Shown: positions 1 through 64,000 of the stretch, piece after piece
Position numbering within the stretch: the stretch's first letter is position 1
How the letters are laid out: each line of letters opens with the position of its first letter
From: Pocillopora damicornis
Taxonomy: Eukaryota
NCBI RefSeq assembly: GCF_003704095.1
Contig: NW_020844730.1
Coordinates: 1-64,000, forward strand
DNA length: 64,000 bases
Direction: 5' to 3'
Position numbers and translations under genes: made by a program
The notes under the pieces: generated by a model
What the model was told of the DNA's origin: nothing
The model's input: only the letters and a program-made list of their open reading frames with translations
Database searches by the model: none

Positions 1-111
1 AAACCACTCCGCTTCGCGTCGTGGTTTCCTACGCTTATCTCATGTTCTCCCAACCTTCTGCGTGTTTACATCAGGCTATGTAAACACGGAAACCATTTTA
101 CATTTCTTCAT
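1..111 (+). mobile_element. Terminal segment of a non-autonomous element related to the end of the Crypton-like element
   Basis: Near-identical to 2641-2745 (GTTCTCCCAACC...GTGTTTACATCAGGCTAT.TAAACACG.AAACCATTTTACATTTCTT); starts with the palindrome AAACCAC-N13-GTGGTTT. Confidence 0.6.
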
Positions 112-119
112 GATGTGAT

Positions 120-720
120 TTTTTCGTCAGTACCTCACGGTCTTTTAGTTTTTGTTTGTGTCCAATTGTTGCGATAGTATCTTATGTTCTTTTAGTTCAA
201 TTTGTTATGCGATTGTAATGTTAGTATCTCGTACACCTAAGCTCTCTTGTTGTTTGATTTGTTTCGTTAATATTTCACGGTCTTTTAATTTTCCTGGGTT
301 TGCAATTATTATGTTTGTAGCTCGCGCACTTTTGGTTTTCGTTGTTGCCCGATTGGTACGTTAGAATCTCTTTAACTTTTAGTTTCCTTGTTCTCCGATA
401 GTTACGTCGGCATCTTTTGCACTCTTAGTTTTCCTTACTGTCCGTTCGATACATTAATATCTTGTGCACTTTTAGTTTTCTTTGTTGTCCGACTGTTTCG
501 TTAGTTCCCCGAGCAATTTTAGTTTTAATTTTTTGACAGATTATTAAGTTAGTATTTCGTGCACTTTTTATGGACAGATTGTTACTTTACTACCTCATCG
601 TTTTTTAGTTTTCCTTGTCGTCCGTTTTTTTGGTTAGTATTTCAAGCTCTTTTAGTTTTCCTTTCCTTAGTATGTCGTGCACTTTTTGTTGTTATCTAGT
701 TGTTACGTTGAAAGTTTCTT
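120..720 (+). repeat. Degenerate T-rich tandem repeat (~45-bp unit)
   Basis: Recurrent GCACTTTTAGTTTTCCTTGTTGTCCGA...GTTAGTATCTCGT-like units; the same unit appears in reverse orientation at ~4765-4930. Confidence 0.6.
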
Positions 721-1977
721 GTTGTGGCTAAGGAAAGGTCGCCAACGGATGGAAATGGGTAAGGAAACAACAAGCCTGCAGAAGCCATGCCAGTAGCTGC
801 AAATGTCTTTGGATTATAGGCATGCGAAATTCTTTCGGCTCTAAGAGAGCCAATCCTTTTTTCAAAATCACGTGACAAAAATGAACAGTAACAACCAGAA
901 GGCTTCGATGCATGACCTCTGCAACGCTATGAATTATTTCAAGAAATAACAGGGATCGTAAACGGTCAAATTAACTTTCAAATCTCGTAATACAATTGCA
1001 AAGCTAAAATATCCGCTGGTGCTGGCAGGACATACGAAAATCCAGGAAGGGTAACAATGTTGCACCACCGTTGAACTGAAGTCCTTGCAAATCACTTTCA
1101 GTAAGACTCCAATAAGCGGAGAGAAGTTTGTGATAAGTAGTTTGCCTTTTGCCTTTCAAAGGCTTGGTAAATGATTGTGAACAAAAGGAAAAATACCAGT
1201 AATGTAGTTGAAACAAGTAGGGAGAGTAAGAATATCATAGAGTATCATTGTTCATTCCATTGTGGCAAAAGTAAATCGTATTCATGAATAAAACTGACAT
1301 TCATTAGTGTAAACAGAAGGTCCTTGAAGAGAGAATGAGCGAGAGCTCATTTTCGATTCGAGTTTTAGCTCAAGGGTTTTTCTGCTTAAACAAAAGAGCT
1401 ATCTGTTTGTTAAGTTAAAGTAATGAAATGTTTAACTTCCGTAGAAAATTGGCAAACTGTTAGCATACGTAGGCACTATGTATGAAGGAAGCAAACTCCC
1501 GTCATTGGGAAAGCATCTGGAAGGACATTTGACATTTGAACAAAACAGATCAATTAAAACTGAAATAAAAATTACGGGTGTTAATGGGCTCAATGATTTG
1601 AGATGTATAATGGCTGTAAACATTTGAAAATCACATGTTGCACCGCGGTTAAAGAATCGAATATAAAAGCGACCCTCGCAGTTATGAACACTACTGAACT
1701 AGTAGTTGAAATAAGGCCTTCTATGAATTACCTCAAATACAATGGCTTAAGCAGAGAGGGTCGAGAGTGGAATTGTCAGTCCGTCGATAAACCTTGTCAG
1801 TAGGCAATTCGCGATTCAAGTATCAGATCATTAATGCGAGCTTACCTGATGACAGTAAAGACGAACAGCAAGATGAAGATGACAAAATGGCCTGGAAGCG
1901 ATTCAGACCATCGGCTCCTCGCTCTGTATGTCAATCAATGTATATCGGTGCCTTGATTTCACTCTTAACTCCTGCCA

Positions 1978-2240
1978 CAGGGGCGGATCCAGGAATTTTT
2001 GATGGGGGGTCCAAACTTTGGTTCAGAAAGGACTGTTGAACTCTTTTGGGGCAAATTACTTTTCCCCCACACCCCCTCCCACCAGTGGTGGTTGCATGTT
2101 ATAATTCCTTGGCCCCTTACCGTTTACTTGGATTCTACTTGTAAAGGATGCACACTTGGATCATCCTACTCTTGTGTTTGGTTACAAAGATTGTACAGAT
2201 TTCGTCAACATCAATGTCAAGGTCACGATGTAAGTGCATG
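1978..2240 (+). mobile_element. Probable MITE / non-autonomous DNA transposon fragment
   Basis: Starts with CAGGGGCGGATCCAGGAATTTT, a GC-rich TIR-like end in an AT-rich context; no partner TIR seen. Confidence 0.35.
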
Positions 2241-2244
2241 AGCA

Positions 2245-2269
2245 CGTACGTGAGCACGTACGTACGTAT

Positions 2270-2300
<31 letters not shown>

Positions 2301-2480
2301 CATACATAAATGCATACATACATACATACATACATACATACAAACTTTATTGGAACTCCCTTCAACAGGGCTTTTCAGTCACAATAAACTAACTAAACTT
2401 ATTAACAATAACAATTTAAATTAAAATTATTTCTTATAAAGCATATTTTTAAAAAGAGTCTTTTTAAAACTATCAAGTTC
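2245..2480 (-). mobile_element. LINE 3' terminus with (TGTA)n microsatellite tail
   Basis: Minus strand reads ...GAAAAGCCCTGTTGAAGGGAGTTCCAATAAAGTTTG followed by (TATG)n at ~2265-2342. AATAAA plus a short-repeat tail is typical of CR1/L2-type ends. Confidence 0.55.
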
Positions 2481-2640
2481 TTTCACAGATAGATAGATAG
2501 ATAGACGTTTATTAAGAATACCTTAATAGCAGCTGGAAGCNNNNNNNNNNNNNNNNNNNNNNNNNNNNNNNNNNNNNNNNNNNNNNNNNNNNNNNNNNNN
2601 NNNNNNNNNNNNNNNNNNNNNNNNNNNNNNNNNNNNNNNN

Positions 2641-4760
2641 ACCACGACGCGAAGCGGAGTGGTTTCCAGCTTATCGAGTGTTCTCCCAACCTCCGAAGTG
2701 TTTACATCAGGCTATATAAACACGTAAACCATTTTACATTTCTTTTATAAAATAACTAATGAAAGAGGAATTAAATATTCTGCAAAACTAGTATTTATTA
2801 AGTTGATAAAGATAACAATTCTCCCGGAATCACCACCATTCAATCAGAATTTCCCTTTAAAAACAGCTCAAGAGCTTTCAAGTCCTTTAAAGAAACTCGT
2901 GTTCGTAGAGATGCAATGGATGCGATTGATTGATATAAGCGAAACAAACGCGTCCACAAGAAATGTTAAAAGAAAAAGTAAGTGAAATATTCTTCCAACT
3001 TCACGTGTCGAAAGCCAGCAAGGGACCTCTTGTTCAAGAGTTCAATTGTTTAAGAAGATCCTTTCGGAGGCTGTTAAAAGTTAATGTGCACGTCGCCAAA
3101 CTTGCAGGCGATGAACAAACCAGAGAAATTCATTACTCTTTCACTACCGAATTCAAGCGAAAGCTGGCTTGATTGATTGGTTATTGGCATCAAAACATCG
3201 CGGCGGGAATTAGGACTTTGGTCACCCAGTGCTTCTGAAATAACGTTGCTGCACTCTCGTAGCTGATTTTCAGATGAACGATCGTTATAATGCTTGAGGC
3301 TTTGCTCATTTCGGTGTCCCGAAATTGCTATGATTTGACGGCTTGAAATGCCAGCTTGCGACCACAAAGTTATTGCAGTTGCTCGCAGAGAATGGTTGGT
3401 GTAAATACGTGAAAGTTGGCCTTCTTGACTGATCTCGCGCATCATGTTGCCGAGTTTGTTGACGCCGAGTGGGCGATTTTCGTACCAAACGTTGTCACTT
3501 GCTTGCCAATCTCTTTTCGGAAACTGAAAGAAAGCTTGGCATCCTGGATTAATTTTTTCCAAATAAAGCTTCATTGCAGAATATCCATCGCCTGCTTGTT
3601 TAGTTTCATACATTCGCCCATCTTTTTCATAAGTTGTGTTGTCGGCAACTCCTCCTTGGTGGTTTTTGGTGCTCTCGTCATGGGTCATTGTAAAATATGC
3701 TTTGCCTCTTGCATCTTTATCAAAAACTAAAGCTTTGCGGAGTTAAAGAGCGCTGACCTTCTCGACCTCGGCGACACCAATAAAGAGTGGTGTGAAACCA
3801 TACATTTCTCAAAAGTCCAAGCGGAGTTGACGGGAGGAAAACACTTGAGGTTTTCAATTTTGTTAGATATTCAGGAGCTATAGCGGGCTTGTGAGTAATG
3901 TTTTCTTTCCCTTCTTTTTCCAGCATTTTTATTTTTGCGTCTAATATTTTGTTAGAACTCTGAAAGACCGGGTTTCCTGGCATTTTTATTCCTCGTTTGA
4001 AGGGAGCGTTGTTGAGGTAGCGCTCAATTACGTTTCTGAAGCCGTGAAGCGAAGAACGGCTGTAGTCTTCCCCTTTCTTTGTTCTTGCTTCAGCGTAAAA
4101 TTTCCGCAAGTGTGAGTCAAGCTCAGATGGAGTCATGGTTTCTAGTGGCTTTAAAACTGCCTTTCAGTCGCCCAATCTTGAATAAAAATGGCGATAGAAT
4201 TTTAATTTTATTGTTTTCTTTTATTTCAATTGTTTGTTGTTTTATAAACACGTTCAAAAGTTTGTTATACTATCTGTGTTTATACTGATTTACGTACATG
4301 AACGAGTTGCAAATATTAGTACTGTAAATTTTACTGGGGTTTGCAATCAGTACTATCTCAAGTTTTCCTTGTAAAACGGTAAAAATACTTTACCTTTAAA
4401 CGTTTTTACCCTGTTCAGAGTGGCATATTTGGTTCTTTTCGCTTCCGAACCAGTTATAATTTCATCAAGAGCCTCTTCTTGCAACGAAGGAAAGCAACGT
4501 GCTTGTTGTTGTTGTTCATTTGGCTTTTCGGCCGTTTCTTGAATACTGGGAAAATTAAACTCCAAAGAAAAATTAGGAAAATCTTCTTCTTCCATTACTG
4601 TACTCAAAACAAACTTAAAGAAACTGAGTTACTGCTAAATAAATAGTAGGGAGAACTCCGCGAGAAGATTCAGCATGAAAACCGTGTTTACATACGCTCA
4701 TGTAAAATGGTTTTATGGTCAATCAGAGCGCGCGCACCATTTGAATTATTTTATAAAATT
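2641..4760 (-). mobile_element. Crypton-like tyrosine-recombinase DNA transposon (degenerate)
   Basis: Contains an intron-split YR gene. The ends share inverted motifs: AAACCATTTTACAT (~2726) vs ATGTAAAATGGTTT (~4700), and TTTTATAAAATAA (~2743) vs TTATTTTATAAAA (~4746). Confidence 0.75.
3074..4607 (-). pseudogene. Tyrosine recombinase of Crypton/DUF3504 (KCTD1/ZMYM-related) type, two frameshifts
   Basis: Catalytic motifs WCRRGREGQR (Arg), TNHSLRATAIT (HxLR) and SGHRNEQSLKHY (His...Tyr). Exon 1 ends at 4394 (AAG|GTAAAG) and exon 2 starts at 4176 (TTCAAG|). Frameshifts near 4150 and 3722 break the frame. Confidence 0.85.
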
Positions 4761-5289
4761 AAATCAAAAGTGCACGAGATACTAACGTAACAAACATAAA
4801 GAGCACGACAGACCAACGATTACCTAACAAAATAAACGAATAGAGCACAAGATAATAGCGTACCACTGAAACAGGAAAGAATATTTAAAGACTCAAGATA
4901 CTAAAGTAACGAAAGGACAACAGCAGGACTGAGGGACTTTTGCCGACGCAAGGCGGTAAAGCTCGTAAGTGATCAAGAAAATAATCGGAAAGACAATTTC
5001 GCTGCATTAGTAAAGTGGGTAGTGTAAGTACGCACTAGTGAGATCACTCTCCGTTAATGCACTCGAGAAAAGACCTGACCCTCGACGAGCGCATTGAGCC
5101 AAAAGTTCGGAAGTTCAAAAATAATTCTCGTTATCCGTATTGTAGTGACTCATTAAAACCACCTGTCTCAAGTCAAGTCGCCTAGTAAAAAATCACCGCA
5201 CTTGTTTAATGCAATCAAAAGTGAAAATTTTCTGTAGATATCCTCGAGGCGGTTGAAGACCTTGTTCCATCCCTTAATTCACCCCGATT

Positions 5290-6480
5290 CAAACATACCA
5301 TCATCATCTATTAACCATCTCCATTAACTTCGTCATTGCGCTTGTCCTGGGAGTATGCAGGAAATTTGTCACCATGGACCTTGTTAAATGCACTATCATG
5401 GTGCGAATCTTCTATAGCTCATGTCAAAGCGTCAGAAATACTAATATGTTCGAGTCCTTTTGAGAGCACTCTGCATCGTTATTTTTTTCTGAGTAGGCCT
5501 TTGTCGTGCACTGAATTAAATCTTCTTTGAAAGACCACCAGGCTTAAAAATTTTCATCGTCACTGGCATCGTCATTGCCGATAACCACCATAGATCGACA
5601 TACTATCCTCGCAGTACGCAGGTAATTTAACACTATAGACTTAGTTAAATGGCCTAATTTGGCACACGTTCCTCACAGCTCAGTGATACGACTAATTCAG
5701 TGTCCCAAGTACTAATCGACACCTTTTGGGAGCTCACTGAATTTTTTTTTCTCTTTGAATATGTCTATTTCGTTCTCTGAATAACGTCCTTCACTCAAAT
5801 CACCAGGCCTCAATATTTTCTCCGACGTATCGACATTCTTATCCTTGCAGTATGCAAGACAGTTGTCACTACAGACCTAGTCAAACGGCCTAGCTTAGCA
5901 CAAGTACCTTACAGCTTAGTATTACAGCGTTCGAAGTACTAATGGCAGATCATATGTTTCGAGGCCTACTGTTAGCAGTCGGAAGTCTTTCTTCCGAGTA
6001 TGCCTGTTTCATTCACTGAATAACAATTTCTTTAGCTCAGATTTCCAGGCTTCAATATTTCCTTCTTCATTCGTATCATTATTACACTAGGCACCACATA
6101 TCGACATTCCTATACTCGCAGTTGGCGGGAAATTTGTCATCATGAACCTAATTAGACGCCGGCCCATTTTGCAACGAGTTTCCCATTGCTCAGTGGTATA
6201 CCGCAGTGGTAAACTAATCCAAAGGTCGTTGGTTCGACTTTTATTGGGAGCACTCTGAATTTTTATCTCCTTGAATATGTCCGTATCATTCATCGAATAA
6301 CATTTTCCTTCACCTAAATCACCAGGCTTAAAATTTTTCATCGTCTTTTCCGTCATCCTTTTTCTTAGGCAGCACGTATCGACATTCCTATTCTCGAAGT
6401 TTGCTGGAAACGTGTCACCATGCATCTTTTAAATGCACGGCCCAGCTTGCCGCAAGTGTCTATCGCTCAGCTGTAAGCAT
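5290..6480 (+). repeat. Tandem array of ~5 diverged ~240-bp units with a tRNA-derived (SINE-like) core
   Basis: Repeating ATCGACATTC.TAT.CTCGCAGT...GCTCAGTG.TA...GTTCGA...GGAGCACT...ACCAGGCTT.AA.ATTTT. The best unit keeps the A box (GCTCAGTGGTA, ~6188) and B box (GGTTCGACT, ~6231). Confidence 0.7.
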
Positions 6481-6504
6481 CACATATTGACATTCCCCTC
6501 GCTT

Positions 6505-8164
6505 TTACAAGTGAGAAAAATTATATTCAAACTCAGGTTTTCTCTGAGTGACCACATTACCACATGCTGTAATGGCGTGCGGACGTGTATCTGAGGGCTC
6601 CGCGAATTCCGTCGAATTTGTTGGCACTGAACCTTCTTTAACTCCCTTAAACCAATACCTACATTGGGACGACAAACAAAGTCTATTCAAGTGGAAAGGA
6701 AGCCTACCACAACTTCAGGAATTTTGTTCGAATGTCCTGAATTTGGAAGTTTCTGCAACCGCGAGTCCCTCTGAAAGGTCTAGTTCTTTGAAGTCGAAGA
6801 CAATAACGTTGGTTTTATTTAACAGTACCGGCACCCTTCAAGTCCAAGGTCCGGAAGCAAAGGCAATGAAAGCCAAACTGAAGAAGCTACTCCAGTTACC
6901 GGTTGATGACGACTCGGTTATTCTCGTGAATGAAGAAGAAGCTTCTACTCTGACATTTAACTAGAACGCCAAATCAGTACAAGAGGAGTTGGACTGTCTA
7001 AAATCTGAAGTGCTGAACTTATGGGCTCATATAAAAGAGAAACCTAAAGAGGAAGACCTGAGATCCGAAAATTCTCGACTTCGGGATATAATTATATATT
7101 TGAAGGAAGAAAATAAAAGAGTAGGCCAAGAACGCGATTCTTTAAGTTTTGCATTGCAAATCGTATCCAGAGAAGCAGCTACTCAATGCCGTTCAACGAA
7201 TAACACCTTTAATGAACATACCATTGTCCAAAGTATGGATGAGTCAACACCTTGCGCCAACAAAGAACAAGGCTTCATTGTGAAATCAAAGAAAAAGAGA
7301 AAGAAATCGAAAAACAAAGGAGCTTCCAACAACACCCTGACAGGAAAAGAATTCGAACCCGAAAAACAACCAAAAGAGCGCACAACCCTGCTCATAGGAG
7401 ATTCGATGATCTCAAGAATACCTGGAAAAGATCTGGGAAAAGCAGTCGGCCATAGGGTTATAGTCAAGCCTTTCTCGGGCGCTACGACAATGGCCATGAA
7501 TCACTAGCTCAAGCCAAATCTAGAACCTTTGCCCAACGAAGTGATTTTACACATTGGAACTAATGATCTTAAAACCAGGGAACCAAAGGCTGTTGCGGAA
7601 TCGATTGTGGATCTCGCGAGGCAGATCGAGGGCACCTGCGATACTATCGTCACGCTGTCGGAGCTTGTATGCAGAAAAGATAAGCTTGACCAGGCAGTGA
7701 AAACAGCCAACAAGCATCTAAAGAAGTTCTGCCATCAAAATGGATGGAAATTAATCCATCATGAGAACATATCTCATAGCGGACTCAACAAAGGTGGACT
7801 GCACTTAAATTTTAAAGGTAATGAGCAGTTTTATAATAATTTTAATCGCACATAGAATGAGATTATGTGTTTTAAGCAACCAAAGAGCCGAAAAATCTAT
7901 CTCACTATTGCCTCCTTTGCGCGGTTTTAAAATGGCATCACTCAATATTAATCAATTAACAACACATATAGACGAGCTAAGAATCCTATTAGCAAACAAT
8001 GATATCGATATTGTTTCCATAAATGAAACGAAACTGAACGAGAGTATTCGAGATCATGAAGTTCATATTTCGGGATACGAATAATTCGCCGCGATAGACT
8101 TACAAAATCTGGCGGAGGGGTATGCTTCTATGTAAAAACCTCAATCAACTTTACTGTACGAAAT
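6505..8164 (+). mobile_element. CR1/L2-type LINE 5' part: ORF1 (coiled coil + SGNH esterase-like) and start of ORF2 (APE endonuclease), disrupted
   Basis: ORF1 from ATG 6572 with LLIGDSM, FSGATT, LHIGTNDL and GGLHLN motifs; stops at 6962 and 7505. ORF2 has MASLNINQL, SINETKL and RRDR...GGGVCFYV, with a 1-nt deletion at ~8081. Ends at a gap. Confidence 0.9.
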
Positions 8165-8264
8165 NNNNNNNNNNNNNNNNNNNNNNNNNNNNNNNNNNNN
8201 NNNNNNNNNNNNNNNNNNNNNNNNNNNNNNNNNNNNNNNNNNNNNNNNNNNNNNNNNNNNNNNN

Positions 8265-10184
8265 TGAGCAGTTGGTATAGATTAAATCAATTAGAGTTGA
8301 AGAGGTGGGTGTTATCCTTGTCGGTTCAGAGATGAGCTGCTCGAGTCCGTAGACATCGGCAATACTCCTTAATTTGNNNNNNNNNNNNNNNNNNNNNNNN
8401 NNNNNNNNNNNNNNNNNNNNNNNNNNNNNNNNNNNNNNNNNNNNNNNNNNNNNNNNNNNNNNNNNNNNNNNNNNNNNNNNNNNNNNNNNNNNNNNNNNNN
8501 NNNNNNNNNNNNNNNNNNNNNNNNNNNNNNNNNNNNNNNNNNNNNNNNNNNNNNNNNNNNNNNNNNNNNNNNNNNNNNNNNNNNNNNNNNNNNNNNNNNN
8601 NNNNNNNNNNNNNNNNNNNNNNNNNNNNNNNNTTACATAGAAGCATACCCCTCCGCCGGATTTTGTAAGTCTATCGCGGCGAATTAGTTCGTATCCCGAA
8701 ATATGAACTTCATGATCTCGAATACTCTCATTCACTTTCGTTTCATTTATGGAAACAATATCGATATCATTGTTTGCTAATAGGATTCTTAGCTCGTCTA
8801 TATGTGTTGTTAATTGATTAATATTGAGTGATGCCATTTTAAAACCGCGCAAAGGAGGCAATAGTGAGAAAGATTTAGATTTTTCGGCTCTTTGGTTGCT
8901 TCATCGGTCCCGCACGGCATTGACGGAAAACGCATTATCTTATTCTAGGTGCGATTTAAAATTATTATAAAACTGCTCATTACCTTTAAATTTAAGTGCA
9001 GTCCACCTTTGTTGAGTCCGCTATGAGATATGTTCTCATGATGGATTAATTCCCATCCACTTTGATGGCAGAACTTCTTTAGATGCTTGTTGGCTGTTTT
9101 CACTGCCTGGTCAAGCTTATCTTTTCTGCATACAAGCTCCGACAGCGTGACTATAGTATCGCAGGTGCCCTCGATCTGCCTCGCGAGATCCACAATCGAT
9201 TCCGCAACAGCCTTTGGTTCCCTGGTTTTAAGATCATTAGTCCCAATGTGTAAAATCACTTCGTTGGGCGAAGGTTCTAGATTTAGCTTGAGATAGTGAT
9301 TCATGGCCATTGTCGTAGCGCCCGAGAAAGGCTTGACTATAACCCTATGGCCGACTGCTTTTCCCAGTTTTTTTCCAGGTATTCTTGAGATCATCGAATC
9401 TCCTATGAGCAGGGTTGTGCACTCTTTTGGTTGTTTTTCGGGTTCGAATTCTTTTCCTGTCAGGGTGTTGTTGGAAGCTCCTTTGTTTTTCGATTTCTTT
9501 TTTTTTCCTTGATTTCACAATGAAGCCTTGTCCTTTGTTGGCGCAAGGTGTTGACTCATCCATACTTTGGGCAAAGGTATGTTCATTAAAGGTGTTATTC
9601 GTTGAACGGCATTGAGTAGCTGCTTCTCTGGATACGATTTGCAATGCAAAACTTAAAGAATCGCGTTCTTGGACTAACTTTTTATTTTCTTCCTCCAAAG
9701 ATATAATTATTTCCTGAAGTCGAGAATTTTCGGATCTTAGGTCTTCCTCTTTAGGTTTCTCTTTTATATGAGCCCATAAGTTCAGCACTTCAGATTTTAG
9801 ACAGTCCAACTCCTCTTGTACTGATTTGGCGTTCTTGTTAAATGCCGGAGTAGAAGCTTCTTCTTCATTCACGAGAATAACCGAGTCGTCATCAACCGGT
9901 AACTGGAGTAGCTTCTTCAGTTTGGCTTTCATTGCCTTTGCTTCCGGACCTTGGACTTGAAGGGTGCCGGTACTGTTAAATAAAACAAACGTTATTGTCT
10001 TTGACTTCAAAGAACTAGACCTTTCAGAGGGACTCGCGGTTGCAGAAACTTCTAAATTCAGGACATTTGAACAAAATTCCTGAAGTTGTAGTAGGCTTCC
10101 TTTCCACTTGAATAGACTTTGTTTGTCGTCCCAATGTAGGTATTCGTTTATGGGAGTTAAAGAAGGTTCAGTGCCAACAAATTC
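8265..10184 (-). mobile_element. Second copy of the same CR1/L2-type LINE, inverted
   Basis: Reverse-complement match to 6614-8140. Same ORF1 and APE motifs plus EPTRITPTSSTLIDLIYTN; frameshift in a poly-T at ~9500. Confidence 0.9.
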
Positions 10185-11461
10185 GCCATTACATCATTAC
10201 AGCATTATCTCGTATCTTACGATATACCGACAAGACCATGGCAGAACATCTCAGCTGAGCTGTTTGAGCTCAACGGCACCGACTACCAGGTTACCACTGA
10301 CCATTACTCTAATTTATTCGAGTTATGCTGACATCTAAGACCGCCGGAGGGGTTATTGAAAACTAAAGCCGCACCTTGCAAGATATGGGCTTCCGGACCG
10401 TATCACCACAGACAATGGACCACAATTTGACCGTAACGAGTTTCAGAAGTTTGCAGCGGAGTATCAGTTTGAACACCTTAAAACCGCCACGATACCTGCA
10501 GTCCAACGGCAAGGCAGAGAACAGTGGTAAAACAGCAAAGAACATCTTGAAGAAAGCTGCTGATGCTGGCCATGACCATCACTTGTCTCTACTGGACTTT
10601 AGGAACACCTCATCAGAAGGGATGGACAGCACTCCTGCACAGCGTCTCTTCCCTGCCCATGGCTAATCATCTGCTTCAGCCGAAAGTTATTCCTAATGTT
10701 AGGCTCAAATAACAACAAAGGAAACATAAACAACCTATCTACTACGACACAGGAGCTAGGGAGCTGCCACCACGCAAAGTCGGAGATGTGGTGCGGGTTC
10801 GACCATTACCATGTCAGTCAAAATGGTTGAAAGCGCAAGTTAGTGGTCAGGTAGCGATACGCTCCTATATGGTGTGCACAGAAGATGGCAGACTCTACCA
10901 CCAAAATCGTTCACATCTTTACAAAGTTCCCGAGAACTTCCAAGGGATGCCAGACGAAGATAAAGTGCAGTCAAAGGTCGATACTCAGATTCGACCACCC
11001 GCCAGAAGACCCAGTGAGGGGATACCCCAGTTACGAACGAAATCTTCAGCATTGCAGATGCCAGCTACCTGACAGCCAAGTTCTCAGCCCGCTCCACCAA
11101 GTGTTCCCATACCTGTCTCTACTAGAAGTGGTAGAATTGTTAGGAGGCCTGCGTACCTGAGGGATCTTACTACTTAGGGAACCGGTGCTAAGGCGGAGTG
11201 AACAATCTTGAAAGGTGAACATTTTTGGTTAGTGCTAATCCGTTTCAAGTTAGATTTACGTTTTCAGTTTCCTGTTATAGTGTTTTTTGTTTGTATATTC
11301 AAAGAGGGGAGATGTAAAGATGTCACAATAGCCTTTACGAGCTTGCGCAGTACAAAGAGAACTGATAACCTGGATGCATGCACACGTGTTATGTTATGTA
11401 TTTTTTGCAATAGTCAACTTACAGTTATATTAAAATCGTTGTGTTATCTGACCACGTTACA
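10185..11461 (+). mobile_element. Gypsy/Ty3 LTR retrotransposon 3' remnant (integrase, PPT, 3' LTR)
   Basis: Frameshifted integrase motifs ARYGLPDRITTDNGPQF, PRYLQSNGKAE, LLDFRNT, PAQRLF and TRSGRIVRRP. Polypurine tract AAAGAGGGGAGA at 11301-11312, then LTR TGTAA(11313)...TTACA(11461). Confidence 0.85.
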
Positions 11462-11802
11462 GCTGCATTTTTTGCTCAAACTGTGGACACAAATGTGAAG
11501 ACACTGGCAGGTTTTCTCGAATTGTGGAAAAAGTGTGTAGGTCTCATTTTTACAGAAATTTTGAAATTTTGTAATCATTATAAAGATCTGCTTCATGGAC
11601 TGCGAGACTTCACGTTTTATTTAAGTTGTAATACTCGACGTCAGTTATTTATCATCTTTGATTACTGAACCATATAGATTTTTATCGGATTCAAAGAATC
11701 ACAGTAGGAATTTCTTTTTCAGGTGGAACAAGATGGCGGGAGAACGACAACTACCCAAGATGCATTTCTAGATAACTCGATCCAGTCCCTTGCAACTTTA
11801 TT

Positions 11803-11921
11803 CGGATTCGGAGTGAGCTTTTAGAATTCGGAGTGAAGCTTAAGAATTTGGAGTGAGTTTTTAAAATTCAGAGTGAGTTCTTAGGATTCGGAGTGAAGTT
11901 TAAGAATTTGGAGTGAGTTTT
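11803..11921 (+). repeat. Minisatellite, ~20-21-bp unit x6
   Basis: Repeated GGAGTGA(A)G(C/T)TT(T)AAGAATT(C/T). Confidence 0.85.
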
Positions 11922-13926
11922 ATTGGAAACCCTATATTCCATCACATAAAAACTGTATTGTGTTAAAAACTGTTTTTAACACACCTTTTCAGATAAGAAT
12001 ATTACTTCCCAATCAATTCCCATCGATGTTAGTTGCTGCCTGAATATTGAAAAGTGGCATTCTACTAGAATAAAAAGTCACACTTTAGTGTAAAACCCAG
12101 TCGAATGAAGAGGCGAGAAGTGGCTGGGATTGAAACAAAGTATGCTAATTTTTGTATAGTTGTCTTTGTGAAGTAAATACAGCACTCTCGTTGAAAGATT
12201 GAGTGTGTAGCTCGCTAGTATGACTAGTGATGGCAACATTTACCAACCGACTCCCATTTACAAAATCAGTAAACAATTTGGCCAAAAAATTGAGGAAAGA
12301 GAAGAGCTACATGTTGAACAAAAAAAGCATACGTAAGTTCAGAGTCATGCGGTGCAATTTACTAAGGTGTTGATATACATATCTCTACAAGAAATAAAAA
12401 TGAGCCACGAATTGTGAGGCACTTTCGTTTTACGCGTATTTGTTCAGATGCAACACAACTTGTGGCCACATGCATCGATCAAAACTCATTTATTCCTTCA
12501 GAGTGTATGCACTGGGCCCTTAGCGTAGCTCTTATAAATACCTCTGTAAAAGCGAAAAAAAAAGGGCGTAAAAAGAGCTTTCTCGCTATTAACTTACTCT
12601 AAAACAGTTGTGAAAGGTAAAACTATCGCCGCGCGTGATTTCTTACCGTTGCTGAATAGAATCTGTTCAACTTCCGCGTACATAACTTAAAATTACCCAT
12701 AAATAGAGGCTCGATTGTTCGAAATATAGCGATAGAGAACTTGATCGATCACTAAATGGAGTGTTCAAATCAGTTTTGATGCGTTCCAAGCCGTATAATT
12801 ACGTAAAGTTCGAAATCCAAGATGGCGGACAATTAACATATTTGCAGATTTCCACACTTCACACCACCAAGTTAAGATAAATATGAGAAAAATTTGCATA
12901 TTTACAGATCTCTATATCCCCAAACTTCGAGACTTCCACACTTCTACGCTACTAGGTCAAGATAAATGTGAGTAAGGTAAAGCTCATTTGCATATTGCCA
13001 GATTTCCACATTTCCACACTCTTACAAGTAAGTAAGTTACCAAGTAACGATACATGCAAGTAAGCTAATCATATATCACACATTTTCACGTTTCAAGGTT
13101 ACTCTAAGGTGATTAATTTTATGTGCAGCACATTCCATTGTAATAATGTGTTCTGCGCTCTTCAACCCCAAGTAAAAGCCACCAGTTCTGAGGCCGAGTA
13201 AGCATATTTGACATTACATCTTTCGGATTCGGATCATGAAAAGGACAATGACTTTGAAATTGAGTGAACTTTATTCATGCCGGAAATCGCCGTCGGCACA
13301 TCACGAATGAATGCTTTAGATTAATTCATGATTGATTTCTCTCGAAATATTGCTACGTTCTATACACCATTTAAACACTGAGCTTTATAAATCTGTCGGG
13401 CGCGGTTGCGTGAATCGATAAGAAATCGCGCCCAACTGCATCTCAGACAAGCTCCCCATCGGTTAGTTTGTATCAATGTTTTCATTTCTCTCAAACCGTA
13501 TGGCTATTGTAAACATTCATCCACTATTCATTCTCAACCAAATTATAAGAATCTGTCTCTTGGTCGAGGGTCGAGTTAAAAAGTTTCACAGCTACCAAAG
13601 CATAGAAGTCCGAAATTGACGGCATTGAGTTTCAAAATTAAGAAATTATGAAGACCGAGCCGGCTTTCTGTCTTCTGGACAATGTGTGAGGTTGCGCCAT
13701 TGCCGCTTGATCGCTAACCCGGGAGGTAAATTACCCGAATCAGCCATTGGAAGATAATCAGTTCTGCTAATTAAACCCTCTCGAGAAATATCTTCCACGC
13801 ACCCTAACTTGTGGAGTACAGGGGAAGAAAATACTCAGGCTTCAAGAGTAATGCTCAGAGGTTGCGCTTTCTCAGCTTTTCTTTAATCTTCTTAAACATC
13901 ACACATCAAATTTCACCACAGAACCA

Positions 13927-14076
13927 CTAGATCCAGTTGTTCAAGGGCGGATAACGCTACCCAACGGATGAATGACTATTCAGCGGATAAGTGATGGCAA
14001 AACGTACTACGTTATCCAACGGATTGAGATTTATCCAGTGGATAGCGTTATCTGACCTTCGAACAACCAGGGCCAG
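13927..14076. mobile_element. MITE with terminal inverted repeats
   Basis: CTAGATCCAGTTGTTCAAGGGCGGATAACGCTA ... TAGCGTTATCTGACCTTCGAACAACCAGGGCCAG, with internal palindromic GGATA/TATCC motifs. Confidence 0.8.
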
Positions 14077-15319
14077 ATGTTTTCAAAATAGTCGCGCTGT
14101 GGAACACGCACTAAAATTAGTTCTAAAAAAATGAGTAAGTATCGGAGGATAAGCTCTCTCAGTTGATATTCATTGCCTTAAGCTTATATACAAATCGATA
14201 CAAAGTAAAACGTGTGAAAAAGGCAATAATGTGGAGAAGTTTGTAAAGCGGATATATATATCCGAGCATAGTTTCTAGAAACGGAGTCTGTTATTTATGC
14301 GAATACCATGTTCAAAAGTTCTGTGTTTCATTAAGTTAACTACGTTTCTGTCATCATCTACCTATCTATATGAGGCTCGATCTTTCACGGTGTGCTTCCG
14401 ACGCACATGACAATCTTCTTCAGTCTTCTCTGGCAGGAAAATATAACTTTACAGCAACTTAATGAGAATTGCTTCTCAACATTATGAGGGATTCTTGGCA
14501 ACTTAAACGAGTCTTTGTTGAAAGATGAAAGCCAATTACTTAACAAAACCGCATAGAACTACAAGACGGCCATGGGGCCTGTAGATTCCAGGTTAGTGTT
14601 CAAGTCCCAGTATTCTTCGCTATTCTGGTAAAATATATGTTTGATCAGATGAATCAGTCAAAACAGGAGTTTTTGGATGTATCCCGAAACAATGTTAATC
14701 GAATGAAGCCACATCTAAATCGCGGGATAAATGCTGATTGCTCTTGCACAGAGGTCATGCCAGTCACATGTACTTACCGGCAAGTCACTCTTGAAAATGT
14801 TTAAATTGAGTAGTCACAAAGTTGACATTTTATTAGTATAATTAATTATTCATTGCTTGGAATCTTATCGAAGTGGAAACAAAACAGATCGTGAAATAAG
14901 GAACTTCTCAGAGACGTTTCTCACTGACTTTGATGTGACATTACCTTTTTTACACGAATTCCTGGAACCAATGTTACAGTCCCATTAGGACTTCTGGTAA
15001 GTTGGCCAAGAGGAATTATCCAGTCTGTTTACTTTTCTCTTTGGCTTTAAACATTACATAATTCAGTTAAAACAACCGCCGTAGGGTGGAGTGTACTAAA
15101 AGTTGTTGCATTCAGACAATCACAATTTAAAGCTATTTCAAAGGCTCATTCGTTCTCCTTTTCCTTTGAGCAGATTGAGTTTCTAAGCTAACTCGTGAGA
15201 GATCTAATCGTTGGACTTTTTATTGGATACCACAGTTGCTAACTTTACTTCGGAGACGTTTTGATGGTACCCTAAATTTGATATGTTTTTTGTTTCTTTC
15301 TGTAGTCGTCTCATCTGCA

Positions 15320-17222
15320 ATGAAGGCAAATATCATCCTATTCACTGTAGGGATAATTTTATCTTTGTCCCAAACAACAGGTTTGAACTCCATCATGTGT
15401 AATGTAACCTGCTTTGTGTCAACAAGGCCCAGTGAAATATCAATACTATTTTAAATCAAAACAAACACAACTTCTCCTGTTTGAGAGAATATTATAGTAG
15501 TGCCAGAAAAGCATTATGAAATCCATTAGAGGGCGAAGAAATCTTTATTATGCCGAATGAACGAAGTAATAGCTCCTTCTAAAGTTTTTCGAAAGAACTA
15601 ATTCGCTCAGCCCCTAAGCCAGAAAACATAGGTAATGGCACAGTATAACAAAATGGAACTGATAGAGCTTCCAATGTTAAGACCTAGTGTTGTAGAGGAG
15701 GATCATCAAACAAGAGTACTGGCATTGCAGTCTTGCGGTCTTGACTCGTCCTTTCATAACCATCCAAACGCTTGTTTTACTAGTTTTTCTGCTTCTCCCT
15801 TTTATTATCTGTCCTGACGAGCTACCTGCCTAAGATGCTAAACCCAGGGCGGTTGGAAAGTTTGAGTGAATTGCTTGTTTGTTTTGATTTCACTTCGATC
15901 TGAGCCTATTTCCCCATGCATGTTTCCTTTGTTCTTTTATGGAAACAGAAGACCCATTGATACAATAACAATTGTTCTTCGTATTGAAGGGAAAAGAGTA
16001 CCCAGAATGTAATGAAAAGCTAAAGAACACGTTCTTGTACAAATGGAAAATGAGCATGAAACAATTTTAACTGAGTTTTGAAACTCAAAATCTTGTCGTT
16101 TCAGATACCACCCACCACGGAAAACATTTTTCAGTTCACCATCAACCAAAAGTTAACATTCCCCAAAAAGCCAAACACAGATTTCTCGAAATGAAAAAGC
16201 AGCCACTTGATGAGAAAACCGCTTATCGAAAGCAACTAAGATACCAGGAGGCCAATAGTGCTATGATAAAAACCAGGCTGGATGATAGCCTAGGAAGAAT
16301 ACCCTGGAGTAATAACCATGAAAACGTTGCATCCTATGTTGACGGAACAGGAGGTGTATCACAACAGAGGCTTTTAGCAATCATGAACCAGTTAACCAAT
16401 GATATCAGAGTAAATGGACGGAGAATCACTCCTCTTCAAACGCAAATGGTACAACAAACTAATGATGGCGACATCAATCCGACATCACCAGCGAGTAATA
16501 TGCAGGACGAGATGCAACCCGATATGCAAACTAGCATGCAAGATGATATGCAGAGTAACACCAATGACATGGGAAATAATGAAGTTAAACCTATACAGAT
16601 ACCAATCAATCAGAAGGGAGGTGATGGTGCACCTGATGCCAATGGACCTGGTGATGGTGCTAATGGACCTGGAATGTTTGAGCGGTTGATGTTTGGCGGA
16701 CTTTCCCAGATAGTAGGAGGAGGAAAAGGGAGTAGCAGTTACTCTGAAACTGGTGGTGGAATGACCAACGTTCCTGGGTTATCATATGGTGGATCAAATA
16801 ATAATGGTGTTATCAACCTTATGGAAAGCGAACATGGATTAAAGCCAATGCGGGGAATGAATGGCATGGGGAGCATAAATGGAATGAACGGGATGATGAC
16901 TGGAATGCATGGGATGATGAACGGAATGGGTATGATGATGCCTGGAACGGGAAGAATGAAAGGCAATTCGTATTTCTCCAGAAGAGGAGAGACCGCGTCA
17001 GCGAGAAAGAAACCGCGATCAAAGCATAAGGAATTTCTTCGAAAGGCCGTGAAGGTAGCTTCGCTATCAAAAGCAGATGAAAGAAAAAACCTCCAAAGGA
17101 TTCCCACAGTTACCATACACCCGAAGGCCAACATTCTGAAGAATAAGCCATACGTTATACCACTAATCCCTAACGATAAAACAACTGACAAGAAACCCAC
17201 AAGACCTCCGCATGGTGCTTAA
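15320..17222 (+). CDS. Cluster gene 1: secreted Gly/Met/Asn-rich low-complexity protein (~392 aa)
   Basis: Exons 15320-15380 (MKANIILFTVGIILSLSQTT, CAG|GTTTG, phase 1) and 16105-17222 (GTTTCAG|), joining in frame with the ORF at 16191. MQxx tetrads, (GMN)n tract and basic C-terminus. Confidence 0.85.
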
Positions 17223-18940
17223 AAATTGTTTAGAAGAATTTCAATGACTGAAAGGAACGAGACAATTGAGATATATTTCATCGCATACATTGGCGGGTAT
17301 TAATGGTGAATTTCTTAAATTGAATGAAAAAAGCATCAATAAAATGTTTGGAACACTGCAAACCATAGCAGTTATTAAGGTTTATCAAATTTTGTGACGC
17401 CTTAACGTTTAGCAGACATTGGGGAATGCGTTGATTCAGCCTAAGCGCAATGCTCCCTTCTCTATAGTCCAGAAGAAAAACTATTTTGTTCGTGACCACT
17501 TGTACAGGCAATTTTTTAAGAGGGGAAAAGTCTTTTAAATTTTACAGATGGTATGACAGATTCACTTCTAAATGGGAGGAGAGAAAGCTGTTGCATACCG
17601 AGGGGGAGAGAGAGGCTGAAGAATTTGAGAATGCCTTTAAAAGGAGGGCTCGTTTGACTTAATTCTCATTCGAAAACCATAAAATTTTATTTGAAAGATG
17701 ACATGATTTTAACAATTCCGCAAAAAAAAATTTTGGGTGGGTGTCCCCTATGAAAGGAAAATTCTTGTATATTTTTCATATTTGGACGGTTATCTATCTC
17801 TCTTTATAGTGGTAATCTCTCTTTGAAGTGAAATTGTAAGACAACTGCGATGGAGGAAATTTTCGATTGAATAAGGAGATGATGCATCCCATCGAAAAGG
17901 TCCTAACAACGTTGGAAGCCGTCAATTTTTTGCAGTTCATAATTTTTTCAGCCGTCAAAGATCACTTAAAAAAATAATTCCCAACACGTTTTCTAATCCA
18001 CCACAGTTTCCTTTAAAATTATGAAATACTTAAGGGCAAAATTGACCCCTTCCTTTATATTATGATATACCTGTAATGTATTGTTGGTTATTTACCACAG
18101 CACCATTCCATCGTTGTATGTTAACACTTACCCTTGTTAAAGTCTTTTTAAAGATGTCATATGGTATAATAGGTTTTCTTTGTTCTTTTTGGTGACAGAG
18201 ATATTGTAGCTTATTAAATATTTAGTTTGACATTGCGAACGAGGGAAGTTTTCCAAAATGGAGAATGAAGTCATTTCGCTAACATCTTGAATGGCAAGCG
18301 AGTCTTCTTGTTCAGTTTCGCTGACGTTTAAACGGTTGAAATGTCGAAAGGAAGATAATTTTATTTAAGCTTAAAACGGTTGTCCAGGCGTAACTGTGGG
18401 AAAAGGTAAGAAATCACCATTAACATTATTTAACACATAATCTTACCAGTGGTTCTTTTGTTAGATCTTCTTTACTGATTAGAAAAAAACAATAATTAAC
18501 ATGGATTAAATCAATGCTAAGTCACTGAATAAAGTGTTGACATAGATAGCAATGTAGACTAAGTTTACGAGGAGTTCTTGATATGATACAGCGAAGCAGA
18601 TAGATCCGAAGTATCTCTGATTTGGTTGAGTAATTTTCGACCACTGAGCAACAATATGACCGATCCTCAACCACTTTTGCTTGTTTGCTCGATCGATCTT
18701 GAAAAATTACCTTTAAAGTGGTCCTTAAAGAAACACCTGCTGAGAATTTACTTGGCCCCATTGCTGAACAGACATAAACTATGCACAGTTAGATTAATTG
18801 GCCGACGATTATGTTAAATTACAATCACAAAACAGTTTTAAAACAATTTATATCAATAGCATGATCATCTCTTCGCGACATCCTCATTTCTCTTCTTTCC
18901 TAACAGCTCACGAATACTACGATGATACTTTAAATGAACG

Positions 18941-21088
18941 ATGACAGGCTACAAATTTGGCTTCCTCCTAACTGCGTTATTATACTTTTTTGCTGGAGCC
19001 TCCATCACAACAGGTACCTTCTAAAAACCTAAAAACCCAGAACCTGTATGTTAAAATTTTCGCACAACTGCAAAATTTTTGCTCTATTATCTAAATGAAT
19101 CAAGTCATGTCTTGGTTTAAGGTAAAAATGATAATTCAACAACAGCAGTGGCTCGACAATTCATTCTTCCACCAAGGATCCATCAGATCAGTCCGTTTGC
19201 CGGCACCATATCAGCTACTGATCCCTCAGTTCTGGCCTTCCATGGGATTCCGGAGACAAGTTCTGAGATACCTTCACAGCAGATTGAGAATCAAATTGCA
19301 CATTTGAACGAACTTACACAACAGCTTCGTGGTATGCCACAGTCTCCTTCCATTACACAAGTAGGCAAAGGCCTACCGATACCGCTTTCTAGGTATGCTG
19401 CGCAGATAGAGAAAGGAGCATCTGAAAATGGTGTTAGCCGTCCATTAGGAGTTGAGCCAAGCTATTTTAGAAATATAGCGGGAAACCCATTGACTGGACC
19501 CAATGGATTAACAAAAGAAGTCCTTTCAGATCTGATGTTTGGAAATCTTAAAAGCCTAGCATCGGTGGGAGGATTAACAACTGCTAATAGTCCTGCGGAA
19601 GACAATGGATTGTCGCCTCAAATGACTGGAAACTCTGAATTGAGTGGATTTAACAGTCCCTTGCTTGAAGAAAAGTTGGCAAAATCACAATCTGGAAAAT
19701 CAGGCCTTGGTCTACCCCTCCCGCCAAATGAAAGTATGGATTTTAATGACCTACCGAACAGTGATCTCGACAATATAAACAAGGCCCCATATCTCCAATC
19801 GAGACATCACGCCAAAAGCAAAAGGAAAAAGAAAGATAATAAGTCTGATGTTGTCACAAAATTGCTACTCTCTTTATTGGTTGACAAATTAAAAGACATA
19901 TATGAAATTGATAAAATGAACAGCTCACAGCGTAAGACGTTGAAACTGGATTCGTCGACGGTAGGAAAAATCGAGAACACTCTGAAGGAACACGGCCATC
20001 CGTCTGACCACAACAAACTTAGTTCTGGAAAAGATGTAAATAAGGAGGCCAAAACATCTGAAAACTTCGAAACTAATCTCTCGTTCCCACTAACCTTCTC
20101 TGATACTAAAGGGACTCAGTTATCACTTGTAGATTCCCCGAAGAATGACAAAGATGACAGTTCTTTACTTGATGTCGACACGAAAAACATCGAGAATATT
20201 ATCAAAGGTATTGAAAATGGGGGTGAAAAGTCTAATGAAACCGAAAGCATCAGAATTGATTCGGGTAACAGTCCTCAAGAAATCTCCCAAAAGACAACTA
20301 AAACTCTTTCACCAGACATAAATCACCTTCAAACGGGATCTACGTCCGAGTTTCATCGTGTTAAAATGGAACCTATAGGTGAACTTGGAAAAACTGCGAA
20401 CATACCGAGTATTTCTGATTATCACCCAACTTTAGAGGTTTCCGAGGCAAACCCTCCGTCTGAACAAATGTTTGAAGTACATACTGACAAAGCAACAATA
20501 TCAACGTTACCTACGTTTTCCATCTCCAGTCTATTAAATCAGGAAATACCTGGAACTGTCAAAGGAAGTAACCGAGTCTTAAATGTGGTAAAGGAAAACG
20601 AGTCCGGGAGTCTTACTGGTTCTAACTCAGCAACAGTGCCTGTCACTACTACAGAAACTGAAGAACATAAAGGTATAACTACAAGTGCCAGTGAAAATGA
20701 CGCCGCTAATTACCTTGAGGCTTCTAGAGTTCTGGGTGCTGTTTTCAATAAAGTGAAGGATCCTCTGGCTAGGAAAAGCGTTGAAGTCGCTATCAAAGCA
20801 ATGTTGAAATTAATGAAGTCAGAAAACAGCTATTCTAAAAAGGAATCAGTTCCATCGTCCAAAAGCTCGTCAATACTTCAGGAAAAAGTAAAAAAACTGA
20901 TGAAAACTATCCATGAACTTTCTAAAATGGTTCATGTTGAAGATGGTTCTCCGCATGGAAAGCACAAAAAGTACTCCCGTGTAAAGCACAAGCTTTTTCA
21001 TAAGCGATTTTCACAGAAACGAACAATCCATCACAGGACAGGGTTGGGAATGCACCATCTTAAGAGAAAACATCAATGGAATAATTAA
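18941..21088 (+). CDS. Cluster gene 2: secreted Ser/Thr-rich disordered protein with His/Lys tail (~679 aa)
   Basis: Exons 18941-19013 (MTGYKFGFLLTALLYFFAGASITT, CAG|GTACC, phase 1) and 19122-21088 (TTTAAG|), in frame with the 646-aa ORF. No Cys in the mature chain. Confidence 0.85.
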
Positions 21089-23305
21089 GAGTTTTGTCAC
21101 ATTAATTATACCAACTCTAGGAAATAGAGTTAATAATCCGAATACCTGATACTATAATACAAGCAAAAATGATATTTATAATAACAGTTTCGGTGACGTT
21201 TGAAATCTGATGCACTTAAGTCGAATGGAAGATAGCTATATTGCGGGACCCCAGACCAATAATTTTCTGGTTCTTTGCCACCTTAGTACTTCTTTTAGGA
21301 TTCATTTGGACCTTAATAAAGATAACTTACCAAGCTAAACGAAACTCATGTTATAAGTAGCTCTGAAATTCGTTTACTCTTATTAAATTATAGAATTACG
21401 GGCAACCATTCTATCAAAGTACAGTTAGATGTGGAGGGTTGTGTTTCTTTGAATTTGGTTTGAGTACTAAATTGTAAAGAGGCATAGTTTTCTCATTTAC
21501 GAGTTATCAGGCTTCTCACCTAGGAGCAGATCGGCAAAAACCTAGCTCTAACGGCTATCATAAATCATGATTGTTCCTTGATTCCAGCTGTCACTCACTG
21601 CACAGAAGCATTTAGGATTGTTAGTTAGGATTGTAGAGGTAAGAACGAGAAATGGAAAACCTCAAAAAACCTGGCCAGTTAGCTCTGGCATACCCTAAGA
21701 TCAGATGTTCGTTTTACGGCGGAGCACAATAGAAGAAGGCAGAGAGGGAGAAGAAAAAGAAAGACGTGTGGAACTGCGAGGGTCGACGGTTGAGCCCCAC
21801 CCGCCAACTATTGCGCTGCTACAGTATTGTGTTTCTATGCATATGATATAGTCAAAGTTTCGGTCAACAGCCGAATTCTTTAGTTTTGGTTGCACTGTTA
21901 CAATTTAAGCCATCATCTTTGACATAACCACACACCCTGCCCACAAACGAAAAGGAAAAATAAGGTTGTAAGATGTGACTTAAGTTAACAATTAGTAACG
22001 TTAGGATTAAATAATGTCGCGTTCCAGGGAAAAAAGGTTTCTTCCTTCAAATGCACCTCTTCCCTAGCGGTATAAGTGATTTAAGGAAACCGTAAGGGAA
22101 AGACAATGCATTACTGCGAGGCAACGGCCTAACGACGATAATGAACAGAAACATTCCTTCAACGTAGCCTCTTGCTACAGAGACCTGAGCGAACTCTGGC
22201 AATACAGGTGGGATAAAACTAGTCTAAACAACCCTTCTAGTTGACTAAAATTTTACTAAACAATTTTTGATTAAATTTCAGACAACGCAATATGTTACTG
22301 TATATCTACCATACGAATAAGGAAAAAGGAAGAAAGCTCATTCTCCTTTCGTGTTTTCGCTTCGCTTCACCTTTATTACAGAAACCGATGAAGCAGGTTG
22401 CTCATCGAAGCGTCTAGTATGCAATTTCAATGTTTTGCTTGAGTTGATACCAACTTGAGCCAAATTTATTAGTAAGAAGCGCCAATGAGGGAAAATCTTT
22501 TTTCTTAACATATTCTCATAGATGTTGGTCTCTCGAGAAAGATGATAATTTTAACGCTGAATGCTCTGTTTTACCGTCTAGTAAGTTTCTTTTGAGTAAA
22601 ACTCGAGCTCAAAGGAAGAGATTTCACCAGAATGGTCTGCTTTAATCGATGATACTCTGGATACAGAAAGAAAACAAATATCAGACAAATATTTGGCGAC
22701 ACTGAAAAGTGGAAATGACAGTTTCTAACCTCGTGAAGTAAAACCAGTGGTAGATAAGGAACTGAGCCTAATTCATGCATAAGTAATGCAGTATATCTTA
22801 CATCATTTTGGTTGAGAGGGAAAACCATCATTATTTTACGACAATAGACATTAAGATAGTTATAATCATCATGATTTGTCCTTTTGACGCTGTTTAGAAT
22901 TTCTCGGAAGGATCTCTGATGTGAGGGAAGTGGATAACATGTAGTAGGGTGTTTCACTATTCCCTGGATCGAAATTAAGGTAATATCTCCCGGATGACAT
23001 TTTCGGTAGATCGTAGAATATTTTTTAAGAAAGAGCCCGGCGTAATGCATTTTTCGTTAAAAAATTCACGACTTCTCCATTGAACTTATCCGTAACATTT
23101 AATGAAATAGTAGGTTTCCTTTGCTATTTAAACGAAACTTTATAATCTTAATCACCTTTTTGGACAAATATAACGGTAAACTTTTTCTGATTGACCGAAC
23201 GTATTAACGAGATATATTGTAGAGCTCCTTTAACTACTTCTGTTAATAAACAAAACAACAATTGCTAATTTGCATTTCATTTTATTTTTGCAGTCAACTA
23301 TTACG

Positions 23306-25309
23306 ATGAGGGTGATTTTGACAGCGGTCGTTTTGATTGGGGTTTATTGTGAGCTCTCGAATGGTAATATTCTGCTGTTTGTCTGTGCTATCTTGCAAGT
23401 ACTGATAATACTTAAACGTACATTAATGCAAGTTAATCACTGTTACTTTGCAGGACTTCATAAGGATAAGAAAGGAAAGGGGGACAAGCTCGTTAGTTTT
23501 TTTCGGGACAACAATGGGAGCGTACTTTTGCAGGAAAGTTCTGATGCAAACAGAGATGGGGGGAGACTCCACATGTCACATGTGATTAATTCTACAAAAG
23601 AGAAGGGAAAATCTGAGGGTAGAAAATTGTCAACAACCAAGAGCCTCACGGGAGAGGAGGAAACTAAGCAAGGATACAATAATCATTTGCCAGTTATAAA
23701 AAAAGTTGTCGGAAAGAAGGAAAATAAAACTGGAAATGAGATTAATGACACCAGCTCTAAGCCTAAAGAACAAAAAACCCATTATTATGACAGTAGCCAA
23801 GATAAAAAGAAACAAAAAGCTAAATTTCGCCAGCTTCTATGTGCGCTTTTTAATGTTTCAAATGAAAGTGAGGCTTGTAAAGACAAGCACCATTCTAAGA
23901 AGGCAATGATATGGCCAACGAGAATGATACCGTGGTTAAAGAGAGTACTTCTGAGTAAGCTGAGTCGAGGATCATACAATCAAATGCCCTTTCTAGATGA
24001 CACGAACAGTCCTAGCGAGTCACCTTTTGGAGGAGGTATTCAGAATGGCTTATCCGACAACTGGGATAATGATCCACTTCTGAATATACGTAGAAAGCAA
24101 CATCATGGTTTGAAAATGGTTCCCTTGCTGAAGTCGTTAAAGGCAAAGCTGTATGGCCATGGAACGCCTGGTAATTTTGGTAGCCTCAACGAGGCATTGA
24201 ATGGTGAAGGACTTAATGGATTTGGCCCAATGCCAACCCAAGGCAGCTCGAAGCTGATTCATCAAATACTTGGCCAGGCTATTGGAAGTTCCGACAGGAA
24301 TTCTGTTTTAAACGAGATGATGCAAGAGTTTCTTCTTGCCAACAACCGGGAAGAGACGGAAGGCAATGAAGCATTTTCAGACTTGGCCGATAGAAATAGC
24401 TTCTCGCAACTTAATAACGGTCTTCAGAGCTCTTCACTTCTTCCAGAGCCCAGCTTACAGCTACAAGGCAACACGAGAACACCTTTGACGTCGGAGCAAC
24501 CTATTCATGCCCAAATGTTGGACAATGGTGCTCTTGCACCGATGTCCAATCAACCAATTGGTAATTCTCCTTTGAAAGATGCATCTTTCCTAGGAGGTCG
24601 TTCTCCTATAGGAAGATCTCCTATGGTTGGAAACCACTTGACATTTCCCTCGATGATCAGGCCACTGGGCCCTCCAACATCAAGAAGTTCTGAATTTCAG
24701 AGTTCTGTGTTGGAAGCTCCTCAGAGAGAAGGTTCTCTCCTTCAAAGAGCCGGTGGATTCGACACTCCAATATCGTCTTCAGTGCTACAACGCACTTCAA
24801 ACCCCACTCAGCGTATGTATATGGAAAATGAAAGGGAAGAGCAAGGTATTTCTAGTCAGGGAGATGATTTTGTAGAACGGAATGAAGCCAATGAAAGGCA
24901 TTTACCATTGCGTCAATCAGTGGGTAATAATTTGGTAATGGAAGAAATAAGCGACAATCAGGCGAGAGGAGGAAATCTTCCAATGCAAACAAACCCAGAT
25001 TTAGATCGTATGTTGAAGCTTCAATCTACTTTTAGGTCACCAGAAAGTTCTTCCATGTCAAGGGTTGCTCGACTTGAACTCGATTCAAATCTTGAACATG
25101 GGTTACAGCTACCGGTTGGCTCCATGGGTATGCCCTCTATCTTATCTAAGGACGAAGATTCCATAAACTTTAACGATTTAAATAATGATCGATCCCTTGC
25201 ATTTAGAAGAGGAAAAGTTTTAAAAGGAGGGAAAAATTTGGTCCCCTCATCAAAGAAAGCGCAAATGTCACAAAACAATAAACCTAATATCAAGAAGAGC
25301 AGGGGATAA
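23306..25309 (+). CDS. Cluster gene 3: secreted disordered protein (~637 aa)
   Basis: Exons 23306-23363 (MRVILTAVVLIGVYCELSN, G|GTAAT, phase 1) and 23454-25309 (TTTGCAG|). The 90-nt intron is stop-free, so the ORF track reads through it. Confidence 0.85.
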   Translation: MRVILTAVVLIGVYCELSNGNILLFVCAILQVLIILKRTLMQVNHCYFAGLHKDKKGKGDKLVSFFRDNNGSVLLQESSDANRDGGRLHMSHVINSTKEKGKSEGRKLSTTKSLTGEEETKQGYNNHLPVIKKVVGKKENKTGNEINDTSSKPKEQKTHYYDSSQDKKKQKAKFRQLLCALFNVSNESEACKDKHHSKKAMIWPTRMIPWLKRVLLSKLSRGSYNQMPFLDDTNSPSESPFGGGIQNGLSDNWDNDPLLNIRRKQHHGLKMVPLLKSLKAKLYGHGTPGNFGSLNEALNGEGLNGFGPMPTQGSSKLIHQILGQAIGSSDRNSVLNEMMQEFLLANNREETEGNEAFSDLADRNSFSQLNNGLQSSSLLPEPSLQLQGNTRTPLTSEQPIHAQMLDNGALAPMSNQPIGNSPLKDASFLGGRSPIGRSPMVGNHLTFPSMIRPLGPPTSRSSEFQSSVLEAPQREGSLLQRAGGFDTPISSSVLQRTSNPTQRMYMENEREEQGISSQGDDFVERNEANERHLPLRQSVGNNLVMEEISDNQARGGNLPMQTNPDLDRMLKLQSTFRSPESSSMSRVARLELDSNLEHGLQLPVGSMGMPSILSKDEDSINFNDLNNDRSLAFRRGKVLKGGKNLVPSSKKAQMSQNNKPNIKKSRG

Positions 25310-27376
25310 AAGCGGCATCCACTCCACTAATTAATTTCCTCTGGTGCATGACTGTTCAGCTCGTAAAAGCATTCGATCATGAACCTTCATTTGGCGGTGG
25401 GAGTGAGCGTGCTTATATATGGGGCTTCCTTTTTTTCAAAATAAGAGAATCTAACAGTGAGCAGGAAACCAAGCTAGAGTCTCTGCTAAAAATAAGAGTT
25501 TAGTCGACGAGGGTCAGGTTATTTGAGAGCCTAGGAGTATCACGGGTGGTATAGGTCTGAATTGATAGCACGGCACGTAAACAAATACTGTCAAAATCTT
25601 TCAAAAAGCGGGCAGACATCATTCGTGAACTGATCAGTAAGGAGGTGTATACATGTTATACAAACCTTGAAGAAATTGAACAATACGTAACGAAAATATC
25701 GGCAAACCACATTAGCCAAAAACAAATAGGAAAAATAATATTGTATCATATGGGCAACTGTCAGTTATCTTGCTATTTTCTATCAGTTATGGATTGAAAA
25801 AATAAAGATAAAAAGTATATCTGTGGTTATTGTCTGTATTTGCGAATATTAATATATGATTGAATAAAACAAAAGAACATTTTCTTTGACCTTGTGCAAA
25901 ATTGGAAAATGTGAGTTGTAAAGGATTGCCTCATGATCATCATCATTTTCATTTATGATGACCTTCCTTAAGCACATTAAGAATACTTTTCTATAGTGTA
26001 CACAAGAGTTATGACGTGCCCCTTTCCACTAAATAGACAAAAACATATCCCTTAATGATCATCCTTATGTTAAAAAATTTCTTTTCATGAGGATTTCCTT
26101 TCGGAAACTTTCAAGAATAAGTTATTTGTAAGGGTTCAGCAAAATAACTTTGCAGCCTAACAAAGATCGTTGCTTTTCCTTGTTATTCATTTTCAACATT
26201 TAACTACAAAACTTGATCTAGTGAAATTTTTCAGGGATGACCTCTCAGTAAGGTGATGTTGTGTTATAGGGAATGTTTTTCTCTTATTTTCAAAGGGGTG
26301 GGCTCTGGACCGGGCAGTTCGGACTTGCCTTGAGGAGAGGGCATTACTGTTTCTTCGTGGGCCAGTTACAAACAAAAGCATTATGGCGCTCTGGAAGGGG
26401 TTCAAGACTGCAAGGTAGTTTAGGAAACTGGAACTTGCGCTTGTAGTCTTTCGTGATCAATGAGAAATAAAATTTTTCTACATCCTTTTTTGAGGATAGC
26501 ACATACCTTTAAGCTTCACACTTTAAAACACATTAAAAGGCAACAGCCACTGTCTCTGTTGCTGCAATGCCTCTGAGGCATGGTTAATTCTTGGGTATCG
26601 TAAGGTTGACAAACAATGCTAGTTGCTACCTGTATTTTCTTCCTATCTCGGAGAAATGCTATATTTGAAGGTCATTTTTATCATTTGGCAAATGGAGATA
26701 TGATCACTATTGAGCCACTTTAAGGTCTGACTTTTGTTTAAGTTTATATCCTCTTTGTCCGGATGGCAAGAGCGATGACAATCTAAAACACGTAGTTAGT
26801 CATCGACTGGTACCTGTCATATTCGCCAGTATAAAAAAGACTTAATTGTGATAATTTTACTATTTTTAACATTGCAGTTTTTTTTTCATTCACACATCCC
26901 ACTCCCTACGATATTCGACCATCGTGTCTGGGCATCCAATTAAATGGCTTGCCTTTTTCCTTTATTTATCTTGGTCGATAATCGCTCTGAAGAGCTAATA
27001 TCGTTGTTTACTATTCAACCAATAAATTATAACTGCAAATGCAGTCCTAAACTAAGGGAATATCCATAGTTTTTTCTGGAATCGAAGGCGTTGGATTAAA
27101 GTCAGTGCCCTTTCTTGCCTGTTCAAAACACATGCAGTCTCCCGGGTCGAACCTCTTCAAACTGGATAGTTAATAGCAAAACACCAGCCAGTAAGATCAT
27201 GTATTGCAGGGAAAAATCACTGATCCTCAAAAGAAATAAATATTTATCACTTCATTCCCTTTACATGTTTAGATCATGGAAATAGAATGCATTTCACATC
27301 GCAAAAACTAGGACTGAGAATCTCGAGAAAGATTCGTTCCTTTAGACAAACAATTGAGCCCATTCATGGCATCAAA

Positions 27377-30300
27377 ATGAGGTAAGATAAGAAGAGAACG
27401 CCTTTTAAAAGTAATGACTAGAAATACTCTTCAGTTACTCCAAGTTTTTAGGTCAGGATTCTGACATTTTCGGGTACTTAGAACATCGTTTACTGTAAGA
27501 TGGGGTAACAATGAAAGCCTTATGGTTTTTTTCATGATTGCCCAAATGTGATAATAATTAAACAGCAATCGCCGTGAAGACACAACAAGATCACACAGTT
27601 TCCCGTAGTTTAGTTTTTCTCTGTGAGCCAATTATAGCAAGGTCTGACGGAACAATGTGACACATGTTTGACGCTGTTCTTAAAGCAGGTGGCAGACGAA
27701 TTTTGAATTACTGTGATCCAAAGCCGAGTCCAACCATCTCCTATAGAATCCAAATCTTTCGTAGTTATTTGTAGTCTGGAGTCTGTTGCTTATCTGTCTG
27801 ACTTTATTTTTTTCTCTCAAGAGTGAGACAAAGGCTTGTGGTGAGCCTGTTTGTTTTTGTTTTCCTGAAGGGATTCCTGTTGGCCTCAGCAGGTAAATTT
27901 ATGTATTGTCTATCATTAGTCTCATTTTTTGAATGAACTGTCGGTAAAATGATTAAACGTATATCAGAATTGTAACACCTCTATGAGTTTAAAGGACTTC
28001 ATTCAATGTCAAGCAGTCCTCGTCAAAATAGTCTGTTCCAATCCTTTTAAGTCAAGTTTACTCCAAAAGAAATTCAAATCAACACGCATAGTCGATCATG
28101 CAACAATTGACCTCGAATTATGGGACTTCAATTTTTTGCATTCCGCACAATGGTTTATCATAAAAGTTTGGTAACTCAGGGACCACCAAAAATTTAAAGT
28201 TATCTTTTTTTAAAAAACCTTCAGATGACAAGCAACCGATACCTTCCTTTTCGTCTGCTAACAATGAATTGCAAAGAAGAGATGTCTCCACTGCCTTAAA
28301 AAAAAGTGAGAAACCGAAACAAGGAAGGAAGATCCATCCCTATGTAGGAGGGCATACCCACGATAAAAGAGGATTAACAAAAAGATGGCTCCCTTTTGAG
28401 CAGAAAGCGAGAAAGCTCTCGGTCGTTGCCACGAGTAGTTTGGTGGAGGAGAACACGACAAACAAAAAGGAAAACAATACACGAAACAATGAGCATTCCA
28501 GAAACGCATCAAGTACTAACACATCTTCTCAAGCAACACACCAGACTGCTGATTATGGAATTTTGGGAATTTCTGAAGACGAGGATAGTGCGAAGTGGGC
28601 ACTAGACGAAATGAGAAAAGTAGCTGAAAACAAAACGAATAGCCATGATAAGGAAATCAAACAAAATGTTTCAACTGTGGCAAGCACATTAAGAATAATC
28701 TCATCTAAAAATCAGTCACAGTATGTCAACCGTCCCGTTAAGATTATACTTATCAATTCAGGAGGAAATATGTCAAATGCCTTGACCCAGACGAAGAACT
28801 TGAATAAGAGTAACAGGAATCAAGATAATGAAAATCTGTTCAAAAATTTAAAACCAGATAAAGCGGATGCGGAGCCAATTTCCATGAAGGTGAATACGTC
28901 TTCATCAAAGTTGGAAAAGACGGGTAAAGACACAGCTGGGGTTTATAAAATAAAATCACCGCTTATAGTAATTCCTGAAAGCATACTGCAACAAGCGGAT
29001 CCAGACTTCAAACAAAATAAAACGGCAAGTAGTTCCTCACCACCGTCATCCACAGCTCAAAAAATTAAAACAAGTACACATAATGACACAACTTTCATCA
29101 AAACAGTGCTGCGAAAAGACTCTGGGGCGAATCAGACTAAAGCATTAGACAATACAACGACAAATTTAACTGGACCTCAAAAAGTTAAAGGAAAGACACA
29201 AAACGTCTCGGTTTCAGAAACAGTACTACATCTCTCTGAACTCGGATCTAAGGAAAATAACACCTCAGGTAATGCGACACCCATGGAGGAGCAAAATAGT
29301 CGACCACCAAGTCTTAGCGGCATGGAGCCAGTCGGTTCATCGCAAAAATCAAATCAGTCACAAAAAAATGAAGAGCTTGCGTTATATCCAAAAGCACCTT
29401 CACTTGAAGTGAATATCTCAAGCTTAAGAAAAGGACAGTCCTTCGACTTTCAGATTCCCAGCACGATACCATTAAAGAGCTCTGATCAGAGTAATCATAT
29501 TCACATTGAGCCAGATGATACACTGAATTCGTCTGAATATTTACCAAAAGACATAGAAAGTAACTCAAGCAACAGCAACTTTTTGAATGACACTCTTAAT
29601 AAGGTCTTGCTGGAAGAGCTAGTACGAACAGAGAAATCTAACAAGCTTCTGCAAAAGTTCAATTCAGATATCCTAGCTTCCAAGGCGAAACTATTATTCG
29701 ACAAAGTTAACTTGGGAAGCGAGGTCAATGATCAAACATTTCGAGAGGAATCATCAGCTGATCGAACTTTCTCGGAAAATATCTTGGAACCTTACTCAAA
29801 CGAAGCTTTATTAACCCGAAGGCTCAATAACTTACAGGGGAGACAAAGACAGACGGAAGTTCAACAAGACGAAAGTTTAGCGAAAGCACTGAATTCTTCT
29901 TCAGTCTCTTCGATCATTTTTAGTGCAAACCGGGCTCTTTTTGATACTGATCAAGAAGTTTTCTCGAAGAAGAGCTCCCAGGGTAGACTAAAAGGGGCAA
30001 AAAGAGATAAGGACCACAGACACAAGCGGAGTTATTTTTGGCACCGTCTAACCAAGCATCAAGGTACCAACAGATTGGGTTCAAACGCAGATTATCTTAG
30101 AGGAAACCCCGCGTCAAGAAGAAATAAAAAGCAACGTAAGGCAACTGCACGGCAGGTTATCAATCTTGGGAACCATTTTCTATGGTTTGGTGGTCAGAGT
30201 TCGGCTGATGCAAACGGTTTTCCTCGCCACAACACAGCAACAGAAAACAATGCATTTAGTGTCAATAATTATATTTCAAACTTTCTTAGTTCAGCCAAAG

Positions 30301-32849
30301 ACAAGAAGACACCTAGCGCAACTAAAGGCTATAGGGCCTTACAGAGTGCTCTGACATCTATGGAGTCCAACCAAGATAGTCAGGCGGACACTTACAATTT
30401 GGACTCAATGTACACAGAGCCTGTTGAAAAACAATGGGAAGCCTCAGATAGTCAAAAAGCCACAGCGAATGAGTTTATTCAGGATGGTACTGGAAAAGCA
30501 GTATACCAAAGTATGGTCGATAAATCGAATGAAACAAAAACTCAAGTAAGCTCAAACTCAGTATCGGATACGCAAAGCAACAACGAGTTCATTGATCACG
30601 GGGCCCCGATAAAAGAGAATAGAACTAATCGTGAACACACAGAACCCGAATTCGCACAACAGATCAATGAAAACATCACTTCTGCAATTAATAACACGTC
30701 CAGGCTGATCAATTCCGATCAAAAGAGTGTAAATGAAGGAAATATAACCATCCTCCAAAATCTAACAGATTCCATGGGTCATTTGGGCGAAACAAATTCC
30801 GCTGCGCCTGGTGGAGGTATCCAACTTTCAGAGCAAAGTATGACTACTGTCCAGTCTAAGATGAGGGATTCCCCTAAACTACCAAATGTGACGGCTGATT
30901 CAGAAAAAGCAATCAAACAACAGCCGTCTGCTATAATAAAGAAGATAAGTACGAACTCTCAGGAACCGGAGACATATCATGTTATAGTCAATGATGCAGG
31001 TAAAAAGATCACAAACGCAAATGGTCATGTCACAGTCATCATTTCAGGCCCAACTGCAACTCAGGCCTCCATGCCTGATGAAAACACCTTGCTAATACCA
31101 CAAACTAGCCCATCTCAGTTTTTACGAGAAAATGAATTTTTACCTACCAATGATCGGGAACGTCTTAATATCAGTCATTCGGCCATTCACGCCGTGAATA
31201 AAACCTCCGTTGATGAAAACAAAGGGAACGGAACACGTGCTAACAAACAGATAGCGCCCTTGTCACTTCTTCAAGAAGACATTGCACCTGCCTTAAAAAT
31301 ATCTGAAGACATAGAAGAACATCTAAAACACTCCTCAGCTGATAGTGCATTAAGTACATCTCAGAAAGAAGAGAATGAGCTTCCGAAACAAACCACTGAT
31401 GCCCGTGTCTTAATGGATGAAAAAGATAATTTTACTTCCAATAACCGAGAGGAATCCACGCATAATGGTCATCATTTTTTTAAGGTTGGACAGGACCTAA
31501 CTAGTAATATTGGTGACCTTCAAATGGAAGAGGTCTCCCGTCCAGACCTACAAGAAGCACAACAAAAGGTGCAAGAGAAGCTTGCGGAAGATTCTGCCGG
31601 AGGATTCCTATTAGGAGGGGATCAGTTTGCGGCACAGCAAGCCCAAGACGTACCTACCTTAAATATCGTATTAAATCCAATGCAACGAATTGACGGATCT
31701 CTTTCAGTCGGTGGAAAGGTAATACCAATTGGCTCAGCCAAAGAGGGATACTCAAAGGAAATTTTAGGTGCAAATGAGCAAGGAAAACAAAAGCTAGATT
31801 GTCATGCTGATACAAAAAATGAGAAGGCTGGAACAACAATGTTGACATGTCAAAAAAAGCATGATCTTGCTAATTTTCTTCCAGCCTTTCAAGGTATTGA
31901 TTATTCTGGAAACTTAAAAGCGGCGGGTAGCCCCGGTTTGCAGCTGGATCAGGTGATGAATGTCTTAAACGATCAAGTAAAAACAACTATTAACAAGGAA
32001 ATGAAAACAGAAAGCAAAGATATCGAGGATGTGCTAAAAGATATGACAATGCCGAGCAGTACTCTGATGGATACTGAAGAAGCTTATTCTCAAGAGGAAC
32101 CTCCTGAACATTCCTCCTTGATGGACACAGACGAGACGTTTACCTCTCACCCAGGTTTTGTGAGACAAACTTCATGGAAAAATAATCGTCATTACCACCA
32201 AAAAATTCAACCATTCGGTTTCTTTCATGGATTTGGTTTATCTCATCATCTCGGATTTCGCCATCATCTTGGAATTCCCAACAGGCGCCACTTCTGGGGA
32301 TACAACCGCCATCCACACCCTTTTGTGGTAATGGCCCATAAAGACAGCGATGAAGGCTTCTGGGATTACCAGCACAATATCTTCATTCCACGTGGCTTTA
32401 GCCATTTTAGCCATGATGACGACGATGACGATGACGACGATGAAGGAGTAGAAGTAAAGAAAGCAAAACATTGGGTTCCATGGTCTCGACATGGTCACAG
32501 GAGAGGAACCTGGTTAATGGCTCATCCACCTTTTCATCCTCGTCACCACACTTTCCCACCATTCAGTATGCCTGTCAGGGAGCAAAATTTGGCTCATTTT
32601 CGCTTGCCAACTATTTTCAGTCGATCAGGTCCTTGGCGGCCTTTGCATTCACGTATGACAGTCCCTCAATCCCAAAAAGAAGAGAAAGGCTCGAAAAGAA
32701 CAGCTGTGGTGCACAAGACAATAAGAGGCGATAGAGACTTGTGCAGACCAATCATCGGGGGGCCTTCGCCACCACTGAAAGGCGAATGGGAGTACTTAGG
32801 AAAGGTTCTTTCTAGTTGTCCTTGTAGGTTGATGGACACAGAGTGGTGA
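27377..32849 (+). CDS. Cluster gene 4: large secreted, sequon-rich protein with His/aromatic and poly-Asp C-terminal region (~1566 aa)
   Basis: Exons 27377-27381 (ATGAG|GTAAG), 27822-27892 (completes MRVRQRLVVSLFVFVFLKGFLLASA, CAG|GTAAA, phase 1) and 28225-32849 (TTCAG|), all in frame. More than 30 NxS/T sequons. Confidence 0.85.
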
Positions 32850-33344
32850 AAATATATGCTTAATGCATTGTTGTTTTATTGTGCACGGCACAGCATAGAA
32901 CAATAAGTCCACTGAAGTTTCTTTCAAGTTTACTAATGATATCAGATGATTTATTTGTTAAGCCATTTTTCTTAGGCATCTTTTGGGGAAATTAACTTCA
33001 GGGTTACCTTACTATTTGTTGTCACGCTGGTTATATATTTGAGCGAGACCTTTTTGACATGCAAGACTCACATAAATTTATCTTGCACGCACCGATGTGA
33101 ATCATATTGACTTATGAAACCACGTAGTCAGTTTTAACATCAAAGATGAGTGATTTCCCCCCTTAAAAAAAGAAAACATATCTTATTATCTCATCAACTA
33201 TTTACAGATTTTTAGCATAGATGCAATAACTAAATTGACGAGGCTGTTACCAACAGCAAACAAATATTTACGAAATCCATGCTATGATGTTCAATACCCT
33301 TACCGCTAGAACTATTAAAGAACTCTAGGTTACTTGAGTGCGTA

Positions 33345-33660
33345 GTCAAAACTATAACGAAAGTTTCGAACGTGATTGGTTGTCACCAGCCCGATTCGCG
33401 CACTAGTAGGACAGTGTGCGCGTCATGCTTGTAATTGAACAGTGTAGTTGGACAGTGAACGCGTATGTATGTAATTGTACAATATCCATTGTGTGTGCTG
33501 AAATTAATTGTTGACAGGACTTTGTGTCGTATAATTCTGTCTATAATTATACTCGTAATTAACAAATTACACTCCCACTTCGCGGCGGTCAAATTTTTTT
33601 TTATGACTCGTATGGTTACAGACCGAACTGAACACTACTCAGTCCTGTTAGACCAATACT
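33345..33660. mobile_element. Non-autonomous repeat fragments (possibly Crypton-like)
   Basis: GTGATTGGTTGTCACCAGCCCGATT end motif and a semi-palindromic segment around CCACTTCGCGGC, resembling the spacer at 8-20. Confidence 0.35.
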
Positions 33661-33899
33661 TATAAAATGTGTCAATTATATCGCATACTGCTTTCCTTCC
33701 TTCTTTCCCCTCTTTTCTTATTTTGATTGGCGGAGGGCGTACAAAGGAATTTGCTATTACAGGACTTGGTAACACACGAAAAAGAAAATCTCCTTAGAAA
33801 CGACTCTAAGAAAAGTTACGAGTGTACGTCATGATCAGCAGTACGTCATAATCCAAAGTCGCACGAAGAATTTTCTGAATCATCGGCACCAGGCAATGT

Positions 33900-35345
33900 A
33901 TTGAATTTTATAATGCTTATCGCATCCACCATGTCTTTCATGTCATCTACCATACATATCTACCATATCGTTGCACTGTTTGCATGTCATTTATGGAAGA
34001 CGTTCGCACTTATTTTTAAATCTTGAGTTCAATCTAATGAATGGTGAGCCTCATTAGTCCAGAACCATTTATAAACGCAGTTTCCCAATAAAGTATATCC
34101 TTAACCAAGTCAAGGAAGTGCATAATGCATCACTTACACTTAAATTACCAGGATAAATACCTATTGTGCTTATTTCCATGGTCGCAAAAATGTTTACCAA
34201 ACGTATGGGGGATGCTTAATTAGCGTAATCAAAAACTGGTAAAATGAGACTGTTATAGAATAGGTTGCGAGCGTTTAAGGTTAAGAAATGTTTGATCCTG
34301 TGTAAAAGACCGAGCCGTTAATTAACTTTAGTAATTACATACTCTACATGATCTGACTATGTGAGGTCTGAGGCCAACAAAACCCCTCAATATTTAAACC
34401 TAATTCCGCGATCTAACCCACATTCAAAAATAGACAGAGACAATGAGGAAATATTAAACAATTTTCTATTTCTTCCGATCCACATGGATTTGGTTTTAGA
34501 AAGGTTAAAAGTAAGTCTATTCGCTTTTATCCACAATGCTACGTTGTAGAGATTTGCGTTCAACTTGCTCTCCAGCTCGCGGGGTTCTTTTGCGAAGCAG
34601 TAAAGATCCGTATCGTCAGCGTACAATGATATCTCAGAGTGTTGAATAGCAGCAGGTAGCTCGTTGACATACACAAGGAAAAATAAGGGTCCCAAGATGC
34701 TTCCTTATGGAACCCCGAAAGTAACGGGAAGGGCTTCGAATAATTCACTATTACAGGAGGTTTGCTGATTCCGATTACTCAGATATGAAGAAAACCACTC
34801 CAAAGACCGGGGGAGACTCCAACTGATGACAATTTGGACATCAAGATCCCATGATCAACTGTATCGAACGCCTTTGTAAGCAGAAATACAGCACCATGAA
34901 TCTTCTCTTTTTTCATACTTAATAAGACTTCATCGGCAAAGCCAGACAATACAGTAGCGGTTGAACGTTTAGAAAAAAACCAAAACTGCTTGTTTGAAAG
35001 TAAATTATTTGAATCAAGGTATTCGCACAGCTGGGTGTGGATTACCCTTTCTTAGATCTTACTGAGAGAGGTTAGAATTGAAATCGGGCAATAATTTTTT
35101 GTATTTGTTCGGTCTCCTGATTTGAATAAAGATGTCACTTTAGAGCACTTCCATATATATCCCTGGAAACTTCCTTGTGCGTATGGACAGATTTATTAAC
35201 TTCGTGATGGAATAAGTAATTGACTGGGCGCTACGTATACACTTCAAAAGCCTTGCGCTTATATTGTCCAATCCAATTGCTTTATTTGCCTAGAGACCGA
35301 GTAACTGCTTATGAACAACCGCTTCGGTTTAAATTTTTTTCTCTG
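33900..35345 (-). mobile_element. Degenerate CR1/L2-type LINE reverse transcriptase
   Basis: Minus-strand motifs WKCSKVTSLFKSG, PISIL..LSKILE, KAFDTVDH, GSILGPLFFLVYVNELP, LYADDT and YNSLILPVFDY, with many stops and frameshifts. Confidence 0.9.
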
Positions 35346-36405
35346 CTCCGTTTTAAGTTTTCCTCCGCAATATTTCTGTTCTGTTTAGAACCATACGATA
35401 GCATAATGTTGGTACCCCCCGTCCTTCTCTCTAATAATGTACGAAATGCTTATTAGGTGCTAAATACTGTTAATTTACAAAACTGCAGGTAAAGCTACAT
35501 AGGACATTTGCAAAGAAGCCTCAGTTCATGACTATGGAAGCCTACAGCGGTTGGTAATTCGGGCATGGTGACCTTTCGTTAAACCGAGGCCCACATTACA
35601 TCATCTCATTGTGTCTGAATGAGATCAAACATGGCCAACATAACGGGCGAAAAAAGGATTTACTGATGAGCCGGCGAATGTCGCCACCTCGGGTAAGGAC
35701 AGTGCAAGGTAGTGACCTAAATTTCTCTTTCACTTACTGGTTGGTGATAACGGTAAATTACAGGCAGAGCACGACACACCTATCGGCTTACTGTTTTATT
35801 TGTTTTAAATAAATGAAGCAAGAGAATGCTTTGCTAGTTAATTATATAATTTTGGGATGATGTGACTTTTAGCAAGAAGATATCAATAGCTCTGATTTTT
35901 CTTTAGTAATAAATTCCACTATATTGTTTCGCGACATCCAAAGACACAAGAGAAATATTTTTAAAAAATACTCTAGAGAGAGATCATAATATCGTAGTCG
36001 ACGTCTGCAGAGACAAATAACTATATCTTAATTTTAAAAAAGCGAGATAAAGCCATATTTTCTTGACGCACCTAGCCCAGGACCCTTGAAAGGAAGAAAT
36101 TTTGTTTTATCGCAATGAAAATGAATTCAGACAATCCAATAGAGGAGAATGGAACAGGTTAAAGTTTACAGTGGAGCGATTCTTGTGTCAAACACCTGCC
36201 AATTCTATACATGGATGGCTTCGAATGTCGAGGTTATTTTCAGGTCAAAGTCATTTTTACCGTTTCTCTTGACATTGATTAACGCCAAAACTTCTTTCTT
36301 GAGTAATTGTCTTAAAATACGTTTTCTGTTTTGTCTTGTGCAGTCTTAACCCTTGATAGACAACACACACAAATGTAACCAAAGGGTATAAGAGTAAATA
36401 CCGAC

Positions 36406-39039
36406 ATGGAAACATTGTCACTCATTCTTGTGATTTTTCTACCACAAATTTGTGCTTGCCATTCAGGTAAGGGTCGAAGTGTTTATTATTTGATCAAAGC
36501 GTAGGATTTATATATAAGGCCTTAATTCAATAACTATAAATTGTGAAACGAAACAGGCTGTTTATCCTTAATTTGTATAATTAGTCACTGGTAAAATAAA
36601 TGCTTGTTTTTCGCAACTCGAACTGGTTCACTGAATCATATCTAAGTCTGCTGTTTTATGTGTTCTCGTAATTGTCCTATTTAAAGGCAAAAATAAAAAA
36701 AAACTTCTCCATAACTACGGCCATACAATCATGTATGCAGAGAAAAAAAAATTAAGTCAAAGGAAGTCCAAGCGAAATTCGTCTATCGCCTATGAATACG
36801 TTGTTTTCCCTATTGGTTTTGGTTGAGAACAATGACATCAGTGCTTCGGATTATAGCAGTGAAAGCATGGTTGATTGAACTTTGTTATTTTTTTCAAGGC
36901 CATGCTAAGACCAAACAAAGTGATAGGAAAAGAAACTTCCTGGCAGACGCTATGCGTGAGATGGAATCTGGCGGAAAAACTTCGAATCATGCATCTTCTG
37001 TAAGAAGGGTTCCAAACGTTATCAGGGTGGTAATGAGGCCAGAAGTTCCACCAAGTCGCCGCCGCCATCACCGACATCGACACGGACAATTTGATGGCCT
37101 GAAGTCCGTTTTGAGATTAGCTGAGGGGATAAACAAACTGTCTAATCAGCAAAATGAAAACCACAAAAATAAGTCAACTCAGATACTTAATGCTGAGAAT
37201 ACAATACAGGACAGAGTGCGATTGCTTGAAAGAGTCAATGAACAGCTGGAAAAAACTTCAAAATTGCACGATCATAAACAAAAGCTTAAAAAAGTCGACA
37301 CACGAGGTAACATTACTCTAAAAGGTGACGAAGAAGTCATGGTGACGGATTCTTTTCCATTATTTCCGGAATTGAGGAGCATTGTTGAGCATGGAAAGCC
37401 ATTCAACCCGGATGTGACCAGAGCCGCTTTCGCAAGAGCGAAGCAAATTGTTTGGGATAGCGTTGGGCAAGACCCACTCACCTCTGCAGATGTAGGGCAC
37501 CTTAATAACACGAAATTGACTAATGCTGTGGCTTTGCTGGAAATGGCTGTCAGAGAAGCTGAGAAAATGGAACGAAATAAAACAAAACCTGTTGATCAAG
37601 AAGCAAATCACCGGGTCATCAGCCCTAAATTCCCCGAAACCAAACCTAAAGTTAACCAGTCAAAACATGATGACGCGCAATTAAAGATACTCAGACAACT
37701 CCTTCTTGAGGAACTTAAGCAGACGAATTTAACAAACGATGGAGCTGGCCACGTCCTCATCAGTGATATCCCATTTCAGAAAATGAGAAATCAACAACAA
37801 AGCAGATTGACTCAAAAACCTTCGTCATGGCCAGGAGACTCTTACTCGAATTTCAAAGTCAACCCGAGCAATAAAAATCAACTTAGCGGAACTCCAACTC
37901 TTTTGGAAAACTACACTTCATTTATAACTAACATACTCAAAGCTGCCCATCTGAGCGTTTTAAAGAACATTAAGGGAGATTCGAGCAGCACACCTGTCAA
38001 ATCAAACTCAAATGTAAGGTTGGCCAGTGAATCCCAAGCTCAACAACCAGTTACTAACAAACAAAGCACATTAATATCAACTACAGGACAGAAGTTAAAC
38101 ACACCGAAAGAGCAACAGCAAGAACATCAGCTCTCCTTCGCTAACGCAGCACAGGAGCAAAAACAACAACAAAAACAACAACAAAACATTCAACCTGTTA
38201 ATTTGCCAAAAGAACGCCTTGATGCAAGGAAAGCCTTTGGTACGGCTCAAAAGTTGGTGAAAGCCATGTTAGCGAGACAAGAGCTTTATAGAGCAGAAAC
38301 TGACTTCTTTAACAAGATTCATGAGATGTTGAATAAAAGTTCAAAATACCCATTGAACACAGGCCTAGAAAACGATGCAAAAGAGTCGAGGATCTCTGGC
38401 CAGCCCACGGTTGCTAGTCCTTTACAATCCCCTATAAGCCAGTCTCCAATAAATACTGCAAGTAGCCCATCTCTTGGCGGCGAGGATAAGAAGAAACAGC
38501 CATCAGAGTCTCAGGAAAAGTTTGATGAAGCAGCGCATCTTGAAGAGAAAGTAGCGGCTCAACAGGATCTGATGTACGATGCGTTGGTGAAAGGTCATAC
38601 GATTGGAACTGTTAAAGGCGGGGGCGATGGACCATTTGATGAAGAAGGTACCATTCGGGAAAATACAGGACAAGATGGATTAGATGACTCCTACAACACG
38701 GAAGATTATGGTGATTTTAAGGACAGCGACGAAGAAGCCGAAAAAAAGTTCTATCACGACCACAATCAAGATAGTTTTGAGGCAAAAGGCATGGAGGACA
38801 CCATGTTAGGTGTTCGCGATAAAATAATCCAACTGATTCCAGAACATGCGTCAGTTACAGACTCGAGCGGTATTGACACAACATCGTCTCAGACAGGAAA
38901 CATGCGCAGCGAAAAGAACTTCAATTATACATTCGATGAAAGTGGAGTCAGCTCGGGTGATCATAATACCAGGGAAAACGACAAGACAAGGCGCAGTAAA
39001 CATATGCACAGGAAACGAAAACTCCCAGGAAAATTATGA
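36406..39039 (+). CDS. Cluster gene 5: secreted Gln-rich protein with helical segments, acidic block and basic tail (~733 aa)
   Basis: Exons 36406-36466 (METLSLILVIFLPQICACHS, CAG|GTAAG, phase 1) and 36899-39039 (TTTTCAAG|), in frame with the 738-aa ORF. Confidence 0.85.
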
Positions 39040-41007
39040 AAACCCTATCGATATGCACTCTTTGTCGACTAGAGGAATGTTTCCAGGCAACAGAGGGCGC
39101 TTTTTGTGCGCCTTTTTCTACAAACAGAATAATGTAAAGGATTCATATATTCATAGATTAAAACATTGTCGACGACCCTATATTGCTTTTTAAGGCAGGG
39201 AAGAATGAAACTAACATGCACTAAAGTTTAAAGAATGCGTTACTCGGATCAGAAAATTTCCAGTCAACTGGCGATTAGAACATGTCCTTGCATAGGTTTG
39301 ACTTTACAAGAAATTTAATCACGTTATCTGTAAGCCAAAGAGAAGGAAGTAATTCTTGAATTGATCAGAAGTCTGGTCCAAGGTCACGAGATGAGTCAAA
39401 ACATGATTTTTAATAAGAAAACAGAACAATTAAAAGTACTGCTTTTCACTCTAAAATAGGCGGGATCATGTTATGACTTAATGTCATATTAGATCTAATT
39501 AAAATCACAATGCAGATGTCCAAACAGCATAAATAATGCATTATGTATTTCTCGCAATTCAAAACAACAACAATAACCACCACAACAAAAATCTATTTAC
39601 CTTCGCAATTAAAATACATATATGACCGCCCTTCCCGAGAAATAGCGAAGTCAATCGAGGCAGGAGGGAAATAAAGATTAAAATAAGTACTTCAATAACA
39701 AGTTTGACTGAGCAAAGGAAATAACTAAGAGAGCATGCATATACACCAACAACGAAAACAATAGGACAAATTTTAGAGAGGCCAAAATTACTGCCAAACC
39801 AAGCATCTAATAGACCTTTTTGTCTGAGTGAATCTCACCATTAGAGCACTTTGAAAAAGTCTTATGGTTTAGTGTTAGGTTTATGACCCTAAATAAAAAC
39901 AAATATGTTTTACTCATAATTAAATTGAATGAAACATTTCAACTAGAAACAACTTTATACATGTTTTGGCCGTTGAAAATCTCAGCTTTAGATGCTCATC
40001 AACAATCGGATTATATGAAATGAAACACGAAATTAATGCGCACATATTTGCCATAACTCGGGGGAATGTACATCAGACAGAAAAATGATTTTTCCATGAC
40101 AACATAGTTCTAGACTTCCACCCAAGATCTCACAAGCTTTACCTGCTTTCTAAACACCTCGTTTCACCCCGACATGAAAATGTTCCTTGAACATTTGTGT
40201 CAAGACACGCAAATTGGGGTGAAAGCCGAAGAAATAGTAGGTTACAAAATTATTCCCTCGTCATGAGCTTAAGGCGTACATTTTTAAAAGTAGTTGTATG
40301 TGTTTTGTTTTAGCTTGTTTGATTGTTTCTTTTTTCTTTTCGCCAAGCTTCTTTGTCGTCCTTACTCTAAACGGGAATAAACACACCAGAAAGGAATAAT
40401 ATCGCAGGATGAGAACTTTTATAGAACACCTGAAATGAATTTAATGCAATTTTTCTTTTGAAGGGTCTAAAATTTGAATGGTAGAGTGGAAAATTTCGTG
40501 AACACAACGCCGAAATGAGACGGCACGAGTATTTAGGCTACATAACCAGATGGGGTAGCCAGCTTTTTACGTAATCAGTACCTCTGACAAACCTATATCA
40601 TACGAGTAAGATATTATGCTTCGATATTAAGCAGTTTGGGCAAACTCTTTGCTTTCCAAGTGAATACCAACCCTTTAACTGACTCAACACCCTAATTCAA
40701 AATCTAAATTCAGAATCTAATTCTTTAAGGCAGGTGTAAATTTATTATGAACATAATGTTTCATTTGGGAGGTTACTGGTTAGGTCAAGATATCACATTT
40801 TGAATATTCAAGGGAGATTATCGAGTATGCATTTTTTTTAAGTTATCATGAATAAATGAGAAGCTTTATTAACTGATCCTGAGCGAACTAGAAGGTGCAT
40901 CTTTTAGATAAAATTATTCCTTAACCACTAAGTTTAAACGTCAGTGACATATATTTCCTCCGAAACTTCAGAGCTTATGCATATCCTCTTTTTCTGTACG
41001 AAAACAG

Positions 41008-41400
41008 TTGCAGCAAACTTAAAGAGGATTTTGTGCTGGACCAGGCTTTTGCTTGCCTAACTTCCAAAACGAATGCTACATATGAGGAATCTTGTAGCCA
41101 GACAACGGTTAGAGCTGTCCATCATTCTGTCCATCATTAAACGGATAAACCAAAGTAAGCCAAAGGAAAAGAAAATACGTCGTAAGAAATGCCTTCACCA
41201 TCAGAACGGATTAAAGTAGATTAGATAAATATAATACACCGTCAAAACCACAGCAACCTTTGACCAGAAGGAGCATCGCCCTGATGTGTCCATTCTTCCC
41301 ATGGTACTAGACTGCTTAAAAAACATTGGATTGGATGAACACCTTTACACGGAATTATTGTGAAAGCTGCTCATAGATCCAGGACCGTGCTACAGGAATC
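41008..41400 (+). pseudogene. Possible decayed exon of a former cluster member
   Basis: After the acceptor TTTTTCTGTACGAAAACAG one frame reads CSKLKEDFVLDQAFACLTSKTNATYEESCSQTTVRAVHHSVHH*TDKPK*AKGKENTS*EMPSPSERIKVD*; cluster-like composition with scattered stops. Confidence 0.25.
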
Positions 41401-42529
41401 TAAGAGCAGGCGAACCTGTTAAAGCTAGTTTGGTTCTTTTAGGTGTGAAATTTTCTTGATAAGCACCCTTGAAGTTTTGACTAACAGGTGTGATACGCCT
41501 GACCTTATTGAGTTGCCCATGACAGAATTCGTTCACCCCATAAAGCAACGCTGATGAAAAGTTTACTGTATTTTCAAACCATAGCGATCTTTAACCGCTT
41601 AATTCCATGTAGATATATGTCCTTTTTTTATCATCATGTGGATCGATTTAGTTTCAGTCCGACCCTTTTGACCAAAAAATTACACTTCATTCGTTAAATT
41701 TGGGGTAATCTCCTATTCCCTGGCAACACATGGGATTATTTTGGATTGCTTATGTAAATATTTAATTGGTAAATAACTATAATTTTATGATCTGGGTTAC
41801 CAAAATATTTTATTCTTACATCAGCAACTGAGCTGTGATTTCTTGTGGCTTGCGGCAATTGTTTTGTACCAATATCATCAACAGTGCTTCAGCTCATGGT
41901 AAGTTGTGTATAACTTTGTATTGTCTACCTACTCCCTCATGGTTTTGGATGATTTGCCATTAGTAAATTGTTTTCCATACGATAATATTTTGAGCCTCTC
42001 TGATAATAATATTTTCAATACCTGCTACGAGAACTTTACGTAGTTTCCTTTATGAATCTTAGGAGACTTATTTTCTTGTAGTGCAAAGAAAGCACTGACG
42101 ATGAATCATGATAATGTATATGAAACCTATTTACTTCAGGTAATGATATATCCTAAACAGACGGGAATACTGGGTATCCAGCAAAGTCTGAGAGACCTGC
42201 CATAATATAGACATCGCGAGGAAAACGATCCTGTTACGGCGAGTTTGGATCGTGTCTTTTTGAAAATAAATTATCCATTTGAAATGTCATAAGGCCTTAA
42301 ATCTTTTACTTCTCAGTCTGAAGATCTCTTTCAAAAGGCTTTGGGGCCATTGGGCTACACTGCAAATAATTCTTCTGGTACTTGTAAATTTCGCACGTTT
42401 AGTTCAACGAGTCAATTGTATTTATCTAAAATATATCATGTAGTAGAAACAGTGTTGAAATCTTTTGCTAAACTGTTTTAGTAAAGACAATTTTCATGAT
42501 TTTCTATAGCAAATGCGAAGAATTGAAGA

Positions 42530-45500
42530 ATGACAAGAAAACGGTCGATGATCTTTTCGCTGCTTTTAGCAGTTCTTTTGTTCACAGGTAAGGAGCTGGT
42601 ACCAGTTGTTTTGACAATAAAATTATCAGTGCGTTACAAAACTAATCAGTAGCCTTATGGCCGGAGTACTGGGGTGTCTTTAGCAAGTTCTTTACTATGC
42701 AACAAATTTTATAAAGAACGGCGGTCCATGTTAAGCAAAGCGATACTCAGTAAAAGGAGAATACAATGTGTTTATAAAACCTCAGTTTACAACTAGAAGA
42801 AATCAGAAATTATACTGTAAAACTGTTAAACGCCTTAATTGAAAGAACTTGAGTAAACTACATTCTTAACTTAAATTAAAAAAAAAAAACAGAACAAAAT
42901 GCACAATTAACAGGTAATATTTTCCATTTAATGTAAGTTCCCTCCCCCTACCGCACCCCTTTCGTTCCTCGTCCATTGAATGTAAGTTTCAGACTCCTCA
43001 CTGAGCGTCTCACCGCTAAGCGGCAAGTGATGCGTGGATTATTTTAGAAATCGATATCATTAAAAGCAGTGATAATGATGACAACGTTTTTAATGATTAG
43101 CCAAGTCAGAAGATATCGTCAAAGTCAGTGAGACCTCAGTTTAGTCACAAACAGTTCTCTAATTTATCTCTACGATCCACTATAAGTTTCTTAAAAACAA
43201 CAATTGGGAAGCGGCGTTCAGATCTTCAGATTTTTATCACATTATTGTTTGCTTTCCCAGACTTATCTTGTGGAAGGCCTTCAAAAGGTATTTGAACTTC
43301 ATCTGTATTCTTAAGTCCTCAGCTATATCCACTATTATCCTCCTCTCCTTCGTTACATTTCAAAGTGACTTTTCGCACAGAAGGAGTATACGAAGTAAAT
43401 CGTAAAGGCCATACTACCACTTAGTGGTCGTGCTGCGCTCAAAGATAGCGTGGAGATAATTACGAGGGTAGTCACTCACAGCGCAGTGAAAACATATTAA
43501 ATGACGTTTCAGTTGTTTGGTATGGAGTAAGAGAGCATAGAATAAACCTTGCTTTCAATGAGGTTCAATTTCTTCAAATTTTCTTCAATGATCATACAAT
43601 TTTCAAGGCAAACATGTTAGTAACTGAATACATTTTGGTAAGCTGCTAATCTCTTTGTTCTTCTGGTTTTTCAATGTCAAATAACAGAAAGTAAGTAATC
43701 ATTGTGACAAGGTTGAGAATAATATAGTAATTTGTCAATGGCGAGCGGAAGGGATCGGACCATGAAAGAGGAGAAAAAATATATCGAATCAACTGCACGG
43801 CAGTCTTATGGTCTCATCATTTGTCTTTACTCTAATTCTTTAGGTTGTATAAATCAAGTTCGCAGTCTAAAATCGCATCAAAAGAGTATTGACTCTCACA
43901 TTCCCCACCCAACTGAGACGGAAGCTGCTCGAAAGAAGTCATCCGTAAATGAGGACTGTGAGGAAGATGAGGAAAGTGGAGCTTCTCCCATAAAAGAAAA
44001 AACTAAAATCAAAAGCCTTCAAACAAGCATTCACAAGAACCTTTTGAAGCTCTTTCATAAGCTTAAAAGCGCTAAGCCTGGCAGTGTGATGCCTGATCGT
44101 AAAGAGTTTACGAATTTTCAGATAAAGCCAAACCCAGATAAGGTGGACGATACAGGGGTGTCGACAGGTGTTCCATTAAGCAAGGTTCGAGACGGAATTA
44201 AGAATGTAAGTCAATTTCAAGATTTCAATACTACCTCGGCTCTTAAAGCAATTGACAAGTTGGTCAGCGGAGTTCTTCCAAACGTAACAGCAGCAGCTGC
44301 AAAGAAATTATCCAGTAACGACACTCAACTTGGGGATTCCGAAGGTGGAAGTGGTTCAGCAATGGATCCAAAAGAAAATGACCAAGGTAAAACAGATCCC
44401 TATGCGGCTATTGCTGCTGGACCAGACCATCCTAAGCTCCCTCCGGATTTAAAGATTGCTCCAGGCGGTGCCGAAGGAGAAGCACCCCCTGTTGTTCCTG
44501 TCGGTTTGTCAGACGATAGTAAAGGTGGCGATGGTAACAAGAGCCCTGATGGTAAGTACCAAATATTATTTCAGCTTAGCCTTTAGAATATCTCATATAC
44601 AGATAGATATAAAAATACATTTTCATCTTCATCATTATCTTCTTTTGTTTGAAAGTTTAAGTTATGGTGCAAAGGACTTAATTCTAAGGCTGGAGGCCAT
44701 TTCCTCTTATTATCTCGTGTTTTGGGAACTGAATATCAGCTGTTGTTTAAGTCTAGAATTTTGACAAAAAAACGAATTTTCCTTAGGAAAAGGGTTCTTT
44801 TCTGTAATTTAATTAAGAGACGTATGTGTGTGTGACATGACAGAAAATTAAATGTCGTTGTAACAAATGAATAACACGGCATCATTTTTCTCAACTTCCG
44901 TAGAGCCCAGCGAAGCCCCAAGTCAAGGAGATGGTAAGTATCTCGCAGTGATGTCAGACCATACTGACGTATAGGACACTACAAATCGGTAAAGGACAAG
45001 TCATTTAAACACCGCAGTATTGATTTGTTTCCCTTCTTTGCAGACAAAGACAATGAGGAGCCTGACAACCCGATGGTGAAACAAATGCAGCAACAAGCTA
45101 TGCAAGTCATACAAGAACAGATGCAGAACCAATTTAAGGCTGCTATGCAGACAGCAAAAGGAATGCCGGGGATGGGAGGAATGGGTGGAATGGGAGGAAT
45201 GGGAGGCATGGGAGGAATGGGAAGCATGGGTGGTATGCAAGGCATGGGAGGAATGAGCGACGGAATGGATAGCATGGGCGGCATGGGTGGTATGGGAGGT
45301 ATGGGAGGCATGGGAGGCATGGGCGGCATGGGTGGCATGGGTGGTATGGATGGTATGGGTGGAGGAATGGGAGGAATGGCTGGCTTTGGTGGACTGGGAG
45401 AAATGGGAATGGCCGGAATGTATGGCAACCGCATGGCAGATATGGGAGATATGGAAAATGCTGGCGATGCATTCCAACGAGACAATCTAAGAGGAAACGA

Positions 45501-46026
45501 TGAATACTTTAATGGAGTAAATGGTTATTATGCGAGAGGATTTGGAGAAGAACTCAGGGAACCTATGGGTCCCATGGGGCCTATGGGACCCATGCCTATG
45601 ATTGATGAACCTGCAGTTGGACGGGACAAAGTACCATTAGGATACGAAGACCGACCCAGGATGCCTTATTTTCGTCCTTTTCGGAGACATCATTACTTCG
45701 ACAACGAGGAAGATTTTGATGATGAGGGATTCGACAATGATGTCGACGAAGATGAACCTTATTTTGTTCCCGCTAGAGAACATGCTGCTCTTGAAGAGCC
45801 AGTGGAAGAAGGTCCTGAGAGTGATATCGACGAAGGGTACGATGCTCCTCATGATAGAAAAGCTAAAATAGCAAAGGTTGAAAAACCTGACAAGAAAGGA
45901 AAACAAAAGCACGACAGTCATAAGCTCAACAAAGGACACAAAGATCAATCAACCCTGGCATCAAAGAAGGACATAACCATGAAACGGGAAAAAACATCAG
46001 GTAAACTGCACGAAAGAAAGCACTGA
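42530..46026 (+). CDS. Cluster gene 6: secreted (GGM)n protein with acidic and basic blocks (~601 aa)
   Basis: Exons 42530-42587 (MTRKRSMIFSLLLAVLLFT), 43261-43287, 43844-44551, 44904-44933 and 45044-46026. All introns are GT-AG and phase 1, giving one continuous frame. Confidence 0.75.
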
Positions 46027-46473
46027 CCGTCTTTTACATCATGCATGAGACCACGTGGCGATCGCAATCTTAATAAGTTTATGAGGACACTGAAGACACT
46101 TTCCTCGTATAAAACGAAACTAACTGTTGATGAGCATGCACATTCCAAAGGAGTTACTACACCCAATGACAGCCGGGCAAGTTCAACTGTTATGGACTTA
46201 TTTGCTCGAATATAAGGTTTACCTCTATCAACATTTCTTTTGATAAATTTTCTTTGTTATCTCACCAATAAATGAACGGAGCTCTGTTTTTAATGAGTTT
46301 GAAGTGTTTCAAACAATCTCACCTTGTGCAGTTAAATATCATCTGAGAAACTCCCTATAATTAAATTCACCCTTTTAGGGAAGGGATTTAGTCCATTCGG
46401 ATTCAATAATTAGTGTGCTCAAACAAAAATCAATGCAAGAAGGGAAATCGAACATCTTTCTGTTGCACACAAA

Positions 46474-47644
46474 ATGTTTTGCACTCTGTTGGCCATACAC
46501 GCGCTTGCCGCTAAGGCAGGTTAAGTGTTTAAGAATTGCCTGAATGAGCACCAAAAAATTGAAAGCTTATAGGAAAACATGTGTCTGACTACCTACTTGC
46601 AATGACTCATTAAGGCGATGATGAAATATGAGAATCCTTATTTTTCTAAGAACTTGCTGATTGATTATAGTGACCTTTAAAAACCGTAATTCAATGAGGT
46701 CATAACTTTGTTTAATAAGGCACGCCTGACAAATTTACTTTCTTTGGTTTCGGCTTAATTTGTCTTTCACTTTTCTGCAAGCGTTATTATCTTGACGGCG
46801 TGAACTTAAATAACTGTGATGCAAAACGAACGGTCATAAACCACTTTAAAGAGTAATTCCGTGTCATTATAATCTCATAGGTGTGAGTACTGGGCCAGCA
46901 ACTCCCGAGATGTTTTACAATTCTGCCATGAAACAAATTCAGGACCAGGCCATGGCGGGTATTGAAAAGCAGATGCAAAACCAATTCAGCGCCGCTTGGA
47001 AAAACGCGCACGGAATGGGAGGAAAGCCAAATATGGGAGGAGGAGGGGGAGGAATGGGTCGCATGGCTGCAATGAACGGAATGGGAGGAATGGGAGGAAT
47101 GGGAGGAATGGGAGGAATGGGTGGAATGGGAAGAATGGGAGGAATGAACAAAATGGCGAGTATGCAAAACATGCAAGGTAGCATGGGACCAATGCAAGGT
47201 ATGCCAGGAGGTATGGGCCCAATGCAGGATATGCCGCAAGGCTTAGGAGGTATGGGACCTTTCAATGACATGCCAGGAGACCTGGGAGGCGCAGGACCCA
47301 TGAACGACATGCCAGGAGGTATGGGCGACATGAACGCAATGGGTAACATGGATGGTGCTGGAGGAATGGCTGGAATGGGAGGAACACCTAGTATGGAAGG
47401 AATGGGTGGTGGAATGATGGGTGGTGGATTGGACAATGGAATGAACGGATTCGGTGGAATGGATGGTATTAATGGCTTCACTGGGATGAATAACCCAGGC
47501 ATCACAACCATGGGGGACGCACCTGGTGGCCTATTTAGAAGAGAGTTTCAACGTAAATTAGCAGAAAAGGACAATCATCACAAGAAAGCTAGAATAAATA
47601 AGTCTAAGAAAAGTGCTAGAAAAGCAAAAGAGAAATCGCATTAA
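46474..47644 (+). CDS. Cluster gene 7: secreted Gly/Met/Pro-rich protein, paralogous to the last exon of gene 6 (~269 aa)
   Basis: Exons 46474-46519 (MFCTLLAIHALAAKA, CAG|GTTAAG, phase 1) and 46881-47644 (CTCATAG|). Contains (GGM)n, GMGPMxDMPG repeats and a Lys-rich tail. Confidence 0.75.
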
Positions 47645-49070
47645 GAAGAGTTATTTCCAATAGTTCTTTTAAGCATGTGTTTAAAATGCCTGTTTTATAC
47701 GGGCGCCCATAGAACAAAAATAATTTAAAGGGTTCAAAATTTGTAAAATGTGTCAAGCATTTTGTTTTTTTAATTCTGCATTCGATGGTGAGAATCTATG
47801 ACAACAGTTGTCGAACAAAACCATTGTCCTCATTATAACAATAGCTATAATTCCAATAAAAATTATAGTTACTCTGAGTTAGACCGGCATTTCAACCCCA
47901 CTTTGACATCGTGATCATATCATTGCGAGCAGCGAGCGATAGTGATAGTTTAATCAAATTAATTACGGCAATAAAGATGATTACTTTTACATAGAAAATG
48001 CCGAAAGTCCTTTCCCTTGTTGTGTTTCGAAGTATAACAAAACACTCGCATCAGTATTCTATTCCTCACAAATCAAAAACTCGGGCATTCCTCTTAAGGC
48101 AGGGTATTAAGAATTTACTATAGAGTTTCAGTTGTTTCAGTAGGAAATCCCAGCCAAAGGTTATATCGATTTTTCTCGTTCTTCTTGCTCCTCCTCCTAA
48201 TATTACAATATATACAAACGAACGGAGGGGGGGTATCATTAATTTCAGTGTATTTCGATTTGGGATAATTCCATATATCAGCATTTCACATATTTGGCGC
48301 AGCGTCGATACCTTGCAGTTCGGGGCTATGAAAATGTTCTATCGAAAATAAAATTGTACTTTTGGATGGAATTAAACTTGTTGCGGTTCGCATTTTCGTT
48401 GCTCCGTATTACCGAGTTTCGTGCAGGTATTTTTTTTACACACTTAATGTCATAAATTAAGTAAATTGAGAAATGTAGCCAGAGATAAAATTTGTGTTAT
48501 GACTACTCGAAAAATCTTCAGGCCCTCATATTGGAAGCCTTTGTCGGCGAAACCCCGTGCTAACCTTTGATTTTTGTTCAGAGCGTCAAGAGCACTCAAC
48601 GCTAAAAAAGCGAAAAAAAACATTTAGTATTCTTCAAAAAACCACCTCAGAAAGAAATAGTTAAGTATATCGTTGTCTTTAAAAACATCCTTAGTTGGAA
48701 AATGATTGGAATAACAGGCACTGACCGTCTGAATAACAATTTTTGTCCAAACTTAAATGGAAAGTAAAAGAGAAAGAAATGTTCGCCTTCGGGTTCTATT
48801 GGTGCGGTCTTGTTTATTAGAAATTAAAAATCCCCCACTAAATTATCCCATTAGAGGTTTATAAAAAACACATAACTGTTATCTTACAATTAGGGAAAAT
48901 GTTTCGTCACACACGGTTTTCGAATTGACCTAATGATAGAGTAGGAAAGTGACAAGAACTTTACCCAAAAGATTTAGGGGCTTTGTAGAACCCTTTGCTG
49001 CTTTAGTGGTTTTCTGTTGTCCACACTGTTATTAACTTCCTGAACTGATTTAATGGCTCCTCTTTCCCGT

Positions 49071-50895
49071 TCATTTGCCCTTGATCTTAATAATAGGAAT
49101 AGGGCCGGCTGCCTTTACCATCCGATTAACAGCTCTGATCAGTTCATCTTTCTGTTCATCCAAAGTCTTTCTATTAGTTTTTCCCATTAATATCCTCGCC
49201 ACGTGCGCTTCATGCTTCTTGTACTCATCTTGTCTTGTGAACATGCCGCAAATAATTTTGTCGTAAACTGACGTGTCCTTGATCCATTTATCACGAAGTT
49301 GAATTTTCCCAGAGCACAATCTGTGCAGTCTAGTAGTTCTCCTTTCCCCTTTCAAAGCCTTCGCTGTGTTTGCTGGAAGAGAGGTCATTTCACTGAGTGA
49401 CATCCTTACAGAAATACTTTGAGAATAAAATAAATATCCACGATAGTGGACAAAAGTTACGGAAACTTACGGTTTCCTCTGGGGTCTCCTAGAAGATATT
49501 TAAGCAAAGCTGCAAGACAATACGAGAATTGGTTGTTACTGTGACAACACTTGATAGTTGGCAACATGCAGCCGTAAATGGACAACATATTCGCTGCATG
49601 GGTAATAGCATTATTTACCCATTAGAGGTCACCTCTGGGGAATCTCCTCCATATAGCTATTGGACTGTCGGCAATCCGTTAAAACAGTACGTACACTCAT
49701 GAACAAGAAATCGATGAACGATAGATGAGCAAACCAAACCTTTAGGTCAAATTGCAACCTTGTAAATGATAACAAGGTTGCTGTAAGTAACTTTTGACCA
49801 ATTGCAACCGTATATCAGAAAAAATCGTAATTTGAGTCAATAAAATCTTTAGTTTTAGCTCCTGAATGTTCAAGATGGAAAAAAGAAATTTTGATGCGTA
49901 AGTGGTAAGGGGCTAGGTAGCTGAAAAACACTTGAATAGCGGCGTCCTTCGTTTAATGTTTTTGACAGTAATTCCAAATTTTACAAATACTTTGAAAGGC
50001 AGAAATAAAAATCGTATGGTTTCTGTTGTAAACTTCTCCTTTCAGAGGTAGTTGCCACTAAGGCTGTCATGCAACACGAATGTAGAGCAACATACCATAT
50101 TCCCAAGGGCTTCGTCTGTCAATTTTCAATTCACGTTTTTGTATCTTTTCTATGGAAGTTGGAGAAAGAATTTAGTGAATTTAAAAAACGGTAAGAGCTT
50201 TCATGCTACGTAAAATAGGACGAGCAATCTGTGTAGTAATTCGTTATCAAAAGCATTCGACTAGCAAAACAAAAGGTTATAAACTCGAAGAAAAAGTAAG
50301 TATTCAAGAAAGCTTAAATGGAATATTGTATCCCACCGGTATTCAGTATAGTGGTATTATACCTAATACTTGTTAAAGAATCCGCTATTGATATGATAAA
50401 ATATTTCATCTAATTCTTTCACTGGGTTAGATTATTAGGCGAAATTGGTAACATCGGTTAAAATCATGCCGTTCCAAGCGAAAAAGGTAAATGATTATCA
50501 TTTTTCTACAATTTCATTTTCTAAACTGTTGAGAAAATTGATTTAAGACTGAAGCAATCAGGTAATACCTAGCTTTGATTCCTTATTTGACGGATATTAA
50601 ACCAAACCGGCCAATTTCTGTAAAAGTAACACTCAAACAGTTTGCTTGAGGACGAGAAAAATTAAGAAAGCTACATAAAAATAAAAGCGATGACATATGA
50701 TGTTGGGGCTTCACATGTTCCACCTGGTTGAGTTTAGTACCAGTAAAGATTAACCATCCGAAAAACACTATTAACATCACGATTGTTGGACAAAGAAGAT
50801 CAGTGGAGCGTTCTTGTAATTAAATTGGAGTTTATCTTACCTGCGGCTGCCAACTCCAGACAAGCAAAAACTGTTATGAAGAACAACCCCTTCAT
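49071..50895 (-). CDS. Cluster gene 8: small secreted basic protein (internal exons uncertain)
   Basis: Signal exon 50895-50841 (MKGLFFITVFACLELAAA, CAG|GTAAG, phase 1) and last exon 49404-49071 (110-aa ORF with 2 Cys). The frame can be joined through micro-exons 50384-50363 and 49488-49471. Confidence 0.6.
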
Positions 50896-52399
50896 TATCT
50901 TGAAAACATGGCATGGACCTGAATTCCTTACCCTAAACTGTAGGCAATTCAATCTCTCGTCAGCCAACAAAAGAGAAGTACATTCTCACATAATGAGAAA
51001 AATGCTTAAAGGAAGTGTTTTTCAAGGAGATCTAATTTCTTCAACTCTGCAGATCTCTTAAAATAAAGAATGCTCGACTTCAAGGCACACGAATTAATTA
51101 CTTTTAGGCAAATTGAAAGGTGAGGATGGAAGTTAATGGGAAGAAACATGATACTTCACTATGACACCTGCTACAGGAAACAAATCTCAGGAGTGATAAA
51201 GAGAAAGTTTAACTCACGGAAAATTTTCCTATACGCTGATGCAAAGTGTAGTCGCTTTCAATAAAGAATCAGACGTCTAAGCACTGTCACTTCCCGTTTC
51301 ACATCTTACGACGTACCAGCTACGTTTCCTGCTCGAAGATTTTATGACGTAATGTTTTGCCACCAACACAAACCACTTGCTGATTTTTCCCCTTTTTACG
51401 GGTTGTAGTTTTCTAAGTTTTTCATTGTAGCCAAATAGCCTAACCCTGGATTACACAGATCGTGGATGAAATATAAATTGAGGGAGTATAAACACTATTT
51501 TTCACGTAAGAGGGGGCGAAGTATTTGATCGATTTAATTGCTACAACCTGCTGTCAACAACCAGATTGACACCAAATCACGACCTTTTCACTTCTCATTT
51601 CTATCTTCAATTAATTCTGAGCATTGTTAACTCCAACCCGTTAGAAATAGGATCGTCATAAATGTAGATCGGAGTGTACTCTGAGGTCAGAAGATTAGGA
51701 CCAACGGATGTGGTTGCCTTCGTGAACGGGGCAAAAACACAACTGGAAATCGTAAGAAATTTTCTCTCTTTCCTTTATCCTTTTACAAGCAACTACTCCT
51801 GGCTTCTGCACCCAGTGCAGCGCATTATATTTTCCGAGGAAAAAATTATTACCATAGTACAGTTTTAGTTCAGTTCTCCTTACTTTCATTAACGCGCATT
51901 TGGAGGGACTGAAACGAGCATTTCCTGAAGCATGATGTTTTCTGATGGAAACATAGAATTACAACGCTCCACCACTCATTACCAAGAAACAACTTATGAG
52001 AAAGTTTGACCCTCTAACTGATTTAAAATGTTACTATTCTTTCGAGCGACCATCGATTTGAAAACCTGAAATGTGTTATCTGGCGAAAAAAACCCAAAAT
52101 ATATAGGTCAACACCTTTCGCAATCTCAACCTTAAATGCAAATTAAACTATGTGAAATTCAAACTTTTGGTCTCAGAATAACGTAATTTGATGAAGCTTG
52201 ATGAAACTCATTACTTGTTATGTTAAGCTCAATGTAATGGCAGAGAGATACCAGGTCCGTGAAATAACGTGCTAAACTTGACTGAGCATAAAATTCTGAG
52301 TGATTCAAACCACCATTCCTGAAGTAGCTCGTAGTAATTACGCGCTGTACGCGCTCCCCAGATGCAATTTCTCTTTTGCGCTGATCGCGTCTTTCCAAC

Positions 52400-52600
52400 A
52401 GGCGCTCTTACCATGTGACCAAACTTCCTCTTTTTGTTTAAAGTTCATAGCTCCTGCCTATTTCTCCTCGTATATTATTAGATTTTCCAACATTCCTAAC
52501 TATTCTATAAGGCAGAACACTAGATTATCGTTACCGGAAGCAGAAACAAATTTTGGTAAAAACACTTTGCTTTTAACTGAAAGAAAAGTTTTAATGTGCA
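52400..52600 (+). mobile_element. Short LINE ORF2 C-terminal fragment
   Basis: APAYFS...NYSIRQNTRLSLPEAETNFGK resembles the C-terminal end of CR1/L2 ORF2. Confidence 0.45.
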
Positions 52601-52739
52601 AAATAGATTTTAATGCGGGTCTAATTTTTTTGAGAATTTTTTTAGTTACTTGATGGAAATTAGATTTTTAACGTAATTTTAATTTTTTAACCAAATTTTA
52701 ATCATAATTTATATTTGATATCAGGCTCAACCCTGAAAA

Positions 52740-54730
52740 CTTGTCCAATGAGAACCTTATACTGATTGCAAAATAGCTTTCATGGTAAAAGGACTGAAAT
52801 TAATCCTAAGTACCCCTGTACTGGCTTCACATAAAACCCTCCTTAAAGATTTTACGGACTTTACTCGCTCTTTGCGCCTAAAATAGCCAAACGCTACCAA
52901 ATAGGCAAACGGTTGCTTTTGAAAATTATTTGGAGCTCACGGAAGTAGAGACTGCCTCTATAACCATTCCCAACGGAAAAGATAATCTAAAAGCAAAGCA
53001 AAAATATGCAGTTAACAGCGAGATAAATCTTAAAAAAGCCGACAAAGAAACCACTACAGTTATAATGAATACCAAACTAGCAGTCTCTAATAGGAAGTGA
53101 AATACTTCGAGGTTAACTCAATATACTTTCGCCGCAAAACTTCATAAAACTCACCTCACATAAGAAAATCCCCACTCCAGCACACTTCAAAGCATGCGGT
53201 CGACTCTGTCAATGCTACACATTGTTTCGCTACCGCTGACCAATGTAATGTAGACGTGTTCATAGGAACAAACATATTTCGGTAGCCCGACCACAAATCG
53301 AAATCAGAACTGGCTGTAAACTCGTGCTTAGACCTACGCACAATAGAAAGCTCGTCAAGATTAGTGTTGTTGCGAGCGAACGCAGCAAGCGAACGCAGCA
53401 AGTGAGCAGCAACAAAACATACAGGAGGGTTACGAACAAGTCTCTAACGAGAAATCCTATTATCCCCTTACACAACCAACAGTGTCTGAAACAGCCAAAA
53501 AAGTCAAAACGATTGTCAACATTTTGTTTACTAAAGAACACATTGACAACATGACCTATAAGTGGCTCAATTCAGGCGAAAAAACGACCTAGAATACAGA
53601 AATTTTATATGCTGACCAAAGTACATAAAAACCATTCCTGTCGGCAGACCCATCGTGTCTAGTAACATGGCCCGACAGAATGTATTTCCAGTTCTTACAA
53701 CTGATCGCGAAAACACAAGCCTTACATTAAAGACACTACTCAGTTTATAAACTTCATCGAAAACACTCCACTTCCAGAAGAAGCGGTTTTAGCTACTTTC
53801 GACGTTTTTACTGATCAGTTATACTAACATTCCCTTAGAAGAGGGAATTAAAGTCATCTGTCAAAACTACGAAGAGCATTTCAGTCAAAACGTCCGATCC
53901 CAACAAAACGAAAATTCTCAAATTCGGCGACAAACACAATCTACAAACGCACGGAGTAGCTGTGGAAACAAAAATGGAGGTAGCTTTTGCGGTCATATTC
54001 ATGGCTCATGTTAAGAAACAGCTACTAGCTACAAGCCCACATGAACCATTTCTTTGCAAAAGATACATTGAGGACATTTTTTTTCCGTGTGGACCTTTTC
54101 CGAAACCGAAATCAACAACTTCATTGATTTCGCTCTACGATTTCATTCTACGCCACTATTATATTCACGCATGAACTGTCGTCAGAAAAAATTGTTTTCC
54201 TCAATACTGAGGTTTTTTAAAGGACCCAGATTTATCGATAGCAAAATCCGTGATGTTTACACATATTATAAGCCGACAGAAATGTTCCAATAAACGCACT
54301 TCTCTCCATGCCACCCTCTCAGTGTTTAGAAAGGTTTTGTAGAAGGAAAAGCACTACGCTCACTGAGAACAATCTCTCAACAATCTCAACAATCTTTTGA
54401 ATGGAAGAAGAAAAAATTTTGTAACTCACCATATAAAACAAGGCTACCCTCAGGACCTCGTCGAAAAGATCTCAACCGAACCAAAATTTTTATCACGCAA
54501 CACGGCTTTAAAAAACAAACTGAAATCATTTAAAAGATTTTGCCGTTCGTTCCAACTTTCAACCCTGCCAACCAGAATCTTAGAAAGATTCTTTAGAGAC
54601 TCTGGCACCTCATTTTTGGCAACAATGACCTGGCGCAAATATATCCTAATCCCTTAATTGTTGTCATCAGAAGGACAGGTCTCTAAAAGGTTCTCTTATT
54701 AGAGCACAACTTCCTTCGCTTTAATCACAC
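52740..54730 (+). mobile_element. Degenerate Penelope-like retroelement reverse transcriptase, with an internal insertion (~53080-53460)
   Basis: Frameshifted motifs LKKADK, FYMLTKVHK, GRPIVS, YIKDTTQFINFIE, YTNIP, GVAVETKM, RYIEDIF, YYKPT and QGYP, in the order expected for Penelope RT. Confidence 0.8.
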
Positions 54731-56670
54731 AACAGAATTTTAGGAGTTAACACGGTAAAGGTCTTGTGACAGTACTATAGCACTGAGCTGAATTGGCTTC
54801 CCTGTCTGATAAAAGTTTTACTTTACTTTAACCTGTGAATTCCTGCCACAATTCCCTTATTGCTGAAGTCCATGAGTTTGTTAGGTAACCTTGAAAATTC
54901 CCTGTATCATCTTAATTAAATAGCCCGAGTTATCAACTTTTATATCATATTATTATTTTACTATTACGCCATTTTACCATATTGGGGCAACGGAACCCGA
55001 AAAATATGTAACAATATTTCATAGTAGAACAGGGGGAGTGTGGAGCAACAAAATGGCCGCACTGAACTACCCAAACAGTGATTGTTCTTCCTTTTCTCAG
55101 GCATGACTCTCTCAGAAGCGAACGTTAGGCCCAGAAGATTTTTGGTGGTCGGAAAGAAAACTTTTTCAAATTACTTCATCTTCTACGCACGTCGTATGCG
55201 ATCGGTGCGATGCTCGATTAAACTGTCGGGAGTATTTCCAAAACTAGACGTCAAATGGTAGAAAATTAAACTCTTGTTCTAAAGTTTAACATGTAATGCG
55301 AGCGAACATCTTGCTCATTGCCAGTATAATTCCTTGCCCTTATGAGGCTCGCAAAAAGAAAAACGCAACTCGCAAAATATCCGCGCGTATTATATGTTAA
55401 ACCAGAAAATGAGGTGTATATATTTACAAAAAACAGGACCTCTTTAAAGACATATTGCAAATGTTTTCTAGAAGATTGTGATTCGATAGCATTCAAATAT
55501 GTCCCAAGCGCTTCACTAAGTTTGGAAAAGATGTTAAATACGGTGTCCAATAAGGTGTCCTGTATGCATTGCCAATGCCACTTCATCTGTGTACGCGCAT
55601 GCCATATGTGAGCTGCTCGGTATAAGGCGCTCAAAGTAAAACAAAAAAGTTTATCAAGCGTTTGTTACAACGCAACTACGGATTCTAAACATGCAACTAA
55701 CACGGCGTAATTTAAGAAATTACAATGCATGTAGTGTAGATAACCAACGGTTATGTACTAGGTAAACCCACCATGTTTCTACAGAATGCACATAACAAGG
55801 TTGTGTTGGTGTTTGCATTTATCACCTTAGTCAAATTATTATACCTGTCAATCGATTTAAAACGATCCGCCTGTTAAGAGACTAATATTCCAGTGTTACT
55901 GAAGCGTTACCAGAGCGAAGTGATTTATCAGTCTATCAGCAAGAACAGTTTTAAGTCTCATGTTCGGAGTCAGCAGGTGAATAATCACGAAACACTAAGC
56001 ACAGTCGAAACCCTCCTACAACATGGCAACCCCAGAATAATCCTTCAAGAAAGAGGATACAAGCAATCATCGCCTTCGTTTCTTCTTGATAACCTTAGTT
56101 TAACTAAACATTTAATCTTTACTTTCTCCCACGTGCAGGCTAAATATTGGCGAAGTCGATGGACTGCACAACTTGGTGGTAAATATTTAATTTTGCTTGA
56201 CTTTAGAACATCTTGTTGAATCTAATGACGTCATTTAGTGGAAATGACCAAATAGGAAACATTTTCAAGTTCTCTTTGATCTGGATTTTTGTTTTTTGAA
56301 CGGTAAGTTAGAATGTGATTGAAGTTTTTAGCTTTCTGTAACTCCTATTTACATATACAAAGCAAAATATTTCAGCTTGCGAATGGAACAGATTTTATTA
56401 TATAAACAATAATAATTACAAGCAACATAGAAAAAACCTGCTTTGCTAAGAGGATTTGGAGCAAAGTTGAAAATATGGTAGAAACATGTTGATAAAAACG
56501 ATTAAATCTAATAAAGTTTGTTGTTGGCGAGCAGTCTATACAAACTTATCAACAAACAGGGCCTGATAACCGGAGCAGACATAACTTTTGGTGGCAAAAT
56601 AATATATCATTTTCCTGGCAGGTACAAATTTGCGATAAATAAACAATAACGAACAAGGAAAGGCCGTGGA

Positions 56671-59600
56671 ATGAACAGGAGACTTCTTCTAACGTGCCTG
56701 ACATTGTGTTTGTCGCACGCGGGTAAGTTTTATGTTACAAATATCAATCAACCTGGATATAAGATGGTACTGACATGCTGTGAGATGTTTGAATATTCTA
56801 ATTTCTTTCCACCAGCCTCGCCACAAGTAACAAACGATTGATGTACTAACTTCAAATGTGACCCAGTTCCCTCAGATGGAAATTGTTGTCTTCTTTTTGT
56901 ATCATAATTATCAGTTCTGTTTTTAAGTCGCAATCTCGTAATTCTGGTTTTTTGGCTCCTATCCCAGCTTCCTTATCCTATATTTTCCGTTTGACTTGAC
57001 CTTTCATTTACGATTTGAAACCGTATTGTATCTAAAACTATTGCCAAAAGTTTGCCGTCCTTTTTATTGATGTAAGCGAACTGTCTCAAAAATTTCTATG
57101 TATCTTTCCAAGAGAGTGATATTTGTTGGACTCCAAGACCAAATAAACATCCACCATATTCTTATTTTCACAATTTAGGCTAAACTGAATATTAGTGCAC
57201 TCGTAAAGTCGTGATGTTTTTAAGAAGTCCGGGTAAAATCTAGAGAGACATTACAGTCGCGATCAGCGAAAAATGGACAATGTCATATCGAAATGATTGC
57301 TTGTACGGACAGTTTAAGAGTGGCGACAAATCTTATTAAGCTAAAAATAATAGTAAATTGAAAGTGAAAAAGTAAGAAACAGGTACTCTATTGTGCTTTT
57401 CGATTCACTTGCCCTTTCTCTATTCTTAAGAGGAGACCGTCCTAATTTGGTCACTGACAAAGTCTTTTTGGGACATGCTTGCAATAAGTTGCTTATTGGG
57501 CTTGCTAAGTATATTTTCAATGGATCCACTAAAAGAGGAGGATAGACAATCCCCGAAGCTTAATTAAAGCCACTGTGAGGCCTCAACTTGGTAACAAAAA
57601 GAAGAAAATCAAAATTTAATCGCAACAATCATTGACAGATGTTTTGCTCTATTGTGTATACTTTCCTGTTTGCTTGTTTGTTCAGTTTATAGCTTTGTGC
57701 TGTCTAGATGCTTACAGTTTGTTTAGCTATTCGTCTGCTTGCTTCACATGTATATTGTTATTGACATTATTCTTGTTACAGTATTATCGGCACCGTTGGA
57801 GTCATCTTCTGGAAAGTCTGGCGAAGACGAAGGTGAGCTTTGTGAACTGTTTCCTGTGTCTTTAATTTGATAAGCGCAACGGGAGCTGGGATAAGTGGGA
57901 ATTATTCTCTGAGCCTGATGCTCCCAAGAATCACAAGGAAAAGAGGAAACTAACGAATCTGTAGGATGCACCAAATTTATTTATGGTGCAAGGTCAAACA
58001 AATCACAAGGGGTGTTTTATGGACAAAAAAGCGTGCAAATTTCTTTATTTGATTCGTTCTTAGCGCATCCAGCGACTCCAAAGTCGGTTAATCTTGAAGA
58101 TAAAGGTAAGTGTAATTTCAAATCATGCATGTGACCTCCAAATGCATGTGCCGCGGAAATAATAAACAAATTAGCATAGTTTGGTTAAGGTTGTGATCAA
58201 GGGTTAAACGAACTTTAAACCTTCACGCAAAAAATTAGCAGTACTATTCATAGTTGAATGTGTATTGTGCTCTCCCCCGTTCGTGGGACTTAAACCCGTT
58301 GTTAATTTTCTTAATGAGTGTTTTACATAGACTTGGACATAATTCATGAGTACAGCTGCTCCTTGAATGAAAAATATTGGCCTCTGTTATAGTGAGTAAT
58401 GTCATAGTATGGTCAGAAATTTGTTTTTGTCTTAGTAAAAGAGGCAGTGCAAAAAGCTGAACTAGACGCAAGTCTAGCTGCGCAAGATGCTGTAAAGCAT
58501 GGACATAAGGCTGAGACAAGAGTTGAGAGCATCAAAAGCTCTGAAGCAAGTGAGGGCAGTAATGATCACAATTCAGACGAGAAGCCACCAGCTTCCAGAA
58601 AACATGAGACGTCAGGTAAACCCAGCGATTCCCTTAGTTAAGTTCAACCATGCTAAAACTGAAATGGTGAGATTCTCTGTTCTATTTGAATCTATGCTAA
58701 TTAGTCGGAACTTTATGAAACTTAGCACCAAAATTTGTGTCAGGGCAGCAGTCTTCGATCAGCTCCTCAGTTTCGCTGCCAACTTAATATCATCTTCAAT
58801 AAAACCTTAGTTACAAAATGGCTATGTAAAATTATCATCATTTTTGTAGCAAGTGACCTGGACGAAGGACCCCATGTAAAGCGAGTAAAGGAGCACAAGG
58901 TAAACCGAAAGCCAAGCGGAATGGGGAAGATGTTAGGACTGGGTGAACTGGGAGACATTGGAGGAAACAATAATGAGTACAAAGAAGACACTAGGCTGGA
59001 GGATCGCTTAGCCATGGAAGCTGAAGAGGAAAAGAAATACGAAACCGGAGAAGGATATGGCACAGGAGGAGGAGGAGGAGGAGGAGGAGGAGGTGGAGGT
59101 GGTGGTTGGGAAGATGGAGGAAAAGGTGTGAACTGGGCCACAAATATCCAAAGACAAGACGCTGCAGAGGTAAAAATGACTATGTCTAAAATGCCTCATT
59201 AAAGAGGACTTGCTGAAGCTTTCATTCAGCAAACAATTCACTTAGCATAAGGTAGAGAGTGGACAAGATATTACAAAGATTGCAAATCGTAAAAATCACC
59301 AAAGTACTGTGAGCACGTAGTAAACTTTGGTCTTCCATACAAATCATATTTATCTGTTTCCCCATTGCTTTAATTAGCTAGTTAAGAGCCGTAGAGCTGC
59401 TTTTACTCTTTTTCCTTGTTTATACACAGAAACAAAGCATTCAAGCCCAAGTTGCCTCTGAAAGTGCACATGAGTTGGATGAGATCCAGCGCGCCATTGC
59501 GGCTGAGTCTCAATCTTCACGCGGTTCTGCATCAATTGGCAACGGAGGTGCTTCAGTAGTTGGGGGAGCAGGCGGGGTATGTAATACTCTTTCACTTTCT

Positions 59601-61526
59601 ACTTTCCACCATTTACTGATTTATTTTGTCGAGCTTAAATAGAACATTTTTACGGATGTTTTTCTTTTTACAAAAGCAACCGATATTGTACAAAACGTAA
59701 ATAAACAAGTCATTGTTTGTATTGTTTGTCATTATCCAACCGCGCTAAGTAAAGTACAAAGAATGCGGAAGTAGGCAAAAGTGCACGCTACAACCTCGAA
59801 ACTGAATCCGATAATCAATGAGTTTTAATGATTGAAATAAATGAATAATTATATTCATCAACCCGGCATACGTTGCCCTTATTGTGACTTTTACTCATAT
59901 TTCCATGAAATCCTGATGTAGAAGATGATTCATTTCGAGATCCATGTATCATATCACTTATCATGAAAAGCTCGATGCGTCCCCAAACTTTTCATTTGAA
60001 CACCAACTAACAACGTCGTTCGTTATGTATGTTTGCCTATCAAAGTGCAGTGATGATTGTTTACAGTATTTGCTCATCAAAATAGGTTCAGGATCAAGAA
60101 GGTATGCAACCAAGGATATCAAATCCAGAAGGAGGAAGAGGGCAACCAATGGCCTTTGTAGGAGCTCAGCAAAAAGGAATTACTCCTTCTGAGAACCAAG
60201 GTTAATGCACTTATATACCAATCATCTTTTTCTTCACCACCGAAATGGGCTCTGACAGTAAGATGCCTTCTAACTTTCCTAATCTTAACCAACTGTAATA
60301 ACCTTAACCCACCTAAAGGTGGTCCTTTCACGACTATAAATCGCAATTAGCTATGCCAGTGTTAACTTTCTTCAAATACGTTTTCTCAACTAGCTTACAA
60401 GTAAGCTACCTAGAACAGTATACCAACAGAGAGCTTCCTCACTTTGGCGATTAATAGAGAAACTAATGATACACATATTCCAGCATTCTAACAAGACATC
60501 TTGTTGAATGTGTCTCTCCTTTTGCATGCCTGCATGATGACGGACATATAAAAACCTTGACCACGCAGAGGAATTTCAGGAATATTCATCACCTTATCTA
60601 TCCGTTGGTCAGCCAGGTTGGTCCAAATATCTCGTAGTTCCCCTTTTCTTCAGTCGCGTCTTTTCCAGTTCGAAAATATCTAAAAAGAAATTAGGAAATT
60701 TCATACTTCCTTCTTGCTAACGAGTATCGCTGGTAGTCATCATTTTTATTCAAAAATTAATCTCTTACATTCAAGAGACACTCTAAACAATAAAAAAACA
60801 ACAATAACAACAGCACACACACAAGCATACAGCCGACGTGAGGCGTTTCAATTAACCGAAAATTTTCGCACAGAGATCTCAAGCCTCGTTCACCAAGCCG
60901 ACAAAATGTTGCCGGGCGAGATGAGAGGATCATCTCAACAAAACAACATGGTAATCGGTGGCTTAGGAGCCCGTGGAAGTCAGGGTGTAAGTGAAGGTAT
61001 AGCAAGCTTTGGAGGAATAGAGGGGGGGCAGCAACTTGGAGCACAAAGTCAAGTATCACCGATGGAGCAACCTCCCGTGGCATCCGAAAGAGCTGGATAT
61101 GGAGGTGCCTTGGAGCAAGGTGCAGTGAATCAGGAAGGATTGGGTCAAGGGGGTCTGGCAGGATTGAGTGACTCTGCAGTGAGCCGCATGAGCGAAGGTG
61201 GAACAGCGGGAGGATCCTTGCAAGGAATCCAGGGAGCTCAGGATGTTCAAGGGATGCAGAGCTTGACATCTGCTTTTGCAGGGGGGCAACAAGTGCAGGG
61301 TGGAATGCTATCTGATGGAGGAGGTGTTAGCAGCTTGCAAGGGCAAGGATTAATGGGAGGTGGTCTTCAAGGAGGCTTACAAGGTATGATGGGCGGTGGA
61401 TTGGCAGGCCTGCCGGCCATGGGCGGTGGAGGACAATTTGCACAACAGCAAATGTCATTTAAAAAGGTTTGTGGCAAAAAGCCGAAAAAAAAAATTAAAC
61501 ATCGAAATGACGTTATCTATAACTGA
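56671..61526 (+). CDS. Cluster gene 9: secreted Gly/Gln/Glu-rich protein with poly-Gly (~519 aa, 8 exons)
   Basis: Exons 56671-56722 (MNRRLLLTCLTLCLSHA), 57782-57832, 58064-58105, 58436-58615, 58850-59169, 59430-59576, 60086-60200 and 60874-61526. All GT-AG, phases 1,1,1,1,0,0,1, open throughout. Confidence 0.75.
59065..59106 (+). repeat. Coding (GGA/GGT)n microsatellite encoding Gly14
   Basis: Read directly within exon 5 of gene 9. Confidence 0.9.
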
Positions 61527-62114
61527 AAGCCGTCAATCTTACGTGACTTATGCATTTTGTCACTACTGCTTTTCTCTTTTCATAAGGCGTGGTTGATAAA
61601 ATACAGGCAAAAGTCAACATACATTCAGCAAGGAAGAGCAAACCTTGAATCCAGAGACGCAAGAAAGGATAATCATGTGCATGATTGATCTTTGGGGGAG
61701 GTTAAAATGTTCTTGGTGAATAAAAGAATCACGAAACGATATTTTTTAAATTTGTTTGGTTTGAAAAAGAAAGATTGTATCTCAGTAAATAAGATGAAGG
61801 GTGTCCGTACATCAGAGGTGTGGTTTGATCATAGACACTATTAAGTTATTTCGAATAGGAATAAGCATTGTGTTCAGAAATGTACCGTAAACGCTACGTT
61901 ACTATCACATCACAAATCTGTTCATCTTCCACTGACACATAAGTTCACCACATGTGCCTGCTAGCTATTACTGCATAGTAAGTTATGACTTTCTTTATAA
62001 ATACTTCAAAAGGAATGGACAAAGACATTTTCATCATTTCTACGGACTAATGATAACAATAACTGCGGCAGAATACTACTGACTCACTGACGACTTACTT
62101 TTATCCCTGAACAG

Positions 62115-62783
62115 TCAACAATAGCAAGACCACGAGACTTCCAGGTAACGATTTAACCTTACTGGCAGTTAGACAAAGTAAAGCTTTGAAAACGACTTTG
62201 ACGTCGCCGTAAGGACAAACAATTGATACCTTTGGCCTCTATTGGACGGACACCATCTTACCAAATTCATCTACTTAAATGAACCCCTTTTTTTTCTGAG
62301 TGACTTTAAGACCGGCAACATCTAAGAAAATTGCAAGTGAGCCACGGCTAACGTTCTTGTCGATCTGCAATTACCTTGCTTTCACAACAAATAGCGAGGC
62401 ATTTTTAAAAATTAGCCGTATTAAGCTCAGTTTGGTTGGACATCAACGTTAATTTCAATTTCAGCGCTCCAAGACACACCAGAAGGAGGACACCAAGACT
62501 AAACATAGGAAACCTTCCCAAATACATAAAGATGCTTTTTCAAAGAATTCTGTGCCAAAGAGGCATTTAATGGAGGATAGAAAGACAGTATCAGTCAAAA
62601 AGGTAGGACGCTATCGATGAATAACGTTCATAGATTTTCTAGCTGAAATCTGCTTGTGGCATGGAAAATATCATCAGGAACTGAGCGTGGGCGAAATACA
62701 AATTTGGCAATATTTTTTCGATATTCTTCCAGCTGCAGGACATTAAAACGGAACGAAGCAGATATAAACCAATTGAGTTATAG
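62115..62783 (+). CDS. Possible tenth cluster member (partial; signal exon not identified)
   Basis: Candidate exons joined by phase-0 GT-AG introns: 62115-62144 (STIARPRDFQ), 62465-62602 (RSKTHQKGDTKTKHRKPSQIHK...VKK) and 62733-62783 (LQDIKTERSRYKPIEL*). Confidence 0.3.
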
Positions 62784-64000
62784 CACATTATGCTTATCAA
62801 AGACATTTCCCCAAATCGTAATCAAATATAAATCAGGGTTATAAGTTAAAGGTTTAAAACAGTCTCCCTTCATGGAATTTTTCAATGTACCAAAGGTATA
62901 TTTTTCAGCGTTCCAATCTACAAGCTTCTTTTTCTACAGGAACGCATTTTTGCGGAGCTAACACAATCCACAAAATTCCCAAGAATGAAAAATTTTCAGC
63001 GAAAGCGGTTTTTGAAAATTGAGATCAAACATTCTATCATCCTCTGAGGATTTAAACGATGAGGACCATAAAATTTGCGGAAAGTTGAACCTGAGTGCAA
63101 AAATGTGAATTTTGAAGGAATTAAGTGTGCAATTAAATGAATATCACGAACAAGTACTGAGCTGATTATGAGTGTAATTTGAGATAAATAAGTACGAGTA
63201 ATTTTTTCAAAGACCATTTTTTTCCTGTTCCTTTTAGAGTAAAATGATGAGGAGGCAACATTCAAAGCACTCGACCGCAGTTTAAAACTGACTCGCTCCG
63301 CCTAAAGCACGAGCCATTACGAACGCTTCAAATTTTCCTGGCAAAGAATGAAACGCCCACGAGTTTTCTTGGCCATCAGAATTATAGATTGCAAGAAGAT
63401 GTACTGACAATTCGTTTGCAATATTTGTTTTAAATCGTCCTAAAGGAGCAAGAAATCTTCTCAAATGAAGCCAGTCGTAAATTTCATTGGCATGACGCAT
63501 GCGTGATCGGCAAGACATGAGTTGTCAAAAACTAGACATTTAATGATGTGACATTTTTTATCTAATACCATTCTAGAATGAATACCTAGCTTTGAAAAAA
63601 ATAAAAACCAAGAAAGATATTGTGTTGTAAATTTTTTAATTGCCTGGTTACTTCGATCTATGTCAGCTCGTCGTTTCTTTATCTATTAAGTTACTCTAAA
63701 CATTGCAGAAACAAAGGATGGATAAAGGAGACCTGGTTTGTCAAGAAGATGATAGTTTAAGAGAGAACGTTCTGCATTGTTAACGTGTTTCGTTGTGCTG
63801 AGAGCAAAGCAAACAGGGGAAATTTCATTTAATAGACACACTGCTCATGCATCTCATATGGATAAAGGTTGTTTTACTTTCTACTTAAGGTCGTAATCAA
63901 TCTTTACACCAGAATTTCTACATGAGGTAGATGAGAAAGACATGAAAATAATTTTTAGTGTTGCGAAACGCACTGGTTACGTAATATATCCGTGTCTCAA

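What the first reader, a model, noticed from the sequence alone, without database searches (positions are those of the whole stretch)
15320..61526. ~46-kb cluster of nine orphan secreted low-complexity protein genes with one shared architecture
Seen: nine consecutive genes, with no unrelated host gene recognised between them, each have a hydrophobic signal-peptide exon ending in a phase-1 GT donor (15380, 19013, 23363, 27892, 36466, 42587, 46519, 50841, 56722). In seven, a splice acceptor lies just upstream of the ATG (15305, 18906, 23293, 36343, 42509, 50899, 56621), implying a non-coding first exon. The mature chains are Cys-poor, mostly low-complexity, and largely unalignable to each other by eye. 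Known analogy: vertebrate SCPP genes form a cluster recognised by exon structure rather than sequence (SCPP introns are phase 0, so this is analogy, not homology). Caveat: phase-1 introns after signal peptides are common in animals generally. Inference: an old tandem family, co-expressed in one secretory cell type, that supplies components of an extracellular material (cnidocyst/spirocyst, adhesive, mucus, egg coat or skeletal matrix).
Basis: partly seen in the sequence, partly recalled or inferred. Interest (0 to 1): 0.92.

Follow-up and report, generated by a model that had tools for sequence, protein, structure and literature searches.

The report
Ancient coral–anemone cluster of secreted disordered proteins
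A 47-kb run of about nine coral genes for secreted, mostly unstructured proteins is real and transcribed, and its core has kept the same gene order in sea anemones, so it is an old, uncharacterised anthozoan locus and not a set of coral orphans or a skeleton-specific invention.

Summary
All nine signal-peptide exons with phase-1 GT donors are at the stated coordinates. RNA contigs from three studies confirm the junctions of genes 1 and 2, including the non-coding first exons. Transcript-derived proteins confirm genes 5 and 8.

Three corrections:
- The genes are not orphans. All eight genes tested (g1-g8) have an ortholog in another stony coral (dN/dS 0.10-0.30). Order g1-g8 is fully colinear in that coral.
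- The core g4-g5-g6-g8(-) keeps its order and orientation in Nematostella vectensis and in a third deep lineage. In Nematostella, g5, g6 and g8 also keep their phase-1 signal-exon donors.
- A single family is not demonstrable. Profile comparison links only g6b and g7 (the Gly-Gly-Met pair).

Gene 8 is a compact, conserved 149-aa protein with four exons, not low-complexity. The signal exon of gene 7 is not conserved and is doubtful.

The core exists in a non-calcifying anemone. The g5 ortholog's accession range is absent from the Stylophora skeletal proteome. A skeletal-matrix role is therefore unlikely.

The best reading is a co-regulated block that supplies disordered cargo to one secretory cell type shared by anemones and corals. 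The cell type is unknown.

No paper names any ortholog. Earlier scan notes concern this same window only, not other DNA.

The parts
14862..17357 (+). g1. Non-coding exon 1 at 14862-14996. Signal exon at 15306-15380 (ATG 15320). Large exon at 16105-17357 (stop 17222). 393-aa product with a conserved N-terminal module and a Gly/Met/Asn-rich tract.
   Evidence: RNA contig joints in runs X5 and X16. Frame check. Ortholog at 71% identity in L014. dN/dS 0.25.
18244..21088 (+). g2. Non-coding exon 1 at 18244-18405. Signal exon at 18907-19013 (ATG 18941). Large exon at 19122-21088. 680-aa Ser/Lys-rich product with a very basic C-terminal tail.
   Evidence: Joints seen in all 4 runs, 3 studies. Ortholog at 77% identity in L013/L014. 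dN/dS 0.26.
23306..25309 (+). g3. Signal exon at 23306-23363 (predicted acceptor at 23293 upstream of the ATG). 90-nt intron. Large exon at 23454-25309. 638 aa.
   Evidence: Phase-1 donor and acceptor. Signal exon 81% conserved in L012/L014. Ortholog at 72% identity. dN/dS 0.20. No RNA junction data.
27377..32849 (+). g4. ATG at 27377 with a donor after 27381 (phase 2). Signal exon at 27822-27892 (phase-1 donor). Giant exon at 28225-32849 (about 1540 aa). Conserved N-terminal motif, His/Arg/aromatic blocks, poly-Asp and a terminal 3-Cys module.
   Evidence: start conserved in L012. Orthologs in L012 (61%) and L002 (40%). Both ends conserved in Nematostella L009 and in L015. N-glycosylation sequons 37 against 20.7±3.8 expected.
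36406..39039 (+). g5. Signal exon ATG 36406 to 36466 (predicted acceptor at 36343). Large exon at 36899-39039. 734 aa. A dibasic site lies directly before a conserved mature N-terminus. Several conserved helical blocks sit in a disordered chain.
   Evidence: P0056 and XP_022788498.1 match the spliced N-terminus. 43 orthologs. Alignment A1. Nematostella homolog has the same phase-1 intron. AlphaFold pLDDT 43.6 with isolated helices.
42530..46026 (+). g6. Signal exon at 42530-42587 (predicted acceptor at 42509). Exon g6a at 43844-44551 (phase 1-1). Exon g6b at 45044-46026 with a Gln/Met helix, (Gly-Gly-Met)n tract, acidic block and basic tail. 583 aa.
   Evidence: Signal exon conserved in L001 and L002. 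Orthologs in L001, L002, L011, Nematostella L009 and L015. Nematostella keeps phase-1 splice sites at the signal exon, the g6a donor and the g6b acceptor.
46881..47644 (+). g7. Gly-Gly-Met exon paralogous to g6b (253 aa, Gly 27%, Met 17%). The proposed signal exon at 46474-46519 is doubtful. The exon could instead be an alternative terminal exon of g6, since both junctions are phase 1.
   Evidence: hhalign g6b against g7 gives 99.6%, E 2e-24. Own-genome hit E 1e-9. Signal exon not conserved in L010. g7 is absent between g6b and g8 in Nematostella and L015.
49071..50895 (-). g8, on the opposite strand. Four coding exons: 50895-50841 (signal), 50149-50096, 49509-49471 and 49372-49071. All introns are phase 1. 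149-aa conserved basic helical protein with a dibasic site after the signal peptide and a conserved C-terminal Gly(-Lys/Arg).
   Evidence: Transcript protein P0092 maps exon by exon. Alignment A2. 53% identity to the Nematostella gene at the same position and strand. dN/dS 0.10.
56671..61526 (+). g9. Signal exon at 56671-56722 (predicted acceptor at 56621). Candidate internal exons around 58436-58615 and 58735-59202. Terminal Gly/Gln/Met-rich exon ending at 61526 with a basic tail. Model unresolved.
   Evidence: No RNA or ortholog evidence was obtained.
46589..46614 (.). 26-bp non-coding block, 96% identical in a coral whose proteins are about 70% identical. It contains C/EBP-like and AP-1-like half sites and lies about 270 bp upstream of the g7 exon. 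Possible regulatory element.
   Evidence: AP-1 sites are not enriched in the window as a whole.

Best explanation
Shown:
- The locus is a conserved microsyntenic block of hexacorallian genes for secreted proteins. Seven or eight are co-oriented genes for Cys-poor, largely disordered proteins of 270 to about 1560 aa.
- One small conserved helical protein (g8) is encoded on the opposite strand.
- Most genes follow one plan: a 5'-UTR exon, a 46-107-nt exon that carries the signal peptide and ends in a phase-1 donor at the cleavage site, then one very large exon.
- The genes are transcribed in adult colonies and are under purifying selection.
- The core g4-g5-g6-g8(-) has kept order and orientation since the coral/anemone split. 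In Nematostella, g5, g6 and g8 also keep their phase-1 signal-exon donors.
- g7 is a later, coral-side duplicate of the Gly-Gly-Met exon of g6.

Inferred:
- The block stays together because its members are controlled as one regulatory unit in one regulated-secretory cell type common to anemones and corals.
- Its products are deposited together as a non-skeletal extracellular or intra-organelle matrix.
- The Gly-Gly-Met and Gly/Gln/Met domains would give flexible, self-associating segments.
- The basic C-terminal tails (10 to 20 of the last 40 residues in seven products) would bind polyanions.
- Conserved dibasic sites (g5, g8) and the terminal Gly(-basic) of g8 point to processing in a regulated secretory pathway.

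The cell type (cnidocyte/spirocyte or gland cell) is not determined.
For: - Junctions and expression: 4 runs, 3 studies; RNA runs hold about half of the words of the g1-g2 stretch, which is about the exon share.
- Spliced N-termini.
- In-frame models.
- Orthologs: 43 proteins for g5 at 46-96% identity and 21 for g8.
- Purifying selection: dN/dS 0.10-0.30.
- Colinearity g1 to g8 in one coral contig.
- g4-g5-g6a-g6b-g7-g8 in a more distant coral.
- g4-g5-g6a-g6b-g8(-) in Nematostella chromosome OW051986.1, with the same phase-1 introns.
- The same core order in a third deep lineage.
- Disorder: no Pfam hit, low pLDDT with isolated helices, composition.
- Passage through the ER: N-glycosylation sequon excess in g4 and g6a.
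- The cluster ends at about 61.5 kb, and ordinary GPCR and transporter genes follow.
Against: - No expression data by cell type were available, so co-regulation and a common material are inference only.
- Sequence gives no sign that most members are related, so the shared exon plan may be the common signal-peptide/phase-1 pattern of animal secreted genes.
- g8 differs in strand, size, fold propensity and exon number. It may be a bystander kept in the block by regulatory constraints.
- g9 and the g7 start lack transcript or ortholog support.
- RNA contig depths for g1 and g2 are modest, which does not suggest a bulk structural product.
Confidence: 0.6

Rival explanations
1. First reader's version. 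All nine genes descend from one ancestral gene by tandem duplication and have diverged beyond recognition, as in the vertebrate SCPP family.
For: - Same orientation for eight of nine genes.
- The same signal-exon/phase-1 plan, and phase 1 at all CDS introns mapped except the first of g4.
- g6b and g7 are proven duplicates.
- g1, g6b, g7 and g9 share Gly/Met/Gln-rich composition.
- Disordered proteins lose alignable signal quickly.
Against: - Profile-profile probabilities are below 2% for every pair except g6b-g7, and 59-68% for g1 in the compositional tract only.
- The g5 profile of 19 orthologs finds nothing else in the genome.
- Members are individually well conserved for a very long time (46-53% identity to distant relatives), so erosion since that time cannot explain the lack of similarity. 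Any common origin would have to be much older.
- Phase-1 introns after signal peptides are common in animals generally (own knowledge).
Confidence: 0.2
2. Cnidocyst, especially spirocyst, components. The block encodes matrix, thread or adhesive proteins of a stinging-cell organelle. The Gly-Gly-Met domains would act as a cnidoin-like elastomer.
For: - Gly 20-27% and Met 13-17% in g6b and g7 resemble Hydra cnidoin, which has Gly 24% and Met 17% (PMC4321713).
- A short pro-piece ending in a dibasic site in g5 and g8 recalls the Lys-Arg-terminated propeptides of nematocyst proteins (PMC4321713).
- Homologs were found only in hexacorals so far, the clade that has spirocytes (preprint 10.64898/2026.06.16.732747).
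Against: - No minicollagen-type Cys-rich domains. g6b and g7 have no Cys at all, and the cnidoin repeat motif is absent.
- The taxonomic limit is weak, because the profile was built from corals only.
- Only two of nine products show the dibasic pro-piece.
- No expression data.
Confidence: 0.22
3. Skeletal organic matrix cluster of calicoblast cells, a coral analogue of the SCPP genes in function as well as form.
For: - Secreted low-complexity proteins, poly-Asp in g4, and a coral-side extra Gly/Met gene (g7).
- A Met-rich matrix protein is known from mollusc nacre (own memory, not checked).
Against: - The core genes exist with the same order in the non-calcifying anemone Nematostella.
- The products are not acidic, with net charge -18 to +17.
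- The Stylophora skeletal proteome table holds no accession in the XP_0227884xx/5xx range that contains the g5 ortholog. The other orthologs' accessions were not obtained.
Confidence: 0.05
4. No common function. The genes are unrelated secreted-protein genes held together by a long-range regulatory landscape or by chance, and they are expressed in different cell types.
For: - No detectable homology among most members.
- g8 differs in every respect.
- No co-expression evidence.
Against: - Nine consecutive secreted, domain-less genes with no other gene between them.
- The same order and strand are retained in three deeply separated lineages, which is hard to get by chance for fast-evolving genes.
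Confidence: 0.13

Closest known systems
Vertebrate SCPP (secretory calcium-binding phosphoprotein) gene cluster
   Same: A tandem, co-oriented cluster of genes for secreted, Cys-poor, intrinsically disordered proteins. It is recognised by exon plan (non-coding exon 1, signal peptide in a small exon) more than by sequence.
   Different: - SCPP introns are phase 0, whereas here the introns are phase 1.
- SCPP members are one demonstrable family tied to mineralised tissues. Here common descent is shown only for g6b and g7.
- The core of this block predates coral calcification, because it is present in Nematostella.
Mammalian epidermal differentiation complex (loricrin, involucrin, SPRR and LCE genes). 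Comparison from own knowledge.
   Same: A conserved cluster of genes with a non-coding first exon and one large coding exon. They encode repetitive, disordered proteins that are co-expressed and assembled into one structure.
   Different: Those proteins are cytoplasmic, cross-linked by transglutaminase and have no signal peptide. They are unrelated in sequence and taxon.
Hydra cnidoin (nematocyst wall elastomer; PMC4321713)
   Same: A secreted, disordered protein with Gly about 24% and Met about 17% and a Gln-rich context. g6b and g7 have Gly 20-27% and Met 13-17%, preceded by a Gln/Met helix.
   Different: - Cnidoin is Cys-rich and is flanked by minicollagen Cys-rich domains.
- Its repeat is a Gln/Cys/Gly decapeptide.
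- g6b and g7 have no Cys, and their unit is Gly-Gly-Met. No sequence homology was found.
Coral skeletal organic matrix proteins (CARPs, SAARPs, galaxins, USOMPs; PMC7115838, PMC3748352)
   Same: Secreted, often low-complexity coral proteins, some of them encoded in tandem.
   Different: - Those are acidic or Cys-rich and have been recovered from skeleton.
- These products are near-neutral to basic and are not in the Stylophora list for the accession range checked.
- They have anemone orthologs.

Membership tests
Vertebrate SCPP family | All introns within the coding region are phase 0 | tested here: not met
   All mapped CDS introns are phase 1, except one phase-2 intron right after the ATG of g4.
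Vertebrate SCPP family | Non-coding first exon, with the signal peptide in a small second exon | tested here: met
   RNA joints for g1 and g2. Predicted acceptors for g3, g5, g6 and g9.
Vertebrate SCPP family | Descent from SPARC/SPARCL1 and linkage to it | not tested
   No SPARC-like ORF was noticed in the window or in the next 40 kb. No dedicated search was made.
Cnidoin / minicollagen-type capsule wall proteins | Minicollagen-type Cys-rich domains at the termini | tested here: not met
   Cys counts are 0 in g1, g2, g5, g6b and g7, and at most 5 in the others.
Cnidoin / minicollagen-type capsule wall proteins | Gly/Met/Gln-rich disordered elastic domain | tested here: met
   Met by composition only: g6b has Gly 20.2% and Met 12.9%, and g7 has Gly 26.9% and Met 17.4%. 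The cnidoin repeat motif itself is not present.
Coral skeletal organic matrix proteins | Recovered from cleaned skeleton by mass spectrometry | tested here: not met
   The table in PMC7115838 has no XP_0227884xx/5xx or PFX268/269 accession. This covers only the g5 ortholog and its accession neighbours. No paper names any ortholog ID.
Coral skeletal organic matrix proteins | Restricted to, or specialised in, calcifying lineages | tested here: not met
   g4, g5, g6 and g8 are present in the same order in Nematostella vectensis.
   hhalign gives 99.6% for g6b-g7 only. g1 against g6b/g7 gives 59-68% in the Gly/Met tract. All other pairs are below 2%. BLASTP finds nothing significant. The g5 profile finds only itself.
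Conserved microsyntenic block | Same gene order and orientation in independent, deeply diverged genomes | tested here: met
   Two corals, Nematostella and a third lineage, L015.
Granin-like regulated-secretion proteins | Acidic, disordered, with multiple conserved dibasic processing sites | tested here: inconclusive
   The products are disordered but not acidic. Conserved dibasic sites were seen only near the N-termini of g5 and g8.

The most novel reading that the evidence does not exclude
The block is a hexacoral counterpart of the vertebrate SCPP or epidermal-differentiation loci. It would be one chromatin domain, kept intact for about 600 million years, whose disordered products are made together in one cell type. 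They would jointly build a hexacoral-specific secreted structure, for example the spirocyst thread or adhesive, or another organelle matrix. The Gly-Gly-Met domains would act as a Cys-free elastomer or coacervate phase, and g8 as a processed, amidated partner or regulator.
Probability: 0.2. Interest if true: 0.85.

Novelty: new variant of a known kind. Interest (0 to 1): 0.6.

Why it matters
- Small-scale gene order is, from my own knowledge, poorly conserved between sea anemones and corals. A block of fast-evolving, domain-less secreted-protein genes that has kept order, strand and intron phase across that distance implies a strong shared constraint, most simply common regulation.
- It gives a defined and genetically tractable entry point, because Nematostella has the core genes. 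The products are a set of abundant-looking but wholly uncharacterised cnidarian secreted proteins, including Cys-free Gly-Gly-Met proteins of possible materials interest.
- It removes these genes from the list of candidate coral-specific biomineralisation genes.

Tried and rejected
- Pfam on all large exons and on the Nematostella ORFs: no family.
- ESM Atlas for g5 and g7: no usable hit.
- PDB sequence profiles for g5 and g8: nothing.
- AlphaFold with ortholog alignments: g5 pLDDT 43.6 and g8 pLDDT 41.4. Both are too poor for a meaningful fold search.
- Literature by ortholog identifiers (Stylophora, Orbicella, Desmophyllum, Nematostella; accession and LOC prefixes): no paper.
- Free-text search for Met-rich secreted cnidarian proteins: none.
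- Supplements of the Stylophora cell atlas are not held in usable depth, so the cell type could not be read.
- The Nematostella matrisome paper is domain-based and does not cover such proteins.
- Homolog search with g7 was swamped by low-complexity candidates and gave one hit only.
- The look-up of encoding contigs had no record for the NCBI coral proteins P0002 and P0039 and no DNA for P0070.
- Other Gly/Met-like hits in the genome (C2698, C2029) are a non-secreted Ser/Gly/Met/Thr repeat protein and a microsatellite. They are not relatives.
- AP-1 motif enrichment across the window: none.
- Skeletal-matrix reading: rejected for the core genes.

Full report
**Source.** The window is the first 64 kb of a 315-kb contig (C1365) of a 234.35-Mb assembly in 4,393 contigs. 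The best named relative of one of its proteins is Stylophora pistillata XP_022788498.1 at 84% identity. The organism is therefore a stony coral close to Stylophora, a pocilloporid. The assembly size and contig count match what I recall for the published Pocillopora damicornis assembly, but that is memory and was not tested. The 456 N positions lie in a transposon near 8.2-8.9 kb and were left alone.

**Check of the observation.**
- All nine hydrophobic exons ending in G|GT with one base of a split codon (phase 1) are at the stated coordinates, eight on + and one on -.
- Each is followed by a phase-1 acceptor that opens a long reading frame. The acceptors are at 16105, 19122, 23454, 28225, 36899, 43844 (then 45044) and 46881.
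- The large frames are 343 to 1,526 codons in DNA of about 38-40% G+C.
- A local frame check showed that every assembled model is a multiple of three.
Searches were made exon by exon by reference, or with natural database proteins.

**Transcripts.**
- RNA runs hold about half of the sampled words of the g1-g2 stretch, which is roughly its exon share.
- I laid contigs of four poly-A or oligo-dT runs from three studies on 13400-19399. For g1 they gave GT..AG joints 14996|15306 and 15380|16105, in two runs from two studies.
- For g2 they gave joints 18405|18907 and 19013|19122, in all four runs.
- For g5, a transcript-derived protein (P0056) and the NCBI Stylophora model start with the predicted signal peptide joined to the large exon.
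- For g8, transcript protein P0092 maps onto four minus-strand exons: 50895-50841, 50149-50096, 49509-49471 and 49372-49071. All of its introns are phase 1.
- The 27892 exon of g4 has no ATG. The ATG is at 27377, and a donor follows five bases later. This arrangement is conserved base for base in another coral. The intron that is a 5'-UTR intron in the other genes therefore sits just inside the coding region of g4.
- Signal exons of g2, g3, g4, g5, g6 and g8 are 74-89% identical at DNA level in other corals.
- The proposed g7 signal exon (46474-46519, unusual donor GTTAAG) is not conserved. The g7 exon may instead be an alternative last exon of g6, because the g6a donor and the g7 acceptor are both phase 1.
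- g9 is multi-exonic. I could not fix its model.
- Between the genes there are only reverse-transcriptase fragments.
- Downstream of 61.5 kb come a class-C GPCR, transporters and a rhodopsin-type GPCR, so the cluster ends there. Its left edge is lost in transposons and the contig end.

**Not orphans.**
- g5 has 43 homologs at 46-96% identity, including Stylophora and Montipora.
- g8 has 21 homologs, including Stylophora, Orbicella, Desmophyllum and Montipora.
- Against a coral whose proteins are about 70% identical, dN/dS is 0.10-0.30 for g1 to g8. These are constrained protein-coding genes.
- Walking along that coral's 209-kb contig gave g1-g2-g3-g4-g5-g6a-g6b-g7-g8(-) in the same order and orientation.
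- A more distant coral (40-54% identity over the alignable parts of g4-g7, 73% for g8) keeps g4-g5-g6a-g6b-g7-g8(-).

**Deep conservation.**
- A profile of 19 g5 orthologs, searched against 1.84 billion representative proteins, found 14 proteins. They include Nematostella vectensis XP_048576696.1.
- The Nematostella locus (chromosome OW051986.1) carries four genes in this order:
  - a giant ORF of more than 2,877 codons, whose N-terminal motif and C-terminal Cys module match g4;
  - the g5 homolog;
  - a gene with a g6a-like exon and a Gly/Met-rich g6b-like exon;
  - on the opposite strand, a g8 homolog at 53% identity.
- The Nematostella g5, g6 and g8 genes also have a signal exon ending in a phase-1 G|GT.
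- A third lineage (L015) is about equally distant from the coral and from Nematostella. It shows the same g4-g5-g6a-g6b-g8(-) order.
- g7 is missing in both of these lineages, so it is a later duplicate on the coral side.
- A recent preprint puts the coral-anemone divergence at about 600 million years (10.64898/2026.06.16.732747).

**One family?**
- BLASTP among the products finds nothing significant.
- Profile-profile comparison with ortholog alignments gives 99.6% probability (E 2e-24) for g6b against g7. It gives 59-68% for g1 against g6b and g7, restricted to the Gly/Met tract. It gives below 2% for every other pair.
- The g5 profile finds only g5 in the whole genome.
- The members are individually alignable across the coral-anemone distance. 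Erosion since that split cannot explain their mutual dissimilarity, so any common origin would have to be much older.
- The shared exon plan is real. However, phase-1 introns at signal-peptide ends are common in animal secreted genes (own knowledge), so it is weak evidence for common descent.

**The proteins.**
- There are no Pfam, PDB or Atlas matches.
- About two thirds of residues are disorder-promoting, GRAVY is -0.3 to -1.0, and Cys counts are 0-5.
- AlphaFold on g5 gives isolated helices without a fold, at pLDDT 43.6. These helices coincide with the conserved blocks of alignment A1.
- The chains are therefore not featureless. g1, g4 and g5 have conserved modules.
- g4 and g6a carry an excess of N-glycosylation sequons (37 against 20.7±3.8 expected, and 5 against 1.5±1.1). 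This fits passage through the ER.
- Seven of the nine products (all but g1 and g4) end in a tail with 10-20 Lys/Arg/His in the last 40 residues.
- g6b and g7 have Gly 20-27% and Met 13-17%, with 9-bp-period arrays.
- g5 has a conserved dibasic site directly before a conserved mature N-terminus, in corals and in Nematostella.
- g8 is different. It is a 149-aa, basic, helical, strongly conserved protein (48 invariant columns in 18 sequences). It has a dibasic site after the signal peptide. It also has an invariant C-terminal Gly, usually followed by Lys or Arg, in corals, Nematostella and L015. That pattern is the usual signal for C-terminal amidation, which is my inference.

**Function.**
- Shown: the products are secreted-type, the genes are transcribed in adult colonies and are constrained, and the linkage is ancient.
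- Inferred: the block is held together by common regulation and feeds one regulated-secretory cell type shared by anemones and corals. The products would end up together in a non-skeletal matrix.
- The skeletal reading is unlikely for three reasons:
  - The core is present in a non-calcifying anemone.
  - The products are not acidic.
  - The Stylophora skeletal proteome table lacks the accession range that contains the g5 ortholog.
- A cnidocyst or spirocyst role is attractive. The composition resembles Hydra cnidoin (PMC4321713), g5 and g8 have dibasic pro-pieces, and homologs are so far known only from hexacorals. It fails the membership test for capsule-wall proteins, because there are no Cys-rich domains.
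- A gland-cell secretion (mucus, adhesive or glycocalyx component) is equally possible.
- I could not obtain cell-type data. The atlas supplements are not held, and no paper names any ortholog.

**Verdict.** 'Orphan', 'one family' and 'skeletal matrix' do not hold. The notable result is the conservation of a block of domain-less secreted-protein genes between corals and sea anemones, apparently undescribed. Its function remains open.

Noticed in passing
window 13600-14200: A short segment is covered by very many RNA contigs in all four runs (summed word depth up to about 1,476). Many of them have loose ends running into unrelated sequence. It looks like a dispersed, transcribed repeat and not part of g1.
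   Followed up: no
window 1-11100: Transposon-rich left end of the contig. It holds tyrosine-recombinase-element ORFs (3074-4136, -), two copies of a LINE-like ORF1 and endonuclease (6548-7507 +, 8151-10010 -, partly masked N) and an integrase-like fragment at 10713-11069. These hide the left border of the cluster.
   Followed up: no
window 46589-46614: A 26-bp block is 96% identical in a coral whose proteins are only about 70% identical. It contains C/EBP-like and AP-1-like half sites, upstream of the g7 exon. It is a candidate enhancer or promoter element. AP-1 sites are not enriched window-wide.
   Followed up: partly
window 34390-34704 (-) and 53800-54650 (+): Reverse-transcriptase fragments are the only recognisable non-cluster coding remnants between the genes.
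   Followed up: no
G000:C1365:66785-71119, 77417-79366, 87013-87948, 95778-97496: Directly downstream of the cluster lie ordinary genes: a class-C GPCR with a ligand-binding domain and a 7TM exon, two MFS-type transporters and a rhodopsin-type GPCR. They are identified by eye from ORF translations only.
   Followed up: no
L009:1-8632 (Nematostella): The Nematostella counterpart of g4 is about twice as long (more than 2,877 codons in one open frame). It contains a highly charged Lys/Arg/Glu repeat region around 5.5-6.3 kb that is open in several frames.
   Followed up: no
window 23364-23453: The 90-nt intron of g3 is open and in frame. A retained-intron transcript would still encode a continuous protein, with the signal peptide followed by 30 extra, mostly hydrophobic residues.
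   Followed up: no
G000:C2698:353075-354652 (L016 1576-3153, -): A 525-aa ORF without a signal peptide carries (Gly-Met-Ser/Thr)n repeats. It matched g6b only by composition and is not a relative.
   Followed up: yes
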